Positions 1 to 64,000 of a stretch of 64,000 nucleotides of DNA are shown here, piece by piece. The notes beneath the pieces were generated by a model. That model saw only the letters and a list, made by a program, of their open reading frames with translations, had not been told where the DNA came from and ran no database searches. Location of the stretch: contig JAHDYR010000067.1 in assembly GCA_019828565.1 (NCBI GenBank), positions 526,244 through 590,243 of the forward strand, read 5' to 3'. Source of the stretch: Carpediemonas membranifera BICM. Lineage: Eukaryota; Protista; Fornicata. The position numbers were made by a program, and so were the translations under genes. Numbering within the stretch: position 1 is the stretch's first letter; each line of letters starts with the position of its first letter.

Positions 1-3000
1 ACTAGCCGGCCGCAATGACGACAATGGTGGCGTTTCTTCTTGAGATTGCCGAACTTCTCGCTGCAAACCATGCATGCTGGCCCGTGGACCCAGGGTGGTG
101 GTCGGTCAATGCTTCGAAGGATGGCGTCCCTGACACAAGCGTCACGGCACATCTGGAGAGGCGTCACATCGGTCTCGTCAGCAGCATGGATATTGGCCCC
201 TGCGTTGACAAGACTAGTTGCAATGTCCGCATTGCCTGCCTGGACGGCAATGTGAAGCGGCGTCCTGCCCCGCCTGTCTGTGGCAGTGGGGTCTGCTCCA
301 CGGCTGAGCATCAGCACCACGGCGCCTGGAGAGCCACTGCGGGCTGCAAAGTGCAGCGGTGTCTCACCGTTTGAGTTCTTCACGCCAATACACGCCTCGA
401 TGATGCCGTGCTTGTCAAGCGTGGACAGAATCTCCGTCCTCCCGACGTTAGCGGCGAGGTGGGCGAGTGTGTTCATATCCTCGTCGACCAGCGGTGTCTC
501 TCGGCCATCTCGGTGGAGCACAAGGGGTGCGCCATGCTTGAGAAGCTCCGCGGTGGCATTGACGCATCCGTTGGTGACTGCGACCATGACTGGACGCCGC
601 TCCTGCCTGTCGTTCTCGTGGATGTTGGCCCCGCCGCCAATCAGCCGGGCAATGATCCCGTCGTCGTCCATCTGTGCCGCACGGTGCAGGGGTGTGAAGC
701 CCTCGATATCCCTGACATTCCTGGCAACTTGAATGAGCGTTCTTCCCACCCGTTGGCTGATTCCAAGCACGAAATCGACCGCCTCTCGTCTTGAAGTAAG
801 CACCGCGATATGGAGAATGCTCCTCCCCATCGTGTCGAGCTCGTTGATGTCGATACCGAGGCCAACAAGGATCTCGGCTGACTCGAGGTCGCCCTTGGTG
901 ATGTACTGATGAAGCAGCGTCGCGGCACGGGCGCCATGGCGGACCAAGGAACGTGCAATGGTCTTGTCCCGCCTCTCCACGGCGATTGAAAGGGCAGTCT
1001 CGCGTTTAGGCTCGGTGCGGTGTGATACGTTGGTATCTAGCCGGTCCTTGATGAGCTCGAGAACCACACTCTGGGCGCCAATCCTGACTGCCTGGATCAG
1101 CGGCGTTTCCACAAACAGATTGATTGGGTCTGGCCGCTTGATGTAGTGCAGGTACCGGGCAACATCGGTCGGCTCACCCGTCTGAACCACCTCGTGAAGG
1201 AGCTGGTCGCCGTTGCAGTTCCAGGAGCGTGCCCCGCCTGCTCGATCGAGTGTAACGAACCAAGGGGCTGAGGCTGAGCATGCTAGGGCGAGTTGGGGCG
1301 CGGGCGTGGCCGAGGTGCGACAGACTGTCTGGTGCTCGAGGTCGACGACAACGCAGCCGGCGGGCTCGCCCTCGCTGAACAGCCACACATGGTCGGGTTG
1401 GTCGCTCCTGTCGATGGCGATGCGGGTGATAGGGCTGATCGGCTCAAGTGGCATCGACCAGGCGGTCTCCAGGGTGGCGGGGGAGACCATCGCGATCGAA
1501 TCCGCCTTGGCAACGAACAGTGCGTGTCTGAGCACACCTAGGGAGGTCGTGAGGATGCAGTGGCCATCAAACATGCTCATCTCGGGCAAATGGGAGCTCA
1601 GTTCATCGTTGGTGCCCATGAGGAAGGTGGCAACACTGGTGGCCTTCATCTTCTTGCCCGCGACAGCTGTCATGGTCTCAGAATCTACAGAGAAGACTTT
1701 TCCGGCGCTCCGGACAATAATCAGACCCCCGGTGGCCTCATTGTCGTGATAAACTGGAATAAACTGGGTCTGGTCGACTTCCGTTATTGGAAGCCGGCAG
1801 TGGACACTGGAACACTCCTCCATATCATAGTGGATCTTGCCAGCCAGAGAGGGGCGGCAAGCGCGGCGAAGGATGACGAGAGCGGCGCTGTCAGTAGACT
1901 TGAAAATGACTAGGATCCGGCCGTTGATGAGTCCGATGATGTCGAGGATCTCAGTGTAATCGTTATTAGATACGAAAGATATTGAGACATCGCCGACTTC
2001 CTTGACCGCCGCAGGGTCCCAAAGACCGATCTTGGCCGATTTCTTGCTGAACGACCACACATAGGGTGGAATAAACCGGGTCCTTCCTAGCGCAGGGAGC
2101 TGAATCTGGGTCAAAAGCTTGAACTCCTTGCGGCACCAGACTGCCACCAACACGCTCTTGTCCTTGGCCTCGGTCATTGGTGGGATAATGGTCCAAGCTG
2201 CCTCGGCGGGGCCGTCAGCAGTGTCTACCACACACGGGGTGATCGTGGGGGGAGCGGTGAATGATTGTTTCATACTGACTCCAAGATCAAGTCGCTGTAT
2301 ATACCTGTATCTGGCAAATAAGATATCGTCAACGTGAGCGTCCATATTGCCCATGATACGCTTCTCCGGAGCCACCGAGAGGTCGAATAGATGCTGGCAC
2401 GACAAGTCTGCCACGTGACACGCGAGCCTGTTGTCAACGTCACCAGCGAGCGGTCGAGCCTTGTTCTTGAGGAGGAATGTGACCACCGAGTCATGACCGC
2501 CCATTGCCGCGAGGTGAAGCGGGGTGAGTCCGAAGACGTCGGTGCGGTTGATGACGGACTCAGCGTCTTTGGGGTCGAGCCGTTTGACCAGCTGTCGCAT
2601 TACAGAGTTGTTGCCGCGCTGGGCAGTGAAATGGAACAGAGAGCGCTTGTCCTTGTAGGCGAGAGACGCGTCTGCACCATGTTCCAGGAGGAAGTTCATG
2701 AGGTCGTAGTTGCAGCTGAACCAGGCAACGTGAAGAATCGTCTGATTGAGCCGGTTCCTCTGATTAACGTTGAACGAGGACCTCCCGTCACTGTCTGCCC
2801 GCTGCTCGCCGTATGATGAGTAGATGTAGACGCATCGGTCGACCGTATCCTTGACAAAGTCGAGCATGACATCCCTGAAGACGTAGGAGGCTGCAGCGAC
2901 ATGAAGGGCGGTGTCGCCGTCGTTGTTCTGCACGTCGAGGGCTACTCCGTGTCTTACCAAGAGTCTGGCGGCCTCGATTCGCCTGATAAATTGCCCCCGA

Positions 3001-4913
3001 CCTCTGGCGGAGAGATCCTTAGGAATGAAGGCGAGACACAGGTGCAGGGGCGTATTGCCATAGACGTCCGCCTGGCTGGCGACAGTCCCGTTCGACTCGA
3101 GCATCGCGGTGATTAGCTCAGGGTCAGGGCAGTCGCACACGGCCAGATGGAGCGGGGTGCGTTTCATAACATCCATGGAAGCGACAAGCTCGGGTGCTTT
3201 GGAGACAAGGAGGCGGGCGGCGTCGACCATGCCGCGCTCTACGGCTACATGCATGGCTGTACGGCAGCGGGAGTCGCGGTGCTCGGGTGAGACTTTGTTC
3301 CACTCAAGCAGGGCGGTGAGGGCGGGAATATTGCCGCAGTACGAGGCCCAGTGGAGCGCGTTCATCCCGGAAGACGTGTGTTCGTCGGGGTCGGCACCAG
3401 AGGTAATCAAAAGATTAATCGAGTCTTCGGTGGTCAAAGGACTAGTAACGGCGGAGATCAGGACGCCACGACCATCGTGGGGGGCTGCGATAGTCACAGC
3501 AGTGGGCTCAGCCTTCATCAGTGTCTTCATAACGCTGACGCAGCCCGTGGATGCCGCGATATGAAGCGGCGTCCGGCCCTCGCGGTCCATGGCGGAAACA
3601 TAAACTGCACTCGAGTCAAGCAAAGTCTCGATCGCGCCAGAGTCGGATCTCTTGAGAGTACGCTCCGGACTGGTTATGCCTCTGCGGGCCTGCCCCCATT
3701 CATCCGAGAGGGAGGGTTGTCTGCTGTGTGCGGGCGAAGGTTTGGCCAGCAGAATGCGAACAATATCCGCGACTGCCTCCTCGCAGGTGGGGTTCTCGCG
3801 GAGGAAACGCATGGCCAAGTGCAGTGGAGTGGCTTCTTTGGCGTCACGGGCGGTCTTGTCGGCGTCGTGCTTGTTGACGAGGATGCTACACCCTTCGACG
3901 AAACCGACAGCCGCGCACTCGTGTAGTGCCGTCCGACGCTCCGGAGACACGCCTACGCAGTTGATCCCAGCCCCGTTAGCGAGCAGGGCGTTGAGAGCGA
4001 CGGTGTTGTGGCACCTGGCGGCTACGACGAGGGGCGGGCTTCCGTCCGTCGTGGGTGCATTCGGGTCACCCTTTTTCCGGCGGAGAATCGTGTGGAGCGT
4101 GTCAATGTCACCAGCACGTATCGCATTCTCGAGACCCACCGAGTTGACAAGCGCGGGACAGCCTGATAGGAGACGAAGAGGCTCGCCGTTCTTGATGGCA
4201 ACGCCCTCGGTCCGGGCAACCTTTGGATCTGTGTACTGGAATATCTCGGAGTTCACAGTGGTCGCGGGGGTGATAGCGGCGGGTAGGCTGTGAGATCTAT
4301 TGATACGACTCCGGATTACGAGATCGGAGTCGAGTACGATGACTTCCGAGCGGGTGCACAGCCAGACAAGGCCGTTCTGCCCAGCCTGCATATCAAGCAC
4401 GATCGGGTCATCGAGGGTCAGGGGGCATCTTCCCTCCTTGACAGTTAGGGCTGTGGTAAAGACGTTGCCCCATGTGGTGGTGAAAACGACGGCATGGTCC
4501 ACAACGGCAGCACGATCCAGCGTGCCTGCCTCTGGGACTGGGAGGTCTGTGGTCTCCTCTACGGCATGTGTTTCCACCCGTATTACGTGGCGCAGGGCCG
4601 CGGTGATCACATGCAAATGGTCTTTGACGTGATCATAATGGAGGGCCTTAACAGCACCCACGGCAGTGTAGACAAGTTCAAAGGTCATGGCGGTGTTGGA
4701 CGAAAGCTCTGGGTGGCATGAGATTACGTGACCTGAAGAGTATCCGAGACAGAGCTCATGCCCGGCTACACTGACGCAGGTGAGGGCACCGAGGTCCACC
4801 CGAGAGACATCAGCTGTCCTGATGTTCCCCGTGCTAAGGGGAAGCGATGCATCCACCTGAATGCCCTCGGTTAGCTTCCCGGGGGTGGAAGGGCCGAATA
4901 GAAGGAGGCTCAT
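1..4913 (-). CDS. Large ankyrin-repeat protein with C-terminal FYVE zinc finger (rabankyrin/ANKFY1-like), 3' end outside window
   Basis: Absent from the ORF track because no stop lies in the window. Manual minus-strand translation from ATG 4913 (MSLLLFGPSTPGK) gives many ankyrin repeats (GRTPLHIAAS, GNTPLHLC, GDTALHVAA, GLTPLHLAAMGG, GETPLHFAARSG) and ends PPWVHGPACMVCSEKFGNLKKKRHHCRHCGRLV, the FYVE R(R/K)HHCRxCG motif. The frame is consistent at both ends. Confidence 0.85.
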   Translation of the reverse strand, partial: MSLLLFGPSTPGKLTEGIQVDASLPLSTGNIRTADVSRVDLGALTCVSVAGHELCLGYSSGHVISCHPELSSNTAMTFELVYTAVGAVKALHYDHVKDHLHVITAALRHVIRVETHAVEETTDLPVPEAGTLDRAAVVDHAVVFTTTWGNVFTTALTVKEGRCPLTLDDPIVLDMQAGQNGLVWLCTRSEVIVLDSDLVIRSRINRSHSLPAAITPATTVNSEIFQYTDPKVARTEGVAIKNGEPLRLLSGCPALVNSVGLENAIRAGDIDTLHTILRRKKGDPNAPTTDGSPPLVVAARCHNTVALNALLANGAGINCVGVSPERRTALHECAAVGFVEGCSILVNKHDADKTARDAKEATPLHLAMRFLRENPTCEEAVADIVRILLAKPSPAHSRQPSLSDEWGQARRGITSPERTLKRSDSGAIETLLDSSAVYVSAMDREGRTPLHIAASTGCVSVMKTLMKAEPTAVTIAAPHDGRGVLISAVTSPLTTEDSINLLITSGADPDEHTSSGMNALHWASYCGNIPALTALLEWNKVSPEHRDSRCRTAMHVAVERGMVDAARLLVSKAPELVASMDVMKRTPLHLAVCDCPDPELITAMLESNGTVASQADVYGNTPLHLCLAFIPKDLSARGRGQFIRRIEAARLLVRHGVALDVQNNDGDTALHVAAASYVFRDVMLDFVKDTVDRCVYIYSSYGEQRADSDGRSSFNVNQRNRLNQTILHVAWFSCNYDLMNFLLEHGADASLAYKDKRSLFHFTAQRGNNSVMRQLVKRLDPKDAESVINRTDVFGLTPLHLAAMGGHDSVVTFLLKNKARPLAGDVDNRLACHVADLSCQHLFDLSVAPEKRIMGNMDAHVDDILFARYRYIQRLDLGVSMKQSFTAPPTITPCVVDTADGPAEAAWTIIPPMTEAKDKSVLVAVWCRKEFKLLTQIQLPALGRTRFIPPYVWSFSKKSAKIGLWDPAAVKEVGDVSISFVSNNDYTEILDIIGLINGRILVIFKSTDSAALVILRRACRPSLAGKIHYDMEECSSVHCRLPITEVDQTQFIPVYHDNEATGGLIIVRSAGKVFSVDSETMTAVAGKKMKATSVATFLMGTNDELSSHLPEMSMFDGHCILTTSLGVLRHALFVAKADSIAMVSPATLETAWSMPLEPISPITRIAIDRSDQPDHVWLFSEGEPAGCVVVDLEHQTVCRTSATPAPQLALACSASAPWFVTLDRAGGARSWNCNGDQLLHEVVQTGEPTDVARYLHYIKRPDPINLFVETPLIQAVRIGAQSVVLELIKDRLDTNVSHRTEPKRETALSIAVERRDKTIARSLVRHGARAATLLHQYITKGDLESAEILVGLGIDINELDTMGRSILHIAVLTSRREAVDFVLGISQRVGRTLIQVARNVRDIEGFTPLHRAAQMDDDGIIARLIGGGANIHENDRQERRPVMVAVTNGCVNATAELLKHGAPLVLHRDGRETPLVDEDMNTLAHLAANVGRTEILSTLDKHGIIEACIGVKNSNGETPLHFAARSGSPGAVVLMLSRGADPTATDRRGRTPLHIAVQAGNADIATSLVNAGANIHAADETDVTPLQMCRDACVRDAILRSIDRPPPWVHGPACMVCSEKFGNLKKKRHHCRHCGRL

Positions 4914-5506
4914 TGCGTTCACTCTAAAAGCCGCAGTAAACGGTACACTGGACGTGAGGGGTGCGCAAATAACGCATACGTGCTCAAGAATGAAGCAAAC
5001 GAAGAGCGGACGGCCGTCGAGCACCGTTGAGCTTACGATGGCGTCAGTCAGGCAATCAAAGACGGAGACCACGCCTTTCCCATCATGCATGCCAATATAC
5101 ACCACCACATCACCAACTCGAATGCTTCCAGTGACCGTGTGTCCTGAAAGCGACATTCTGTCTGGCGATTGGCAGCTTGACATTCTTAGACTGCAGATGA
5201 GGTCTGAATCTCGATCACCGATTCCTATCCCGAGCACGGAATGTGAGATAAGGGGATCATGCAGGTCGTCTCATCCTCTGGGTTGACCAGCGAACAACGG
5301 TACGTCGTAGTGTGAGTCAGGAATGATGCATATTCAGAAAGTCAGGTTATCATGCCAGATACACTGTATAGAATCGACGATGACGCAACGGTCATGTTTA
5401 GAGTGAAAATCGAGCTTCGAAAAATGGAGGCGAGCCGGTCAAGAAAGAGGTTGAAAGAAGAAGCGTAAAGCAGCCAATTGATGAGCAAATATCCACAGCT
5501 TAACGC

Positions 5507-5857
5507 TCATACGTCTGGTGTATTCCTGAGTTTGTTTCTCAGCAGATCCTCTACCAGGGCGAGACCACGGTCAATGCGCTCGAGGTGTTTGATGGCCTCC
5601 TCCAGCGATTCTTCGTCTCGGTGGAGCTCTTCGGACTCAATAAAGCCACAGTTTGGATGGGCACGGAGGAAATTGTTGAGAAGTTCTTCAGTTTCGTAGT
5701 ATTCACGGCAAGGCTGCATCATAATGTTGTTCACGACAAAGCTCATGCGATTACTCTCTGATTCTGCAAGAGTAAACCTGCTAGGTGATTTTCTCAGTGG
5801 TGATTTCTCATTCGTCATTTGAGAGAGACGCAGATTATGCCAAAACTGCGAAACCAC
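5507..5857 (-). CDS. Small hypothetical coiled-coil protein (true ATG probably downstream of the ORF-track start)
   Basis: 116-aa ORF with a heptad-like E/L/K-rich C-terminus; no family recognised. Confidence 0.4.
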   Translation of the reverse strand: MVSQFWHNLRLSQMTNEKSPLRKSPSRFTLAESESNRMSFVVNNIMMQPCREYYETEELLNNFLRAHPNCGFIESEELHRDEESLEEAIKHLERIDRGLALVEDLLRNKLRNTPDV

Positions 5858-5978
5858 ATTTCAGGTCCTTTGGGTCTCACAGACGCTTTGATAGTGCAAT
5901 ATGCATCAGTTGGGGTCAGGTAGCGTCCACCATCGCGAGAAACAAGAAGGTATTATCCTGCGTATCGGCAGCTGTGGC

Positions 5979-6590
5979 ATGGATCTCTTGAACGATGGAT
6001 CAGACAGTGAAATAGAGATGGAAGGCATTGATCCTATCCAAGAAATTGTCGAAACTGCTGCAGAGCCTTCTTCTGAACATGTACCGGAGCCAGAATTTGT
6101 TTCTACCCTCGCAAATGGCGGATTTGCGAGCAAAACGATGGCAGATCTCCGCGATGAGTATCTATCCATGCTATCTAAGCCTGAATCGAGTTTTAAGAAT
6201 CCTATTCTGTCCACATCATCAATACAGATTCAGGCCATCCCCCACCCCCCCAAACCTGCATTACGCCGCTCACAAGACGATTCCACTCTTAGCACTGGCA
6301 GTTCTAGTCTCAAGACATCCGCCAAACCAGAGTTAGAGAGGGAACTGGCACCCGGGGTCACTGCAGGTCAACTCGCTGCAATACACAAACGCGAGAAGAA
6401 GAAGCGCAGCAAAGCAATCAAGAGGGCGCAGCAACAAGGCCAGCAGCTCAAGGAAGAAGACGAGGCGGTGAATGCAGAAGGCCTCGTGGCCCCGTCCCGG
6501 GTCGCCCAAATGCGGAACCAGCTGACTGCGCAAGTCTTCAACAAGGCTGTGCACGGGGCCGCGGTGTTGGGTGCGAAGAAGAAGAAGTGA
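5979..6590 (+). CDS. Hypothetical protein, acidic N-terminus and basic K-rich C-terminus (possibly nuclear)
   Basis: ORF 5901-6590; likely start MDLLNDGSDSE at 5979; KREKKKRSK and terminal KKKK are NLS-like. Confidence 0.55.
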   Translation: MDLLNDGSDSEIEMEGIDPIQEIVETAAEPSSEHVPEPEFVSTLANGGFASKTMADLRDEYLSMLSKPESSFKNPILSTSSIQIQAIPHPPKPALRRSQDDSTLSTGSSSLKTSAKPELERELAPGVTAGQLAAIHKREKKKRSKAIKRAQQQGQQLKEEDEAVNAEGLVAPSRVAQMRNQLTAQVFNKAVHGAAVLGAKKKK

Positions 6591-6740
6591 TGGAGTGGCT
6601 TGGGTCACCCTGGGCGGTGCCGCATTCATGTCTTGGGCTGAGGCGGCGTGAGTTATAAATGGGGCCGGCAGTCTCATCGCAATTTCCACAGTCGAGCTCG
6701 TGTCTGGGTCATGGCCAGTCTTGCAACATGAAGTTCATAA

Positions 6741-8297
6741 TTAAATGGCTGGGTCGACTGGTGAGATCTCCATCGACCAACCGGGTACCCCACACGTGAC
6801 ATCTGACACATCAGCCACCTCAAACCACTGGCCGGCTGAGTCGCGGAAACAGGGGACATTGCTTGTCGTGCCATATGCCGTAGCCTCAATGGGGACACTG
6901 GCTGTACACTGGCGGTAGTCGTCAGACAGATGACTGCGGCCCTCGGTCCCCCAGACGATCTGATAATCGTCACACCAGAACCCCTTGACCCTCTCTGGGA
7001 ACCGGAGCGGGGTGGGTGTGAGGCACTTGTCGTCCCTGCGTTTTCCAGGCAGCAGGCCCGAGTTGGAGACGTGTATGGGAACTTTGCCAGCGAAGAGCAG
7101 CTGGCGGCCGCTGAGGAAGATGTTGAAAGAAAGGACGGAAGACATGACAGAATCGACGGAGGTCATGATCCGGTCGACTCTGTAGGGCAGATCCTCGAAG
7201 CCAGCCATCATACTATGGTGCCCGAGTCCCAGCTGGCCACAATAGTTGCCCCCGCTGATCATCTGCCGATCGCCCATGGAGAGGATGACAGTCGTTGCAT
7301 TGATCAGACCCACATGCATGATGTGATCTGGGACAAAGCCAGATGGCACAGCGACTGGGTGGAAGAGGGGTCTGTTCTCCTCCACGACTGGGCCGACATA
7401 CCATTCTGGATGTCCACCAGCCATGACAGTGCCGACCGAAGAGAGGATGAACGTCCGATCACAAATCAGCGACACACCAGTCACCATCCAGTGCTTCTCC
7501 CAGGGGGGCAGGCTGGCCTCGAGCTCAGCGACCTCGGCGCAGGCGGGGAAGGTAAGGCGGGTCGGGTCGACCTTAGACGACTTGAACCCCAGCTGGCCAT
7601 GACCGCTATCCCCCCAGCCCCACAGGCCCTTGGGCGTCCTGGCGATGCGGGTGAGGTCGTCGCTGTAGACCTCGAGGGCCCTGGGCATCCTGGCCCTGGT
7701 GAGGGCGGTGTGATAGTCAGTGTCGAGCATGAAGAGTCGGCCCATGTACATGCGGTGGTGATAAAATATGTAGGACCAAGCGTGCTGATAGCACTCGCCG
7801 TCCTTCTCTGCCACATTAAACGTGAAGAAGAACTTGCGGCAGAGGAACCAGAGGCACTTGGCCTCGGGGGCGAGAGCCTTGCGGATCTTGTCGTGCATCC
7901 TGGTAGTGTGTGGCTCCTCATCTTGAGCCTCCTCCAGCACCCTGTCCTCGAGGTCGGGGTTGGCCCCGCCACCCACCAGACACGCCCACACCGCGCCCTG
8001 GTTCAGCGTGTGCATGGCGACCGGGAGCTCCTCGCCATCCGCGAGCTCGACGTTCATGGACAGCTGGGGGCCGCTGGTGAGGATCGAGCGGGCGCGGTCG
8101 AGGAGGGCTTGCGCGGACGGTTCGAGAGGGGGGATCTCTGAGAGCGTGGCGAGGAGGCTTCTTGAAGTGCCTGGAGTAGGCGCACTGGATCAAGGATGGG
8201 ATGTACCAGAGATGGAGGCCGTTATGGCGACCGAGGCGCGATATGCGGAGGTAAGTGTGTCTTTGATGCACGTTGGAGAGGAACTAGCGCTGCTCAT
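6741..8297 (-). pseudogene. RCC1-like family copy A (5' part frameshifted and deleted; 438-aa ORF 6741-8057 remains)
   Basis: RCC1 motifs LWGWGDSGHGQLG and GGNYCGQLGLGH. The family start MSSASSS at 8297 is followed by a 1-nt deletion (~8205, leading to TGA) and a ~65-nt deletion relative to copy L. Confidence 0.75.
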
Positions 8298-8690
8298 TGG
8301 CTTCAGCGCTCAGTTCGGTGGTTGCCAAGTTCTGACTTCCGACTCGCCGACCGCCGACACCACTCACCATGAACCATGAGGCGTGACTGCGGCGAAGTAT
8401 CCAGATCCAGTGCATGGGGCTTCATTCTCTGCTCTCTGCGGCATTCACCACATTGGACCACCGTCGGGCACAGTTGAGCGGGCCTCAGTCCCCATACCAT
8501 TCTCAACGACTCACAGCGACTCGAGAATTCACCGGTTAGTGACGGAGTGGTCGAGATGCCGACAATCAGGGCCCGCTTCCCGACCCGGCTACAGCTTGAA
8601 GAAAGCTCGAGTGCAAACCAGCTAGCCCCCAAACCGAGCACCACCCAACCAACAAGAGACCTTTACAATCACCGAACCCACCTTCACCCA

Positions 8691-9809
8691 TCACTGCCTC
8701 GCTGGTCCTCCCTGACCAGGCCCTGCGCGTGCCATCATCGCCCTCGTCTTCTCAATCTTCCACAGCAGTGCCCTGTCGTAAAACTGCTCCTTGGCGAGCT
8801 TTCTTATGTACTTCAATCCGTCGATCGGCTCGACCTCGTCGTCACACATGGCCACGTAAATCTTGTACATGGCGTCCTCCAGGGCCTGGTTCTCGGCGTT
8901 GAGGCGCAACACCTGTCGGCGGGAGGCGTTGCCAGGGTCGGTTGCTTCGTCCAGCGCGTTTCTCTCGTGGGCGTCGACCTCGCCAGTCGAGGCTTCGAGG
9001 GAGGTAATCTGTCTGTCAATGTCTGCGATAGCAAGCTTCATGCGGCCGATCGAGGTCTCCAGCTGGCTGTGATCCCGTGCCATATTGCCAGCCATGCTCT
9101 GCTTCTGCTGGACCTCGCCGCATCTGCTGTCAATCTCCTTGCTGACGGTGTTACCGTGGCGAACAAGGTCTGACCGCTTGGCAGAGAGGTCGTTGAACAT
9201 CTTCTGGCTCAGCTGGGAGAGGAGCATCATTCTCTCCTGCTGGGGCTGCGGCTTATGCTGGTACTGGCCTGCGGGGTACTGCCCAGGCCGCTGGAAGCCC
9301 TGAACGGGCCTCTGCTGCGGCGGTGGCTGGTGTTGCTGCTGGGCTGAGCCGGAGGCGCCTGGGGGAGGGCCAGAGCTCACCGGGGGGTTCTTCCCGAACT
9401 CGATGCACAGCTGATTGACCGACTCGAGCAGAGTCGACTGGCCTGGCCGCCAGTTGCGTGGGTGGATGTAGTCCAGCGAGACCTTGCCGTACTTATCGAC
9501 CTGGGGGTGGTTGGGGCGGATGAACATGTCTCCTGTGGGGAGGACATATGGGATCGGGGGGGAAGAGGGGAATGTGGTCGGGATCCACAGGCCGACGGGG
9601 ATATTGTACTTGTTGTTGCGGTAGTACATGGGCACAGTGCCGCGGAGAACCACACAGTGGCTTGATTGAGCAGGAATAACCCCGAGAATCGGCTTAAGGT
9701 TGCTGTATGTGCGGAAACATTCGAGGATTTGATCGCTAACAAGCTTCATCTGTCTGTACGTACCAATCTTTGATAGCAAGTTGTTCAACTCACTTTGAAC
9801 GGCGTTCAT
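8691..9809 (-). CDS. VPS23: ESCRT-I subunit TSG101/Vps23
   Basis: N-terminal UEV domain (GTVPMYYRNNKYNIPVGLWIPTTFPSSPPIPYV...HPQVDKYGKV), P/Q-rich linker, coiled coil, and steadiness box (AENQALEDAMY...LKYIRKLAKEQFYDRAL). Confidence 0.92.
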   Translation of the reverse strand: MNAVQSELNNLLSKIGTYRQMKLVSDQILECFRTYSNLKPILGVIPAQSSHCVVLRGTVPMYYRNNKYNIPVGLWIPTTFPSSPPIPYVLPTGDMFIRPNHPQVDKYGKVSLDYIHPRNWRPGQSTLLESVNQLCIEFGKNPPVSSGPPPGASGSAQQQHQPPPQQRPVQGFQRPGQYPAGQYQHKPQPQQERMMLLSQLSQKMFNDLSAKRSDLVRHGNTVSKEIDSRCGEVQQKQSMAGNMARDHSQLETSIGRMKLAIADIDRQITSLEASTGEVDAHERNALDEATDPGNASRRQVLRLNAENQALEDAMYKIYVAMCDDEVEPIDGLKYIRKLAKEQFYDRALLWKIEKTRAMMARAGPGQGGPARQ

Positions 9810-10309
9810 AGAGGTCGTGGCTTCCTCTGCTATTTCTGCGAAGACCTGTGGAAATGATTTGATGATCGATCATGACTCAGCCTGGCAGCAAGGGCTCCGT
9901 TAGAGCGTGGGAGGATGATATGTGGCGCAAGCTGGGTATGGTTCTTGGCGTGGCCCTTGGCCAATTGCTATTGGATCGATTCATCACTTCCCGTCAGCGT
10001 CTCGATATGCGCCTGAACACGCTGACCTCAGGGGACTGCAACGGCACTGTCCATGGCGGAATATACCGCGTCAAATGCGACGCTGTCTATTAAAGAACGT
10101 TGACATTTTAGTCTCCAGAATTTATGAGATGTCTGTAGAACACGATACAGCGGCATGAACCGGCCAGCAAGAGTCGTACAACATGAAGGAATGACATTCT
10201 ACTCTCCTTTTTGACCAAATTTCATCTGCACGACTGAGGAACAGTCGTAAAGCACAGCACGCTTTGACAGTCTGAACGTAAACCTTTTATCTGATGGAAC
10301 GCCTCAAAT

Positions 10310-11281
10310 TTAATCAGTCTCCTGAACGGCCCAGGCACGGATGCGGCTGTCATCGTGGCCAGTGTACAGGGTGTTGCCATCAGCAGACCAGCGGACAGCA
10401 AGGGTACGGGCGGGGCGGGGCTTCTCGCCGCCGACCTCAACGATATCCTCAGAGACAAGCTCCTTGGAGGTGAGATCCCAGATCTTGATGCCCTTGGTGG
10501 TACCGGCGCAGAGCCAGTAGCGGGTAGGGGAGAAGGTGATGGAGAGAACCTCATCACCGGCGTCGATGGTATCGAGGGCGACGCCCTCCTTCAGGCCCCA
10601 GAGGATGACCTTGCCGTCCTTAGAGCCAGAGGCGCAGAGGGAGGAGTCGGGAGCAACGTCAAGGCAGTTGACGACGCCCTCGTGGCCAGTGAGGGTGTGG
10701 GCAACGGCGCCCTCCTGGACGTCGTAGACCTGGACCTTGCGGTCAGCACCGCCAGAGATGATGTAGTGGCGGAACTCCTCGGTGCCCTCGATCTTCTCCT
10801 GGGAGATCTTGACGCAGTTAACCCAGTCGCTGTGGGAGGTGGAGCCAGCGAGGACGTTCACGCAGGTGCCAACGGTGTTCCAGTGGCGGATGGTGCGGTC
10901 CTGGGAGGCAGTGACGAGCTGGCGGTTATCGGGGGAGAAGCCGACGGAGAGAACGCGGCTGGTGTGGCCCTGGAAGCGAGAAGCGGTCTTGCCAGTGGAG
11001 ATCTCCCAAAGGCGAGCGGAGTGATCCCAGGAGCCAGAGAAGACGTACTGACCATCGCCAGAGATGTCGATGTCGGTAACGAAGTTCTCGTGGCCGCAGA
11101 GGCGGCGGTGGGGAGCACCAACGAGGCCCTCGACGTCATCGGTCTTCTCAAGGTCCCAAACGATCAGAGACTTGTCCCTGGAGCCAGAGATGATCTGGTT
11201 GGGAGTCTCAGAAGAGCAGGCGATGCAAGTAACCCAATCCTTGTGGCCCTCAAGGCTACCGACGTTCCTAAGGCACGACAT
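10310..11281 (-). CDS. RACK1: Receptor for activated C kinase 1 (WD40 ribosomal protein RACK1/Asc1)
   Basis: 323 aa with seven WD40 repeats; diagnostic GSLEGHKDWVT, ISGSRDKSLIVW, FSPDNRQLVTASQDRTI, FSPTRYWLCAGT, WSADGNTLYTG. Confidence 0.95.
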   Translation of the reverse strand: MSCLRNVGSLEGHKDWVTCIACSSETPNQIISGSRDKSLIVWDLEKTDDVEGLVGAPHRRLCGHENFVTDIDISGDGQYVFSGSWDHSARLWEISTGKTASRFQGHTSRVLSVGFSPDNRQLVTASQDRTIRHWNTVGTCVNVLAGSTSHSDWVNCVKISQEKIEGTEEFRHYIISGGADRKVQVYDVQEGAVAHTLTGHEGVVNCLDVAPDSSLCASGSKDGKVILWGLKEGVALDTIDAGDEVLSITFSPTRYWLCAGTTKGIKIWDLTSKELVSEDIVEVGGEKPRPARTLAVRWSADGNTLYTGHDDSRIRAWAVQETD

Positions 11282-11972
11282 GAGCAGTTCTCAGAAAAAA
11301 GCAGGAATGAACCCTCACTCGTTAAAAATGGTCAAAACATTTTCTGGGCTTAATGGAGGCATCTGTCCTTTACAGCTGAGCTATGCCCTAGATTCTGGCG
11401 ACTTCTAGCAGCAGCATGTATCAAAAATGAATTAGCGGTGACTATCGTCTTGTTGTACCGGCATCGCTGCGGCATCAAGGCCACCAACAAGTGGCAAAAC
11501 AAGACTCAATGTGCATGTGTCGACTACAAGGCCAGTTGCTGGCTGACCATTGAAGAACGGCGATCAAGGAAATCATTTGATGACGCCGGAAAAACTGGCA
11601 CCGGAAATGAATCTGTATGACGTCGAACAACTGTATTATGATCCCTACCGCGAGCAACTTGACGGGATAGTCAGCGTATGACACGATTTTTCTCTCTTAT
11701 GAAGGAGCTGAAGCGAACTGTCCAGCATCTCGGAGACACCTGCCATTCTTCCGTCGAAATATCGCTACCATCGCAACACTCGCGTGCATATGCAACTACA
11801 GATCCACGTCCATCATCAAATAGCACTATTGGGGAAAAGTGGCGTCTTATCGGTTTGTCACCTCACCCACTCTAACGAAGCCCAGTGCCACCTACTGCTC
11901 TCCATGGCCCAGCGTCGGAGCAGCTAAACAATCCAGTGCTATTCATACAGTTATACATTTAAATTGTGCAGT

Positions 11973-13571
11973 CTACTCGACGAAAGGGCGGGTGACGTCG
12001 ACGATCATACCGTCCCTGACGAGCTCCCAGACGGCGTCAATGTCGGGCGACATGGCGCGGTCCTTGTCCCAGGGCTTGGCCACCTCTCTGACAGCCGCAT
12101 GGACAGCCATAAGTGCCTCAGACGACTTCTTGCCCTCGTCGAGGTGGAACTGAATGCCTTGGCAAGCAGCGAGGATTTCGATCGCAAGCGAGCGCTCGAC
12201 GTTCTCGACAACCTTGGCAGCCTTACGAGCAGCGTAGCCACCCATAGAAACATGGTCCTCCTTGGCCGCCGAAGTCGAGATGGAGTCGACCGAAGCGGGG
12301 TGGCACAAGGACTTGTTCTCGGAGACGAGTGCGGCCGTGGTACAGTGGGCAATCATAAAACCGCTGTTGAGGCCACCCTCCTTCACCAGGAAGGCGGGGA
12401 GGCCGTTAGAGAGGCTGGGGTTACACATGCGTTCGACACGACGCTCGCTAATGTTGGCGAGCTCGTGCACAGCAATGGCGAGGAAATCAGCGGCCTTGGC
12501 AGGATACTCGCCGTGGAAGTTGCCGCCGGAGAGGATCTGGCCGTTGGGATGGGCCTCGTCGCAGAAAGAAGGGCCGAAGACCATGGGGTTGTCCGTAGCG
12601 GAGTTCAGCTCGGTCATGAGGATGCCGCGGACGTACTTGAGGGCATCGTGAGCCTGTCCGTGGACCTGGGGGGAGCAACGGAGGGAATAGGCGTCCTGCA
12701 CGCGACCACAGTTGCGGTGGCCGACACAGATCTGGGAATCGCCGTTCGGGTCGACGTGGTCGCGGAGGAACTCGCGAATACGACGAGCAGACGCCTGCTG
12801 GCCCTCGTGCGGGCGTGCAGCATGGATGCGGGGGTCGAATGCGACCTTGGTGCCCTGCAGGGCCTCAAGCGACATGGCGACGGCGATGTCGGCGACGGTG
12901 ATGAGGTTGGCAGCCCGACAGTATGCCTCAGTGGTGAAGGTGCTGATCAGCTGAGTGCCATTAATCAGGGCGAGGCCCTCCTTCGCCTTGAGGGCGATGG
13001 GCGTGATGCCATGGGAAGCGAGGATCTTGCCTGCATCGCCATATTGGCCAGTGGCGGCATCGAACATCTTGCCCTCACCCATCATGCCCAGGGCCAGGTG
13101 AGAGAGAGGGGCGAGGTCGCCCGAGGCGCCGACAGTGCCTTGCTCAGGCACCCAGGACAGGCAGCCGTGGTTGAAGCACTCAACCATCGTCAGCAGGGTC
13201 TCGGGACGCGCACCGGAGTGGCCCTTCGCTATGACGTTGATTCTGATTGCCAGGAGCATGCGGGTGCGCTCAGGGCTGAGTGGTTCGCCAACACCGGCGG
13301 CGTGGGAACGGATGAGGTTCTCTTGGAGCTCAGCAAGCTTGTCATTGGGGATGCGGACGTTTGAGAAGAGTCCAAAGCCGGTAGTGATGCCATAAACGAC
13401 TTCATCGTTCTCAACGATGCGGTCAACAACACCCCGGGCTTCTTTCACGCGGGCCATGGCTTCATCCGTGATGGAGATCTTGATATCGCCCGTTCTCAGA
13501 GAATAGAGGTCTTCGGGGGTAAGGCTATAGCCATCGAGCTCGAGAGTGGTCTTACGGTTGTAGAGTGTCAT
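11973..13571 (-). CDS. HAL: Histidine ammonia-lyase (histidase)
   Basis: MIO-forming ASG in GTVGASGDLAPLSHLA; YGITTGFG, KEGLALINGTQ, QDAYSLRCSPQVHG, SGGNFHGE, EDHVSMG. First ATG (MTLYNRK) at 13571. Confidence 0.96.
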   Translation of the reverse strand: MTLYNRKTTLELDGYSLTPEDLYSLRTGDIKISITDEAMARVKEARGVVDRIVENDEVVYGITTGFGLFSNVRIPNDKLAELQENLIRSHAAGVGEPLSPERTRMLLAIRINVIAKGHSGARPETLLTMVECFNHGCLSWVPEQGTVGASGDLAPLSHLALGMMGEGKMFDAATGQYGDAGKILASHGITPIALKAKEGLALINGTQLISTFTTEAYCRAANLITVADIAVAMSLEALQGTKVAFDPRIHAARPHEGQQASARRIREFLRDHVDPNGDSQICVGHRNCGRVQDAYSLRCSPQVHGQAHDALKYVRGILMTELNSATDNPMVFGPSFCDEAHPNGQILSGGNFHGEYPAKAADFLAIAVHELANISERRVERMCNPSLSNGLPAFLVKEGGLNSGFMIAHCTTAALVSENKSLCHPASVDSISTSAAKEDHVSMGGYAARKAAKVVENVERSLAIEILAACQGIQFHLDEGKKSSEALMAVHAAVREVAKPWDKDRAMSPDIDAVWELVRDGMIVDVTRPFVE

Positions 13572-13963
13572 GTTAGTTTCGGATCTGTGTTGTTTGAATC
13601 TTGTTGACTTTGACGCAGTCAATCTTGGTCCACGCCTGGATGCTGGTGGATATTACTGCCTTAGAACAACAAGGGATACGAAGAATTCAGGTTAAGATGC
13701 ACCGCCATACTGGTCTGGATGACGACCTCACTTGGTGTGCCTGCATCCGTCATCCAAGGTCTGGCGCATGTCGGGTGGACGTGGACTGACGTGCAAACAA
13801 TATGCCAGCAGTATATGTTCAGTCAAACAGCCTCGGGCCGATCGAGTCAGGACAAGGCTGGAGAACGAAGCGTCATCAAGTCGACCCTGGTGCTCAAACA
13901 ACTTTCCAGCAGCAGTAGACTAGATCCTTTATAAACTATAACCATAAAACATAATAAATACGC

Positions 13964-16900
13964 CTACTCCTCGCCCAGCTGGGGATACAGCGGGTTCGCC
14001 TCTACTTCCACGTCGAGCAGGCCCTTCTCGCCCCGGAGAGCTCCAAACGACTTCCGCCAGACCTTCGCGAGCAGCGGGGCGACCGTGTACATGAGCCCAA
14101 TCCGGAAGGAGTTGACTGCCGCGACGATCTTGTTGAGGGTTATAAGCGTGAGCACGAGGGTGAGGAAGGTGCTGGAAACGGAGGCCACGCGAGTTCTGCT
14201 CAAGAAGGTGGGAGCGTTGGTGGTGAGCTCAATAGTCACCGTGAGCGGCTCGGCCGCGCCGTACATGTACTCGTTCGTTGTCGTCTTTTCGAAACCAATA
14301 ATCTGCCCAAACTCATATACGTCAACATAACTCCACATAAATCGATCCTGGTTACTAAACGGGGAAGCTAGGAGACTCCACAAAGTTTCTTCTTCCTGGA
14401 CCTTCGTGATTGTCGGAGATACTCTGAGAGAACGCGCGACAAGACCGGCAATAACAGTATCTGCATCAGAACGACGGTCGATGTAGACAATGTCGGTGCT
14501 GTTGACAATGGTGCAGTGGCTAGCGGTCTCCTCATCAGTGCAGTACGATCCGCCGACGATCTTCATCGCCTGGTCCATGTTGTTGCCGTCACTGAGGAAG
14601 GAGGAGTCATATATCGCGTGTTCAACCGCACTGTGGATGGCTTGAGTGTAAACGTCGCCGAAGTGGAGGGTAATTGACGCTGAGGCCTCTATATTGACGT
14701 TCTTGAAGTCGAACTTGACAGTACAGTTGCCGCTCTTGCCAAAGGCGTCAGGCGACCGAGTGCATGTGTAGACGCTCTCGCTGCAGACAATGCCGGCGGC
14801 GTAGCAGTTCGAAGATCCGAAAGATTCGAGGCATTGACCGCTGCAATCAAGGTGGTCATATCCAATCAGGGTCACATAAAGAGATACACCCTCGACAATT
14901 GATGCGCCAAAGAGTGCGCGCTCAACAAGGTTGGCCTCGGCGTATGCGAAGGTAGACGACTTGACGATGGAGTTCGCGTCCTGTTTCACTCCGTCCGAGC
15001 TTCGCAGGGGCACTTCAGAATACGAGAAGTAAAACTTGGTCGCATACCATGCCACATAAATCCATATAATCCATATAAATGGTGTGCAGAGACCACCGAC
15101 GAATGTGCCTCGCGTGTTGACGTAGACGCCGTCCTTCCCTGATCGTCTGGCACCAAAGGATACGAATTGCCGTGGATAGAAGTCGATCTTTCTAGATACG
15201 GGCAATATCGCGTCCTTATACAGTATCTTGGGCCAGGCAAGGGGGCTGAGCTTCGATCGCCCATCATTGCGTGGAATGAGCTGAGCAACTGTCTTCAACG
15301 AGAGCACGAAAAACACAAAAATCGCATATAGCAGGATAAGAAGCACGAGGAATCTAGTGAGATCCTCACTGAACGACACAGTGTTATCAAGCACCCAGTC
15401 TGTAAAATCCTGGGCGTCACTCGCAGTCATGTTCACTTGGGTCGAAGTGCTCATGGAGGCCAGCTCGGCGTAGTCAAGATGCATCAGGCTGAGCGGGGGG
15501 CAGTATTCAGAGTCTAGGCAGTCGACGCAGACCGAGTCGGCCGAGTCGGAGGATGAGTATTGCCGGATTTGACCAAAACTGCACGGTTCACACGAGCCGA
15601 AGTATGAGCTGGAAACAGCGAATGAGAGGTCGCAGGTAGAGGGACGGGGGTAGGAGAAGTACTGTGGGTAGCCGAGGGGCGAGTCCGACGTGGGAATTAG
15701 AACGAGCATTGAGTCGGAAACTTCAAATTGGGAGTCATCAAAAGATGAAAGAGTTTCGTAAGTTGGAATATATGTATCCGAAGTGACCGAGGCGCCCTGC
15801 TCCGTCTGGATATGATTGGGCCGGACGTACGAAACGAAGTCGGATGCATCCACTGCCGCCGCGTCGGGCATACTCGATAGGTTGAAGAAGAACAGTCTGC
15901 CACGGCCAAGGATGACTGCCTCAAGAGTGCCGTCGTCTGCCACACGGAGCGAAGCGTCCTCTCCAAAGAGATCGGGGCCGTTGATGACCGTGGAGGAGAC
16001 GACCTCGAGGGCATCATAGCCTGGCGGTAAATGTTTGGCTGACCCACCGCCGGAAATTAGCGTAAACTGCACGTGCTTGACGACGTTGCGGCTTGGGACG
16101 CCGAAGAGGACGTCCATTCGACTCTCGGAGCTAGTCTGGCTCGAGATCATCATCGAAATCGGGTTGGAGGCACACGTGCTGTTGAATACAGTGGACGTAT
16201 CACCAGATGCAAGGTCGGCCTCGATGGTGAGGCCGGCGAGCTCGGCCATGTTGCTGAAACCCACCACTTGGGAAATATGGCCCTCGTAAACAATGCCGTT
16301 GGGATAAAACGAGCAGGTTGACTGAGCAACAAAAGTATCTACGATATCAAAAGATACAGTGAATCTAGACAGAGATGTGACCGCAGATACAGATGCCAAC
16401 TTCCCGTAACTATCCCATTGCAGCGTGTAGGCCGTCGGGTTATAACCGTAGCTGACAGCCATCAGCGGTGGTCGGTATGACTCGAGGTCGACTCCCGATC
16501 TCGGCTTGCTCACGCCGATGAGCTCGCCAGACCCGTTCTTAGTGGGGTCAATGATGGTCAAACCGTCATCCCAATCGCCTAGGGTCCATGAATCTGTGCC
16601 GTTTGACACTATGGGCAGGATAACAACGCCCGAGGAATCGCCGCTGATGTAGTGAGCTGCAACGTAGGGACCAACTCGGCGAACGGGGTTGTATAGTGTT
16701 GCCAAGTCGTTTCTTTGGAGAGAGATTGCCGCGTCTGGGTCTGAAAAGACGATGCCCTCGCCAGCCTTGAGTTCAGCGGGGTGGTTGAGGCTCACGCCGC
16801 ATTGGGCGTCGATGTTGGCGAACGTCGTGCAGTCGAGGAAGGTAAAACTGCGCGGGGGGATAACGAAGTCGCCTATGCCGGGTAGAATGAGGTTGACGAA

Positions 16901-17635
16901 GAAGAGAGTGCCGCTATACGCGTGTTCCTCCGACGTGAATTCATCAATATGGATCCCGAAATCATAAACGAGAGAATTATTCGAACGGAACGTTGTGATG
17001 TCTTGGAACTTTGCCGCTGGACCAGTAAATGAGAAGTCGTCGGCATTGGTGGAGTTGCCGTCAATGACGATGATGCCAGTGTAGACCGTCGAGTCTGGAA
17101 CGAGAGTAATCAGCATGTCGATGTATTTCGCGGTGAAAAAGACGTAATTGCAGTAAATCGGGTCGCCCTCAACTGCGCCAGTGGAGTTAATTGGGAAATT
17201 AATGAGAGTGGCGTCTGGGTTGAGCACCGTCTGGCGGTTGCAGTGGGTGCTGTGTGATTCAATGTGACTGTAGTAACTGAGCGTGAAGCCGGACTCGCGG
17301 TTGTTCCGCGAAGACTTGAAGTAGACGTGCGCGGGCATATGGTCCGCGTCGAAGGCTGTTATTCTGTCGGCATAGGTGCTTCCGTCGATGCAAGAGGTGG
17401 AGTTCACTTCGGTTGTGCCCTTGAGAGACGAGCAAGCGAGGAGGACGTCGTTGCTGTCGGGTGTGTACTGTTCTATGATGAGAGAGACGCCGACAAGCGA
17501 GTCAGTGGCGTTCAGCTGCGTTGTGTCGGGATTAATCGTCCAATTTCGCTCCATTGGCCGCCACGGATCGTCCGCAGATGGAAAGCTGAACGATGCGTGT
17601 AGTAGATCCGTTATTTCAACCACAGCTGCGTCCAT
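13964..17635 (-). CDS. Large multi-pass membrane/surface protein: CUB-like N-terminal region, Cys-rich segment, ~3 TM helices
   Basis: ~1220-aa ORF; CUB-like VYFKSSRNNRESGFTLSY; Cys-rich CEPCSFGQ...CVDCLDSEYCPP; hydrophobic FLVLLILLYAIFVFFVL, FIWIIWIYVAWYA, FLTLVLTLITL. Start uncertain (ORF-track start is TTG 17677). Confidence 0.7.
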   Translation of the reverse strand: MDAAVVEITDLLHASFSFPSADDPWRPMERNWTINPDTTQLNATDSLVGVSLIIEQYTPDSNDVLLACSSLKGTTEVNSTSCIDGSTYADRITAFDADHMPAHVYFKSSRNNRESGFTLSYYSHIESHSTHCNRQTVLNPDATLINFPINSTGAVEGDPIYCNYVFFTAKYIDMLITLVPDSTVYTGIIVIDGNSTNADDFSFTGPAAKFQDITTFRSNNSLVYDFGIHIDEFTSEEHAYSGTLFFVNLILPGIGDFVIPPRSFTFLDCTTFANIDAQCGVSLNHPAELKAGEGIVFSDPDAAISLQRNDLATLYNPVRRVGPYVAAHYISGDSSGVVILPIVSNGTDSWTLGDWDDGLTIIDPTKNGSGELIGVSKPRSGVDLESYRPPLMAVSYGYNPTAYTLQWDSYGKLASVSAVTSLSRFTVSFDIVDTFVAQSTCSFYPNGIVYEGHISQVVGFSNMAELAGLTIEADLASGDTSTVFNSTCASNPISMMISSQTSSESRMDVLFGVPSRNVVKHVQFTLISGGGSAKHLPPGYDALEVVSSTVINGPDLFGEDASLRVADDGTLEAVILGRGRLFFFNLSSMPDAAAVDASDFVSYVRPNHIQTEQGASVTSDTYIPTYETLSSFDDSQFEVSDSMLVLIPTSDSPLGYPQYFSYPRPSTCDLSFAVSSSYFGSCEPCSFGQIRQYSSSDSADSVCVDCLDSEYCPPLSLMHLDYAELASMSTSTQVNMTASDAQDFTDWVLDNTVSFSEDLTRFLVLLILLYAIFVFFVLSLKTVAQLIPRNDGRSKLSPLAWPKILYKDAILPVSRKIDFYPRQFVSFGARRSGKDGVYVNTRGTFVGGLCTPFIWIIWIYVAWYATKFYFSYSEVPLRSSDGVKQDANSIVKSSTFAYAEANLVERALFGASIVEGVSLYVTLIGYDHLDCSGQCLESFGSSNCYAAGIVCSESVYTCTRSPDAFGKSGNCTVKFDFKNVNIEASASITLHFGDVYTQAIHSAVEHAIYDSSFLSDGNNMDQAMKIVGGSYCTDEETASHCTIVNSTDIVYIDRRSDADTVIAGLVARSLRVSPTITKVQEEETLWSLLASPFSNQDRFMWSYVDVYEFGQIIGFEKTTTNEYMYGAAEPLTVTIELTTNAPTFLSRTRVASVSSTFLTLVLTLITLNKIVAAVNSFRIGLMYTVAPLLAKVWRKSFGALRGEKGLLDVEVEANPLYPQLGEE

Positions 17636-17942
17636 CCGTTCACAGTGGCTGATTGCAAACACTGGGTCAAGATCCAAGGGAGATTCGTCTTAAACTCCTT
17701 AAACTCCACCCCCACCCATGCGAGGTGCTGGTTACCCCGGGCTGGTGTCCAGCAGTCAGTGGACGACGGGTTATGGCTTGTATGGTCGACATAGGCAGGG
17801 TGATTGGTAAAACTAACGTCGCGTTCGGCCGCCTTTACTATTCCTGGGAAGTAGGCTCTGGCACATATCTATTTATCGCCTCTCACATTGTCACATGGTC
17901 GACCCGGCGGGCGTGTTGTTACTGAAGGCCCAGGCATGGACT

Positions 17943-19610
17943 TCAGGAAGTTTGCGATTGAGGGGTTGGGTCGACGTCGACCGGGGTGATGTCATGCCAC
18001 CTTTTAGGAGCCTTGCATTTGGCCAATTTAGCCACCCCATCCGAATCTCCCACCTTGAACCACTGGCCGGTGGAGTCACGGAAGCGGAGGGGGTTGTTCC
18101 TGAGTGCCGTCGCCTCAATAGGAACCATGGCAAGATCCCCATGCTGGCAGTAGTGGGTGACACCCTTGGTCCCCCAGACGATCAGAAAATCGCAGCACCA
18201 GAACCCCTTGACCCTCTCTGGGAACCGGAGCGGGGTGGGTGTGAGGCACTTGTCGTCCCTGCGTTTTCCAGGCAGCAGGCCCGAGTTGGAGACGTGTATG
18301 GGAACTTTGCCAGCGAAGAGCAGCTGGCGGCCGCTGAGGAAGATGTTGAAAGAAAGGACGGAAGACATGACAGAATCGACGGAGGTCATGATCCGGTCGA
18401 CTCTGTAGGGCAGATCCTCGAAGCCAGCCATCATACTATGGTGCCCGAGTCCCAGCTGGCCACAATAGTTGCCCCCGCTGATCATCTGCCGATCGCCCAT
18501 GGAGAGGATGACAGTCGTTGCATTGATCAGACCCACATGCATGATGTGATCTGGGACAAAGCCAGCGGGCACAGCGACTGGGTGGAAGAGGGGTCTGTTC
18601 TCCTCCACGACTGGGCCGACATACCATTCTGGATGTCCACCAGCCATGACAGTGCCGACCGAAGAGAGGATGAACGTCCGATCACAAATCAGCGACACAC
18701 CAGTCACCATCCAGTGCTTCTCCCAAGGGGGCAGGCTGGCCTCGAGCTCAGCGACCTCGGCGCAGGCGGGGAAGGTAAGGCGGGTCGGGGCGACCTTAGA
18801 CGACTTGAACCCCAGCTGGCCATGACCGCTATCCCCCCAGCCCCACAGGCCCTTGGGCGTCCTGGCGATGCGGGTGAGGTCGTCGCTGTAGACCTCGAGG
18901 GCCCTGGGCATCCTGGCCCTGGTGAGGGCGGTGTGCTTGGTAGTGTCGAGCATGAAGAGGCGGCCCATGTACATGCGGTGGTGATAAAATATGTAGGACC
19001 AAGCGTGCTGATAGCACTCGCCGTCCTTCTCTGCCACATTAAACGTGAAGAAGAACTTGCGGCAGAGGAACCAGAGGCACTTGGCCTCGGGGGCGAGAGC
19101 GTTGCGGATCTTGTCGTGCATCCTGGTAGTGTGTGGCTCCTCATCTTGAGCCCCCTGCAGCACCCTGTCCTCAAGGTCGGGGTTGGCCCCGCCACCCACC
19201 AGACACGCCCACACCGCGCCCTGGTTCAGCGTGTGCATGGCGACCGGGAGCTCCTCGCCATCCGCGAGCTCAACGTTCATTGACAGCGGGGGGCCGCTGG
19301 TGAGGATCGAGCGGGCGCGGTCGAGGAGGGCTTGCGCAGATGGTTCGAGAGGGGGGATCTCGGAGAGCGTTGCGATGAGGGATTCGAGGAAATTGGCATC
19401 TTTGCGCGCGTATTGGCTCACTTGCTCGTGGATAAACGCGTTGAACGTGGTCAACATGCGAGATCTGCGTGGAATTTGCTCGTCGAAGTGACGCTGGAAC
19501 GCACAGGCGATAAGCGAGGGGATATCGCCAGCAATACCACTCGCTGCCGTGATTGAGTGCCGATGGGCCGCGATCAGCGCGTCTCTCACCTTCTTGCCTC
19601 CATCTCTCAT
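17943..19610 (-). CDS. RCC1-like family copy B, intact, with divergent N-terminal allele
   Basis: Core nearly identical to copy A. The N-terminus RDALIAAHRHSITAASGIAGDIPSLIACAFQRHFDEQ is a distant homologue of the common N-terminus. First ATG at 19610. Confidence 0.8.
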   Translation of the reverse strand: MRDGGKKVRDALIAAHRHSITAASGIAGDIPSLIACAFQRHFDEQIPRRSRMLTTFNAFIHEQVSQYARKDANFLESLIATLSEIPPLEPSAQALLDRARSILTSGPPLSMNVELADGEELPVAMHTLNQGAVWACLVGGGANPDLEDRVLQGAQDEEPHTTRMHDKIRNALAPEAKCLWFLCRKFFFTFNVAEKDGECYQHAWSYIFYHHRMYMGRLFMLDTTKHTALTRARMPRALEVYSDDLTRIARTPKGLWGWGDSGHGQLGFKSSKVAPTRLTFPACAEVAELEASLPPWEKHWMVTGVSLICDRTFILSSVGTVMAGGHPEWYVGPVVEENRPLFHPVAVPAGFVPDHIMHVGLINATTVILSMGDRQMISGGNYCGQLGLGHHSMMAGFEDLPYRVDRIMTSVDSVMSSVLSFNIFLSGRQLLFAGKVPIHVSNSGLLPGKRRDDKCLTPTPLRFPERVKGFWCCDFLIVWGTKGVTHYCQHGDLAMVPIEATALRNNPLRFRDSTGQWFKVGDSDGVAKLAKCKAPKRWHDITPVDVDPTPQSQTS

Positions 19611-19807
19611 GTCGTCCAACTCAGCCACAGTCGGCCCAGTGACGCGACGCCCCGCAACTTAGAGTCGGTGTTGGGCCCGTTGTGGTTGAGTGGCTGGGCT
19701 GGCCGTCGCTAACCCTGGGGTTGACATCGCCTGCTCCCAGGTTGTCAATCAGTGTTCAGAGAGAGATCTTCCTTTACAAATTCACGGCAACACTAAGATG
19801 ACTGAGA

Positions 19808-22528
19808 TCACTGGCCGACAGCGCGACATAGCTCGGCAAGCTCAGACTCAGACATCCGCTCCCAGGGAAACCCGAGTCGACTGGGCCCGACATTAACAAA
19901 GCGGCGGGCCTGCTGGGGATTTGCCTGTGTGGACGTAACGTTCACAATCTGATCCGAAGTGACGGCAGTAGATCCGTGGACCGCAATCTTTGCAGGGAAG
20001 ATTTGGGGAATATCTTCGATCTTTCTATATCTCATAAAAACTGGCGAGTAAATCTCATGTGCCGGTATCGCCCAAAAGGGGGCAGGCCAGATCTGGTTAA
20101 ACAGCCTGAGAGCAGTCGCCTCCTCTGACCACAAATGGTTGTCAGCGATGACAACTGCCGCCTCGGTATTGGCTCCATTCGACTCTGGAGGTGCCGCGCC
20201 CGTCCCAACTCTTGCCCCAAGGTGCTCGAGCTCCTGCCACACTCGCCTCATACCGTGTGACGCTGTATCCGTAGCTACCAAGGCTATGTCATACCCTGCC
20301 AGACTAAGACATGAGTCAAGTGAAGAGTCTCGTTTGACATAGAGCACGAACCCGGTCGACTGAGTTTTGGGGACGCGGACGGGTGCGTTGAGATGCAGGG
20401 AACTGCAGAGAGAGGTGTCAACGACCTGGTCGACAAAGACGAACTGGAGTCCGTGGGTGCGACCGATGAAGCCGATGCAGTCCGTGGTCTTCGTGGCCGC
20501 CGTGGTCGACTCCTCAGTAAAGGCTGATTCGGAAGAAGCAGCTGGTTTGGCAGAGGCTCCTTTCAAGCTCCCGAGCGATAAATCACCAGCCCATTTCGCC
20601 TTTTCATCGGAAAACAGGGGCGTGAGAGCCAGCGACAGCAGGTCCGCGGGGGTTAGCGGGCAGACTGCCAGGGTCGACTCCAGCTTGAGTGGGCAGGGCA
20701 AGTGGAGCTCCTTGGATGAGTATGTCGCGTGTCGACCGTAAGGGTCGACCAGTTCGACAGTCCACTCGCGACGTCTGAAGCGCTGGGACATGGGTGGCCT
20801 GTCCGGCACGGTCTTGCTCACGTCCTTCTCCTTGGTCTTCTCCTTGGACTTCTCCTTCGTCGTCTTCGCCTTCGCCTTGCTCCGCTCCTTCTTCTCCGGC
20901 TCCTCGCCGTCATTCATCCTCTCTTCGCCCACCGCCTCACTCTCCTCCGGCCGACTCGGCCCTGGCACCAGAGCCCCCGCTGCGACAGTCTTCCCTGCCC
21001 CCTCGGCCCGACCATGGGCGGCTGGGGCAGGTACTACTGGTGTGGCAGGGCCCTCTTCCACTGCTATGATCCCTTCATCCACTCTTGCACGCTTGCTGAA
21101 GTCATTGATCAGGGCCGGGGTGGGTTCTGCGGATGGGGTCTTGGCCTTGGCTGTCTTCGACGTTGATTTCGCCTTTGGTTGAGGTTTCTCCTTCGGCTTC
21201 GCGCTCAACTTCGGTTTCTCCTTCCCCTGAGACTTCGACTTCGACTTCGACTTCTCATTGGCCGTCACGACATTGGGTGTCGAGCATACCTTGGCACCCG
21301 CCTGAACGCTCGGCGTATACTCCTCAGGTGCCTCTACCCGCGGTGTCTCGGCTACCCCAGCCGACTCTGCCCTCGCTGACCGCAGCACCCGGTGTGAAGG
21401 CGGCGCCCTTGCTCGGCTGTTGATAAACTTAAGCTTCTTGGGCGTGGATGCCGGGGGCGGCAGGCTCACAGGGGCAGCCTTGGCCTTGGGATCGGTGTCG
21501 GGTAACGCGTAAGCCATGTCCTCAGTAACAGCCTCTCCATCGGTCTGTACCACACGAGCGTCAGGGACGTCCCGGGCTCCTTGGACGGCAGTGAGAACTC
21601 TTGCGGCGAACTGGGCTAGGTTTGGGCCCTCCATGGAGTACGCCAGATCAACTTTGGGGTCCACACGAAGTCTGGTGATGATCTCATCGATAAACTGCGG
21701 GATTGAGTCGATATCCTTCTTTGTCCAGCCAGTTAAGAGTTCATCGCGTCTGAGCAACCACATGGCACGCACAGTACATAGCGGGCAGTACATGATCAAA
21801 GCGTTACGGCCATGGTAGTTCTGTACGATGCTAGAGCACCCCAGACGATCGGCGCAGGTTGGATGAAAAGCGAGGGAGCAACCAATGTCCGCACAACTCA
21901 CGCAGGACCCTATAGTGCCTCCGCATATGCAACAAGGGAGGTCTACTGCGTTCTCCTTGACCTTTTTGGTGAGGAGATGGCCATCCTGTGTCTGGAAGCG
22001 CATAAACTGTGCGAGGGCGCGACAGCAGACGTAGTGGGCATATGTATGCTCGTCGGTAGGAAGCAAAGCGCCACCAGGGCAGGGGCAGAGGTCACATGCC
22101 GGTCTGTTCGGCGTAGCTTTCTTCACTTTCTTGGAAGTGTTGCCCGACTCTGCGCAGGCTGTGCAGAACCACTTTTGCTTCGCCGCTTCAGCCGCAGACA
22201 CATTGTAGCAGGTCATATGGACTGCAAGATCACACCCGGGGCCGTCACAGAAGATGAAATCGTCGCTGGTCTCATAGTTGTCTTGTTGGCAAATGCTACA
22301 GACCTCGTCCTCCTTCTGGCGAACGTCGTCCTCTCCAATCTTCTTGTATGATTGCTGCAAGTAACGTTGTTGCTTCGATGGAGTGTGTTTGCTCGATTTC
22401 AAGGTAGGAGTCTTGATCCTGGCGGATTTCCGAAGAGTGGGAGTAGAATGAACAATAGGGAGAGATCTTGGTGTTCCGAGGGAACTAAACTCTTGATTGG
22501 CAGCATTTGGAGCCTTTGACCGCGACAT
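19808..22528 (-). CDS. PHD finger/zinc-knuckle/ePHD (PZP) chromatin reader, BRPF/JADE/AF10/Nto1-like
   Basis: CSICQ...FCDGPGCDLAVHMTCY...WFCTAC, then CDLCP...HYVC, then CCIC...CADIGCSLAFHPTCA...YCPLC. The ORF-track extension to 22897 is antisense RCC1 copy C; likely start MSRSKAP at 22528. Confidence 0.85.
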   Translation of the reverse strand: MSRSKAPNAANQEFSSLGTPRSLPIVHSTPTLRKSARIKTPTLKSSKHTPSKQQRYLQQSYKKIGEDDVRQKEDEVCSICQQDNYETSDDFIFCDGPGCDLAVHMTCYNVSAAEAAKQKWFCTACAESGNTSKKVKKATPNRPACDLCPCPGGALLPTDEHTYAHYVCCRALAQFMRFQTQDGHLLTKKVKENAVDLPCCICGGTIGSCVSCADIGCSLAFHPTCADRLGCSSIVQNYHGRNALIMYCPLCTVRAMWLLRRDELLTGWTKKDIDSIPQFIDEIITRLRVDPKVDLAYSMEGPNLAQFAARVLTAVQGARDVPDARVVQTDGEAVTEDMAYALPDTDPKAKAAPVSLPPPASTPKKLKFINSRARAPPSHRVLRSARAESAGVAETPRVEAPEEYTPSVQAGAKVCSTPNVVTANEKSKSKSKSQGKEKPKLSAKPKEKPQPKAKSTSKTAKAKTPSAEPTPALINDFSKRARVDEGIIAVEEGPATPVVPAPAAHGRAEGAGKTVAAGALVPGPSRPEESEAVGEERMNDGEEPEKKERSKAKAKTTKEKSKEKTKEKDVSKTVPDRPPMSQRFRRREWTVELVDPYGRHATYSSKELHLPCPLKLESTLAVCPLTPADLLSLALTPLFSDEKAKWAGDLSLGSLKGASAKPAASSESAFTEESTTAATKTTDCIGFIGRTHGLQFVFVDQVVDTSLCSSLHLNAPVRVPKTQSTGFVLYVKRDSSLDSCLSLAGYDIALVATDTASHGMRRVWQELEHLGARVGTGAAPPESNGANTEAAVVIADNHLWSEEATALRLFNQIWPAPFWAIPAHEIYSPVFMRYRKIEDIPQIFPAKIAVHGSTAVTSDQIVNVTSTQANPQQARRFVNVGPSRLGFPWERMSESELAELCRAVGQ

Positions 22529-22577
22529 TCGAGTTCTTGCTCCAAGATTTTTACAGACCAAGAGCTTGCTCCAAGAT

Positions 22578-23101
22578 GGCAACTGGAATGGCCGGTTGGG
22601 ACTCGGGCACGATGATGGGATGACTGGCTTCGTTGACCTGCCCTTCTGGGTCGACCGGATCGTGGCCTCGGTAGATTCTTTCATAGTTCCTGACCTTTTT
22701 TTAACGTCTTCCTCAATGGCCGCCAGCTTCTCTTCGCTGGTCGAGTTCCCATCCATATCGCCCAGTCGGGCCTGCTGCCTGGTTTCAGCGAACGCGACAA
22801 GTGCCTCACACCCACCCCGCTCCGGTTCCCAGAGAGGGTCAAGGGGTTCTGGGGTGACTATGATCGGATGGTCTGGGTGACCGAGGGTGTCACCCACTAT
22901 TACGAGGATGAGAATCCAACTATGGTTCCAATTGAGGCGACAGCGTTTAATGTTGAAGACCCCCTCTGCTTCCGCGACTCCACCGGCCAGTGGTTCAAGG
23001 TGGTGGGTGAGGCAGATGGGGTGGCTGAGCTGGTCGAGTCCGAGGTGGCCGAATCGTGGGAAGACATCATTCCCGTCGATGTCGACCCGTATGATTCATA
23101 A
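22578..23101 (+). pseudogene. RCC1-like family copy C, 5'-truncated fragment
   Basis: Begins mid-gene at GNWNGRLGLGHDDGMTGFVDLPFWVDR; frameshift in a T7 run at ~22696-22702; 3' end retained. Confidence 0.8.
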
Positions 23102-23139
23102 ATGAAGTCAACCCCACTCCAAGTCTCTCAACCATTTAC

Positions 23140-24107
23140 CCAGGGCCAGGATGCCCAGGGCCCTCGGGGTCTATAGCAACAGCAACGGCTTCACCCACAT
23201 CGCCAGGACGCCCAAGGGTCTGTGGGGCTGGGGCACTAACGGACGTAGCCAGCTTGGGTTCAGGTCAGCATTTGATCAATTTGTCGACCCGACCCGCCTC
23301 AACTTCCCCTCCTGCCCCAACATCGCCGAGCTCGAGGCCAGCCTGCCCCCCTGGGAGAAGCACGGGATGGTGACTGGTGTATCGATAATGAGCGGTCAGA
23401 CGTTCATCCTCACCCCAGCCGACACTGTCATGGCTGGATATGAGGCAAGATGGTTTACCGGCCGTGTCGAGCGGGAGAACAGACACCGCTTCCACCCAGT
23501 CGCTGTGCCATCTGGCTTTGTCCCAGATCACATCATGCATGTGGTAAGTTTATTTACCGCGACTGTCATCCTCTCCATGGGCGATCGGCAGGTGATCAGC
23601 GGGGGCAACGAATGTGGCCAGCTGGGGCTCGGGCACGATGATGAGATGTCTGGCTTCGTCGATCTGCCCTTTGGGGTCGACCGGATCATCACTTCTGCAG
23701 ATGAATTCACCGTCTTCCTCGGTGGCCGCCAGCTGCTCTTCGCTGGCAAAGTTCCCATCCATATCGCCAACTCGGGTCTGCTGCCTGGAAAACGCAGGGA
23801 CTACAAGTGCCTCACACCCACCCCGCTCCGGTTCCCAGAGAGGGTCAAGGGGTTCTGGGGTGACTATGATCGGATGGTCTGGGTGACCGAGGGTGTCACC
23901 CACTATTACGATGATGAGAATCCAACTATGGTTCCAATTGAGGCGACAGCGGTCAACAAATGCCCCCTCCGCTTCTGCGACTCAACCGGCCAGTGGTTCA
24001 AGGTGGTGGGCGAGTCAGATGGGGTGGCTGGGCTGGTCGAGTGCGAGGCGCCCAGAAGGCCGAGAGACATCCTTCCCGTCGATTTCGACCCAAGCCCTCA
24101 ATCATAA
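23140..24107 (+). pseudogene. RCC1-like family copy D, 5'-truncated (318-aa ORF from internal Met 23151)
   Basis: Homology starts abruptly at CAGGGCCAGGATGCCC, ~40 bp after copy C, and ends at TCATAAAC. Confidence 0.8.
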
Positions 24108-25084
24108 ACGTTCTGAAGCTACAGTGAGCTCCTTGCATGTCTCAGGCAGGACGCTGTCCTCGCATGACCAGAGAAGGTTGAGCGACCAAGGAGATGCTGC
24201 AGCCCAGGGCAGACTGTCGGCCAGAGGCCCCGGGCGGTGTCAGTCGCGCGAAACCGGCCGCGCACTTTTGCAGCTTTTTTCACGCAAAAAAGTCAGAGGG
24301 CCGAAGCGCCGCGAACTGAGCGTCTTGCTCGTTCTCATGCTTCGGCGCTCGCTAATGCTTCTGCCTTCAGCCCCTGCATGGGCTGCGCGGCGAGGCACTT
24401 AGCGAAACGCACGTGAACTCCACGGCTGCGAATGCCTTAACGCATCGGGGCTACTCAGACACACGGTATACGCCATCTTTCAAACAACATCAACACGACG
24501 TCGGAAGCCCGTGCCAGGGCGCGCGAGCGCTCGGGAAGGTCTGAGTTCGACAGTGAGCTGCGAGAGGCAGTCGGCACGAAAGCGCCGCTGCAGGCACTAG
24601 AAAGCACCGCCGCTTGCTCGTTGGCAGATGAGGCCCCGGCCGATGCTTAGAGCTCGCGGCGCTGGAAGCCTGCAGAAGTATCTATCAGTCAAATGCGCGG
24701 GGCTGCTGGGCTCTCCCAGTAGAAACACAATTCAGACTACTCTCCGACGTCATCGCTAACCAACATCATCGCACCTCTAAATGCCGCCTGCCGTTGTTGC
24801 CCAGGAGAATGGGTCGCGCGAGAGCACACGCGAGGCCAGACACCGCTGCTTCATGCCAGACCACAAACTCAGCGGAGCTGAGCCTCAAGTCGCCGCAGAT
24901 GAGGGCAGTTCATCAGAGAGACACTCTCTTCGCCAAGTCGGCCCGAACAGATAAATCAGTTTATAAGTCTACTCTCACATATATACAACCGCCACCGCCT
25001 CAAAACTCAACCATCACAAGGAAATCACACGTGACCACCGACCAACCGAATCTTTATCCAGAGATCACCAAATTGACCCAACTC

Positions 25085-26818
25085 CTACACCTTAGGCAGA
25101 TATCCGAGAGTCAAGCCGAGAGTATTTGCAAAGGTGATCGTGATAACTTGCATCAGCGTCATCATCACGCCACCCAGATCTGACAAATCCTTCGGAAGCT
25201 TCTCTGATGAAAGCATGAACGACCGTGTCGAGAATAGGCCGTTCGTGACGGAGAAAAGACACATGAGTGCGACTGGAACGAGACCAAAGTTAATGTGGTC
25301 ACGGAATACGTATAATATCGTGTAAACAGGGATGAAAAGGAGGCGCAGGGCAGCAAGACTCAGCACAGTCTTCCCTCCGAGTCTGAACACGCGATACTTA
25401 GGCAAAAATCGACCAATCTGATCACCACCCATAAAGATTGCGAGCAGGATAGTGTCAAACCAACCGCTGTCATCGAGGGCCCTCACACCCGCGGTGAGGG
25501 AGAGCGCGAGGCCTGGGAAAGACGACGCTGTTGTCGCATAAACCGTACATACCGCGAAGTTTGCTGGTGATTGGATCTTGATGATCCGATAAACTCTCTT
25601 GACCCACTCAATCGGGGTTAGCCGAGGGAGGGTTGGTGCGCCGTCCTGGGCGACTGCTTCACTCAGCCTCCTTGTCTGAGGTAGCCGGGAGTGAATGATG
25701 TAGAGTGGTAGGCATGCGGCAACGAGGACGGCGCAAACGATGAAGAAAATCACTGCAGAGTAAATGGCTGCGTCGTCATCAGAGACGACGCCTGTGGATG
25801 TCACGGCCTTCGTCGCAATCCTAATTAGGATGATGGCAACACCAGCGATGCCTTGGCCGAACATCACTCCTTGGACGGCCGCGGGCCCGGCTACAGAGGA
25901 AAGGGCCATAACTGTGGAGCCGAGGACCGAGTAAGCCGCACCTGTAACTACGATTAGCACCAAGTCCGCGATTTGGGCGATCGTCTGGGGCAAAAGCATG
26001 GGTATGACTGGCATGGTGAGGAAGACGGCAACAGTGGCGCCGACAGAGGCGGTCAGCCACGCGATATACGGCAGCTTTCGAATGAATACGAGCATGGCGA
26101 TGTATACGAAAGGATTGACCGAATAAAACGCGACTGTGACCTTAAAGTCGAACCTACCGCCAGGAAACACGGCTTCCCAGTAGTCTGAGAGTGAGATAAC
26201 GGCGTTGAATGCAGTCATCATGGCGATACCGAGGGCTACGAAGACTGCCATGACGAAATAAGCATAGCGTGCAGCTGGGTCACGCCACCCTCTGCGAGAA
26301 ACCACAGCGTCGGGGCGGGGGTCGGCCTGGCGCTGGGAGTGCATCTCACTGAGCAGCAAGCTGACCTGATGGGCTGATGGATCACCGCAAACCTTCCCAG
26401 GGTGGGCGGGCAACTCAACGTCGGTCCCCTCAGTCGCATCAGACGGGGCATCGAGCGAAGAGAGGGAGGAGGCAGAGAGGTTGGGGGAGGCGATGAGGCC
26501 TGCCTCCTGGGATAAGAGAGGGACTGGGGGGAGATCGTGGAGCTTGGCCGAGAGAAGGGCTTCGCGGAGTCGGCGGTTCTCTTCTTTGAGAAGAGCGATG
26601 TGTTCGTCCTTCTCGAGACTGCCGTCGTGCGGAGCAATGGGTATAGAAGACTGGCCGAGAACCGCAGCAATATCCCCTTCGTCAGCGTCGGAATCGAGGC
26701 TTGCGGAGCTCATAGAGGGAGAAGGAAGCACGCTGACGGCAATGGTCGCATGATCATGGACAACATAGTCTTGGGACGCAATGTTGCCCTCTCCAATAAG
26801 CGCGTCGTCTACTTCCAT
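25085..26818 (-). CDS. Equilibrative nucleoside transporter (SLC29/ENT) with long N-terminal extension
   Basis: ~11 hydrophobic segments; ENT motifs LGIAMMTAFNAVISLSDYW, AVQGVMFGQGIAG, FPG, FMGGDQIGR, RLLFIP, FSVTNGL. Confidence 0.88.
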   Translation of the reverse strand: MEVDDALIGEGNIASQDYVVHDHATIAVSVLPSPSMSSASLDSDADEGDIAAVLGQSSIPIAPHDGSLEKDEHIALLKEENRRLREALLSAKLHDLPPVPLLSQEAGLIASPNLSASSLSSLDAPSDATEGTDVELPAHPGKVCGDPSAHQVSLLLSEMHSQRQADPRPDAVVSRRGWRDPAARYAYFVMAVFVALGIAMMTAFNAVISLSDYWEAVFPGGRFDFKVTVAFYSVNPFVYIAMLVFIRKLPYIAWLTASVGATVAVFLTMPVIPMLLPQTIAQIADLVLIVVTGAAYSVLGSTVMALSSVAGPAAVQGVMFGQGIAGVAIILIRIATKAVTSTGVVSDDDAAIYSAVIFFIVCAVLVAACLPLYIIHSRLPQTRRLSEAVAQDGAPTLPRLTPIEWVKRVYRIIKIQSPANFAVCTVYATTASSFPGLALSLTAGVRALDDSGWFDTILLAIFMGGDQIGRFLPKYRVFRLGGKTVLSLAALRLLFIPVYTILYVFRDHINFGLVPVALMCLFSVTNGLFSTRSFMLSSEKLPKDLSDLGGVMMTLMQVITITFANTLGLTLGYLPKV

Positions 26819-27259
26819 GTGCGAGCGACGATTCACCTTTTGGTCAACACCAGTCAAAGTCGATTACAGCCGACTTGAGCTGGGCATGGCCTGCTAAGAG
26901 CGTAGTAGGAGTAGCAGTGTAGATGTTGACCCCGGCCTAGATATGCCAGGGGTCCATGACTGGTTATCGTGAAGTCACTTCGGGTTGAGTGTAGCAAGAC
27001 ATGCAAGAGGGCGCAAAGGCTGCGGGCGGTCGGAAGGTGAACGGTATCATCACGTTACTAAACCTCACATGCCAGTGCCGCATAGATGTGGAAGGACAGT
27101 CATCTTGGGTGAACCGGTCGGGTTATCACTATAGAGTATCATAATGTGCTCTTGTATGGCTTCTTGAGTGATTGTTTGTTGTCGCGCGAGTTATATACGG
27201 TCTATGTATCATGTATATGCTCGGCAACTCTCGCCTGCCAGTCTGTACCCCGCCAGAAG

Positions 27260-28024
27260 ATGCCGCTTGAAGCCAGCTATAAGCCTGAACGTTATGCAAA
27301 GGCTTTTAGTCTTGGTCCCTATCTTATTTCCGACGAGCCCTCAGAATGGAGCCGTTTTCGAGGCGCCGATCCATTTTCTCAACACAGCAGGCGCCGTCCC
27401 CCAAGATGCCATCGTTGCACTGCCGTAACAGATCCAATATGCATGCTATCACTCTCAATTCTTCCCGAGGACATCGCCAACTCTCTCCGCCAGCTCGTCT
27501 CGCCAGACGTCAACCCTGACGAGCCGCTCTTCTTCAGCTTCACGGCCTGTCTCCACTGTGCCCAGAACGACTCATCCTGGGCAGTATGGGAAAGCCTCCA
27601 GCCCGCCAGTAACTTCATCAGAGTCGAGCCGTCGAGTCGAGTTGTCACAGCAGTCACCCTCCCAATCCGATCATTTCCAATCTCATCAGTGTTTCATATA
27701 CCCAAGAACCGCCCCTTCCGCTCCCTGGCAGACTCATCATCACCCAGCCTGGCCCCAGACTCGTCCAACCCCGCCCCGCCGAGAGAGTCAGAGCCTGCCG
27801 TGTCTTCAGGCATGTCGTTCTCAGTCATCCATATCAGCGAGCCCCTGCCCCCGTGTCCGTTGTGCCGTACACAGATGAACCAGTGTGTGCTCAGGGTTGC
27901 CCGGACCTCCATGCTGCATTTATCTGTCCTCCCGGAGGGAAGAATGACCCTGGTGAAGTGCCCACATCATGCGGCTTTCGGGATGATTGTTGAGAAGATA
28001 GGCGGTGTCGAGGACTTCTTTTGA
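27260..28024 (+). CDS. Hypothetical CxxC protein, possibly PDCD2/YwqG-like fold
   Basis: Two repeats of PxCxxC...hydrophobic...Cxx(C/H): PRCHRC...TACLHC and PPCPLC...VKCPHH. Likely start MPLEASYKP. Confidence 0.5.
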   Translation: MPLEASYKPERYAKAFSLGPYLISDEPSEWSRFRGADPFSQHSRRRPPRCHRCTAVTDPICMLSLSILPEDIANSLRQLVSPDVNPDEPLFFSFTACLHCAQNDSSWAVWESLQPASNFIRVEPSSRVVTAVTLPIRSFPISSVFHIPKNRPFRSLADSSSPSLAPDSSNPAPPRESEPAVSSGMSFSVIHISEPLPPCPLCRTQMNQCVLRVARTSMLHLSVLPEGRMTLVKCPHHAAFGMIVEKIGGVEDFF

Positions 28025-28315
28025 GGGTGAGAGTGAGCTGGAAGTTTTACCGTGGGCTTGCTGGTGGACGGGAAGGGCGAATGAGGCGGTTATATTGGTG
28101 CTGGGTGACAATAATTGCCCAGTAGTCCGTTCTTGCTTGTTGATAAATTCAGACAAAGCATGCAAACCGTCAGCCTTTGAATGAACAACCCGGTCGACCC
28201 TGAGAGAGAGCTGAAACTGCCACTCAACCTCACCCATTGAGATGGCTTGGGGACTCCCCGCTGCTCGTGACACTAAACTGCGCAATAGCGCCACCATCCC
28301 CAGTGAGAGAGAAGC

Positions 28316-29347
28316 ATGAGCTGCCGCTCACTTATGCTTCGCTTTGCCTTCTTCATAGCCTCAGTTGCTGTTTTTGCTCTTGCCGTCACCAAATGGTCCA
28401 ACCACGACCCCCTTGTGCCCCCGCCGCCCACAATTGTTCTTGGGGGCGTCTTATTCGATGTGAAGACGACTTCTGAGACTCACTGCGAGAACACATCCGT
28501 CCCGGGCAAGATCAACCAGTCCATTGGCGGGGTAGCGTTCAACATGGCCTCTGCGGTGATCAACGCCGGCGGATTACCGCTCTTGTTCTCCGTTACTGGT
28601 ACTGACGCCATTGGCGCCCACATCAGGAAGATTATCAACGGCATGCGCATTGATCACATCGGCATGGAAGTCCACGAGGGCTCCACGCCCATGTTTGTGT
28701 CCCTCTCCACCGGCGGCGAGCTTGTCACCGCCGTTGCCGACACCGCCCTGCTCGACCAGCACGTGGGAGCCATGATTAACGGCTCCATGCTTGCTTTCCA
28801 GATGAGAGTGGCCAAGGCTGCTCTCATTGACATGAACATCGAGGCTGAGCATGTCATAAGAGCCCTAGCCCTCACAGAGGAGCACGGTGTGTTCACGGTC
28901 ATCGACCCCGTCTCAATCCCCAAGGCTGAGCGACTCAGGGCCGTCCTAGAATCAGGCGCTAGGGTCGACCTGATTTCGCCCAATAGAATCGAACTCAAGG
29001 CTCTTGCGGCAGACCCGAACGACGATGATGACACCGAAGCATGGGTCCACACAGCCTCGCACGAGCTCCTCGCCCGCTATCCGAACCTCGGGGGGGTCAT
29101 CACGACCATGGGTGCCCGTGGAGTGACTCTGGTCGAGCGGACCCGCACCCTGACTCTACCTGCGATACCGGTGGAGTCGGTTGTCGACTCGACCGGCTGC
29201 GGCGATGCGTTCATCGGGGCGACTGTGGGCAGTCTGGGGGCGACGTTGTGCGACTGGGCGATAGATCCTGAGGTGTGCGTCTCCAAGGGGCTTGAGGCCG
29301 CGGCACGGGTGTTGGAATCGGACCAGAGTGCGCTATTTTATGTATAA
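28316..29347 (+). CDS. PfkB-family kinase, pseudouridine kinase-like, with N-terminal hydrophobic leader
   Basis: GGVAFNMA, DPVSIPKA, SPNRIEL, VITTMGARGV and the anion-hole motif DSTGCGDAFIG. Confidence 0.85.
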   Translation: MSCRSLMLRFAFFIASVAVFALAVTKWSNHDPLVPPPPTIVLGGVLFDVKTTSETHCENTSVPGKINQSIGGVAFNMASAVINAGGLPLLFSVTGTDAIGAHIRKIINGMRIDHIGMEVHEGSTPMFVSLSTGGELVTAVADTALLDQHVGAMINGSMLAFQMRVAKAALIDMNIEAEHVIRALALTEEHGVFTVIDPVSIPKAERLRAVLESGARVDLISPNRIELKALAADPNDDDDTEAWVHTASHELLARYPNLGGVITTMGARGVTLVERTRTLTLPAIPVESVVDSTGCGDAFIGATVGSLGATLCDWAIDPEVCVSKGLEAAARVLESDQSALFYV

Positions 29348-29759
29348 AGCGGTTTGCTTTTTATTTTTATTGGTGTGGGGTTGCTGTGAGACAACAACAG
29401 AGTCGCAGGTGACTTGGGTTCGGACTTGCTGGTGAAGTAATGCGCCACTGCGGATCCGAGAATGCCTCAGCGTAAGCTTGTTAACGTTGTAGCGTTGCGG
29501 TTGGAATGTTTACAGGGTTCGCAGCCAGTCTTCGCAGTGAGTGGACCGACCATCATACTCACCCAACCTTGCATCGTGGATCATTAAAGCTTCATCGGAT
29601 GGAACTCCAAGGCAAACCGTGATGTCGAACCACTGAGCTAAAAGGGACCGGGATTCCACAAAACCCAACCTCCATCCGCTGTGTAACTCAAGTCAACCCC
29701 AGACATAAACTTTAGATTCATAAAAATACATCAGTGAAACGACACTCTCCCTCGCCGTG

Positions 29760-31838
29760 TCACAGCCGTCCCAAGTCATGTGGCTGTAAGAAGTTCTGAA
29801 CGTCCCTCAGTTGCCTCAGGTTCCGAGCCAGTGCCTTTGCAAGCTGGCCCTTATCCTCTGGGGTGGCCACCCTCGGTCTATTAGTCGGTATCACGGGCGA
29901 GTCGTCCAAACTCATGGCAGCCTGTGTCCCCTTCCTGCGGAGGAGCTCGCTCTGCAGGGCGTTCTTGACCTCACGGAGGGTGTTGAGCTCGGCAACAAGC
30001 TCACGCTGCTCGTTATGCAGCCGAAACTCGAGCTTATCAGCCCGTTTCTTCTCATTGGTCGCGGCTTGACGAGAGCTATCCCGCTCTTGAGCATAGAGTG
30101 TCGCCTTCCTTGATAGCTCGGCGAGGGCACTTGTTTGATCCCCCAGCTCGTCAACCCTGCTCTCAAGGTCCTCGCAGTGGGCCTGCAGGGCCGTGTAGTC
30201 CGCCTCCATCACATCCCGATCGCTAGCCTTATCCTGCGCATCTTGAAGCTGGGCTCTGAGCTCGATTAGTCGGGCCTGCATCGCCTCTTCATGCTCTGCC
30301 CTGCGAGCTGCCGTATCTCTCTCGTCAGAGAGCATCTCCTCGGCCTTCTTGAGCCTTTCTGAGAGCGAGGTGCGGGCCTGGAGCATCTCTGCCTGAAGCG
30401 ACTGAACTTCAACGAGCTCAGCCTCGGCGTCATCAGCGGCCTGTTGAAGCCTGGAGATCTCTGCAGCCATGGCCGCCGCCTCGTTCTTGAGATCATCAAT
30501 CTGGGCGATCAAGGTCTCATTCTCACCCATCACCGCCTCTAAACTGCTCGTTTTCTCCTCCATAGCCTCCTTGAGCTCGACTAGCTGCTTCTTATCGTCG
30601 TTCGAGTCCCACTGCGCGTTTTCGAGCATTTCGTTCATCGAATCTCGCTCGGATTCGGCAGCGACGGCCTTGACCTCCGCGTTGGACAGCTTTTGCTCAA
30701 GCTCCGCGCGTTCTTTCTCCCAAGCCTTGGCCGCCTCTTCTTTCTCGGCCTCGAGACGATTCAGAGTCGTCTCAAATCTGCTGATATCCGACTTCAACGA
30801 CTCAATCTCCTTTGTCTGCTGCTCGATCGTGCCATCTCTCTCAGCCACGAGCTGGGCGAGCAGCCTCTGCTGCCTCACCAAGTGGTCATGGGATGTGTTA
30901 TCAGCCGTGGAGAGCTCCGAGGCTGATAGAGGGTGTGACCTGTGCCCTGGTCCTTCAGAGTCAGTCGAGTCGAGTCGACCGGAAGGGTGGGTTGGGTCCT
31001 CTGGGCTTCGACTCAGTGTGAAGTCGGACTGCAGCTCGTCCGCCGAATCTGACCCGGGGATGCGGGCATGGCGGCGGGAATCGCTGTCGTCTCTATCCAC
31101 AAGGGCATGTCCCCTGTCATGCTCCTCTTCGCCTGATTCGACGTCCTCGCCGTCGTGCACCACCTCCATGGCCACGCTGCCGTCAAGCCCGGTATGACCC
31201 GCCCCGCCGTGGTCAGTGCGGCTTCTATACGGGCTCCTCTGCGGTTGTGGTTGTGGTTCGGGGTATTCTGCGAGAATATGGTCGATGGACTCTGGGACCA
31301 GAGAGTTCAACTCAGCCAGCTGAGACCGGAGCGACTCGAGCTTTTCAGAGCCCCATGTCCTGTCACGGGTGGGGGTCAACTTGCCTGTGCGTTGGCTCGG
31401 CTGGTGCTCTACATCGTCTTGTCTCCGGGATTGGGGCTGTGTCTGGCCTCGCGTCTTGGTCTCAATGGCTTCGGACGTAGCTTGGCCGGGGATCACCAGA
31501 TCTGTAGGCCACATTGGATGGCTGTGGTTCTGCTCGCGGTTGGCCTCGTGGTTCTGGGGCTCAGGGGACCCAGCGTGGAGCTTTTTGTTGAGCGCTTGGT
31601 GCACGGCGAGAAGCTTCGAGTAAAGCTGCGTATCGTGCGCAGACATGGCTGGTTTCGAACCATCTCTACGTGTATGTCTGGAGGAACCCTGAAGCTCGGC
31701 GATGGACGTCCTGCTGCGGGGAATTTGCGAAACGTGGTGCATATCGCCATCGGGCTGGTGGTAGGATTCACGTGGACGAAACAGCTGGTCGCTTTCATTC
31801 CATGGGCCAAGATCAGGCGATCGTTCAAACTCATCCAT
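29760..31838 (-). CDS. Coiled-coil protein with disordered N-terminal half
   Basis: Long ORF with E/K/L/A heptads over roughly the C-terminal half. Start uncertain (ATG 31934 or 31838). Confidence 0.7.
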   Translation of the reverse strand: MDEFERSPDLGPWNESDQLFRPRESYHQPDGDMHHVSQIPRSRTSIAELQGSSRHTRRDGSKPAMSAHDTQLYSKLLAVHQALNKKLHAGSPEPQNHEANREQNHSHPMWPTDLVIPGQATSEAIETKTRGQTQPQSRRQDDVEHQPSQRTGKLTPTRDRTWGSEKLESLRSQLAELNSLVPESIDHILAEYPEPQPQPQRSPYRSRTDHGGAGHTGLDGSVAMEVVHDGEDVESGEEEHDRGHALVDRDDSDSRRHARIPGSDSADELQSDFTLSRSPEDPTHPSGRLDSTDSEGPGHRSHPLSASELSTADNTSHDHLVRQQRLLAQLVAERDGTIEQQTKEIESLKSDISRFETTLNRLEAEKEEAAKAWEKERAELEQKLSNAEVKAVAAESERDSMNEMLENAQWDSNDDKKQLVELKEAMEEKTSSLEAVMGENETLIAQIDDLKNEAAAMAAEISRLQQAADDAEAELVEVQSLQAEMLQARTSLSERLKKAEEMLSDERDTAARRAEHEEAMQARLIELRAQLQDAQDKASDRDVMEADYTALQAHCEDLESRVDELGDQTSALAELSRKATLYAQERDSSRQAATNEKKRADKLEFRLHNEQRELVAELNTLREVKNALQSELLRRKGTQAAMSLDDSPVIPTNRPRVATPEDKGQLAKALARNLRQLRDVQNFLQPHDLGRL

Positions 31839-32538
31839 CAAGACGTTTCGCTCTTCCGTTCGACGTCTTTCATGCAGAAGTGACCAGTTACGAGTTACAT
31901 GAGCACACATAAACCAGACCAAGACCCAACCCATCTGACAGTTGAAAGATCCAGCTATTAAGCTCGCAAGTCGGGTGTTTCAGCAGCGTCGGGCGTGGTG
32001 TGCTGGGGCGGGTAAGCTAATGCTCGCTGACAACACTGAGTCAAGCAAGAACTAACCCAGCTTAGCCAAGTGTCTGTCTATACGTCCCACGCCATACGTA
32101 CTATCAAATCCTTGGTCGACTGAGACCACGGCCGGTGGTCGAAGGCCTCTGTCACCTGGGGCAGGGTGTCGCCCCTGGTCGACTCAAACTTGGTCGGCCT
32201 GATTTGCATGACTCCGTTGCTGGTGTATAGCATGTTGTCGTGCTGGTTCGCTCTCTTGGCTGAGCAGCTGAGTAGTCTTTGGCTTGACACTGTTGTACTA
32301 CAGTTTGAGATTAATCTTGGTCATATGAAAGGGCCGTTGAAACATCACCTATCCAAGCGGCCCCATTCAGCAATCGGTCATGGAATTTGATTTATTTTTC
32401 TGACTCATCCCATTTTTCCTGTCGAGTTCGTGAAGTATCATAGAGTGCACAGTGCAAGCAGTAAAGTAGGACGAGACCTCAGTTCGATACTTCGCAGGTT
32501 AAGCATCAAAAATTCTCCTGGTGCCACCACAAGCCTCT

Positions 32539-33255
32539 ATGGCTCCAACTCGCGTTAACAGACGCCCTTCTGCGTTTGAGCAGAGGTTCGCAACTAAAAT
32601 CACACAAGTCAAGCGCGATGGCTCGTTTTCTGCTGCCACAGAACGAGCTCGGCAAGGATCCACCGAAGAGCAGTTCTATTACTCCAAAAAGCCTCGCAGA
32701 GTGAACTACAAGCCATACTCCATATCAGACTATGCCCAAATGAAGGAGCGCGATGAAACTCTCGGCTCCGTTAAGGGCCTCGGTCCTGACCTGGATAACG
32801 AAAGAGTCCGCGCTGCCCAAAAGCACCGCAACAAGATGATGGACTACTCTAAGAACGTTGTCCAGGCCCACAAGGAAGAAGGCCTTCCCATGGCGCCAAG
32901 GAAGGATCATAAGAAGATCTACACTGTCGTTGACGGACATGGCCGTTGGGCGAACGAGGATGACGCCACTATCTCCCGCGACAAGGCCCTCAAGTACGCC
33001 ACCACGCATATTCCTAAGCCTACCGTCACGCGGCGTTCAATGTCTAAGCCTGCCTTCGCCTTTGGTTCCACACAGCGGCCAAAACTCTCACCGTACTCGC
33101 GAGAGAGCGTGCTAGATGCTATTGAGCCGAACTCCCTCTCTCCAGGCATGAAACACGTTGGTGGGTACGGCATCTCTGCAAGTCTGGGCGACTTGGAACG
33201 GCGGCATGAGGTAGAGCAGGCGGCTGTGGATGATATAATGGCTGAGTTCTCGTAG
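32539..33255 (+). CDS. JHY: JHY-like ciliary protein (C-terminal conserved domain only)
   Basis: NYKPYSISDY, GLGPD, SRDKALKYATTHIPKP and LERRHEVEQAAV match the JHY/C11orf63 C-terminal blocks as recalled (LGGLGPD, KALEYAKxIPKP, RHEREKxAV). Confidence 0.65.
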   Translation: MAPTRVNRRPSAFEQRFATKITQVKRDGSFSAATERARQGSTEEQFYYSKKPRRVNYKPYSISDYAQMKERDETLGSVKGLGPDLDNERVRAAQKHRNKMMDYSKNVVQAHKEEGLPMAPRKDHKKIYTVVDGHGRWANEDDATISRDKALKYATTHIPKPTVTRRSMSKPAFAFGSTQRPKLSPYSRESVLDAIEPNSLSPGMKHVGGYGISASLGDLERRHEVEQAAVDDIMAEFS

Positions 33256-33861
33256 AATTGATCGGATCACTTTTCTATGTGGCACGCGCATTGCGATAAA
33301 TTTCTCGACTCAGCATTTTCTTCGTTGAGAATCATGCATTCATGTTTCGGGCTGTATTACTGGAATCTACCAAGAACAATCAATCATACCTTGCTTCAAC
33401 GATATAGGTGTTTGCTCACTCGCGATGGAACAAACTAAACTACTCGATCGTGCTTGACTCCATGGCGGGGTGGTCGGCAGACGCGGTGGGGTATATCAGC
33501 CAGCTTGTGGGCAAGTGGTCCGTGGAGGAGATTGTCTTCGGGTCGGAGTCGTGAGTGGGCCGGGCGGCTCGTTTATATGAAGGCTGGACGATGGCTAGGG
33601 TAAATAGCAGGCCTGGTGTTCTTTTATTAGTCTCCTTCGCCATTCTTCCAGGGTCTGGGCGTCTTGGGCCAACCCTTCCACGGGCCTCGTTCTTGGAGTT
33701 GTCGTCTCAACATAGTGGGATTGCCCTTTCGATCGAGCGAGATGGCTGCTGAGTCAGCTACTGCGATGGCCATGCCTCACATCCCTACACCACAGCTGGC
33801 GTCGACGGTCGGCGAGTCGGCAGTCAGAATTTGGGCACCACCGAGCTGAGCGCTGAAACCA

Positions 33862-35478
33862 ATGAGCAGCGCTAGTTCCTCGCCATCTGCCATAAGAGAT
33901 GCGCTGATCACCGCATATCGCGCCTCGCTTGTTGTGACGGCCTCCATCTCCGGGGACATCCCATCCTTGATCCAGTGCGCCTACTCCAGGCACTTCGACG
34001 GGCAGATGCCCTCGATCCACAACGACAAGGGCACTTCTACACCAACCAGCGCCCCTTCTCTCGAATCCCTCCTCGCCACGTTCTCCAAGCTCCCCCCTCT
34101 CAAACCAACCGCGCAAGCCCTCCTCGACCGCGCCCGCTCGATCCTCACCAGCGGCCCCCCGCTGTCCATGAACGTCGAGCTCGCGGATGGCGAGGAGCTC
34201 CCGGTCGCCATGCACACGCTGAACCAGGGCGCGGTGTGGGCGTGTCTGGTGGGTGGCGGGGCCAACCCCGACCTCGAGGACAGGGTGCTGAAGGAGGCTC
34301 GAGAGAAGGAGCCAGATGATATTGAGATGCACGACAAGATCCGCAACGCTCTCGCCCCCGAGGCCAAGTGCCTCTGGTTCCTCTGCCGCAAGTTCTTCTT
34401 CACGTTTAATGTCGCAGAGAAGGACGGCGAGTGCTGTCAGTTCACTGGACGCTACAATGGCTACCACCATCGCATGTACATGGGCCGCCTCTTCCTGCTC
34501 GACACTTACTATCACACCGCCCTCACCAGGGCCAGGATGCCCAGGGCCCTCGAGGTCTACAGCAACTGGTTCACCCACATCGCCAGGACACCCAAGGGTC
34601 TGTGGGGCTGGCGGCAGAACGGGTTTGGCCAGCTGGGGTTCAAGTCGTCTAAGGTCGACCCGACCCGCCTTACCTTCCCCGCCTGCGCCGAGGTCGCTGA
34701 GCTCGAGGCCAGCCTGCCCCCCTGGGAGAAGCACGGGATGGTGACTGGTGTATCGATAATGAGCGGTCAGACGTTCATCCTCACCCCAGCCGACACTGTC
34801 ATGGCTGGATATGAGGCAAGATCGTTTACCGGCCGTGTCGAGCGGGAGAACAGACCCCTCTTCCACCCAGTCGCTGTGCCATCTGGCTTTGTCCCAGATC
34901 ACATCATGCATGTGGTAAGTTTATTTACCGCGACTGTCATCCTCTCCATGGGCGATCGGCAGGTGATCAGCGGGGGCAACGAATGTGGCCAGCTGGGGCT
35001 CGGGCACGATGATGAGATGTCTGGCTTCGTCGATCTGCCCTTTGGGGTCGACCGGATCATCACTTCTGCAGATGAATTCACCGTCTTCCTCGGTGGCCGC
35101 CAGCTGCTCTTCGCTGGCAAAGTTCCCATCCATATCGCCCAGTCGGGCCTGCTGCCTGGAAAACGCAGGGACTACAAGTGCCTCACACCCACCCCGCTCC
35201 GGTTCCCAGAGAGGGTCAAGGGGTTCTGGGGTGACTATGATCGGATGGTCTGGGTGACCGAGGGTGTCACCCACTATTACGATGATGAGAATCGTACTAT
35301 GGTTCCAATTGAGGCGACAGCGTTCAACAAATGCCCCCTCCGCTTCCGTGACTCAACTGGCCAGTGGTTCAAGGTGGTGGGCGAGTCAGATGGGGTGGCT
35401 GAGCTGGTCGAGTGCGAGGCGCCCAAAAGGCGGACAGAGATCATCCCGGTCGACGTTGACCCAACCCCTCAATCATAA
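33862..35478 (+). CDS. RCC1-like family copy E, intact (538 aa)
   Basis: Uninterrupted ORF from MSSASSS to PQS; RCC1 motifs LWGWRQNGFGQLG and GGNECGQLGLGH. Confidence 0.85.
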   Translation: MSSASSSPSAIRDALITAYRASLVVTASISGDIPSLIQCAYSRHFDGQMPSIHNDKGTSTPTSAPSLESLLATFSKLPPLKPTAQALLDRARSILTSGPPLSMNVELADGEELPVAMHTLNQGAVWACLVGGGANPDLEDRVLKEAREKEPDDIEMHDKIRNALAPEAKCLWFLCRKFFFTFNVAEKDGECCQFTGRYNGYHHRMYMGRLFLLDTYYHTALTRARMPRALEVYSNWFTHIARTPKGLWGWRQNGFGQLGFKSSKVDPTRLTFPACAEVAELEASLPPWEKHGMVTGVSIMSGQTFILTPADTVMAGYEARSFTGRVERENRPLFHPVAVPSGFVPDHIMHVVSLFTATVILSMGDRQVISGGNECGQLGLGHDDEMSGFVDLPFGVDRIITSADEFTVFLGGRQLLFAGKVPIHIAQSGLLPGKRRDYKCLTPTPLRFPERVKGFWGDYDRMVWVTEGVTHYYDDENRTMVPIEATAFNKCPLRFRDSTGQWFKVVGESDGVAELVECEAPKRRTEIIPVDVDPTPQS

Positions 35479-35654
35479 ACATGCTGCTGCACGACTGCGC
35501 CTTCTCAGCTTGGGAGAACGATAGGGTGACGACTCCTGCTTGTTCCCAGTGGACTTCTTAACAAGTCAGCATCCGTTCGTCCATCCCCATTGTGTCCGGG
35601 TCACAACTGTACATCTTTACCGGCTAATCAACATAAACCATAAACTACGGGCCT

Positions 35655-38489
35655 TCACACACGCGGCCTCATGACAGCAACACTCGGCTGCTGCGCCAAG
35701 CACCGAGCATGCTGCTCCACACTCTCCACAGTCATCGCCCCGAGGTCCTCAAGTCGACCCCGAGCCCATTCGAGTCGCCTTGGATCAGAGTGCACCTTGG
35801 GCAGCACCGTCCGGGACCAGTACCGCAGCGTCTGCTCGGCCGTGCGGTACGAGGTGACTATAGGTTGCAGAGCACGGTCAAACTCGTCCTCCTCGATCCC
35901 GGAGGCCAGCGACTGGGCGACCGCGACAGTGTCAGCGGACACCGCCTCCGCCACGCCCGGGGAGACTAACACCACCGCCGTGAGCCAGGCATACCCGCCG
36001 AAGATCTCGCTGATGTCGAGCGTGACGCTTGGCGAATACGTATCCCCTCGACCGTCTCTCAGCGCCACTCTGAGCCTATCCTGAAGCACTCCGGCCAGCA
36101 CATTCAGCCGACGGGTGGTAAACGCATCGTACTCGACCGGAACATGCCACGCGATATGGACTATTGCCTTGTCGTCGGCCGTATCGACTTCGAAGGACCA
36201 CACGCCCAAGTCAGTCGGGACTTCGAGTCGAGTCAAGTCTGAGTCAAATGCCGGAGACTTTTGGGGCAGGGCGGGGAGTCGCCCAAAAGTGCTGGAAACG
36301 AGCTCAATGGCTGTTTCCGGCGCAATGTCTCCAGCAATCGTGATATGAGGCGCGCTGTGCCTTGCCAAGCTCTGCAGCCACTCCTGCATGTATTCTAACT
36401 CGTATCCTTTCAACTTGCCGACGTCATAAAATGCGAAACGACTGTCATTACCAGCCAAGTGTGGCCTGACGACGTTAAGCAGCGGCCACTGGAGCAAATG
36501 GGGCAGCCTGGCCTCGTGTTCAGCTAGGTTCTTCAGCACTGCTGTCCTCGCGTCTTCGGTAAGCCTCGGCTCGAGGTAGCCTGTTAACAGCAGAGCCAGC
36601 TGGAGCTCAATGTCTTCTGCTGAGCACACGTGGCCCAGACGAAGCTCGGCGTCATGTAGACTCAGCTCTAAACCTATTCCGGCAGAGGTTCCGGCAAGAA
36701 TTGACCGGATGCTGTCCTTGCTGTATGGACCAAGTCCGGACTGTGACGCCACTGCTGCGGTAAAGTATGCGAGACCTGGGCTGTCGGCCGGCTCAAGAAG
36801 TGCGCCGCCAGGGACGCTCACTGTGACTGAAACCTTGCCGGTGTCGTAAGGTACGTGTTTGAAGTTGAGTGTCGCGTTGTTGGAAAACTCGATCATGTGT
36901 ATCTCCAAATCTTCAACAAATTCGTGAGATATGATTTTTGACTCACCCTCAACCAGCGGTGGAGCCCATTCCTGTCTGTCTCGCGTCCCCCCACTTTCAA
37001 GCGGAGCAGCCAGCGTCTCCTCCAAGACCTGGGCTATGTCACCCTCGATCAACCGGGGATCCTCTCCACCGAGGCTACCCGACATAAATATCGACCAATC
37101 GTTGAGTGACAGAATCTCTCTCATGGCGGTAGATACTGAAACCACGGAGACCTGGGCGATCTCTGAAATGATGATCTCAGCCACTGTTTCTGGAGCTGGG
37201 ACAACTGTGTTGCTCGCTAGAGCTCTGGTGATACTGGTAGCAAGGCTTCCAGAGTGCCTGTTGGATTTCTCAGCCACACTGCGCTTCTGTTGGTTGATGA
37301 TCTCCGACCTTACATCATTCAACTCCCACTCCTGGATCGGATTCGCAGCAGCGTGCTTGACCACCGTCATTGTCTTAGATAGCGCCTCCTTCCACTCAGT
37401 CTCCGCTGCTTGAACCTGGATCATGACTGAGCTATAATCTGGGTCATCAAATGATGCGTGAGCTGCCGCATGAAGCACAGCAGAGTCGGCTTGCTCCGAA
37501 AGAACAGCAAGTCGTCTGTTCAGGATCGAGACCGCAGCTGCGTAAAGCATGGGGGCTCGATAGCTGTGTCGCGTGTGGAGCGTGGACTTGGCGGTCTGCT
37601 TGCATGAAGTGATATCCAGAACTGGTGTGGGCAATTCATTGTCCGAGTAGTACTCGAATGCGGGTGAGTTTCGGCAGAAAGTGCCAATGTCTGGCGCTTC
37701 CGGCATTTCAGAGTCGTTGGAGTCGAGCTGACTGAATATTTTCTCAATTTCAGCCTTGACTACAGATACGTTCATATCTCCGACAACCGCGAGATACATA
37801 TTATCGGGACGATACCAAGTCTCATAAAATTGCCGTAAATCAGCACTTGTCGCGTTTCTCACGACCTCTTCCAGCCCAATAGGCAGCCGCTCATTATACA
37901 ATGCCTCGGGGTGGGTAAAAGCAAGCTCTGTAACAGCCTTGCGGTACACCGCGCTGTCTCGGTCTTTTGTTTCAGCAAGGATGACACCCCTTTCAGACAC
38001 GACCTCCGCTTCGTTCAGCTCAAGGTTCTGTGCCAGATCAAGCATGAAAGCGAGGCCTTCGGATACATGCGCTGTATCATTCGAGGCGAGGTCAAGCTTG
38101 AACAAAGTCTCCTCCGTGCTGGTGTGCGCATTGGTGTCCTCGCCGAAACTCATGCCTAGGCGCTGGAAGAAGGCAACGGCGGTGTTGGGAGGGAAGTTTT
38201 TGCTCCCCCTGAAGGCCATGTGTTCCAAGAAATGGGCGAGACCTCGCTGATGGTCGAGCTCATCCAGGCTTCCAACGTCTACGAGAAGACGAAGAGAAAT
38301 ACGACCTTCTGGCTTGTAATTGGGCATTATGCCGTAAAATAGGCCGTTTGTGAGCTTGCCGACGTGAATACTGCTGTCCCAGGGGATATAGAGTTCATTG
38401 CCGATAATCTGGACAGCAAAGAGTGCTATTGAAGTAGAGACAAACAAGAGCACAAGATGGAGCACAAGAGTTCGAATCCAAGCATGCAT
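35655..38489 (-). CDS. Zinc metallopeptidase family M16, bacterial PqqL-like, with signal/anchor peptide
   Basis: HxxEH motif in GLAHFLEHMAFRGS; GKLTNGL, NAHTS, ERGVILAE, RLPIG, FYETWYRPDN; 944-aa two-lobed architecture. Confidence 0.92.
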   Translation of the reverse strand: MHAWIRTLVLHLVLLFVSTSIALFAVQIIGNELYIPWDSSIHVGKLTNGLFYGIMPNYKPEGRISLRLLVDVGSLDELDHQRGLAHFLEHMAFRGSKNFPPNTAVAFFQRLGMSFGEDTNAHTSTEETLFKLDLASNDTAHVSEGLAFMLDLAQNLELNEAEVVSERGVILAETKDRDSAVYRKAVTELAFTHPEALYNERLPIGLEEVVRNATSADLRQFYETWYRPDNMYLAVVGDMNVSVVKAEIEKIFSQLDSNDSEMPEAPDIGTFCRNSPAFEYYSDNELPTPVLDITSCKQTAKSTLHTRHSYRAPMLYAAAVSILNRRLAVLSEQADSAVLHAAAHASFDDPDYSSVMIQVQAAETEWKEALSKTMTVVKHAAANPIQEWELNDVRSEIINQQKRSVAEKSNRHSGSLATSITRALASNTVVPAPETVAEIIISEIAQVSVVSVSTAMREILSLNDWSIFMSGSLGGEDPRLIEGDIAQVLEETLAAPLESGGTRDRQEWAPPLVEGESKIISHEFVEDLEIHMIEFSNNATLNFKHVPYDTGKVSVTVSVPGGALLEPADSPGLAYFTAAVASQSGLGPYSKDSIRSILAGTSAGIGLELSLHDAELRLGHVCSAEDIELQLALLLTGYLEPRLTEDARTAVLKNLAEHEARLPHLLQWPLLNVVRPHLAGNDSRFAFYDVGKLKGYELEYMQEWLQSLARHSAPHITIAGDIAPETAIELVSSTFGRLPALPQKSPAFDSDLTRLEVPTDLGVWSFEVDTADDKAIVHIAWHVPVEYDAFTTRRLNVLAGVLQDRLRVALRDGRGDTYSPSVTLDISEIFGGYAWLTAVVLVSPGVAEAVSADTVAVAQSLASGIEEDEFDRALQPIVTSYRTAEQTLRYWSRTVLPKVHSDPRRLEWARGRLEDLGAMTVESVEQHARCLAQQPSVAVMRPRV

Positions 38490-38793
38490 GCCTGGCGAGG
38501 TGGATTCCTGTTCTGAGATTTACGCGTGTACATGACAAGCTATGTATCATGCCTACCGCTTCCATATCCATTCGTCTGCGAGAAAACAGGGGTATGGTGA
38601 TGTATAAGCGACTCATTGCCATGGCCAACACGGGAGAGCACCTGGCGTTCGAAATTCTTCTCCTTCAAAACGATGCCGACTGTTCCTTTGCGGATGGCCC
38701 AGCGTTGACTCTCAGGTTGTTCTAATCCTGCCAGTGCTGATCACCTGCTTCACACTGGCTCCGTTTATGACAGGAAGTTTATGTATGCAACCA

Positions 38794-40361
38794 CTACTTT
38801 ATGTTGATTAGAGGGTCAACGTCGACGGGAATGATCTCTGTCCGCCATATGGGTACCTCGCATTCGACCAGCCCAGCCACCCCATCTGACTCGCCCACCA
38901 CCTTGAACCACTGGCCGGTTGAGTCGCAGAAGCGGAGGGGGCATTTGTTGACCGCTGTCGCCTCAATTGGAACCATAGTTGGATTCTCATCATCGTAATA
39001 GTGGGTGACACCCTCGGTCACCCAGACCATCCGATCATAGTCACCCCAGAACCCCTTGACCCTCTCTGGGAACCGGAGCGGGGTGGGTGTGAGGCACTTG
39101 TAGTCCCTGCGTTTTCCAGGCAGCAGACCCGACTGGGCGATATGACGGGTTACCTTGCCAGCGAAGAGCAGCTGGCGGCCACCGAGGAAGACGTTGAATT
39201 CATCTGCAGAAGTGATGATCCGGTCGACCCCAAAGGGCAGATCGACGAAGCCAGACATCTCATCATCGTGCCCGAGCCCCAGCTGGCCACATTCGTTGCC
39301 CCCGCTGATCATCTGCCGATCGCCCATGGAGAGGATGACAGTCGCGGTAAATAAACTTACCACATGCACGATGTGATCTGGGACAAAGCCAGATGGCACA
39401 GCGACTGGGTGGAAGCGGTGTCTGTTCTCCCGCTCGACACGGCCGGTAAACAATCTTGCCTCATATCCAGCCATGACAGTGCCGACTGGGGTGAGGATGA
39501 ACGTCCGATCACAAATCAGCGACACATCAGTCACCATCCTGTGCTTCTCCCAGAGGGGCAGGCTGGCCTCGAGCTCGGCGACCTCGGCGCAGGCGGGGAA
39601 GGTAAGGCGGGTCGGGTCGACCTTAGACGACTCGAACCCCAGCTGGCCATGACCGCTATCCCCCCAGCCCCACAGACCCTTGGGCGTCCTGGCGATGTGG
39701 GTGAGGTCGTCGCTGTAGACCTCGAGGGCCCTGGGCATCCTGGCCCTGGTGAAGGCGGTGTGATAGTCCGAGTTAAACATGAAGAGGCGGCCCATGTACA
39801 TGCGGTGGTGGTAGCCATTGTAGCGTCCAGTGAACTGACAGCACTCGCCGTCCTTCTCTGCCACATTCAGCGTGAAGAAGAACTTGCGGCAGAGGAACCA
39901 GAGGCACTTGGCCTCGGGGGCGAGAGCGTTGCGGATCTTGTCGTGCTCGAGGTCGGGGTTGGCCCCGCCACCCACCAGACACGCCCACACCGCGCCCTGG
40001 TTCAGCGTGTGCAGGGCGACCGGGAGCTCCTGCCCCGCCACCAGCTCGACGTTCATGGACAGCGGGGGGCCGCTGGTGAGGATCGAGCGGGCGCGGTCGA
40101 GGAGGGCTTGCGCGGTTGGTTTGAGAGGGGGCAGCTTGGAGAGCGCGGCGAGGAGGGATTCGAGAGAAGGGGCACTCGCTGGTGCAGAAGTGCTCTTGTC
40201 GTTGTGGATCGAGGGCATCTGCCCGTCGAAGTGCCTGGAGTAGGCGCACTGGATCAAGGATGGGATGTACCAGAGATGGAGGCCGTCACAACAAGCGAGG
40301 CGCGATATGCGGTGATCAGCGCATCTCTGATGGCAGATGGCGAGGAACTAGCGCTGCTCAT
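38794..40361 (-). pseudogene. RCC1-like family copy F (early frameshift; variable cassette deleted in frame)
   Basis: ATG at 40361; same 1-nt deletion TCTGGTACATCC as copy A (~40268); reads NPDLE-HDKIR where other copies have ~17 extra residues. Confidence 0.8.
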
Positions 40362-40810
40362 TGGTTTCAGCGCTCAGTTCGGTGGTGCCCAAATTCTGAC
40401 TGACGACTCGCCGACCGCCGACGCCAGCTGCGGTGTCGCGAGTTGAGGCATGAACCTCGGAGCAGCCGACTCAGCTGGCGCACATGCCTGATCGAGAGTG
40501 CATTATAGGCCCCACACGAACACGATTGCATCAACAGGCCGTCTATATCGGCCGTTTAGACAGCTTTGTGCCGATTCCCCGACCAAGATGTGAGACTGGC
40601 AATCTTCTGACCATCGTGATGTCGGCTTGAGGAATAGTCGACTGAACACTTTGTCGCTCCACTGATTGGATGGAGAGCGAGGCCAGCCAGACAGTGTATA
40701 CTCACGTGTCATGAGAGCCAGCTCTACCATGACCCTGCCTGACCCCTGGATCGCGTGACAATGCGTTAGCAGCATCGCTGCCGGCATTTTCATTTATTCA
40801 CATAACTCGA

Positions 40811-41482
40811 TCACTCAAGACTGTCGAGGAACGTCCGCATAGCCTCCTTCGCCGCAGCATCGGTCGGGATGAAGTGGCCTCGGTCATGAGTATACAAGCT
40901 GGTGTCCACGCCGAGCTCGACGAGCAGCTCATGCAGGTGTGAGAATCCGGAGACGGGCACGACACTGTCCCCCGATCCTCCCATAATAAGACACTTGGGG
41001 AGGCGTAGGGTGTCTCCTTCGCGGGATGATTCTTGGGGCAAGCCCGCGAGTGTGGCGATGAAGTCGCTGTTGCTCTTGGCGAGGGCTGGCGTTGAGGGGA
41101 AATACGGTGAGATCATCAAAACTCCCTTCAGGGTGGGGAATGAGTCCATTCCACTCTGTAGAGCATCAAGGAGAGGGTGTAGCGCAACTGTGGCGCCCTG
41201 GCTGAAGCCGACAACGAGCTCGCTACCGTTCTCCCTGATGAATTCAGAGATGACGCTACCGCTATGGTCAAGATCAGCACGCGTCTGCTCATCCTCAGAA
41301 CGGACATACCAGCCGTACTTCTGCTGTCCTGGGAAGTCTGGGTCCTCTGGAAGGGCGAATGGGGCCTCAATAAACGACATTTCGCCATACTTCTTCAGAA
41401 AGCGGCGAAGAGCACCCGTCTTTCCTTTGAATATGCCAATGTTCTGTGCGTAACCATGGACCAACAGTATCTTGAGACCCAT
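40811..41482 (-). CDS. Serine hydrolase FSH1/OVCA2 family
   Basis: KILLVHGYAQN, nucleophile elbow GFSQGA, GDSVV, GHFIP. Confidence 0.9.
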   Translation of the reverse strand: MGLKILLVHGYAQNIGIFKGKTGALRRFLKKYGEMSFIEAPFALPEDPDFPGQQKYGWYVRSEDEQTRADLDHSGSVISEFIRENGSELVVGFSQGATVALHPLLDALQSGMDSFPTLKGVLMISPYFPSTPALAKSNSDFIATLAGLPQESSREGDTLRLPKCLIMGGSGDSVVPVSGFSHLHELLVELGVDTSLYTHDRGHFIPTDAAAKEAMRTFLDSLE

Positions 41483-41598
41483 GCTCTTTCCAAAATGATC
41501 CAATCATTCCATCCTCGCCAACTCTCCAACCCTCTATTTCAACAGTTTCATCAAATACATGCACACACGCTCTTTATTTGCTCTCAAGCATCATTTCT

Positions 41599-42282
41599 TC
41601 ACTCAATTGCCAGCTCGGGGTGATCGTAGTGCATCTCATAGCAGTCGACCGGGTCATACCGCGTCCATCCATCAGGTCCGACATGGTAGACGTTGATGTT
41701 ACCGCCAGACATTGTGTCTCGGTGGGTTGCATGGTAAATGGCTCTACGTCCCAGTGCCACTGCCTCCTCCACAGTAAGGTCAGGTCTATACTCGCTGTCG
41801 AGGATGCCGTAGGCGTAGGTCGACCCTGAGCCCACGCTGAAGAGGTTGCCCTTAATCCGCTCGCCGTCGGAGTCGCAGTAGTACAGAGCAGGGCCATCGG
41901 GATCGTAGCCGGCAATCATGGAACCCACGGAGAGGCCGGAGCCCTTGTAGTGGTAGAGGATGTTGCTCAGAAGCTTTGAGGCGGCGCCAACGGAGATGCG
42001 CTTGTCGTTTTGGAGCTCATAGAGCCGGCATTCCTTGCCCACATAGCGCTCCCAGAAGTAGCAATCGGCTGCACCGCCAGCCATGGTACCAAGAAGGTAC
42101 TTGTTGATCTCGATCACCTTCTTAACGCTGTGTCAAACTGAGATTGGGGAAACAAACGTCTGAGAACCGATAAACGGACCCATCGTAGCTCTAGAATCGA
42201 CAGCAATCAGTACACCATCGTTAAAAACAAAGCCAAGGGTTGTAGTACCCTTCTTGAAGTCTAATGGCGTAAATTTGGGCAT
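41599..42282 (-). CDS. PSMB5: Proteasome subunit beta type-5; two exons (42282-42158, 42127-41599)
   Basis: G|TTTLGF...AVDSRATMG...[46 protein letters not shown]. Removing the 30-nt intron restores the frame. Confidence 0.95.
42128..42157 (-). other. 30-nt spliceosomal intron in PSMB5
   Basis: GTTTGTTTCCCCAATCTCAGTTTGACACAG contains an in-frame TGA; excision joins AC|C to give the conserved SQTVKKV. Confidence 0.9.
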
Positions 42283-42451
42283 CAATGCGAATGACAAGTG
42301 CAGCTTAAGGACAGTCCGATCGATTGATTGCAAAAAGACAAAAAAGTGACGTAATTAGCTTGGCTCAGCTGTCGAAGTGCCGCGCTATCACTTCTATGGG
42401 TGTAGGGTCTTCTGGCATAAACTGCGCGGAAAAGGCTTCGGCGGAGCAGAG

Positions 42452-44347
42452 ATGTCTGGCTTTGGCGGCTTTGTTTATGATTTAGCATGCGTCAAAAGGA
42501 AGTGGATTCCAGGAGAATTTGCTTGGGACTTCTCACAGACCGTTGCTGGAAAACAGCCTCGTTTGGATAGTGGGTATGAATATGGCAAGACCGATGCGCC
42601 ACAGGCTAAGAAGAGCATGATTGCGGAAACGGAGGAGAAGCCCTCTGGTTTCGGTGGATTCACGTTCGGCGGCAAGCCCGCTGAGCCCAAGGCCGACGAG
42701 CCCGCGGAAAAGCCCTCTGGTTTCGGTGGATTCACGTTCGGCGGCAAGCCCGCTGAGCCCAAGGCCGACGAGCCCGCGGAAAAGCCCTCTGGTTTCGGTG
42801 GATTCACGTTCGGCGGCAAGCCCGCTGAGCCCAAGGCCGACGAGCCCGCGGAAAAGCCCTCTGGTTTCGGTGGATTCACGTTCGGCGGCAAGCCCGCTGA
42901 GCCCAAGGCCGACGAGCCCGCGGAAAAGCCCTCTGGTTTCGGTGGATTCACGTTCGGCGGCAAGCCCGCTGAGCCCAAGGCCGACGAGCCCGCGGAGAAG
43001 ACCTCTGGTTTCGGCGGATTCACGTTCGGCGGCAAGCCCGCTGAGCCCAAGGCCGACGAGCCCGCGGAGAAGCCCGCGGAGAAGACCTCTGGTTTCGGCG
43101 GATTCACGTTCGGCGGCAAGCCCGCTGAGCCCAAGGCCGACGAGCCCGCGGAGAAGCCCGCGGAGAAGACCTCTGGTTTCGGTGGATTCACGTTCGGCGG
43201 CAAGCCCGCTGAGCCCAAGGCCGACGAGCCCGCGGAGAAGCCCGCGGAGAAGACCTCTGGTTTCGGTGGATTCACGTTCGGCGGCAAGCCCGCTGAGCCC
43301 AAGGCCGACGAGCCCGCGGAGAAGCCCGCGGAGAAGACCTCTGGTTTCGGTGGATTCACGTTCGGCGGCAAGCCCGCTGAGCCCAAGGCCGACGAGCCCG
43401 CGGAGAAGCCCGCGGAGAAGACCTCTGGTTTCGGCGGATTCACGTTCGGCGGCAAGCCCGCTGAGCCCAAGGCCGACGAGCCCGCGGAGAAGCCCGCGGA
43501 GAAGACCTCTGGTTTCGGTGGATTCACGTTCGGCGGCAAGCCCGCTGAGCCCAAGGCCGACGAGCCCGCGGAGAAGCCCACCGGCGGCTTCACCTTTGGC
43601 GGCGACTCCGGCGCCGGCGGCTTTACTTTTGGTGGCAAGCCGGCTGATGCCAAGATAGCCCCCGACGCGGCGAGCACGGGCGGATTCACCTTCAACCAAC
43701 CCGACTCAGAGTCCATTCAACCAAAGCCCGCCGCCCCCGCGACGAGCGCTTTTACCTTTGGCAAGTCCCCTGCCGGGTCGACCTCGACATTCTCTCTCGG
43801 GGCCCCCGTTTCGTCCGGCTTCAAGATCGGCGCCCCGGCTGGCGGTGATACGTCATCCAAGTTCCTCGAGTCGATGGCCAAGTCGGCCGCCTCACGCAAG
43901 GAGACTGGCCCGACTCTCCAGGGGACCACCGTCGCGACAGGTGAGACTGGCGAGTGCACCGTCATGGAGCATCGGGTTAAGATGCACGTCCTCGTCACAA
44001 CGCCCGCCAAGGAGGGCAAGGAGGCAGAGTCTGCCTGGGCTGAGCGCGGCGTGGGTGTGGTCAAGGTGAACGAAGACGTGGAGAGCGGTAAGCACCGTCT
44101 GGTCATGAGGAACGAGAAATCTAAGCGTACGATCCTTAACGCCGCGGTGTTTGCTGGACTTCCCGTGAGACAGGAGGGAAAGATTGTCCATCTTTCAGTG
44201 ATTAACGCCGCTCCATCGTACGAGGAGGAGGAGGACAAGTCGAAGATGTCGCGTGTGATGCTGCGCTTCAAGGTGGAAGGGGATGCCGCGGCGTTCGTCG
44301 AGAAGGTCAAGGACTGCGCGAAGGACAAGGCGTGCGCTGAGGCGTAG
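42452..44347 (+). CDS. FG-repeat nucleoporin with C-terminal Ran-binding domain (Nup2/Nup50-like)
   Basis: Twelve SGFGGFTFGG repeats, then RanBD (TGETGE...RVKMH...WAERGVGVVKVN...RLVMRNE...ILN...RFK). First ATG at 42452. Confidence 0.85.
   Translation: MSGFGGFVYDLACVKRKWIPGEFAWDFSQTVAGKQPRLDSGYEYGKTDAPQAKKSMIAETEEKPSGFGGFTFGGKPAEPKADEPAEKPSGFGGFTFGGKPAEPKADEPAEKPSGFGGFTFGGKPAEPKADEPAEKPSGFGGFTFGGKPAEPKADEPAEKPSGFGGFTFGGKPAEPKADEPAEKTSGFGGFTFGGKPAEPKADEPAEKPAEKTSGFGGFTFGGKPAEPKADEPAEKPAEKTSGFGGFTFGGKPAEPKADEPAEKPAEKTSGFGGFTFGGKPAEPKADEPAEKPAEKTSGFGGFTFGGKPAEPKADEPAEKPAEKTSGFGGFTFGGKPAEPKADEPAEKPAEKTSGFGGFTFGGKPAEPKADEPAEKPTGGFTFGGDSGAGGFTFGGKPADAKIAPDAASTGGFTFNQPDSESIQPKPAAPATSAFTFGKSPAGSTSTFSLGAPVSSGFKIGAPAGGDTSSKFLESMAKSAASRKETGPTLQGTTVATGETGECTVMEHRVKMHVLVTTPAKEGKEAESAWAERGVGVVKVNEDVESGKHRLVMRNEKSKRTILNAAVFAGLPVRQEGKIVHLSVINAAPSYEEEEDKSKMSRVMLRFKVEGDAAAFVEKVKDCAKDKACAEA
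42635..43579 (+). repeat. Coding tandem repeat: five 72-bp units followed by seven ~84-bp units
   Basis: CTCTGGTTTCGG recurs at 72-bp and then 84-bp spacing; units are nearly identical at the DNA level. Confidence 0.92.
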
Positions 44348-44552
44348 TGCGATTAATAAATATGGATAATAATTTATTACTGCCCATGGAGGATTGTTTA
44401 TGGCACTATAGGGTCGTTGGGCTGCTGTTCGTCGCGTGCTATCACTCAAGACGCAGCCACGCCATTGGCTAATGCTTCCAAGCTGGAAGCCGCTCGGGGC
44501 TCTTGTCATTCGTCTCACACGGGTCGCCAGTCTGTTTGCGATTCAAAAAAGT

Positions 44553-46186
44553 TTATGATTGAGGGCTTGGGTCGAAATCGACGGGAATGATGTCTTCCCG
44601 CCTTATGGGTACCTCGCACTCGACCAGCTCAGCCACCCCATCTGACTCACCCACCACCTTGAACCACTGGCCAGTTGAGTCACGGAAGCGGAGGGGGTCT
44701 TCAACATTAAACGCTGTCGCCTCAATTGGAACCATAGTACGATTCTCATCCTCGTAATAGTGGGTGACACCCTCAGTGACCCAGACCATCCGATCATAGT
44801 CACCCCAGAACCCCTTGACCCTCTCTGGGAACCGGAGCGGGGTGGGTGTGAGGCACTTGTAGTCCCTGCGTTTTCCAGGCAGCAGACCCGACTGGGCGAT
44901 ATGACGGGTTACCTTGCCAGCGAAGAGCAGCTGGCGGCCACCGAGGAAGACGGTGAATTCATCTGCAGAAGTGATGATCCGGTCGACCCCAAAGGGCAGA
45001 TCGACGAAGCCAGACATCTCATCATCGTGCCCGAGCCCCAGCTGGCCACATTCGTTGCCCCCGCTGATCATCTGCCGATCGCCCATGGAGAGGATGACAG
45101 TCGCGGTAAATAAACTTACCACATGCATGATGTGATCTGGGACAAAGCCAGATGGCACAGCGACTGGGTGGAAGCGGTGTCTGTTCTCCCGCTCGACACG
45201 GCCGGTAAACGATCTTGCCTCATATCCAGCCATGACAGTGTCGGCTGGGGTGAGGATGAACGTCTGACCGCTCATTATCGATACACCAGTCACCATCCCG
45301 TGCTTCTCCCAGGGGGGCAGGCTGGCCTCGAGCTCGGCGATGTTGGGGCAGGAGGGGAAGTTGAGGCGGGTCGGGTCGACAAATTGATCAAATGCTGACC
45401 TGAACCCAAGCTGGCTACGTCCGTTAGTGCCCCAGCCCCACAGACCCTTGGGCGTCCTGGCGATGTGGGTGAAGCCGTTGCTGTTGCTATAGACCTCGAG
45501 GGCCCTGGGCATCCTGGCCCTGGTGAAGGCGGTGTGATAGTCCGAGTTAAACATGAAGAGGCGGCCCATGTACATGCGGTGGTGGTAGCCATTGTAGCGT
45601 CCAGTGAACTGATAGAACTCGCCGTCCTTCTCGGCGACGTTCAGCGTGAAGAAGAACTTGCGGCAGAGGAACCAGAGCACTTGGCCTCGGGGGTGAGAGC
45701 GTTGCGGATCTTGTCGTGTGTCTCCCGATCACGAGGCCACCTCATTAGATTATCATCCAGCACCCTGTCCTCGAGGTCGGGGTTGGCCCCGCCGCCCACC
45801 AGACACGCCCACACCGCGCCCTGGTTCAGCGTGTGCATGGCGACCGGGAGCTCCTCGCCATCCGCGAGCTCGACGTTCATGGACAGCGGGGGGCCGCTGG
45901 TGAGGATCGAGCGGGCGCGGTCGAGGAGGGCTTGCGCGGTTGGTTTGAGAGGGGGGAGCTTGGAGAACGTGGCGAGGAGGGATTCGAGAGAAGGGGCGCT
46001 GGTTGGTGTAGAAGTGCCCTTGTCGTTGTGGATCGAGGGCATCTGCCCGTCGAAGTGCCTGGAGTAGGCGCACTGGATCAAGGATGGGATGTCCCCGGAG
46101 ATGGAGGCCGTCACAACAAGCGAGGCGCGATATGCGGTGATCAGCGCATCTCTTATGGCAGATGGCGAGGAACTAGCGCTGCTCAT
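44553..46186 (-). pseudogene. RCC1-like family copy G (1-nt frameshift ~45677)
   Basis: Split into ORFs 45641-46186 and 44553-45680; GCCAAGTGCTCTGG versus intact GCCAAGTGCCTCTGG. Confidence 0.8.
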
Positions 46187-46674
46187 TGGTTTCAGCGCTC
46201 AGTTCGGTGGTGCCCAAATTCTGACTGCCGACTCGCCGACCGCCGACGCCAGCTGGGAGGTCGGGAGATGAGACGTGCAGCCTCACTGGAGATGAGGCCT
46301 GACCACACCCGCGACACACTCCAACAGTGTCCCAGCTAACCCCACCTGGGTAGACCCACACGGCTCGAGAAACGCCTCACTCAGTCGACCACACAAGCGG
46401 ACTGACAGTAGCATGGCTGGGCTGCAGGAGGTAGAATGAGGAGCTATGGCCTGTGTTCCGCCTACTCGAGGTGGTCGGGGATCAGGATCCTCTCGAGGCT
46501 AGTCCGCCCTCGTGTGAGAAGCGTGCTTCTGCTGATTGGACCAGATGAGAAATGGCCTGGACGAAGCGGAGCAGTGACCAGTCGTTGCCAGTCGACTTTC
46601 GACGCCAGTCTTGATGAAGGAACAATAATCGTGAAAATGCCCTGTCACGACAAGAACCTTGTACCTTCGACACA

Positions 46675-48099
46675 ATGAACAATCCCTGGTATCCAGTCCT
46701 TGGAATACCAGCAGAATTCTTTCTCAAAGAGAGAGACGAGGCTGTTTCCATGCTGACGAGGACTCTGGGCATCTCTGTCGTCGATCTAGGCGAGGTACAC
46801 TTCTTTGCAGCGCTCAAGCAAGCGCATGCAGTGCCAAATAGTTCATCTGAGCTCACGATGACCAATGTTATGTGCATCTTGAAAGACGGCGAAGAGCGCC
46901 ACCACGAGCCGCTCAATACGCTAACAGGCGCCGCCAGCATCCAAATATCGTGTTCAAACCTCCATGCTGGCTTTCATTCCCTCTGCAAGTGGGAGATGGC
47001 GCGCTTTGGTCGACCCAAGGCAACGCTTGCCCTGGAGGCACCCTCGTCGCACAGGCAGAACTCCACCCTAGGCACGTTGACTGGCGACATAGAAGTGCTG
47101 AACACATGCATGGAACATGAGGAGATGATGTTCAAAGAGGCACCAACATGCCGCTTCTTCCACGGCGTTTCAGTCCTGTTCGCCAATGCCCCACAGTCAG
47201 CAGACGGCGAGATCCTCAGTGCATTCTTCACAGAACATCTCAAGTGTCGTGTGGCCAGTTGCTTCACCATGCCCGACCTGGCCGGGGCTGGGATCCTCAT
47301 CTTGCCACTCGCCGAGGACCTCGAGGCGTTGCTCGGCAACCTGCCACCTTTTCAAGGACGCAAGCTTTTTCTGATGCCTCTCGAGCACTTACGCGCCTTC
47401 CCGCCCTCTCTCCTCGTCAACGGAGTCCCCAAGGAGACCATACTCTCCTGTCCCGCCCTTCGCACTGAGCGGCAGGTCGCTGACTTCAAAGCCGAGGGTC
47501 TTGGTCTTGTTATCATGTATGACTCGGCCGAGACTGTCGAGTCAATCGAGCAAGACATGTTCTTCTCGCCCGAGCAGTTTACGGATGGGCAGCACTCACT
47601 CGCTGTCGATTTCTACAAGGGCACTCCTGAGGGCATGGTTGTCGCCCAAGACGTCGAATCCGTCCAGGACCCAGCCCCTGAACCAGAACTAGAGCCTGAG
47701 CCCGAGCCCGAGAGGACATACAGCTCACTCGCCCTCGACACCAGAGACGTCTACCTCCTCGACCGCGACTCGCTCCTGTTCACGACCCGCACCGAGTTCC
47801 CCCTCTACCGGGCCGACTCAAACACCAGGCCGACCCCCATTGGCGTGATGGCCCACACACTCGGCTGTATCCAGGCCGATGAGTACGTCACAGCCAAGGG
47901 GCCAGAGCGTCTCATGCCGTCGAGGATGCGGAACTATCAGTATAGCATGGCCGACATCGACGAGGACGGCATGCTTGCGCACTTTCCCGAGGGCCACCTC
48001 GAAGGGTCAGTCCGCGTCCAGCAGCAGGACTGCCTCGTGGTAGTTTCCAAGCTCAGTAATAAGCACCCTGGGGAGTCCCGTACAGCCAAAAGTTTATGA
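46675..48099 (+). pseudogene. PARG-like (DUF2263/TIGR02452-type) gene copy 1, truncated before the catalytic loop
   Basis: Nearly identical to copy 3 up to KH(P/H)GE; the stop is supplied by the antisense 3' end of RCC1 copy H; lacks 12 bp (LSIG) present in copies 2 and 3. Confidence 0.7.
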
Positions 48100-49728
48100 T
48101 TGAGGGGTTGGGTCGAAATCAACCGGGATGATGTCTTCCCGCCTTATGGGTACCTCGCACTCGACCAGCTCAGCCACCCCATCTGACTCACCCACCACCT
48201 TGAACCACTGGCCGGTGGAGTCGCGGAAGCAGAGGGGGTCTTCAACATTAAACGCTGTCGCCTCAATTGGAACCATAGTACGATTCTCATCCTCGTAATA
48301 GTGGGTGACACCCTCGGTCACCCAGACCATCCGATCATAGTCACCCCAGAACCCCTTGACCCTCTCTGGGAACCGGAGCGGGGTGGGTGTGAGGCACTTG
48401 TAGTCCCTGCGTTTTCCAGGCAGCAGACCCGACTGGGCGATATGACGGGTTACCTTGCCAGCGAAGAGCAGCTGGCGGCCACCGAGGAAGACGTTGAATT
48501 CATCTGCAGAAGTGATGATCCGGTCGACCCCAAAGGGCAGATCGACGAAGCCAGACATCTCATCATCGTGCCCGAGCCCCAGCTGGCCACATTCGTTGCC
48601 CCCGCTGATCATCTGCCGATCGCCCATGGAGAGGATGACAGTCGCGGTAAATAAACTTACCACATGCATGATGTGATCTGGGACAAAGCCAGATGGCACA
48701 GCGACTGGGTGGAAGCGGTGTCTGTTCTCCCGCTCGACACGGCCGGTAAACGATCTTGCCTCATATCCAGCCATGACAGTGTCGGCTGGGGTGAGGATGA
48801 ACGTCTGACCGCTCATTATCGATACACCAGTCACCATCCCGTGCTTCTCCCAGGGGGGCAGGCTGGCCTCGAGCTCGGCGATGTTGGGGCAGGAGGGGAA
48901 GTTGAGGCGGGTCGGGTCGACAAATTGATCAAATGCTGACCTGAACCCAAGCTGGCTACGTCCGTTAGTGCCCCAGCCCCACAGACCCTTGGGCGTCCTG
49001 GCGATGTGGGTGAAGCCGTTGCTGTTGCTATAGACCTCGAGGGCCCTGGGCATCCTGGCCCTGGTGAAGGCGGTGTGATAGTCCGAGTTAAACATGAAGA
49101 GGCGGCCCATGTATATGCGATGGTGGTAGCCATTGTAGCGTCCAGTGAACTGACAGCACTCGCCGTCCTTCTCTGCGACATTAAACGTGAAGAAGAACTT
49201 GCGGCAGAGGAACCAGAGGCACTTGGCCTCGGGGGCGAGAGCCTTGCGGATCTTGTCGTAAATCGTGGTACCACGTGACCCCAGCACTTGGGCCTCTTGC
49301 AGCACCCTGTCCTCGAGGTATGGGTTGGCCCCGCCACCCACCAGACACGCCCACACCGCGCCCTGGTTCAGCGTGTGCATGGCGACCGGGAGCTCCTCGC
49401 CATCCGCGAGCTCAACGTTCATTGACAGCGGGGGGCCGCTGGTGAGGATCGAGCGGGCGCGGTCGAGGAGGGCTTGCGCGGTTGGTTTGAGAGGGGGGAG
49501 CTTGGAGAACGTGGCGAGGAGGGATTCGAGAGAAGGGGCGCTGGTTGGTGTAGAAGTGCCCTTGTCGTTGTGGATCGAGGGCATCTGCCCGTCGAAGTGC
49601 CTGGAGTAGGCGCACTGGATCAAGGATGGGATGTCCCCGGAGATGGAGGCCGTCACAACAAGCGAGGCGCGATATGCGGTGATCAGCGCATCTCTTATGG
49701 CAGATGGCGAGGAACTAGCGCTGCTCAT
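48094..49728 (-). CDS. RCC1-like family copy H, intact (544 aa)
   Basis: Uninterrupted ORF with WGWGTNGRSQLG and GGNECGQLGLGH. Confidence 0.85.
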   Translation of the reverse strand: MSSASSSPSAIRDALITAYRASLVVTASISGDIPSLIQCAYSRHFDGQMPSIHNDKGTSTPTSAPSLESLLATFSKLPPLKPTAQALLDRARSILTSGPPLSMNVELADGEELPVAMHTLNQGAVWACLVGGGANPYLEDRVLQEAQVLGSRGTTIYDKIRKALAPEAKCLWFLCRKFFFTFNVAEKDGECCQFTGRYNGYHHRIYMGRLFMFNSDYHTAFTRARMPRALEVYSNSNGFTHIARTPKGLWGWGTNGRSQLGFRSAFDQFVDPTRLNFPSCPNIAELEASLPPWEKHGMVTGVSIMSGQTFILTPADTVMAGYEARSFTGRVERENRHRFHPVAVPSGFVPDHIMHVVSLFTATVILSMGDRQMISGGNECGQLGLGHDDEMSGFVDLPFGVDRIITSADEFNVFLGGRQLLFAGKVTRHIAQSGLLPGKRRDYKCLTPTPLRFPERVKGFWGDYDRMVWVTEGVTHYYEDENRTMVPIEATAFNVEDPLCFRDSTGQWFKVVGESDGVAELVECEVPIRREDIIPVDFDPTPQS

Positions 49729-50216
49729 TGGTTTCAGCGCTCAGCTCGGTGGTGCCCAAATTCTGACTGCCGACTCGCCGACCGCCGACGCCAGCTGGGA
49801 GGTCGGGAGATGAGACGTGCAGCCTCACTGGAGATGAGGCCTGACCACACCCGCGACACACTCCAACAGTGTCCCAGCTAACCCCACCTGGGTAGACCCA
49901 CACGGCTCGAGAAACGCCTCACTCAGTCGACCACACAAGCGGACTGACAGTAGCATGGCTGGGCTGCAGGAGGTAGAATGAGGAGCTATGGCCTGTGTTC
50001 CGCCTACTCGAGGTGGTCGGGGATCAGGATCCTCTCGAGGCTAGTCCGCCCTCGTGTGAGAAGCGTGCTTCTGCTGATTGGACCAGATGAGAAATGGCCT
50101 GGACGAAGCGGAGCAGTGACCAGTCGTTGCCAGTCGACTTTCGACGCCAGTCTTGATGAAGGAACAATAATCGTGAAAATGCCCTGTCACGACAAGAACC
50201 TTGTACCTTCGACACA

Positions 50217-51653
50217 ATGAACAATCCCTGGTATCCAGTCCTTGGAATACCAGCAGAATTCTTTCTCAAAGAGAGAGACGAGGCTGTTTCCATGCTGACG
50301 AGGACTCTGGGCATCTCTGTCGTCGATCTAGGCGAGGTACACTTCTTTGCAGCGCTCAAGCAAGCGCATGCAGTGCCAAATAGTTCATCTGAGCTCACGA
50401 TGACCAATGTTATGTGCATCTTGAAAGACGGCGAAGAGCGCCACCACCTGAGCATCGGCGAGCCGCTCAATACGCTAACAGGCGCCGCCAGCATCCAAAT
50501 ATCGTGTTCAAACCTCCATGCTGGCTTTCATTCCCTCTGCAAGTGGGAGATGGCGCGCTTTGGTCGACCCAAGGCAACGCTTGCCCTGGAGGCACCCTCG
50601 TCGCACAGGCAGAACTCCACCCTAGGCACGTTGACTGGCGACATAGAAGTGCTGAACACATGCATGGAACATGAGGAGATGATGTTCAAAGAGGCACCAA
50701 CATGCCGCTTCTTCCACGGCGTTTCAGTCCTGTTCGCCAATGCCCCACAGTCAGCAGACGGCGAGATCCTCAGTGCATTCTTCACAGAACATCTCAAGTG
50801 TCGTGTGGCCAGTTGCTTCACCATGCCCGACCTGGCCGGGGCTGGGATCCTCATCTTGCCACTCGCCGAGGACCTCGAGGCGTTGCTCGGCAACCTGCCA
50901 CCTTTTCAAGGACGCAAGCTTTTTCTGATGCCTCTCGAGCACTTACGCGCCTTCCCGCCCTCTCTCCTCGTCAACGGAGTCCCCAAGGAGACCATACTCT
51001 CCTGTCCCGCCCTTCGCACTGAGCGGCAGGTCGCTGACTTCAAAGCCGAGGGTCTTGGTCTTGTTATCATGTATGACTCGGCCGAGACTGTCGAGTCAAT
51101 CGAGCAAGACATGTTCTTCTCGCCCGAGCAGTTTACGGATGGGCAGCACTCACTCGCTGTCGATTTCTACAAGGGCACTCCTGAGGGCATGGTTGTCGCC
51201 CAAGACGTCGAATCCGTCCAGGACCCAGCCCCTGAACCAGAACTAGAGCCTGAGCCCGAGCCCGAGAGGACATACAGCTCACTCGCCCTCGACACCAGAG
51301 ACGTCTACCTCCTCGACCGCGACTCGCTCCTGTTCACGACCCGCACCGAGTTCCCCCTCTACCGGGCCGACTCAAACACCAGGCCGACCCCCATTGGCGT
51401 GATGGCCCACACACTCGGCTGTATCCAGGCCGATGAGTACGTCACAGCCAAGGGGCCAGAGCGTCTCATGCCGTCGAGGATGCGGAACTATCAGTATAGC
51501 ATGGCCGACATCGACGAGGACGGCATGCTTGCGCACTTTCCCGAGGGCCACCTCGAAGGGTCAGTCCGCGTCCAGCAGCAGGACTGCCTCGTGGTAGTTT
51601 CCAAGCTCAGTAATAAGCACCCTGGGGAGTCCCGTACAGCCAAAAGTTTATGA
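50217..51653 (+). pseudogene. PARG-like gene copy 2, truncated before the catalytic loop
   Basis: 478-aa ORF with the same junction as copy 1. Confidence 0.7.
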
Positions 51654-53302
51654 TTGAGGGGTTGGGTCGAAATCAACCGGGATGATGTCTTCCCGCCTTA
51701 TGGGTACCTCGCACTCGACCAGCTCAGCCACCCCATCTGACTCACCCACCACCTTGAACCACTGGCCGGTGGAGTCGCGGAATAATTGGATGCAATTGTC
51801 ATTGATCAATGTTCTATGGCATGCCATAGCCTCAAAGGGCACACAGATCTGGTCGTCGTGTTCGTTGTCGCACAAATGAGTGCGGCCCTCGGTCACCCAG
51901 ACCATCCGATCATAGTCACCCCAGAACCCCTTGACCCTCTCTGGGAACCGGAGCGGGGTGGGTGTGAGGCACTTGTAGTCCCTGCGTTTTCCAGGCAGCA
52001 GACCCGACTGGGCGATATGACGGGTTACCTTGCCAGCGAAGAGCAGCTGGCGGCCACCGAGGAAGACGTTGAATTCATCTGCAGAAGTGATGATCCGGTC
52101 GACCCCAAAGGGCAGATCGACGAAGCCAGACATCTCATCATCGTGCCCGAGCCCCAGCTGGCCACATTCGTTGCCCCCGCTGATCATCTGCCGATCGCCC
52201 ATGGAGAGGATGACAGTCGCGGTAAATAAACTTACCACATGCATGATGTGATCTGGGACAAAGCCAGATGGCACAGCGACTGGGTGGAAGCGGTGTCTGT
52301 TCTCCCGCTCGACACGGCCGGTAAACGATCTTGCCTCATATCCAGCCATGACAGTGTCGGCTGGGGTGAGGATGAACGTCTGACCGCTCATTATCGATAC
52401 ACCAGTCACCATCCCGTGCTTCTCCCAGGGGGCAGGCTGGCCTCGAGCTCGGCGATGTTGGGGCAGGAGGGGAAGTTGAGGCGGGTCGGGTCGACAAATT
52501 GATCAAATGCTGACCTGAACCCAAGCTGGCTACGTCCGTTAGTGCCCCAGCCCCACAGACCCTTGGGCGTCCTGGCGATGTGGGTGAAGCCGTTGCTGTT
52601 GCTATAGACCTCGAGGGCCCTGGGCATCCTGGCCCTGGTGAAGGCGGTGTGATAGTCCGAGTTAAACATGAAGAGGCGGCCCATGTACATGCGATGGTGG
52701 TAGCCATTGTAGCGTCCAGTGAACTGACAGCACTCGCCGTCCTTCTCTGCGACATTAAACGTGAAGAAGAACTTGCGGCAGAGGAACCAGAGGCACTTGG
52801 CCTCGGGGGCGAGAGCCTTGCGGATCTTGTCGTGTGTCTCGGTCCTGCGTGGCTCCTCCTCTTGAGCCTCCTTCAGCACATTGTCCTCGAGGTATGGGTT
52901 GGCCCCGCCACCCATGAGACACGCCCACACCGCGCCCTGGTTCAGCGTGTGCATGGCGACCGGGAGCTCCTCGCCATCCGCGAGCTCAACGTTCATTGAC
53001 AGCGGGGGGCCGCTGGTGAGGATCGAGCGGGCGCGGTCGAGGAGGGCTTGCGCGGTTGGTTTGAGAGGGGGGAGCTTGGAGAACGTGGCGAGGAGGGATT
53101 CGAGAGAAGGGGCGCTGGTTGGTGTAGAAGTGCCCTTGTCGTTGTGGATCGAGGGCATCTGCCCGTCGAAGTGCCTGGAGTAGGCGCACTGGATCAAGGA
53201 TGGGATGTCCCCGGAGATGGAGGCCGTCACAACAAGCGAGGCGCGATATGCGGTGATCAGCGCATCTCTTATGGCAGATGGCGAGGAACTAGCGCTGCTC
53301 AT
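51648..53302 (-). pseudogene. RCC1-like family copy I (frameshift in G-run ~52428, possibly a sequencing error)
   Basis: ORFs 52406-53302 and 51648-52412; G5 instead of G6 in CCAGGGGGGCAGG. Confidence 0.75.
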
Positions 53303-53790
53303 TGGTTTCAGCGCTCAGCTCGGTGGTGCCCAAATTCTGACTGCCGACTCGCCGACCGCCGACGCCAGCTGGGAGGTCGGGAGATGAGACGTGCAGCCTC
53401 ACTGGAGATGAGGCCTGACCACACCCGCGACACACTCCAACAGTGTCCCAGCTAACCCCACCTGGGTAGACCCACACGGCTCGAGAAACGCCTCACTCAG
53501 TCGACCACACAAGCGGACTGACAGTAGCATGGCTGGGCTGCAGGAGGTAGAATGAGGAGCTATGGCCTGTGTTCCGCCTACTCGAGGTGGTCGGGGATCA
53601 GGATCCTCTCGAGGCTAGTCCGCCCTCGTGTGAGAAGCGTGCTTCTGCTGATTGGACCAGATGAGAAATGGCCTGGACGAAGCGGAGCAGTGACCAGTCG
53701 TTGCCAGTCGACTTTCGACGCCAGTCTTGATGAAGGAACAATAATCGTGAAAATGCCCTGTCACGACAAGAACCTTGTACCTTCGACACA

Positions 53791-55290
53791 ATGAACAATC
53801 CCTGGTATCCAGTCCTTGGAATACCAGCAGAATTCTTTCTCAAAGAGAGAGACGAGGCTGTTTCCATGCTGACGAGGACTCTGGGCATCTCTGTCGTCGA
53901 TCTAGGCGAGGTACACTTCTTTGCAGCGCTCAAGCAAGCGCATGCAGTGCCAAATAGTTCATCTGAGCTCACGATGACCAATGTTATGTGCATCTTGAAA
54001 GACGGCGAAGAGCGCCACCACCTGAGCATCGGCGAGCCGCTCAATACGCTAACAGGCGCCGCCAGCATCCAAATATCGTGTTCAAACCTCCATGCTGGCT
54101 TTCATTCCCTCTGCAGAGTGGGAGATGGCGCGCTTTGGTCGACCCAAGGCAACGCTTGCCCTGGAGGCACCCTCGTCGCACAGGCAGAACTCCACCCTAG
54201 GCACGTTGACTGGCGACATAGAAGTGCTGAACACATGCATGGAACATGAGGAGATGATGTTCAAAGAGGCACCAACATGCCGCTTCTTCCACGGCGTTTC
54301 AGTCCTGTTCGCCAATGCCCCACAGTCAGCAGACGGCGAGATCCTCAGTGCATTCTTCACAGAACATCTCAAGTGTCGTGTGGCCAGTTGCTTCACCATG
54401 CCCGACCTGGCCGGGGCTGGGATCCTCATCTGCCACTCGCCGAGGACCTCGAGGCGTTGCTCGGCAACCTGCCACCTTTCCAAGGACGCAAGCTTTTTCT
54501 GATGCCTCTCGAGCACTTACGCGCCTTCCCGCCCTCTCTCCTCGTCAACGGAGTCCCCAAGGAGACCATACTCTCCTGTCCCGCCCTTCGCACTGAGCGG
54601 CAGGTCGCTGACTTCAAAGCCGAGGGTCTTGGTCTTGTTATCATGTATGACTCGGCCGAGACTGTCGAGTCAATCGAGCAAGACATGTTCTTCTCGCCCG
54701 AGCAGTTTACGGATGGGCAGCACTCACTCGCTGTCGATTTCTACAAGGGCACTCCTGAGGGCATGGTTGTCGCCCAAGACGTCGAATCCGTCCAGGACCC
54801 AGCCCCTGAACCAGAACTAGAGCCTGAGCCCGAGCCCGAGAGGACATACAGCTCACTCGCCCTCGACACCAGAGACGTCTACCTCCTCGACCGCGACTCG
54901 CTCCTGTTCACGACCCGCACCGAGTTCCCCCTCTACCGGGCCGACTCAAACACCAGGCCGACCCCCATTGGCGTGATGGCCCACACACTCGGCTGTATCC
55001 AGGCCGATGAGTACGTCACAGCCAAGGGGCCAGAGCGTCTCATGCCGTCGAGGATGCGGAACTATCAGTATAGCATGGCCGACATCGACGAGGACGGCAT
55101 GCTTGCGCACTTTCCCGAGGGCCACCTCGAAGGGTCAGTCCGCGTCCAGCAGCAGGACTGCCTCGTGGTAGTTTCCAAGCTCAGTAATAAGCACCATGGG
55201 GAGTGTATCGCGTGCCTCAACATGGCTAATGAGTACCGCGTCGGCGGGGGCTACAACACGGGCGCCCGGGCACAAGAGGAGGAGCTCATC
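53791..55290 (+). pseudogene. PARG-like gene copy 3, retaining the catalytic-loop signature, fused in frame to RCC1 fragment J
   Basis: HTLGCIQADEYVTAKG, VRVQQQDCLVVVSKL, CLNMANEYRVGGGYNTGARAQEEEL (GGG-X7-QEE). +1 (~54116) and -1 (~54431) indels relative to copies 1 and 2. Confidence 0.78.
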
Positions 55291-55689
55291 AACGTCTTCC
55301 TCGGTGGCCGCCAGCTTCTCTTCGCTGGTCGAGTTCCCCTCCATATTGCCCAGTCGGGTCTGCTGCCTGGAAAACGCAGGGACTACAAGTGCCTCACACC
55401 CACCCCGCTCCGGTTCCCAGAGAGGGTTAAGCGGTTCTGGGTCGATGATGGTCAGATCGTCTGGGTGACCGAGGGTGTCACCCACTATTACGAGGATGAG
55501 AATCGTACTATAGTCCCCATTGAGGCGATAGCGTTCAACAAATGCCCCCTCCGCTTCTGCGACTCCACCGGCCAGTGGTTCAAGGTGGTGGGTGAGTCAG
55601 ATGGGGTGGCTGAGCTGGTCGAGTGCGAGGTACCCATAAGGCGGGAAGACATCATTCCCGTCGATTTCGACCAAAGCCCTCAATCATAA
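55289..55689 (+). pseudogene. RCC1-like family copy J, 3' fragment
   Basis: Starts at (TC)AACGTCTTCCTCGGT (NVFLGGRQLLFAG) and ends PQS-TAAAC. Confidence 0.85.
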
Positions 55690-56142
55690 ACAAAAGTGCG
55701 GGCAAAATTGGTGCCTCTCGAGTTTCACATGAGCTCACGGGCACCCTGGAGTGCCGAGGCGCGGGCGAGACCCCAGCGGGACCGGGTCGCCGTGCTAAGA
55801 GGTTGAATCTGGTGTGAGTTTCGGATATGAATCGAGGTGATTCGATCCGGGAGAATCGATTGCGCAATCGACTGAAAATGGAGTCAGACCAAGAGAAATG
55901 GCGGAAGAGACCGCCGGACAGATAAGAGATAAATGTCCAACCCTCCTTGGGTAACAGTGTATATGTTGTGTGGCCAGCAAAATCTGGCCAATCATTTCAG
56001 TCAACGTCACCCGAGTCCACCGTGTCACATTCAAAGGCACGCATGTAGAGAGGGCCAACAGTGCATTTAATCGACACACTGGACAACGATATTGCACAGA
56101 TCGTTAAACTTCACGAAGCGCGGCAGTGAGTGCTCCTTGCAT

Positions 56143-56374
56143 GTCGATGATGGTCTGGGTGACCGAGGGCCGCAGCCATCTGTCTGACGACTACCGCCAG
56201 TGTACAGCCAGTGTCCCCATTGAGGCTACGGCATATGGCACGACAAGCAATGTCCCCTGTTTCCGCGACTCAGCCGGCCAGTGGTTTGAGGCGGCTGATG
56301 TGTCAGATGTCACGTGTGGGGTACCCGGTTGGTCGATGGAGATCTCACCAGTCGCCGTCGACCCAGCGTTTTAG
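56143..56374 (+). pseudogene. RCC1-like family copy K, short 3' fragment with a copy-A-type tail
   Basis: VWVTEGRSHLSDDYRQCTASVPIEATAYGTTSNVPC...GWSMEISPV is nearly identical to the 3' end of copy A, ~49 kb away. Confidence 0.85.
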
Positions 56375-56753
56375 TTATAAACCCTGTTAACATCTCGGAG
56401 GAAGATCAAGTGACTTCGTCGCGAGTGTGCTGACCGTGGGACGAGGTCCTCCCCCAGGAGTGGCTGGTCCCGGCTGGTCGGATGTAGATATGCAGCAGTA
56501 TGTAAATTACCTAAACTTCGTTTAGCGTGACTGGGCAGGCGACCTGTGGACGCAGGGCGGGGGCCTCGACTCAACGCGGGGACGACGAGCGACCGCCCGC
56601 ATTCCGTACGAACAACTAAAGACTGGGCCGGGCAGTGATCGTTGCCGTAATGCTGCCAAGCTCTATCACTTGAGACGTTCAATAATCATTCATCGCCCAA
56701 ACAATTGGGAGAAGTACACCAAGTTCACAAAGTCAGGAAACGACGTTACCACA

Positions 56754-58805
56754 ATGAGAGGTGGAAGGCAAGCAGGCATTAACTTAGGACTTCTGGCCTC
56801 GTCTAATATGTCTCTCAGTGGCCTTTCTCTTGAAGAAGAGTATCTGCAGCGCCATCTTGGGCAACTTCAGAAGACTTACGGCAGTGACGAGGATTCGCGG
56901 GACCATCACAGTTATTCGCATGACCAGCGTTCTTCCACTGCGTCTGGTTCTACCAAAGGCATGCAACGAAACCTTCCCACGTCCTCAATCATCCTTGCCG
57001 ACATCCGTGAGCGAGTTCCGCCCCAAACCTCGTCCGAACGCCACCTTCTCTCCGCAGCTACCGAACTACGAGAGATCCGTGAGTTCCACAAGTTCATTTC
57101 CGCCCGCCCGCGTGCCGTGCGTCTCCTCGCCGTCCGCCGCTTCTTCGAAGCATGGACCCCCTTCACCGTGGCTGATAGTACCCCATCCGCCTGCCATCCT
57201 CCCTCTCTGATCAAGTCCGGTATAGACGAGGATGCATCCCTCTCTTCCGAGTTAGAGAGCGGCGATGCTTGCGCAAGCGATAACGTCGACGTCGACGAAG
57301 AGATCGACACCCTCGGGATGGAAGACGCTGACTGGGCAAGGTCAAACATCATAGCCCGCTCAGAGGAGGTGCGCCAGGCCCGGGTGGCTGGCATCACCCG
57401 TCAGCGTATGCACCGGGCGCGGTTTGACCGGGAAGAGCAGAGGTACCATCGGGCACTCATCAAGGAGGACGAAGAGGGGCAGATGGGGCCTATTGGACTC
57501 GCCCATGACAGGTTGAGTGCAGTGCCCAAGAAGGTACGCACGCCTACCGCCGTACGTCCTCTACTCGAAGAGGAAGAGGATGAAACTTCGGGCGAGTCGG
57601 AAACACAGTCTAATCTCGAAGTGATGGAGGATCTGATCTCATTACTCGCATGCAAGGACAGTAGTGCTTTGGATTTTTATCTCAACCTCATCCCTCACCT
57701 GAAGTGCATCGATTCGGAGGAGGCTAGAGAAGAAGTACTCGCTTACGTGGCACATTTAGTCGGTGAGGAGCTAGGTACAATGCAGTCGTTCGCCACGGAG
57801 TCGGGCGCGGCTACGTTCTTTGCTAGTAACATGTCGCCCAACAAGGCCGGCACAGTACAGCAGAGACCTAGGGCAGAAGCCATCCCCACTGAGCCGCCCA
57901 GGACACCGGTGATCGCCCAGAGTGCGAATGGAACGCAGGACCAGTCATCAAGTGATCAAAAATCTGACTCAAAATCAGAGTCGAGAGCCGGGTCAGACCA
58001 GGATCCTGGGGCAGCAGACCTCGAGTTCGACACCGACGACACTGACACCGACACCGGTTCTGTGACCGACTGTGACAATGACTCGAACTCGGCGGTCAGC
58101 GACTCTTACCTGCCCACGGAGCTTGACTCGCAGGATGAGTCTGACGTGTCTTCTGCAGCCCGGTCGATCGATGCGGCCATTCGTCAAGGGTCTGCTCAAA
58201 TGATGCATTCAAAATCTGGACAATCTGAAGATGCGATTCTTGACCGCTCATATGACTATAGCGAAGATGCGGATGCCGTTTCAACCACTTCTGTCGACTC
58301 GGACGTCGAGTCTGACTTTTATATTTCGCGAACGGTGGATGATGTGATCAATTCCCTCATGACCTCGATCGCCCAGAGTCTCCCGACTCTGACCGAGTCA
58401 GGGCAGTTTTCCACCGGCTCTGCCGACCGACTTATAACTCTGATCTTCCCGGGTGAGGGTTCTTCTGATCTTATTGCCCACGTCCAAGCTAGCGTTCAGC
58501 GCCACATTGGTGCGATTCCCTTTAACTCTGACGCTCTTATTGCTGACGTTAGGTCTGCCTTCGAGTGCTACGGCAAGCAGTCGGCCAAGCCATTTGAGGG
58601 TGTGTTGGACCTTGAGGCCGACCAAGGGAATGTCGGGGAGGGCGGCCTGGGCGATGAGGAGGACAATGGCGGGTTCGCGGTGGTGAACATTCGCGACAGC
58701 GGGCTGGTTGTCCAGCAGGAATTTGGCATTGATGGGTTCAAGGAGGCGTTGCTGGAGCGACTTCCGGAGCCCGCGGAACTCTCAGACGACGTGCGTGTCG
58801 AGTGA
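56754..58805 (+). CDS. Hypothetical acidic/Ser-rich protein
   Basis: ~680-aa ORF with D/E/S low-complexity tracts; no family recognised; start 56754 or 56808. Confidence 0.65.
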   Translation: MRGGRQAGINLGLLASSNMSLSGLSLEEEYLQRHLGQLQKTYGSDEDSRDHHSYSHDQRSSTASGSTKGMQRNLPTSSIILADIRERVPPQTSSERHLLSAATELREIREFHKFISARPRAVRLLAVRRFFEAWTPFTVADSTPSACHPPSLIKSGIDEDASLSSELESGDACASDNVDVDEEIDTLGMEDADWARSNIIARSEEVRQARVAGITRQRMHRARFDREEQRYHRALIKEDEEGQMGPIGLAHDRLSAVPKKVRTPTAVRPLLEEEEDETSGESETQSNLEVMEDLISLLACKDSSALDFYLNLIPHLKCIDSEEAREEVLAYVAHLVGEELGTMQSFATESGAATFFASNMSPNKAGTVQQRPRAEAIPTEPPRTPVIAQSANGTQDQSSSDQKSDSKSESRAGSDQDPGAADLEFDTDDTDTDTGSVTDCDNDSNSAVSDSYLPTELDSQDESDVSSAARSIDAAIRQGSAQMMHSKSGQSEDAILDRSYDYSEDADAVSTTSVDSDVESDFYISRTVDDVINSLMTSIAQSLPTLTESGQFSTGSADRLITLIFPGEGSSDLIAHVQASVQRHIGAIPFNSDALIADVRSAFECYGKQSAKPFEGVLDLEADQGNVGEGGLGDEEDNGGFAVVNIRDSGLVVQQEFGIDGFKEALLERLPEPAELSDDVRVE

Positions 58806-59060
58806 GCCGCGGTTTGTAAAGATGCTGTTTATTGGCAGTGTCTCGTGTTTAGGGTGTCATGCGCGGGCAAGAAGCGGACGTCGGATCAGATTCGAGCCAT
58901 GCTGATGGTGGCAACTGTGCTGCTGGACAGAGCTCGACGCACAGCTGAAAGGGGCGGACAGGCAGGCCTACCACCGTCATACTCATGCCTCACATCCCTA
59001 CACCGCAGCTGGCGTCGGCGGTCGGCGAGTCGGCAACCACCGAGCTGAGCGCTGAGACCA

Positions 59061-60618
59061 ATGAGCAGCGCTAGTTCCTCGCCATCTGCCATCAGAGATG
59101 CGCTGATCACCGCATATCGCGCCTCGCTTGTTGCAACGGCCTCCATCTCTGGGGACATCCCATCCTTGATCCAGTGCGCCTACTCCAGGCACTTCAAGAA
59201 GCAGATGCCCTCGATCCACAACGCAGAGAGCACTGATACACCAGCGAGCGCCCCTTCTCTCGAATCCCTCCTCGCCACGCTCTCAGAGATCCCCCCTCTC
59301 AAACCAACCGCGCAAGCCCTCCTCGACCGCGCCCGCTCGATCCTCACCAGCGGCCCCCCGCTGTCCATGAACGTCGAGCTCGCGGATGGCGAGGAGCTCC
59401 CGGTCGCCATGCACACGCTGAACCAGGGCGCGGTGGGGGCGTGTCTGGTGGGCGGCGGGGCCAACCCCGACCTCGAGGACAGGGTGCTCTCACCCCCGAG
59501 GCCAAGTGCTCTGGTTCCTCTGCCGCAAGTTCTTCTTCACGCTGAACGTCGCCGAGAAGGACGGCGAGTTCTATCAGTTCACTGGACGCTACAATGGCTA
59601 CCACCACCGCATGTACATGGGCCGCCTCTTCATGCTCGACACTGACAAGCACACCGCCCTCACCAGGGCCAGGATGCCCAGGGCCCTCGAGGTCTACAGC
59701 GACTGGTTCACCCACATCGCCAGGACGCCCAAGGGTCTGTGGGGCTGGGGGCAGAACGGGTTTGGCCAGCTGGGGTTCGAGTCATTTGAGTTCAACGACC
59801 CGACCCGCCTCACCTTCCCCGCCTGCCCCAAGGTCGCCGAGCTCGAGGCCAGCCTGCCCCTCTGGGAGAAGCACAGGATGGTGACTGCTGTGTCGATAGA
59901 GGATTACCAGACGTTCATCCTCACCCCAGCCGACACTGTCATGGCTGGATATGAGGCAAGATGGTTTACCGGCCGTGTCGAGCGGGAGAACAGACACCGC
60001 TTCCACCCAGTCGCTGTGCCATCTGGCTTTGTCCCAGATCACATCATGCATGTGGTAAGTTTATTTACCGCGACTGTCATCCTCTCCATGGGCGATCGGC
60101 AGATGATCAGCGGGGGCAACGAATGTGGCCAGCTGGGGCTCGGGCACGATGATGAGATGTCTGGCTTCGTCGATCTGCCCTTTGGGGTCGACCGGATCAT
60201 CACTTCTGCAGATGAATTCACCGTCTTCCTCGGTGGCCGCCAGCTGCTCTTCGCTGGCAAAGTTCCCATCCATATCGCCCAGTCGGGCCTGCTGCCTGGA
60301 AAACGCAGGGACTACAAGTGCCTCACACCCACCCCGCTCCGGTTCCCAGAGAGGGTTAAGCGGTTCTGGGTCGATGATGGTCAGATCGTCTGGGTGACCG
60401 AGGGTGTCACCCACTATTACGAGGATGAGAATCGTACTATAGTCCCCATTGAGGCGACAGCGTTCAACAAATGCCCCCTCCGCTTCCGTGACTCAACTGG
60501 CCAGTGGTTCAAGGTGGTGGGTGAGTCAGATGGGGTGGCTGAGCTGGTCGAGTCCGAGGTGGCCGAATCGTGGGAAGACATCATTCCCGTCGATGTCGAC
60601 CAAAGCCCTCAATCATAA
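59061..60618 (+). pseudogene. RCC1-like family copy L (variable cassette deleted, plus frameshift ~59509)
   Basis: ~61-nt deletion relative to copy G between GCT trinucleotides, and the same GCCAAGTGCTCTGG 1-nt deletion as copy G. Confidence 0.8.
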
Positions 60619-60855
60619 ACTTCCTGACCTGTGCTGTGGACCGCACAACACCAAAACTGCCTTTGGAGTCAGATATGTGACACGGGGTTGAGCCACTCGG
60701 ATGATGTCAGCAGGCCGGACTGCAGTTCGTGGATGCCGGAGGAATGCCTTGGCGCGTCAAGGTGACAGAGAGACGAAGGAAGGCAGGTGTGTGCGGGGAA
60801 GGTCTGGAGGCAGCGCCCGGGTCGTTCGCAGGTTAAGGTTCAAAACGAACAAAAT

Positions 60856-61686
60856 ATGAAGGCAACCAAGACGCACGACATTGGCGAAACAGAGCTCATT
60901 TTGAACGGACCACCTACTGACGACGAGCTTTCGCTCGACTCTCGGCTGAATGATGCGCTGGAAACTGTCGTTATTACTGACAGAGAGGTTGAAAGCGTTG
61001 CTCCGATCCTTTCTCTCAAATTCCTCGAATCCTTGACTATCAATCGGTGTAATCTAACAGAATTGCCCCCAATGGAGCCGAGTCCTTCACTCGAATTCCT
61101 CAATCTCAATGAGAACGAGATCGACCTCAAATCTCTGAACCAAGCCATCGAATCGGGTCTCCTCGCCCACGTTCGAGTCCTAAACCTCGAACAGAACTTC
61201 TTCCCCGTTGTTCCCGCCATTTCCAACGCCGAAGCGATCACGGACCTCTCTCTGGCCTACAACAAGCTTACTGCGCTCAGTAGTCTGCCAAGAAACACAC
61301 TACAGCTTGACCTCAGCCATAACCAGCTGTATAATGCGGACCTGCTGCGGAGTCTGGTGCGTCTTCGTACCGTTTCTCTCTCTGACAACGAGCTCAGCTC
61401 CGTGCCCACCATCCCCCCATCGGTATGCACGCTGGACCTCTCTAACAATCAGCTGGCCTCAACTACAGACCTCAGGCTTCTCGCAGAGATGCCCATGCTT
61501 CGTACCCTTGATGTTCGAGGCAACCCTCTTTGCCAAGAAAAGGACTATCGTCTCGCCGTCATTTACCATCTACAGGGGATCGGGGAGCTTGACGGGGAGG
61601 CTGTGTCGGTGGAGGACAGAGTAGCTGCCATTAACATGTTTGAAAGGGTCATGGCACATGATCTGGCGGCGACGGCGGTGTATTGA
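60856..61686 (+). CDS. Leucine-rich repeat protein with LRRcap
   Basis: LxxLxLxxN repeats (LEFLNLNENEI, LDLSHNQL, LDLSNNQL) and the cap LDVRGNPLCQEKDYRLAVIYHLQGIGELDG. Confidence 0.88.
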   Translation: MKATKTHDIGETELILNGPPTDDELSLDSRLNDALETVVITDREVESVAPILSLKFLESLTINRCNLTELPPMEPSPSLEFLNLNENEIDLKSLNQAIESGLLAHVRVLNLEQNFFPVVPAISNAEAITDLSLAYNKLTALSSLPRNTLQLDLSHNQLYNADLLRSLVRLRTVSLSDNELSSVPTIPPSVCTLDLSNNQLASTTDLRLLAEMPMLRTLDVRGNPLCQEKDYRLAVIYHLQGIGELDGEAVSVEDRVAAINMFERVMAHDLAATAVY

Positions 61687-61781
61687 GGCAGATCATAGAT
61701 GCTTGTAAACTGCGGGGTTGCCGAGCTGGAAGTGATGAGTATTTGTATGTCGTATATTCAGTTTATGGGCATCCACGTCCC

Positions 61782-63263
61782 TCACATCAGCAAGGCGACC
61801 AGGCCGAACACAGCCGCAGCCCCAACAGCAACGCGACGAACACCGTCATCGTCCTCGTCATCTTCCACAGGCACGACAGGGGTAACTGCCTCAGGGTCAT
61901 AGACAGCCTCGAGCGAGGGGGTAGGCTCGACGAAGACGGGGACGTTTGTGGAAATCTGGCTTCCGTCAGAGACAGAGACGACGAACAGGTCGGCCGTACG
62001 GGAAGTAGTGCAAGAGAAGAGAAGGACCGCTCTGTCGCTCGAGTCAAAAACTGCACCGCACTCGCCGGTGGATTCACCCTGGGAAACGAGCACGATCTCA
62101 TCAATGCAGCCAGCCTGAGTCTCGGTGCAAATGGTGACCTCATCCATACCCAGCCCAGTCTTGGTGGCAGCGTCGCGGAACCACAGGGCTGCCTGGGTCG
62201 AGTTCTCCACACGAGTGTATGTAAGCAGACCAGAGGCAGGCGCGTCGTACTCGTAGTTGCCTATGGATTCGACGTCAACCTTGGTGATAATATCCGGAGT
62301 GGATACATCAACGCTGTCGTTGCATGAAGAGCAGCTCATCGTGTTCCAAGAGAGGGTGAGCTCCGCGTTGAGGGGAGACCTTATCACTTGGTGTGACTTG
62401 GCGCTGTAGTCCTCGAGGCACTTCCCCTCATTACACGAGCTGAGGCAGAGAACATCGCACGTGTCGAGGTCGCATACAGCGTTGGCAGTGTTGAAGGTGA
62501 AGTCGGCAATGTCGGCGTCGACTTCGAAGCCGCAGGCACGGGTGTAGAGGCCTTCGTCGAACGTGAGCTCCTGGTTGAACTCGAGCTTATCGCCCAGACC
62601 GTATGCGAAGGTGAGCTCGCCGATCTCTGCCGCAGGTGAGGTGTTCTTGGTGACTGAAGAAGTCATCCGCGTGCGCGCAAAAACAGAGAACGGAACAACG
62701 AACTCCTCGAAACCGCGCTCAGTAACCGTGGTGACGATGTTGATGTGGAGGTCTCCGCTGTATCCGATGGAATCCAGGCCTACGATTCTCGAGATCATGT
62801 GCGCAGTTCCAAGCTGGCAATCTTCATATAGATCAATAACACTTGCTTCGAGGATATAAGTCACTGTACTGCAGGTATACTCAACGTTCCAGATGCCACT
62901 GTTGGGAGGGCCGGGGAATCTGATGTCGGTGGTGTCGAGGTCGGCAGCAGAAAGGGGCTCGAGGTTGTCCCAGCCTTCGTCGGAATCCCACGATTCAGAG
63001 ACACGGTTCTCGCACTGGTAGCCGAAGTTGAGGCCGCGGCTGACAGGGTTGTAGGGGACGAAGCCGACGACGGCCGCAGTGAGAGGATCGTACGGCACAA
63101 CGACTTCGAAACGAAGGGTGAATGTGTCCGGATCAATCAGTGTAATCGAAACGTCAGGGGTTTGGGAAGGTTCAAGAGCAAGCTTGTTCAAAGGCAGGCC
63201 GCATGAGGGAGTCTCGGCGAAGCACAGGACAACGCAGAGAAGGAGAATCAGAGGAATGTTCAT
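61782..63263 (-). CDS. Cys-containing surface protein with signal peptide and C-terminal GPI/TM tail
   Basis: N-terminal MNIPLILLLCVVLCFA; C-terminal VAVGAAAVFGLVALLM preceded by an acidic, P-rich stalk. Confidence 0.75.
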   Translation of the reverse strand: MNIPLILLLCVVLCFAETPSCGLPLNKLALEPSQTPDVSITLIDPDTFTLRFEVVVPYDPLTAAVVGFVPYNPVSRGLNFGYQCENRVSESWDSDEGWDNLEPLSAADLDTTDIRFPGPPNSGIWNVEYTCSTVTYILEASVIDLYEDCQLGTAHMISRIVGLDSIGYSGDLHINIVTTVTERGFEEFVVPFSVFARTRMTSSVTKNTSPAAEIGELTFAYGLGDKLEFNQELTFDEGLYTRACGFEVDADIADFTFNTANAVCDLDTCDVLCLSSCNEGKCLEDYSAKSHQVIRSPLNAELTLSWNTMSCSSCNDSVDVSTPDIITKVDVESIGNYEYDAPASGLLTYTRVENSTQAALWFRDAATKTGLGMDEVTICTETQAGCIDEIVLVSQGESTGECGAVFDSSDRAVLLFSCTTSRTADLFVVSVSDGSQISTNVPVFVEPTPSLEAVYDPEAVTPVVPVEDDEDDDGVRRVAVGAAAVFGLVALLM

Positions 63264-63488
63264 TGTTTCAGTCTCAGAGAAGATTTGTGAGGAGAACACT
63301 CGCAATGTAGCTTAGTGAGATACGGTGCTGTACCCACTGCTGTTGTACAAGATTGCCATGACACCTTGAGCTCTTGACACGTACATTTGGAAATGTATAC
63401 ATGTAATTATGCTGTCACCGGCACTGCATTGCCAACCGTGCACTCGGACAAGTCGCTCCATTCTTTCATTTACACCGTGCTTCTTTCC

Positions 63489-63978
63489 CTAATCCTGCTT
63501 GAGCTCAAACGTCGTCTCCTCGGGCGCCTGACCCCGCCGCAACACGTGGATCTTCACGAAGTCACCTGTGTGGATGTCCCTCTCGCCCGCACTTGTGATG
63601 GCGTCCTTGACAAGCCCGAGTGCTTCGTCGAACGGGATAGGCGTCTTGCGGCCCTTCATCTGACTGTCGAGCAGAGGGAACATCAGGCTCGCCGCTGAGC
63701 CGGCGCATGAACACTTGTACTCCTGGAAGTTTCCTACAGCATCGTATTCGAAGATTCCCGTAGTGCCGTCAGGTTTGATGCCACCAACAATGTTGAACGT
63801 GTAGTAGGGGAAGAATCGCCGGCCGTAGAGGGTGTTGCCGAGGTACTGGGAGAACGCGCTGAGGCTGATGTCCGCGCCGGTGTCCTGCTTGAACTGCTTC
63901 GAGTGCAGAAGAAGGTTCTTCTGGAGCGTGAATATGTCGGCTTGCATGCCAGCTGAGGCAATGAATATGTCATCAGTG
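63489..63978 (-). CDS. PSMB1: Proteasome subunit beta type-1 (beta6), last exon; 5' exon(s) outside window
   Basis: TDDIFIASAGMQAD, LYGRRFFPYYTFNIVGG, YDAVG, AGERDIHTGD; preceded by the acceptor CTATCACACAG. Confidence 0.93.
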
Positions 63979-64000
63979 CTGTGTGATAGTATATATAGCG
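63979..64000 (-). other. 3' part of a spliceosomal intron in PSMB1
   Basis: AT-rich ...TATATATACTATCACACAG, with the same ACACAG end as the PSMB5 intron, at the point where protein homology stops. Confidence 0.75.

What the first reader, a model, noticed from the sequence alone, without database searches (positions are those of the whole stretch)
6741..60618. Candidate novel system: combinatorially diversified repertoire of RCC1-like propeller genes (12 copies, ~23% of window)
Seen: copies share near-invariant DNA framework blocks separated by about ten short variable segments whose alleles assort independently. F has the A/B alleles YSDDLT..WGDSGHG and SLICDRT but the G/H/I alleles MFNSDYHTAF and KVTRH. 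E has KSSKVDP (A/B) with SIMSGQT (D/G/H/I). RFWVDDGQ is shared by J and L, ESEVAESW by C and L, and the RSHLSDDYRQC tail by A and K. No single tree explains this patchwork. No signal peptide or TM segment is evident. Known: RCC1 blades bind partners through loops, and segmental gene conversion builds mosaic repertoires (trypanosome VSG, Borrelia vlsE). Inference: an intracellular variable-loop binder repertoire (defence or genetic conflict) maintained by gene conversion, with pseudogenes and fragments as donors.
Basis: partly seen in the sequence, partly recalled or inferred. Interest (0 to 1): 0.9.

Follow-up and report, generated by a model that had tools for sequence, protein, structure and literature searches.

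The report
Shuffled RCC1-propeller gene repertoire in Carpediemonas
A harmless free-living protist carries about 200 related genes for a propeller-shaped protein, and neighbouring copies swap short DNA patches, giving almost every copy its own mix of surface loops, as expected for a varied set of binding proteins whose targets are still unknown.

Summary
The window (Carpediemonas membranifera, JAHDYR010000067.1) holds 12 copies (24.6% of bases) of a family with about 200 or more members on at least 29 contigs and no relative found outside this species. Each gene encodes a ~190-aa helical domain with no known match plus a 7-bladed RCC1-like propeller. Among 39 copies, 18 variable segments carry 5-14 alleles each, and 29 of 30 near-full copies are unique combinations. 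PHI (p=0.0005) and AU tests reject a single tree. Exchange is mostly local and linkage decays over about 1 kb, so alleles are not independent. Variation concentrates in the a-b and c-d loops on one propeller face. The framework is under purifying selection (omega about 0.4), loops have omega about 1 or above, and loop indels are nearly all in frame. A by-eye F-box resemblance failed all tests. Best reading: a locally duplicating, non-directionally converting repertoire of cytosolic binders, probably for biotic conflict (inferred). It is a known evolutionary regime on a new, apparently undescribed scaffold.

The parts
6741..8362 (-). Copy A. Start codon at 8297; broken by a 1-nt deletion at codon 31 and a 65-nt deletion at codon 48; open from 8057 to 6741
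17943..19628 (-). Copy B. Intact ORF (561 aa from GTG; NCBI model 555 aa) with a variant N-terminus also seen on contig 25
22578..23088 (+). Copy C. 3' fragment (blades 4-7) just upstream of a PHD-finger gene on the other strand
23140..24118 (+). Copy D. 5'-truncated, propeller only; directly abuts C
24122..25010 (+). Host segment co-duplicated with D-type 3' ends; contains the nuclear RNase P RNA gene (24497-24751). Three more copies lie elsewhere on the same contig
33797..33861 (+). Conserved non-coding motif upstream of the start codon, shared by the copies that retain their 5' end (putative promoter/5' UTR; inferred)
33862..34425 (+). Copy E (intact, 538 aa): N-terminal all-helical domain, residues 1-188, no known sequence or fold match; variable insertion at residues 141-160
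34462..35478 (+). Copy E: seven-bladed RCC1-like beta-propeller, residues 201-532, with variable a-b and c-d loops in every blade
38794..40475 (-). Copy F. Start codon at 40361; shared 1-nt deletion at codon 31 and a 51-nt in-frame deletion; open from the second Met (474 aa)
44547..46272 (-). Copy G. 1-nt deletion at codon 170, in a tract shared with L; first unit of the 3.55-kb triplication
46675..48099 (+). Truncated PARG-like gene, unit 1 of the triplication (passenger)
48088..49814 (-). Copy H. Intact ORF 49728-48094, 544 aa
50217..51653 (+). Truncated PARG-like gene, unit 2 (passenger)
51642..53388 (-). Copy I. 1-nt deletion in a C run at codon 286 (may be a sequencing error); blade 6-7 alleles shared with copies 20-50 kb away
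53791..55288 (+). PARG-like gene, unit 3, cut just after the catalytic GGG..QEE motif and fused in frame to fragment J
55289..55692 (+). Copy J. 3' fragment (blades 5-7)
56149..56382 (+). Copy K. Short 3' fragment sharing A's tail allele (94% identical)
58984..60627 (+). Copy L. CDS 59061-60618; net 62-nt frameshifting loss over codons 142-170

Best explanation
This is the youngest, most active cluster of a Carpediemonas membranifera-specific family of about 200 genes encoding soluble two-domain proteins: a conserved helical N-domain and a seven-bladed RCC1-like propeller. SHOWN from sequence: gene-sized units (upstream motif to just past the stop, with variable captured flanks) have been copied at DNA level into intergenic spaces within about 200-kb neighbourhoods. 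Neighbouring copies exchange tracts of tens to several hundred nt by ectopic gene conversion with no donor/recipient asymmetry. This homogenises the framework and reshuffles old, divergent loop alleles, so nearly every copy has a unique set of up to 14 loops on one propeller face. Purifying selection keeps the fold; the a-b loops show excess amino-acid change. INFERRED: the variable face is a ligand-binding surface, the conserved N-domain couples to a constant host partner, and the repertoire serves recognition of changing foreign targets (viral, bacterial or selfish-element proteins). Many copies die by frameshift or truncation yet remain in the exchange pool (birth-and-death plus concerted evolution). 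Confidence is about 0.85 for the evolutionary mechanism and about 0.5 for the conflict/recognition function.
For: Fold: AlphaFold2 mean pLDDT 87; helices in residues 8-188, strands in 201-532; all top Foldseek hits are RCC1-like domains (UVR8, RCC1, HERC, RPGR; E 2e-10). Recombination. Repertoire: 18 segments with 5-14 alleles each; 29 of 30 haplotypes unique. Locality: divergence rises with genomic distance (Mantel r=0.65, p=0.0002), and few alleles are shared between the contig-67 and contig-25 clusters. One face: amino-acid entropy a-b 1.94 and c-d 1.04 vs b-c 0.33 and d-a 0.38 bits (p=1e-10), with the same ranking across 89 family members. Selection: isolated point differences give omega 0.37-0.46 in the framework (p<=1e-4) vs 1.0-2.3 in loops (Fisher p=0.01). 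In a-b loops codon positions 1 and 2 differ more than position 3 (0.45, 0.43, 0.37), and position-2 divergence exceeds flanking four-fold divergence in 7 of 7 a-b loops. A FUBAR-like scan on local trees gave 117 purifying and 10 positively selected sites, 5 of them in these loops. Loop length alleles are nearly all multiples of 3. Framework GC at four-fold sites is 0.81 vs 0.56-0.73 in neighbouring genes, as expected from GC-biased conversion. Flanks and an RNase P RNA gene hitch-hike, and no poly-A tail or shared terminal repeat is seen at the copy ends. Precedent for RCC1-like domains as antiviral interfaces under positive selection: HERC5/6 (PMC6002735).
Against: Pooled maximum-likelihood omega for a-b loops is 1.0 and for c-d loops below 1; no loop class is significantly above 1 in the point-mutation count. 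Loop alignments with indels inflate apparent change, and residual recombination can create false positive sites. Only about 10 of 39 copies are intact and full length, and null lesions spread, so selection on single copies is weak. There is no expression, localisation or target data. Face assignment rests on predicted secondary structure and propeller topology, not atomic coordinates, and the C-terminal linker (opposite face) and the N-domain insertion also vary. The N-domain has no assignable function.
Confidence: 0.6

Rival explanations
1. Self-propagating duplication core with merely relaxed loops. The gene is a recombination hotspot (like primate core duplicons) in a genome proposed to rely on recombination-dependent replication. 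Conversion homogenises whatever is similar, loops drift and escape homogenisation, and diversity has no recognition role.
For: Copies sit singly between housekeeping genes in both orientations, carry variable flanks, duplicate the RNase P RNA gene and truncate a PARG-like gene. Pooled loop omega is about 1. About three quarters of copies are broken and nulls spread. The genome paper proposes recombination-based replication (PMC8516963).
Against: Framework omega is about 0.4 and loop indels are in frame. Codon positions 1 and 2 exceed position 3 in a-b loops. Many full-length members persist down to 25-40% identity on many contigs, so the protein has long been selected. This rival is compatible with the best explanation as the mode of spread.
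Confidence: 0.25
2. Substrate receptors of a cullin-type ubiquitin ligase. Residues 116-180 would be a degenerate F-box with an insertion, making this an F-box-like expansion that targets variable foreign proteins for degradation.
For: By eye, distant members show a leucine/proline-led helix and a conserved L-x-x-L-C-K-x-F helix spaced like an F-box. The predicted structure is helical there. Conserved N-domain plus variable propeller is the usual F-box layout (own knowledge). An unrelated F-box+RCC1 protein exists among the hits (P0210).
Against: No Pfam F-box hit in 99 N-domains, 10 distant proteins or 10 short-insert motifs. hhalign against 12 real F-boxes (10 checked and confirmed by Pfam) gave probability 0.1-1.2%, no better than control regions; a gapped F-box score on real sequences equalled shuffled ones. 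No PDB or viral fold match.
Confidence: 0.12
3. VSG/vlsE-type programmed variation: silent pseudogene cassettes donate segments unidirectionally to one or a few expression sites.
For: Invariant blocks alternate with variable segments; fragments and pseudogenes are abundant. Intact copies have more private alleles (3.5 vs 0.7, p=0.001), though this is confounded by sparser sampling of contig 25.
Against: Intact and broken copies are equally mosaic. Frameshifts are transferred between copies. There are many intact copies with the same upstream motif, no cassette array and no membrane segment.
Confidence: 0.06
4. Assembly or polishing chimeras among near-identical repeats.
For: The assembly used R9.4 nanopore reads with Pilon-type polishing. 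The G/H/I triplication is 96-98% identical overall, and its passenger units differ by one 12-nt indel and three single-base changes. Some single-base frameshifts may be errors.
Against: Copies are 1.7 kb, embedded in unique genes, with 83x long-read coverage in a haploid. 63% of same-allele pairs are not identical, so tracts have aged. In-frame indel alleles and linked SNP-plus-frameshift tracts recur across 200 kb. Selection signatures follow the protein fold.
Confidence: 0.04
5. The unit is cargo of a conventional transposon or a retrocopy.
For: Dispersed, both orientations, fairly sharp 5' boundary; gypsy and LINE elements lie at cluster edges.
Against: No transposase or RT in the unit; no terminal repeat or poly-A tail evident in the end alignments; flanks of variable length are shared between distant copies.
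Confidence: 0.03

Closest known systems
Podospora anserina NWD/HNWD WD40-propeller NLR family (PMC4986451)
   Same: Cytosolic beta-propeller sensors; sequence exchange within and between family members; diversifying positions on one propeller surface; non-self recognition.
   Different: NWD genes shuffle near-identical whole repeats and have NACHT plus effector domains in about 10 genes. Here blades are mutually divergent, exchange is position-for-position between paralogs, the scaffold is RCC1-type, there is no NTPase domain, and there are about 200 genes.
Borrelia vlsE / Anaplasma msp2 / trypanosome VSG segmental conversion (PMC4534519; VSG from own knowledge)
   Same: Alternating invariant and variable segments; mosaic products; tracts up to a few hundred bp.
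   Different: Those are surface antigens of parasites with silent donors and a dedicated expression site. Here the protein appears soluble, the host is free-living, and exchange is non-directional among many full genes.
Primate core duplicons such as LCR16a/NPIP (PMC7419210)
   Same: A fast-evolving gene core that seeds interspersed local duplications, drags variable flanking host sequence, creates fusions and rearrangements, and shows positive selection.
   Different: Here the unit is only about 1.7 kb with no intron evident, sits in a compact haploid protist genome, and has a folded repeat domain with discrete loop alleles.
Plant NB-LRR clusters and nematode/plant F-box expansions (own knowledge)
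   Same: Clustered birth-and-death families, sequence exchange among neighbours, variable ligand-binding repeats with a conserved adaptor domain, many pseudogenes.
   Different: Different domains; F-box membership was tested and not met; no immune function is shown here.
RCC1-like domain superfamily (RCC1, UVR8, HERC RLD, RPGR)
   Same: Seven-bladed propeller with GQLG motifs in blades 2 and 4; HERC5/6 RLDs are positively selected antiviral interfaces (PMC6002735).
   Different: Strongly degenerate (scores below Pfam WD40_RLD cut-off), with helical insertions and a novel N-domain; not an orthologue of the Ran exchange factor.

Membership tests
RCC1-like domain superfamily | Seven-bladed beta-propeller of RCC1 type | tested here: met
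   AF2 model with propeller pLDDT about 95; top 40+ Foldseek PDB hits are RCC1-like, E 2e-10 to 1e-7, TM 0.33-0.36 of the full query
RCC1-like domain superfamily | Sequence match to RCC1 repeat profiles | tested here: met
   75 of 89 members match PF25390 and 69 match PF00415 at E<=1 (best 3.5e-12); the profile hits RPGR/HERC1 at 5e-6 to 1e-5; most scores are below the curated cut-off
RCC1-like domain superfamily | Ran guanine-nucleotide exchange / chromatin binding (true RCC1) | not testable with these tools
   No assay; the hypervariable face argues against a fixed partner there
F-box proteins | F-box motif detectable by profile | tested here: not met
   no Pfam hit, hhalign probability <=1.2%, gapped score equal to shuffles
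F-box proteins | Binds Skp1 | not testable with these tools
   No complex prediction or pull-down available
VSG/vlsE-type antigenic variation | Segmental gene conversion producing mosaics | tested here: met
VSG/vlsE-type antigenic variation | Unidirectional flow from silent donors to an expression site | tested here: not met
   Intact and broken copies equally mosaic; lesions spread
VSG/vlsE-type antigenic variation | Surface-exposed, anchored product | tested here: not met
   No hydrophobic segment of note; signal peptide judged by hydropathy only
VSG/vlsE-type antigenic variation | Mono-allelic expression and switching within a clone | not testable with these tools
   No RNA-seq or serial clones
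Fungal NWD-type NLRs | NACHT/NB-ARC domain | tested here: not met
   No NTPase Pfam hit in 89 members
Fungal NWD-type NLRs | Concerted evolution plus diversification on one propeller face | tested here: met
   (between paralogs rather than between internal repeats)
Core-duplicon-like hotspot | Interspersed local duplications of a core with variable captured flanks | tested here: met
Core-duplicon-like hotspot | Recurrent independent expansion in separate lineages | tested here: inconclusive
   No homologue found outside C. membranifera; whether C. frisia is in the searched collections is unknown
Transposon / retrocopy | Terminal repeats, target-site duplication, poly-A tail or transposase | tested here: not met
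   None evident in the end alignments of about 30 copies; target-site duplication could not be judged without an empty site

The most novel reading that the evidence does not exclude
A free-living protist runs an ongoing, conversion-driven combinatorial library of intracellular receptors on an RCC1 scaffold: new loop combinations arise within clonal lineages on ecological time scales, are selected by viruses or bacteria, and a novel N-terminal domain routes bound targets to a constant effector. This would be an innate, antibody-like repertoire in a unicellular eukaryote, possibly a by-product of its ORC-less, recombination-dependent replication.
Probability: 0.15. Interest if true: 0.88.

Novelty: new variant of a known kind. 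Interest (0 to 1): 0.62.

Why it matters
About 2.4% or more of this protist's predicted genes belong to one family annotated almost entirely as hypothetical; it is not mentioned in the genome paper's text or supplements, and no held paper names both the species and RCC1. How free-living protists recognise viruses and bacteria is largely open. This family offers a concrete, testable candidate with a mapped variable face, an orphan conserved domain and a measurable diversification process. It also gives a natural read-out of ectopic recombination in an organism proposed to replicate by recombination, and a naturally loop-tolerant RCC1 scaffold.

Tried and rejected
F-box identity of residues 116-180: proposed from the alignment, tested with Pfam, PDB profile search, Foldseek and hhalign against real F-boxes; not met. 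Weak ankyrin and EF-hand-protein matches to the N-domain cover short motifs or a single helix pair and were treated as chance. Homologues outside Carpediemonas: none in viral or metagenome contigs; only generic RCC1-repeat proteins in the representative library. The impression that synonymous divergence is much higher in loops is largely a counting effect of multi-base codon differences; at comparable four-fold sites it is 0.157 vs 0.125. The 745-890-nt repeat beside D looked like a mobile element but holds the RNase P RNA gene. Literature hits for RCC1 in green-algal papers were strain names. An IQ-TREE codon run failed and was replaced by my own grid method, which was run at one window size and has no recombination null. 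The contig is not human, and the genes are not toxins or effectors.
Full report
Source. A protein search with copy E returned 133 hits; every named one is from Carpediemonas membranifera, a free-living metamonad with a 24.2-Mb, 69-contig, apparently haploid genome of 8,300 predicted proteins (PMC8516963). The window is JAHDYR010000067.1, record position = window position + 526,243. Its other genes are ordinary single-copy eukaryotic genes (UEV/Vps23, WD40, aromatic lyase, PHD finger, nucleoside transporter, PfkB, M16 peptidase, proteasome subunits).

Observation. Twelve copies cover 15,738 nt, 24.6% of the window. B, E and H are intact; A, F, G, I and L are full-length but frameshifted or deleted; C, D, J and K are 3' fragments. 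G, H and I belong to one 3.55-kb tandem triplication with a truncated PARG-like gene. PHI gives p=0.0005 with or without the tandem duplicates.

Extent of the family. 199 of 229 retrieved proteins carry the family's N-domain; these are cluster representatives, so the gene count is about 200 or more. Members lie on at least 29 contigs and range down to about 25-40% identity. All 16 additional members checked by name are C. membranifera. An exhaustive profile search of 1.84 billion representatives found, among the best 150 listed, only family members and generic RCC1-repeat proteins. Viral and metagenome contigs gave nothing. The youngest copies form clusters in which single copies sit between housekeeping genes in both orientations: contig 67 at 463-682 kb and contig 25 at 920-1016 kb.

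Protein. AlphaFold2 (89 sequences, mean pLDDT 87, pTM 0.70) gives helices over residues 8-188 and a beta-propeller over 201-532. Foldseek matches the propeller to UVR8, RCC1L, RCC1, RPGR and HERC domains. The strand list gives seven blades, with the C-terminal strand closing blade 1 (inference from DSSP and RCC1 repeat logic). The N-domain is confidently modelled (pLDDT 88.5) but matches nothing in Pfam, PDB sequences, PDB folds or viral folds. Its last 65 residues look F-box-like by eye, but every test was negative, so it is not filed as an F-box. Hydropathy shows no membrane segment.

Recombination in 39 copies. Stitching the window with nine fetched loci gave 39 copies longer than 380 nt. 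Eighteen variable segments carry 5-14 alleles each, and 29 of 30 near-complete copies have distinct combinations. Trees of the three thirds of the propeller reject each other. Identical tracts reach 379 nt between copies that differ by 8-19%, against an expectation of about 25-50 nt. Linkage between segments is 0.31 below 150 nt and decays to about zero beyond 1 kb, so alleles travel in tracts rather than independently. Divergence rises with genomic distance (0.10 within 25 kb, about 0.19-0.21 beyond 100 kb, 0.23 between contigs; Mantel r=0.65, p=0.0002), and most alleles are private to a cluster. Non-coding flanks are mosaic too; E shares 389 nt of 5' flank at 98% with a copy about 60 kb away. 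Framework four-fold sites are 81% GC vs 56-73% in ten neighbouring genes and 62% in the loops, consistent with GC-biased conversion (inference).

Direction. Intact and broken copies need the same number of donor segments (5.1 vs 4.8, p=0.63). One 1-nt deletion with a linked substitution at codon 31 occurs in seven copies, a 65-nt deletion in four, and other lesions in two or three. Exchange therefore moves null alleles as well, unlike the silent-donor/expression-site design of vlsE (PMC4534519). About 10 of the 39 copies are intact and full length.

Where the variation lies. In a four-stranded blade the a-b and c-d connections fall on the same face, and b-c and d-a on the other (geometry). Mean amino-acid entropy is 1.94 (a-b), 1.04 (c-d), 0.33 (b-c) and 0.38 (d-a) bits, p=1e-10 for the two faces; the ranking holds across 89 family members. 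All seven blades have variable a-b and c-d loops. Exceptions are the C-terminal linker and an insertion in the N-domain. Variable loop residues are enriched in D, E, Y, N, S and C.

Selection. The framework is conserved: omega 0.37-0.46 from isolated point differences (p<=1e-4), and 117 sites are under purifying selection. Loops give omega 1.0-2.3 by that count, none significantly above 1, but higher than the framework (p=0.01). Pooled likelihood gives omega 1.0 for a-b loops and below 1 for c-d loops, with ten sites at posterior >=0.9 for positive selection, five of them in these loops. In a-b loops codon positions 1 and 2 differ more than position 3, and position-2 divergence exceeds flanking four-fold divergence in 7 of 7 a-b loops and 5 of 7 c-d loops (Wilcoxon p=0.005). 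Loop length variants are nearly all in frame. Verdict: coding function is well supported; diversifying selection on a-b loops is probable but not proven.

Artefact. The assembly is nanopore plus short-read polishing, so single-base frameshifts such as that in I and the exact triplication need read confirmation. The mosaics themselves are unlikely to be artefacts: 1,138 of 1,817 same-allele pairs have diverged, copies are short and anchored in unique genes at 83x long-read depth, and the variation follows the fold.

Mode of spread. Copy ends show no evident terminal repeat or poly-A tail, and the captured flanks vary in length. A D-type 3' end has been co-duplicated with the RNase P RNA gene, which is present in at least four copies on this contig, and fragment J is fused in frame into a PARG-like gene just after its catalytic motif. 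This resembles a core-duplicon hotspot (PMC7419210). A link to the recombination-based replication proposed for this organism is speculation.

Comparison and verdict. It works like the Podospora NWD propeller receptors (PMC4986451) and like clustered resistance-gene or F-box expansions (own knowledge), but belongs to none of them. RCC1-like domains can be antiviral interfaces under positive selection (PMC6002735). I found no description of this family in the held literature. It is a real, well-supported mosaic repertoire on a new scaffold, produced by a known evolutionary regime, with function inferred rather than shown: new variant of a known kind, interest 0.62.

Noticed in passing
window 24122-25010 (gene 24497-24751, +); L010 4402-4656 and 7785-8040; L008 18727-18981: The nuclear RNase P RNA gene occurs in at least four 99%-identical copies within about 75 kb: two directly 3' of family copies, one about 750 nt upstream of one of those copies in inverted orientation, and one next to a gypsy fragment. 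RNase P RNA is normally single copy (own knowledge).
   Followed up: partly
window 46675-48099, 50217-51653, 53791-55689: A gene with a microbial-type PARG catalytic domain (PF10021) is triplicated and truncated at or just before its catalytic motif; the third copy is fused in frame to propeller fragment J. The missing 3' part was not located.
   Followed up: partly
L003 1976-5598 (-); L008 about 19370-21430; L009 206-7209: Gypsy-type LTR retrotransposon sequence lies within and at the far edge of the contig-67 cluster (a 2,069-nt piece is 99.4% identical at two sites about 167 kb apart). A LINE and gypsy-like RT lie at the end of contig 25, where the second cluster ends. Whether clusters mark centromeric or subtelomeric regions is untested.
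   Followed up: no
window 3-5270 (-): A stop-free frame of at least 1,756 codons (ankyrin repeats, propeller-like regions, FYVE-like end, by eye) runs off the window start, yet no gene is called there in the public annotation shown for L008.
   Followed up: no
window 42634-43571 (+): FG-repeat nucleoporin-like gene (Nup2/Nup50-like with a Ran-binding-type C-terminus, by eye) with twelve 72/84-nt repeats at 97% identity.
   Followed up: no
copies A, F and five copies at record 592-628 kb, codon 31: The same 1-nt deletion has spread to seven copies whose downstream frames are mostly still open from the second Met; these may be nulls or N-terminally shortened variants.
   Followed up: partly
window 35655-38489 (-): A 944-aa M16 peptidase with a hydrophobic N-terminus; it reads like the bacterial PqqL type and may be a lateral acquisition (not tested).
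   Followed up: no
P0028, P0041, P0121, P0163 and other long members: Several annotated family members are fused to unrelated domains (Vps37, prenyltransferase) or contain more than one unit; these may be real fusions like PARG-J or gene-model merges.
   Followed up: no
P0210 (ENA contig, 16 kb): An unrelated 425-aa protein with a weak F-box_4 match followed by near-identical RCC1 repeats; origin not determined.
   Followed up: partly

What the first reader, a model, noticed from the sequence alone, without database searches (positions are those of the whole stretch)
22578..56374. Polarised truncation: every partial RCC1 copy keeps its 3' end and loses the 5' end
Seen: fragments C (~520 bp), D (~970 bp), J (~400 bp) and K (~230 bp) start at four different internal points and all run to the stop codon. 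There is no 3'-truncated copy. Copies occur in both orientations between housekeeping genes. Known: variable 5' truncation with a fixed 3' end is typical of target-primed reverse transcription. Against: no poly(A) tails, target-site duplications or reverse transcriptase are visible here. Inference: the family spreads by a 3'-anchored copying mechanism, either retroposition in trans or RNA/DNA-templated break repair.
Basis: partly seen in the sequence, partly recalled or inferred. Interest (0 to 1): 0.75.

Follow-up and report, generated by a model that had tools for sequence, protein, structure and literature searches.

The report
Tail-first copying of a gene family
In a free-living protist, all four broken copies of a large RCC1-like gene family in this region keep the gene's tail end, likely because new copies are written backwards from the end of the gene's RNA into nearby DNA breaks, although ordinary deletions filtered by selection could leave the same pattern.

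Summary
The window, in all likelihood Carpediemonas membranifera, holds 12 copies of a lineage-specific RCC1-like gene family. Four (C, D, J, K) lack the 5' part; none is a 5' or internal fragment. Shared sequence stops 0-11 nt after a TAAA word that also follows 15 of 16 host stop codons, a likely poly(A) signal. A fifth, very young breakpoint (tandem copies H/I, confirmed by an independent contig) lies 16 nt past it. Against ordinary LINE retroposition: no poly(A) tail in 12 of 12 copies, only chance-level target-site duplications, a target deletion at J, and strongly local spread. Gene conversion is so frequent that sharp homology ends need not be insertion junctions. Two to five independent events give P 0.25-0.03, and the genome-wide test could not be run. 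Best reading (0.45): tailless, RNA-templated insertion at nearby breaks, sealed by microhomology joining. Close rival (0.37): DNA duplication plus deletions, with selection keeping poly(A) signals. The scan had not noted this family before, and no paper on it was found.

The parts
6741..8362 (-). Copy A, long; frameshift and internal deletion; homology starts 65 nt upstream of the ATG
17943..19610 (-). Copy B, intact 555-aa ORF; first 220 nt diverged from the other copies (old, unconverted end)
22536..22577 (+). 13-nt direct repeat (22536-22548, 22565-22577) whose second copy ends at the 5' junction of C; likely a templated insertion
   Evidence: such a repeat in 3 of about 20,000 random windows
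22578..23101 (+). Fragment C, 5'-truncated, frameshifted; 50 nt from a likely start codon of the divergent PHD-finger gene
23140..24107 (+). Fragment D, 5'-truncated, begins 38 nt after the stop of C
24121..24141 (+). 3' flank of D that recurs just before K (20 of 22 aligned, 14 nt exact)
33748..35478 (+). Copy E, intact 538-aa ORF from 33862; homology starts 114 nt upstream; 7-nt word at both ends (weak duplication candidate)
38794..40475 (-). Copy F, long; frameshift, 57-nt internal deletion; a second family-type 3' end 20 nt behind the first
44553..46272 (-). Copy G, long, frameshifted; first unit of the tandem array; B-type 10-nt end repeated just downstream
46675..48099 (+). 5' part of the PARG-domain gene, cut off at the 3' end of H (unit 1)
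48078..48093 (-). Young junction: the 16 nt after TAAA of H (5 shared with G, 11 of unknown origin) that join H to the PARG gene; repeated at I
48094..49814 (-). Copy H, intact 544-aa ORF from 49728
50217..51653 (+). 5' part of the PARG-domain gene, unit 2
51648..53388 (-). Copy I, long, frameshifted in a C run; an 80-nt foreign patch near the 3' end (conversion tract)
53791..55288 (+). PARG-domain gene, unit 3; 85 nt longer than units 1-2; catalytic domain cut at the J junction, remainder not found
55289..55689 (+). Fragment J, 5'-truncated, fused in frame to the PARG domain; supplies stop codon and TAAA
56106..56145 (+). 40-nt piece resembling a family 3' end plus the flank of D; possibly an ultra-short fifth fragment
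   Evidence: contig loose end at 56105; inference
56149..56374 (+). Fragment K, 5'-truncated, 94% like the 3' end of A
58984..60618 (+). Copy L, long; 58-nt internal deletion with 3-nt microhomology

Best explanation
The four partial copies and one very young duplication junction all keep the 3' end of an RCC1-like gene, and they likely arise when a broken DNA end near an expressed copy primes DNA synthesis on that gene's RNA at its 3' end, with the unfinished 5' side likely sealed by microhomology joining. Shown: the polarity in this window, the end at the TAAA word, the lack of tails, the junction scars, the local spread and the patchwork between copies. Inferred: that TAAA is the poly(A) signal; that the template is RNA; that priming uses short pairing at or just after the signal and not the poly(A) tail; that a LINE reverse transcriptase or a repair polymerase does the copying. 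Early stops would give C, D, J and K. Synthesis that reaches the 5' region would give long copies with staggered 5' ends. A new strand that re-invades its neighbouring donor would give the G-H-I tandem array. Afterwards, frequent local gene conversion keeps the gene bodies alike.
For: 4 of 4 fragments are 3' pieces. 10 of 12 copies have TAAA at or beside the stop, the other two a one-letter variant. Shared sequence ends 0-11 nt after it, whereas 5' homology starts are staggered from -65 to -114. TAAA follows 15 of 16 host stops within 50 nt, against 7.4% of random windows and 3 of 16 upstream windows. In other metamonads cleavage lies 8-20 nt after the signal (PMC11529991, passages). The H/I junction is 16 nt after TAAA; it is very young (1 substitution in about 3.6 kb of flanking unique DNA) and is present in an independent contig. 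Scars fit break repair: a 13-nt templated repeat at C, 11 nt of filler at H/I, and loss of the PARG remainder at J. Human class 2 templated insertions show this set of features (PMC5110952, passages). The species lacks NHEJ, keeps alternative end joining, and is proposed to repair breaks on transcript or cDNA templates (10.1101/2021.03.14.435266, section 12 and passages). No two separately placed copies share flanks beyond these limits, apart from the D/K piece.
Against: Only 2-5 independent events (P 0.25-0.03). Nothing directly shows an RNA step: no poly(A), no intron loss, no mapped transcript end. Conversion is far faster than point mutation (49 and 48 substitutions in the family part of the tandem units, 0 and 1 in the unique part), so sharp ends of old copies say little about insertion. 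J is explained by one deletion. Internal deletions with 1-3 nt microhomology exist in A, F and L. Of 39 relatives lacking the C-terminus, 20 were not explained by a frameshift and could be true 3' truncations. The D-flank piece before K reaches about 35 nt past TAAA, farther than a mature transcript would be expected to go. No reverse transcriptase is in the window, and LINEs in this genome rest on unchecked notes.
Confidence: 0.45

Rival explanations
1. No RNA step. Copies spread locally as DNA (unequal crossing-over, templated break repair), old flanks decayed, and gene conversion plus selection kept only promoter, coding sequence and poly(A) signal alike. Microhomology deletions then shorten copies. 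Those that remove the 5' part are tolerated because the poly(A) signal survives and can serve the upstream gene; those that remove the 3' part cause read-through and are lost.
For: Conversion patchwork in every copy and its high rate. Nearest relative on the same contig for 66 of 144 proteins against 13.3 in shuffles (largest 28 of 2000), with identity falling from 83.7% to 55.9% with gene distance on the window's contig. One deletion explains both the missing PARG end and the missing 5' part of J, which supplies a new stop and TAAA. Internal deletions in A, F, L. B's 5' end is old and unconverted. No tails, no clear duplications.
Against: The young H/I breakpoint falls within 16 nt of the signal, although about 200 nt of spacer were available. 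3' ends are tighter than 5' ends. No pair of dispersed copies shares a long flank, despite recent activity in the region. The selective asymmetry is argued, not measured.
Confidence: 0.37
2. Classical LINE retroposition in trans: a LINE protein cuts the target and reverse-transcribes the family mRNA from its poly(A) tail; tails and duplications have since decayed, or priming was internal as in tailless retropseudogenes.
For: 5' truncation with a fixed 3' end. Junction-anchored shared words of 6-7 nt at A, C and E: 3 of 10 copies reach 6 nt, against 10 of 89 mismatched pairs. Tailless retrocopies by internal priming are known (PMC5322556, abstract and section 16). Unchecked notes report LINE families in this genome.
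Against: No A-run longer than 4 nt in the 30 nt examined after any of 12 stops, including the very young H/I junction. The duplication excess is weak and its windows were chosen after looking. Published tailless copies were defined by clear duplications. Spread is local.
Confidence: 0.1
3. Chance or assembly error: four fragments from two events fell the same way, or polishing of long reads in a repeat family made chimeric copies.
For: Two events give P 0.25. The J junction and the J-K spacer could not be checked against independent data. A one-base loss in a C run of copy I recurs as the same frameshift tail in 6 other proteins, as a homopolymer error would.
Against: The H/I junction is in an independent contig. 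Patches of up to 80 nt with large indels are not the kind of change polishing makes. The fragments carry their own patchwork and junction scars.
Confidence: 0.06
4. Rolling-circle (Helitron-like) copying with one fixed and one variable end.
For: Helitron-related enzymes are reported in the species. Local spread, and no reliable duplications.
Against: No CTAG-type end in 9 of 12 copies (CTGA in B, D, L only), no A-TC start on the other strand in 12 of 12, only weak hairpins (mostly -1 to -5 kcal/mol), and a 3' end that wanders over 11 nt. The protein has no such domain.
Confidence: 0.02

Closest known systems
Class 2 templated sequence insertions / endonuclease-independent retro-insertion (PMC5110952, passages seen)
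   Same: No poly(A), no reliable target-site duplication; target deletion, filler and short repeats at junctions; proposed RNA or cDNA patch at a double-strand break.
   Different: Human cases come from distant loci and are not tied to the transcript's 3' end. Here one gene family is copied again and again, locally, with a fixed 3' end, in a cell without classical NHEJ.
LINE-1 processed retrocopies (class 1 insertions) and tailless retropseudogenes (PMC5110952; PMC5322556, abstract and section 16)
   Same: Fixed 3' end near a poly(A) signal, variable 5' truncation, gene-sized unit without flanks.
   Different: No poly(A); duplications at about chance level; local rather than dispersed; intense conversion afterwards.
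Penelope-driven expansion of host gene families in Adineta vaga (PMC3846280, passages seen)
   Same: A host multigene family multiplied in trans in a genome with high gene conversion.
   Different: Those copies are framed by pLTR repeats and duplications; no terminal repeat is seen here.
Concerted evolution of multigene families by non-allelic gene conversion and unequal crossing-over (general knowledge, recalled)
   Same: Patchwork copies, identity falling with distance, a tandem array, many pseudogenes.
   Different: It does not by itself predict one-sided truncation or a young breakpoint at the poly(A) signal.
RCC1-like beta-propeller proteins (HERC2 RLD, UVR8, RPGR, RCC1)
   Same: Predicted C-terminal domain matches them (HERC2 RLD3 Z 15.0, rmsd 5.7, 280 aligned; UVR8 E 1e-10).
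   Different: 12-17% identity, below Pfam cut-offs, with an unassigned 190-residue helical N-terminal domain; a lineage-specific family, not RCC1 itself.

Membership tests
LINE-type processed retrocopy | Variable 5' truncation with kept 3' end | tested here: met
   4 of 4 fragments in the window; not testable genome-wide
LINE-type processed retrocopy | Poly(A) tail at the 3' junction | tested here: not met
   Longest A-run 1-4 nt in 12 of 12 copies
LINE-type processed retrocopy | Target-site duplication of 5 nt or more | tested here: inconclusive
   6-7 nt words at A, C, E; 3 of 10 copies against 10 of 89 mismatched pairs; H and I left out as tandem repeats of G's flank
LINE-type processed retrocopy | 3' end 10-30 nt after the poly(A) signal, at the transcript end | tested here: inconclusive
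   Likely signal present; shared sequence ends 0-11 nt after it, H/I junction at 16 nt; transcript end not mapped
LINE-type processed retrocopy | Loss of the parent's introns | not testable with these tools
   The intact copies B, E, H are single open frames; no intron-bearing parent is known
LINE-type processed retrocopy | A LINE reverse transcriptase in the genome | not tested
   None in the window; unchecked notes report LINE families elsewhere in the genome
Class 2 templated insertion (break patch) | No poly(A) and no duplication | tested here: met
   No tail in 12 of 12; no duplication in 7 of 10, chance-level words in 3
Class 2 templated insertion (break patch) | Deletion, microhomology or added bases at junctions | tested here: met
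   13-nt repeat at C, 11-nt filler at H/I, PARG remainder lost at J
Class 2 templated insertion (break patch) | Insert is a copy made from RNA, donor left intact | not testable with these tools
   Needs empty-site alleles and an RNA mark
Helitron / rolling-circle element | TC and CTRR termini, subterminal hairpin, exact fixed end (features recalled) | tested here: not met
Cut-and-paste DNA transposon | Terminal inverted repeats | tested here: not met
   Best end-to-end inverted match scores 5-7 in 5 long copies tested
RCC1-like domain proteins | RCC1-type beta-propeller fold | tested here: met
   Model pLDDT 91; the ten best matches by Z are RCC1-like propellers
RCC1-like domain proteins | Pfam RCC1 or WD40_RLD score above the curated cut-off | tested here: inconclusive
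   E and H below both cut-offs, B just above for RCC1 (22.6 against 21.7); 66 of 82 members hit WD40_RLD at E up to 1

The most novel reading that the evidence does not exclude
Carpediemonas multiplies a gene family by repairing breaks on nascent, cleaved but not yet polyadenylated transcripts held near their own locus. That would explain the 3' anchor, the missing tails and the local gradient at once. It would be the first genomic footprint of the transcript-templated repair proposed to replace ORC-dependent replication in this lineage.
Probability: 0.17. Interest if true: 0.85.

Novelty: new variant of a known kind. Interest (0 to 1): 0.42.

Why it matters
C. membranifera lacks ORC, Cdc6 and classical NHEJ, and RNA-templated recombination has been proposed as its substitute (10.1101/2021.03.14.435266, section 12); the passages read present this as a hypothesis. 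A family of well over a hundred copies, with many datable junctions, makes that idea testable from existing sequence: count fragment polarity and compare young junctions with mapped transcript ends. If the RNA route holds, it is a way to amplify genes locally without tails or duplications, which retrocopy screens would miss. If it fails, the locus still shows very fast local gene conversion, and a PARG-domain gene destroyed by its neighbour.

Tried and rejected
Whole-genome DNA test: no genome is held, and a metagenome scan found no relative. Protein-level polarity: 70 full, 36 N-short, 26 C-short, 13 internal of 145; rejected as a test because frameshifted long copies are annotated as pieces. 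Of the 39 lacking the C-terminus, 19 have colinear frameshift tails, 4 end within 3 residues and 16 are unexplained. Fusion proteins were not used, since gene models may join neighbours. Sequencing runs: no RNA holder listed; only contigs, so no transcript ends. Depth along copy E and the cut list of loose ends could not rank 5' against 3' junctions. Run X1 gave no cover of the J junction or the J-K spacer, which shows nothing either way. An intact PARG paralogue that would give J's empty site was not found (258-823 aa only). Unanchored duplication search: own pairs 5-7 nt, like mismatched pairs. No match of the family or of the D and J/K flanks to earlier noted windows, which include LINE pieces (near-identical matches only). 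No source for the H/I filler in the window beyond 9-11 nt chance-level matches; the first filler search stopped early and was redone. An F-box resemblance in the N-terminal domain was recalled from memory; 0 of 82 members hit an F-box model, the Atlas gave no hit of 0.9 or more, and the domain was not folded alone. For the TAAA count, 16 of the 22 ORFs were used. Four dropped ORFs proved antisense to one long gene; of the other two, one has TAAA and one does not, so 16 of 18 if they are kept. Antisense TTTA occurs in 8 of 16 windows, so part of the excess reflects AT-rich 3' regions. Literature: Carpediemonas with RCC1 gave 0 papers; searches listed none on this family. The preprint's supplements (closed) may describe repeats and bear on the LINE question.
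Full report
What the window is. It is intron-poor eukaryotic DNA with ordinary genes (TSG101-like, RACK1-like, histidine ammonia-lyase, M16 peptidase, RanBP1 domain). A search with copy H gave 131 relatives of similar length and 25 shorter ones. All 142 named rows of the 145 listed are Carpediemonas membranifera; the other 3 are the window's own. The window's proteins lie on a contig of the same length as the closest named relatives, so the species is inferred, not given. A profile search found 152 clusters at E up to 1e-30, the weakest being general RCC1-repeat proteins; 10 of 10 checked were again C. membranifera. The family is therefore large, old and lineage-specific. The predicted protein (pLDDT 91) has a helical N-terminal domain of about 190 residues and an RCC1-like propeller. 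It is not RCC1 itself and shows no transposase, reverse transcriptase or nuclease domain. dN/dS among the three intact copies is 0.58-0.64.

The observation. There are 12 copies; C, D, J and K are 3' fragments of the stated sizes, and no 5' or internal fragment exists at the sensitivity of a six-frame profile search. The fragments come in two adjacent pairs, so the count alone is weak: P 0.25 to 0.06 for two to four events.

The 3' end. Ten of 12 copies carry TAAA at or next to the stop codon; A and B have one-letter variants. Pairwise similarity ends 0-11 nt after this word. TAAA also follows 15 of 16 host stops within 50 nt, against 7.4% of random windows. I infer that it is the poly(A) signal; related metamonads use AWUAAA or WGURAA, with cleavage 8-20 nt downstream (PMC11529991, passages; Carpediemonas is not treated there). 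The 5' limits of long copies are looser, from -65 to -114. No copy has a poly(A) tail. Junction-anchored shared words of 6-7 nt occur at A, C and E, 3 of 10 copies against 10 of 89 mismatched pairs: suggestive at best, with windows chosen after looking.

The junctions. G, H and I form a tandem array whose unit includes the 5' part of a PARG-domain gene. The unique part of the units differs by 0 and 1 substitutions over about 1.8 kb each, so the duplication is very young. Its breakpoint joins the PARG gene to a point 16 nt after TAAA of H and I: 5 nt shared with G and 11 nt of filler. A 1579-nt contig of run X1 carries the same join. This is a fifth breakpoint that keeps the 3' end, and the only one known to be young. 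J is fused in frame into the PARG catalytic domain, whose Pfam match stops at the junction; the rest of that gene was not found. C is preceded by a 13-nt direct repeat ending at the junction, seen in 3 of about 20,000 random windows, which resembles a templated insertion of alternative end joining (general knowledge). F and G each have a second family-type end 15-20 nt behind the first, as if a new 3' end had been laid slightly out of register on an older copy; this is inference.

What weakens the argument. Every copy is a patchwork whose nearest relative changes every 100-300 nt. In the tandem units the family part differs by 49 and 48 substitutions where the unique part differs by 0 and 1. 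Conversion this fast means that high identity does not date the copies, and that sharp homology ends in old copies may be limits of conversion and selection. A, F and L carry internal deletions with 1-3 nt microhomology, so deletions are common, and J is most simply one deletion from the PARG gene into a full copy. Spread is local: the nearest relative is on the same contig for 66 of 144 proteins (13.3 in shuffles; one protein without a contig was left out), and identity falls with gene distance. Freely diffusing mRNA would not be expected to give this. At protein level the genome-wide polarity cannot be read: 19 of 39 C-short proteins are frameshifts and 20 stay open.

Mechanism. I put 0.45 on tailless RNA-templated insertion at nearby breaks. 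A broken end would pair with the transcript near its 3' end, copy towards the 5' end, and be sealed by microhomology joining or by re-invasion of the donor. This fits the anchor, the missing tails, the scars and the locality, and it fits a species that lacks NHEJ, keeps alternative end joining and is proposed to use transcript or cDNA templates (10.1101/2021.03.14.435266, section 12 and passages). No RNA step is shown. I put 0.37 on a DNA-only history with selection for kept poly(A) signals, 0.10 on classical LINE retroposition, 0.06 on chance or assembly error and 0.02 on rolling-circle copying, whose end motifs are absent. Earlier unchecked notes report LINE families in this genome; I used them only as a lead that a reverse transcriptase may be available.

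Comparison and novelty. It works most like class 2 templated insertions (PMC5110952, passages) and tailless retropseudogenes (PMC5322556, abstract and section 16). It fails the poly(A) test for a classical processed retrocopy and has no terminal repeats of the Penelope type (PMC3846280, passages). The feature is real and cheaply testable, but the sample is small and an ordinary explanation is nearly as good: interest 0.42.

Noticed in passing
window 24497-24751 (+): Nuclear RNase P RNA gene (Rfam RF00009, 88 bits); it explains the ORF-free kilobase after fragment D.
   Followed up: no
window 46675-55288 (+): A gene with a microbial-type PARG catalytic domain is present only as three cut-off pieces; no intact paralogue of 258-823 aa was found, so the function may be lost in this assembly.
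   Followed up: partly
window 44547-55204: In the young tandem array the family part has about 50 substitutions per unit pair and the unique part 0-1: very fast gene conversion relative to mutation.
   Followed up: yes
window-wide, 3' of host stop codons: TAAA within 50 nt of 15 of 16 host stops: likely the poly(A) signal of this species, unlike Giardia's WGURAA.
   Followed up: partly
window 24121-24141 and 56124-56145: The 3' flank of D recurs just before K, preceded by a family-like TAAAC end; unexplained.
   Followed up: partly
window 52410-52430 (-) and P0098, P0113, P0122, P0123, P0125, P0126: The same frameshift tail recurs in 6 relatives and in copy I, which lacks one base of a C run: a shared null allele or a homopolymer assembly error.
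   Followed up: partly
relatives on contigs of 905,863, 1,024,508 and 496,590 bases: Family members crowd into runs of neighbouring locus tags at the high end of the tags seen for each contig, possibly near contig or chromosome ends (inference).
   Followed up: no
window 42452-44347 (+): RanBP1-domain protein with near-perfect 72- and 84-nt tandem repeats encoding GFGGFTFGG motifs, nucleoporin-like.
   Followed up: no
window 3-5270 (-): Open frame of at least 1756 codons with what look like ankyrin repeats and a FYVE-like end, read by eye.
   Followed up: no
window 33400-33651 and 56050-56105: Contigs of run X1 that differ from the window lie on these non-coding stretches, hinting at small repeats with relatives elsewhere.
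   Followed up: no
window 19808-22897 (-): The PHD-finger gene's open frame runs on into the antisense strand of fragment C; none of three start choices is in the protein collection.
   Followed up: partly

What the first reader, a model, noticed from the sequence alone, without database searches (positions are those of the whole stretch)
44551..55204. Internal control: within a recent triplication, block substitutions accumulated only in the RCC1 half
Seen: the ~490-bp spacer and the PARG-like ORF are almost identical in the three units (one 12-bp indel, two 1-bp indels, a few SNPs). In contrast G, H and I carry three different hypervariable cassettes, and I has a wholly different C-terminal block (RTHLCDNEHDDQICVPFEAMACHRTLINDNCIQL, ~51780-51885). 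Inference: blocks were imported after duplication from donors elsewhere, so diversification is fast, recent and targeted to this family.
Basis: partly seen in the sequence, partly recalled or inferred. Interest (0 to 1): 0.8.

Follow-up and report, generated by a model that had tools for sequence, protein, structure and literature searches.

The report
Protist gene family swapping sequence blocks
Three near-identical tandem DNA copies in a free-living protist differ almost only in one gene, whose variant blocks mostly match other members of its large family exactly, so ordinary gene conversion between neighbours likely keeps reshuffling a predicted binding surface, with no sign yet of a special targeting machine.

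Summary
Three ~3.55-kb tandem units differ at 137 alignment columns, 121 of them in the RCC1-like half; units 1 and 2 have 0 substitutions in 1,804 bases of the other half and 49 in the family half. The import is supported: 3 of 4 variant blocks have exact counterparts in other family genes on the same contig (G cassette P0123, H cassette P0149, I C-block P0123 and P0126), and G shares 149 exact bases, frameshift included, with copy L 14 kb away. Short-read contigs carry the tandem junction and I's cassette exactly. 'Targeted' is not supported: the PARG-like half has no diverged paralogue to copy from, so it is a clock, not a control for targeting. Best reading: ordinary neighbour-biased interlocus gene conversion in a large clustered family. 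The new part is the family: at least 150 proteins named Carpediemonas membranifera or window-encoded, combinatorially shuffled, variable in 45 of 81 loop residues on one predicted propeller face against 2 of 60 on the other. Function is untested.

The parts
44547..48087 (.). Tandem unit 1 (gene G, spacer, truncated PARG-like ORF)
48088..51641 (.). Tandem unit 2 (gene H, spacer, truncated PARG-like ORF)
51642..55204 (.). Tandem unit 3 (gene I, spacer, PARG-like ORF that runs on to 55288)
44553..46186 (-). RCC1-like family copy G, broken by a 1-base deletion near 45677 that copy L shares
48094..49728 (-). RCC1-like family copy H, intact, 544 aa: helical N-terminal part plus predicted RCC1-like propeller (about 190-540)
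51648..53302 (-). RCC1-like family copy I, split by a 1-base deletion in a G run at 52427 (possible assembly error)
45718..45757 (-). G cassette; inside an exact 87-aa match to P0123
49260..49299 (-). H cassette; inside an exact 25-aa match to P0149
52834..52881 (-). I cassette; no exact match among 248 proteins held, looks like a patchwork of P0121- and P0006-type alleles; matched exactly by a 120-base contig
51783..51885 (-). I C-terminal block; inside exact 82- and 85-aa matches to P0123 and P0126; matched exactly by a 163-base contig
45552..45700 (-). 149-base exact tract shared by G and copy L (59486-59634), including the frameshift
46187..46674 (.). Spacer of unit 1 (also 49729-50216 and 53303-53790); first 86 bases are family leader
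46675..48099 (+). PARG-like ORF, unit 1, 474 aa, ends before the catalytic motif; lacks 12 bases present in units 2 and 3
50217..51653 (+). PARG-like ORF, unit 2, 478 aa, ends before the catalytic motif; matched by a 1,579-base contig that crosses the junction
53791..55288 (+). PARG-like ORF, unit 3, two 1-base indels (possible errors); reaches the catalytic motif, then fuses in frame to fragment J
55289..55691 (+). Family fragment J (last 134 aa), inverted relative to G, H, I
48077..48087 (.). 11-base insert of unknown origin at the tandem junction (same at 51631-51641)
58983..60627 (+). Family copy L: shares the tract with G, lacks the cassette through a 61-base deletion
33748..35493 (+). 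Family copy E: exact runs of 408 bases with G and 361 with H and I
38813..40475 (-). Family copy F: exact runs of 376 bases with H and 358 with I; cassette deleted in frame
17924..19388 (-). Family copy B (homologous part): exact run of 158 bases with H next to the cassette
6733..8362 (-). Family copy A
22589..24115 (+). Family fragments C and D, both lacking the 5' part
56149..56382 (+). Family fragment K, 94% identical to the 3' end of A

Best explanation
Three near-identical tandem units differ almost only in their RCC1-like gene, most of whose variant blocks occur letter for letter in other family copies, and these blocks were likely exchanged by ordinary homology-driven gene conversion among neighbouring paralogues. 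Steps: (1, shown) the family is large, clustered and a patchwork of about ten variable segments between near-identical frames. (2, inferred) A unit of family gene plus truncated PARG-like gene was duplicated through a junction with an 11-base insert, then amplified to three, probably by unequal recombination. (3, inferred from exact in-register matches) Long identical frames let a break in one copy be repaired from another copy on the same contig, carrying across whichever variable segment lies between; tracts also end inside cassettes and make new alleles. (4, shown for the proteins searched) The PARG-like half has no diverged relative, so it can only be homogenised; no targeting is needed. 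(5, predicted) The swapped segments line one face of a propeller, so each swap would change binding specificity of an intracellular binding or sensor protein; selection for that is possible but not shown.
For: Exact counterparts for 3 of 4 blocks at three other loci on a contig of the same recorded length as the window's own proteins; these are not window gene models (242 of 479, 104 of 479 and 16 of 256 of their 20-mers are in the window). G and L share 149 exact bases with a frameshift, a tract that runs far outside the cassette and is harmful. 22 of 33 scattered differences have both alleles in other window copies, chance 0.076. Neighbouring sites among 8 window copies are more compatible than in 2,000 of 2,000 permutations. 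Nearest neighbour lies on the same contig for 83 of 153 labelled proteins, 15.3 expected; exact runs of 60 aa or more in 133 of 1,164 same-contig pairs against 14 of 10,464 others. Allele table shows free combination of segments. PARG-like search returns only the window's 2 proteins among 2,343 candidates. Junction, I block and I cassette are matched without difference by contigs of runs X1 and X2, which may be one data set. 45 of 81 against 2 of 60 variable loop residues on the two predicted faces.
Against: Donors were matched as proteins, not DNA; no whole genome was held. The I cassette has no exact match among 248 proteins. No record spans the triplication, so the count of three units rests on the assembly. 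Neighbour similarity can also come from local duplication without conversion. dN/dS on the variable face is 1.06 (bootstrap 0.67-1.87), not above 1. The rough conversion-to-mutation ratio (about 130 per site) is higher than the roughly tenfold reported for human duplicates (abstract of 10.1101/135152) unless divided by the number of donors. The PARG search covers only 263-839 aa proteins, so pseudogene donors are not excluded.
Confidence: 0.75

Rival explanations
1. A dedicated or strongly boosted diversifier acts on this family (for example breaks or RNA-DNA hybrids directed to these genes, possibly with transcript or cDNA templates), as in parasite antigenic variation.
For: At least 2 tracts separate H and I against at most 3 point changes; segments recombine freely; variability sits on one predicted face. 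PMC8516963 (sections 8 and 12) reports loss of Rad51A, ORC and NHEJ and proposes recombination-dependent replication with RNA or cDNA templates. An unchecked scan note reports LINE elements in this genome.
Against: Tracts cross cassette edges, carry a frameshift and touch fragments and synonymous sites; no expression site or boundary motif was seen; the control half lacks donors; about 29 labelled local copies bring the rough ratio to about 4-5 per donor.
Confidence: 0.13
2. Most differences arose during the duplications themselves, by template switching or unequal crossing-over between already different paralogues, so the units were born chimaeric and little accumulated afterwards.
For: G differs from H and I together at most scattered sites, in two long zones; junction with an 11-base insert and an inverted fragment J beside the array fit template-switch repair.
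Against: H and I share the same junction and 3' end yet differ by two short internal blocks embedded in identical flanks (longest identical run 802 bases); the H match to P0149 is only 25 aa long. Both need short double-ended exchanges. This rival is compatible with the best explanation for the G versus H/I part.
Confidence: 0.07
3. The triplication is partly an assembly artefact: the true array has two units, or blocks from separate loci were stitched or polished into it.
For: Unit 3 carries changes that contigs do not support; the contigs show only one form of the PARG-like ORF; repeats are hard to polish with short reads (established knowledge).
Against: The junction is in a 1,579-base contig with 144 bases on the far side and no difference; I's cassette, unknown elsewhere, is in a contig exactly; the family-wide mosaic is seen outside the array; the species is reported as haploid (PMC8516963, section 10 passage), which argues against allele stitching if the window is from this species.
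Confidence: 0.05

Closest known systems
Interlocus (non-allelic) gene conversion in clustered recognition genes, e.g. Arabidopsis RPP8 NLR family (10.1101/694240, abstract seen)
   Same: Tandem duplicates plus nearby paralogues share variation through conversion and crossing-over; intracellular proteins with a variable binding region.
   Different: No NB-ARC or LRR domain was found; the scaffold is a predicted RCC1-like propeller; at least 150 members dispersed between housekeeping genes; selection and ligand are unknown.
Segmental gene conversion of Trypanosoma brucei VSG (PMC3708902, abstract seen) and Babesia ves genes (PMC7485966, search listing only)
   Same: Mosaic genes built in register from segments of other family members, broken copies included.
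   Different: Free-living host with no adaptive immune pressure; no hydrophobic leader or membrane segment in H; exchange appears to fix in the genome among many copies, with no single expression site seen.
Baseline non-allelic gene conversion in human duplicates (10.1101/135152, abstract seen: mean tract 250 bp, about tenfold the point mutation rate)
   Same: Tract scale (exact runs of 75-260 bases around the blocks) and dependence on high identity.
   Different: Here it diversifies rather than homogenises, because many donors carry different segments in identical frames.
RCC1-like domain proteins (UVR8, HERC RLDs, RPGR, WBSCR16) and giant-virus RCC1-repeat proteins
   Same: Predicted propeller fold: Foldseek E about 1e-10 to 1e-12, VIA Z 13.9 with rmsd 6.0 over 289 residues.
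   Different: 11-18% identity; an N-terminal helical region without a matched fold; no sequence relative found in viral contigs.

Membership tests
Interlocus gene conversion in a multigene family | In-register tracts identical to a paralogue inside otherwise different genes | tested here: met
   DNA: G-L 149 bases with frameshift. Protein: 87, 25, 82 and 85 aa exact runs.
Interlocus gene conversion in a multigene family | Conflicting relationships along the gene | tested here: met
   Compatibility test 0 of 2,000 permutations as low as observed, 191 informative sites, 8 copies; allele table.
Interlocus gene conversion in a multigene family | Non-reciprocal transfer with known donor and recipient | not testable with these tools
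   One assembly, no outgroup strain.
Antigenic variation by segmental gene conversion (VSG, ves) | Mosaics from a donor archive | tested here: met
Antigenic variation by segmental gene conversion (VSG, ves) | Surface-exposed product (signal peptide, membrane or lipid anchor) | tested here: not met
   Hydropathy only, protein H: highest 19-residue mean 1.53, inside a predicted strand region; N-terminal maximum 1.19. No dedicated predictor was run.
Antigenic variation by segmental gene conversion (VSG, ves) | Single expression site, one variant expressed per cell | tested here: inconclusive
   Contigs of many paralogues lie on G, but RNA status is a guess and the data are from a population.
Plant NLR-type resistance clusters | NB-ARC and LRR domains | tested here: not met
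   No such Pfam family among the 19 matched by 89 members at E up to 1.
Plant NLR-type resistance clusters | Diversifying selection on the binding face | tested here: inconclusive
   dN/dS 1.06 (0.67-1.87) on a-b and c-d loops, 1.41 (0.74-3.37) in the cassette, 0.69 (0.55-0.87) overall.
Diversity-generating retroelement | Adenine-specific changes relative to a template repeat | tested here: not met
   24 of 58 pairwise cassette differences involve no adenine; counterparts are exact.
Diversity-generating retroelement | Reverse transcriptase gene nearby | tested here: inconclusive
   None among 29 ORFs scanned of 147 listed.
RCC1-like domain proteins | RCC1 repeat profile match | tested here: met
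   69 of 89 members match PF00415 at E up to 1, best 6.8e-09; H itself scores 20.9 against a cut-off of 21.7, D and L pass.
RCC1-like domain proteins | Beta-propeller of four-stranded blades | tested here: met
   Predicted model pLDDT 89.1; top 10 VIA rows, Z 10.3-13.9, headed by RCC1-like structures. Blade number not counted from coordinates.
RCC1-like domain proteins | Ran exchange-factor or other binding activity | not testable with these tools
   Needs an assay.
F-box plus RCC1-repeat proteins (giant viruses) | F-box before the propeller | tested here: inconclusive
   A resemblance recalled from memory; no Pfam F-box hit in 89 members; model of residues 107-206 was weak (pLDDT 64.9) and matched nothing above Z 5.1.
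Microbial-type PARG (PF10021, TIGR02452) | Catalytic glycine-rich and QEE motif | tested here: met
   Unit 3 only, aligned to 3sig; units 1 and 2 end before it.
Microbial-type PARG (PF10021, TIGR02452) | Complete macrodomain | tested here: not met
   Profile positions 2-108 of 266 only; the rest is replaced by fragment J.

The most novel reading that the evidence does not exclude
A free-living protist that lacks Rad51A and ORC keeps a combinatorial, intracellular recognition repertoire on an RCC1-like propeller, which its recombination-dependent replication reshuffles faster than point mutation and which selection by viruses, prey or symbionts maintains: an immune-like repertoire on a scaffold and in a lineage where none is described.
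Probability: 0.25. Interest if true: 0.8.

Novelty: new variant of a known kind. Interest (0 to 1): 0.52.

Why it matters
The process is known, but the setting is not: the searches run found no paper on this family. It gives a direct, dated read-out of ectopic recombination in a eukaryote proposed to replicate by recombination (PMC8516963): a young triplication with a donor-less half as clock and identifiable donors. That makes the open question of how error-prone such replication is testable by resequencing clones. If the one-face variability reflects ligand recognition, it is a new kind of receptor repertoire in a free-living protist.

Tried and rejected
No whole genome was held, so donors were sought as proteins. 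The region search for the I block found no candidate among cluster representatives of 156-497 aa; the exact matches were cluster members of 498 aa seen through. An exact 27-base search of metagenome contigs gave 0 matches. Viral contigs gave 75 pattern matches and 0 confirmed relatives. No RNA holder listed; runs X3 and X4 laid 1 record each. The spacer, the left flank and 55204-55288 had no contig cover, which proves nothing. I first read the H/I 3' flank as copied from copy E; that was a display artefact and refuted it. The F-box idea found no support; the Atlas search on P0001 residues 100-200 gave one feature hit at 0.76 and no nameable structure. dN/dS split by amino-acid variability (1.28 against 0.34) is circular and was replaced by the loop-based split. 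Longest-run permutation values ignore rate variation and were not used as evidence. A DGR was rejected. Retroposition of the 5'-truncated fragments is unsupported: no A-tail follows them. PMC2614187 passages did not settle which loops share a face. Scan notes near this place, by words and by sequence held nothing on this family.
Full report
Setting. The window is intron-poor eukaryotic DNA of about 57% G+C. Of the 120 relatives of gene H listed (131 found), 117 are named Carpediemonas membranifera by their sources and 3 are the window's own; I treat the organism as that species or a very close one. Twelve whole or partial family copies (A-L) cover 15,462 of 64,000 bases, scattered between ordinary genes. 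A profile search returned 147 clusters at 50% identity with E up to 1e-30, some of them unrelated RCC1-repeat proteins.

Observation. The three units are real in the sequence. After dropping 11 columns beyond unit-3 homology, 121 of 137 differing columns lie in the family half. Substitutions, family half against spacer plus PARG-like half, are 49 vs 0, 90 vs 2 and 61 vs 2 over about 1,726 and 1,804 bases. Short-read contigs of runs X1 and X2 (equal in size, possibly one data set, RNA status guessed) hold a 1,579-base record that equals the unit-2 PARG-like ORF and continues 144 bases into the H/I-type 3' end without a difference, a 163-base record identical to the I block and a 120-base record identical to the I cassette. 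They do not carry three of the unit-3 changes, and most depth at 52427 carries the base that I lacks, so these may be assembly errors.

Donors. P0123 shares an exact 87-aa run with G that includes the cassette, and an exact 82-aa run with I that includes the C-block; P0126 shares 85 aa with I; P0149 shares 25 aa with H, just the cassette. All three are recorded on a contig of the same length as the window's own proteins, with locus tags on either side of that of P0019, which matches copy A; distances were not measured. They are separate loci, since only 242 of 479, 104 of 479 and 16 of 256 of their 20-mers occur in the window. The I cassette has no exact match among 248 proteins; it reads as a patchwork of the P0121 and P0006 alleles (14 of 18 residues each). 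At DNA level G and copy L share 149 exact bases that include the same 1-base frameshift, and G, H and I share exact runs of 284-408 bases with D, E, F and L. Outside the two blocks, 22 of 33 differing sites have both alleles in other window copies, where a new mutation would do so with probability 0.076. So nearly all divergence in the family half is recycled family variation, not new mutation.

Family-wide pattern. Among 8 near-full copies, 191 informative sites show far more compatibility between neighbours than 2,000 of 2,000 permutations. Ten variable segments scored in 28 local proteins carry 8 to 16 alleles each, in free combination. Exchange or duplication is local: the nearest neighbour is on the same contig for 83 of 153 proteins (15.3 expected) and for 72 of 92 with a neighbour at 70% identity or more.

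Why the control does not show targeting. The PARG-like ORF has no relative among 2,343 candidates other than the window's two representatives (263-839 aa only). Homologous recombination can therefore only copy it from an identical sister. The half is useful as a clock. Counting clusters gives 4 to 9 tracts among the three genes, depending on how G's differences are merged. For H against I alone, my arithmetic is at least 186 converted bases over 2 x 1,726 against at most 3 point changes over 2 x 3,540, a per-site ratio near 130 with very wide error (about 5 to several hundred). With 29 labelled copies on the contig that is 4-5 per donor, the order reported for human duplicates (10.1101/135152, abstract). 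Sister-unit conversion would hide age but should act on both halves, so the ratio is safer than the age (inference). Tracts cross cassette edges, end inside cassettes and carry a frameshift, as untargeted conversion would.

Origin of the array. G and H/I share the 3' end up to a short T run; H and I then have an 11-base insert and the truncated PARG-like gene; no second copy of the insert was found in the window (11-mer offset by one base, plus 7- and 8-mers near the array). On the right, the PARG-like gene reaches its catalytic motif and fuses in frame to inverted fragment J. All three PARG-like ORFs are thus truncated. End joining with insertion or template switching is the likely cause (inference); PMC8516963 reports no NHEJ, intact alternative end joining, loss of Rad51A and two Dmc1 paralogues, and proposes recombination-dependent replication.

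What the protein likely does. The model of H (pLDDT 89.1) has a helical N-terminal region and an RCC1-like propeller. Using conservation from 33 proteins outside the window and my a-d labelling of five blades from the secondary-structure string, 45 of 81 residues in a-b and c-d loops are variable against 2 of 60 in b-c and d-a loops (Fisher p 4e-12). dN/dS is 1.06 on the variable loops, 0.18-0.29 in the helices flanking the cassette and 0.69 overall, so the frame is under purifying selection and the face is at least relaxed. There is no hydrophobic leader or membrane segment. I infer an intracellular binding protein with a constant N-terminal part and a variable surface; its ligand is unknown. 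An F-box was considered and not supported.

Comparison and novelty. It works like interlocus conversion in plant NLR clusters and like mosaic VSG formation, but is a member of neither family. Searches for Carpediemonas with RCC1 gave 0 papers; the genome paper has 0 occurrences of RCC1 in its main text and in 10 supplementary files (file 1 is a scan and was not searched); broader searches listed nothing on this family. Subscription journals and bioRxiv supplements were not searched. Papers seen: PMC8516963, passages, sections 6, 8, 14, part 1 of 2 of section 12, part 1 of 6 of supplement 2; 10.1101/135152, 10.1101/694240 and PMC3708902, abstracts; PMC2614187, passages; PMC7485966, search listing.

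Verdict. Observation confirmed; import from donors supported for 3 of 4 blocks; targeting not shown and not needed. A known process caught in a well-dated snapshot, acting on an apparently undescribed, combinatorially variable protein family. Interest 0.52.

Noticed in passing
window 22589-23088, 23140-24115, 55289-55691, 56149-56382: All 4 partial family copies lack the 5' part and keep the 3' end; no A-tail follows them.
   Followed up: partly
window 53791-55689: If the two unit-3 indels are errors, this is one ORF joining a truncated PARG-like protein, with its catalytic motif, to the last 134 aa of the propeller; no intact PARG-like copy was found.
   Followed up: partly
window 48094-48099 and 51648-51653: The truncated PARG-like ORFs and the family genes converge and overlap by 6 bases; one contig crosses this junction.
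   Followed up: partly
window 38813-40475 and 58983-60627: Copies F and L have each lost the same cassette, by separate deletions of 51 and 61 bases.
   Followed up: partly
window 56149-56382 and 6733-6960: Fragment K is 94% identical to the 3' end of copy A, inverted and 49 kb away.
   Followed up: no
window 42377-44347: Protein with a RanBP1 domain and a long internal repeat rich in F and G, nucleoporin-like, directly left of the array.
   Followed up: no
window 35655-38489: M16 peptidase lying between inverted family copies E and F, an arrangement open to inversion.
   Followed up: no
P0122, P0144, P0028: Gene models that fuse a family member to a RhoGEF protein, to further family copies or to Vps37; may be annotation joins or real fusions like the PARG-J one.
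   Followed up: no
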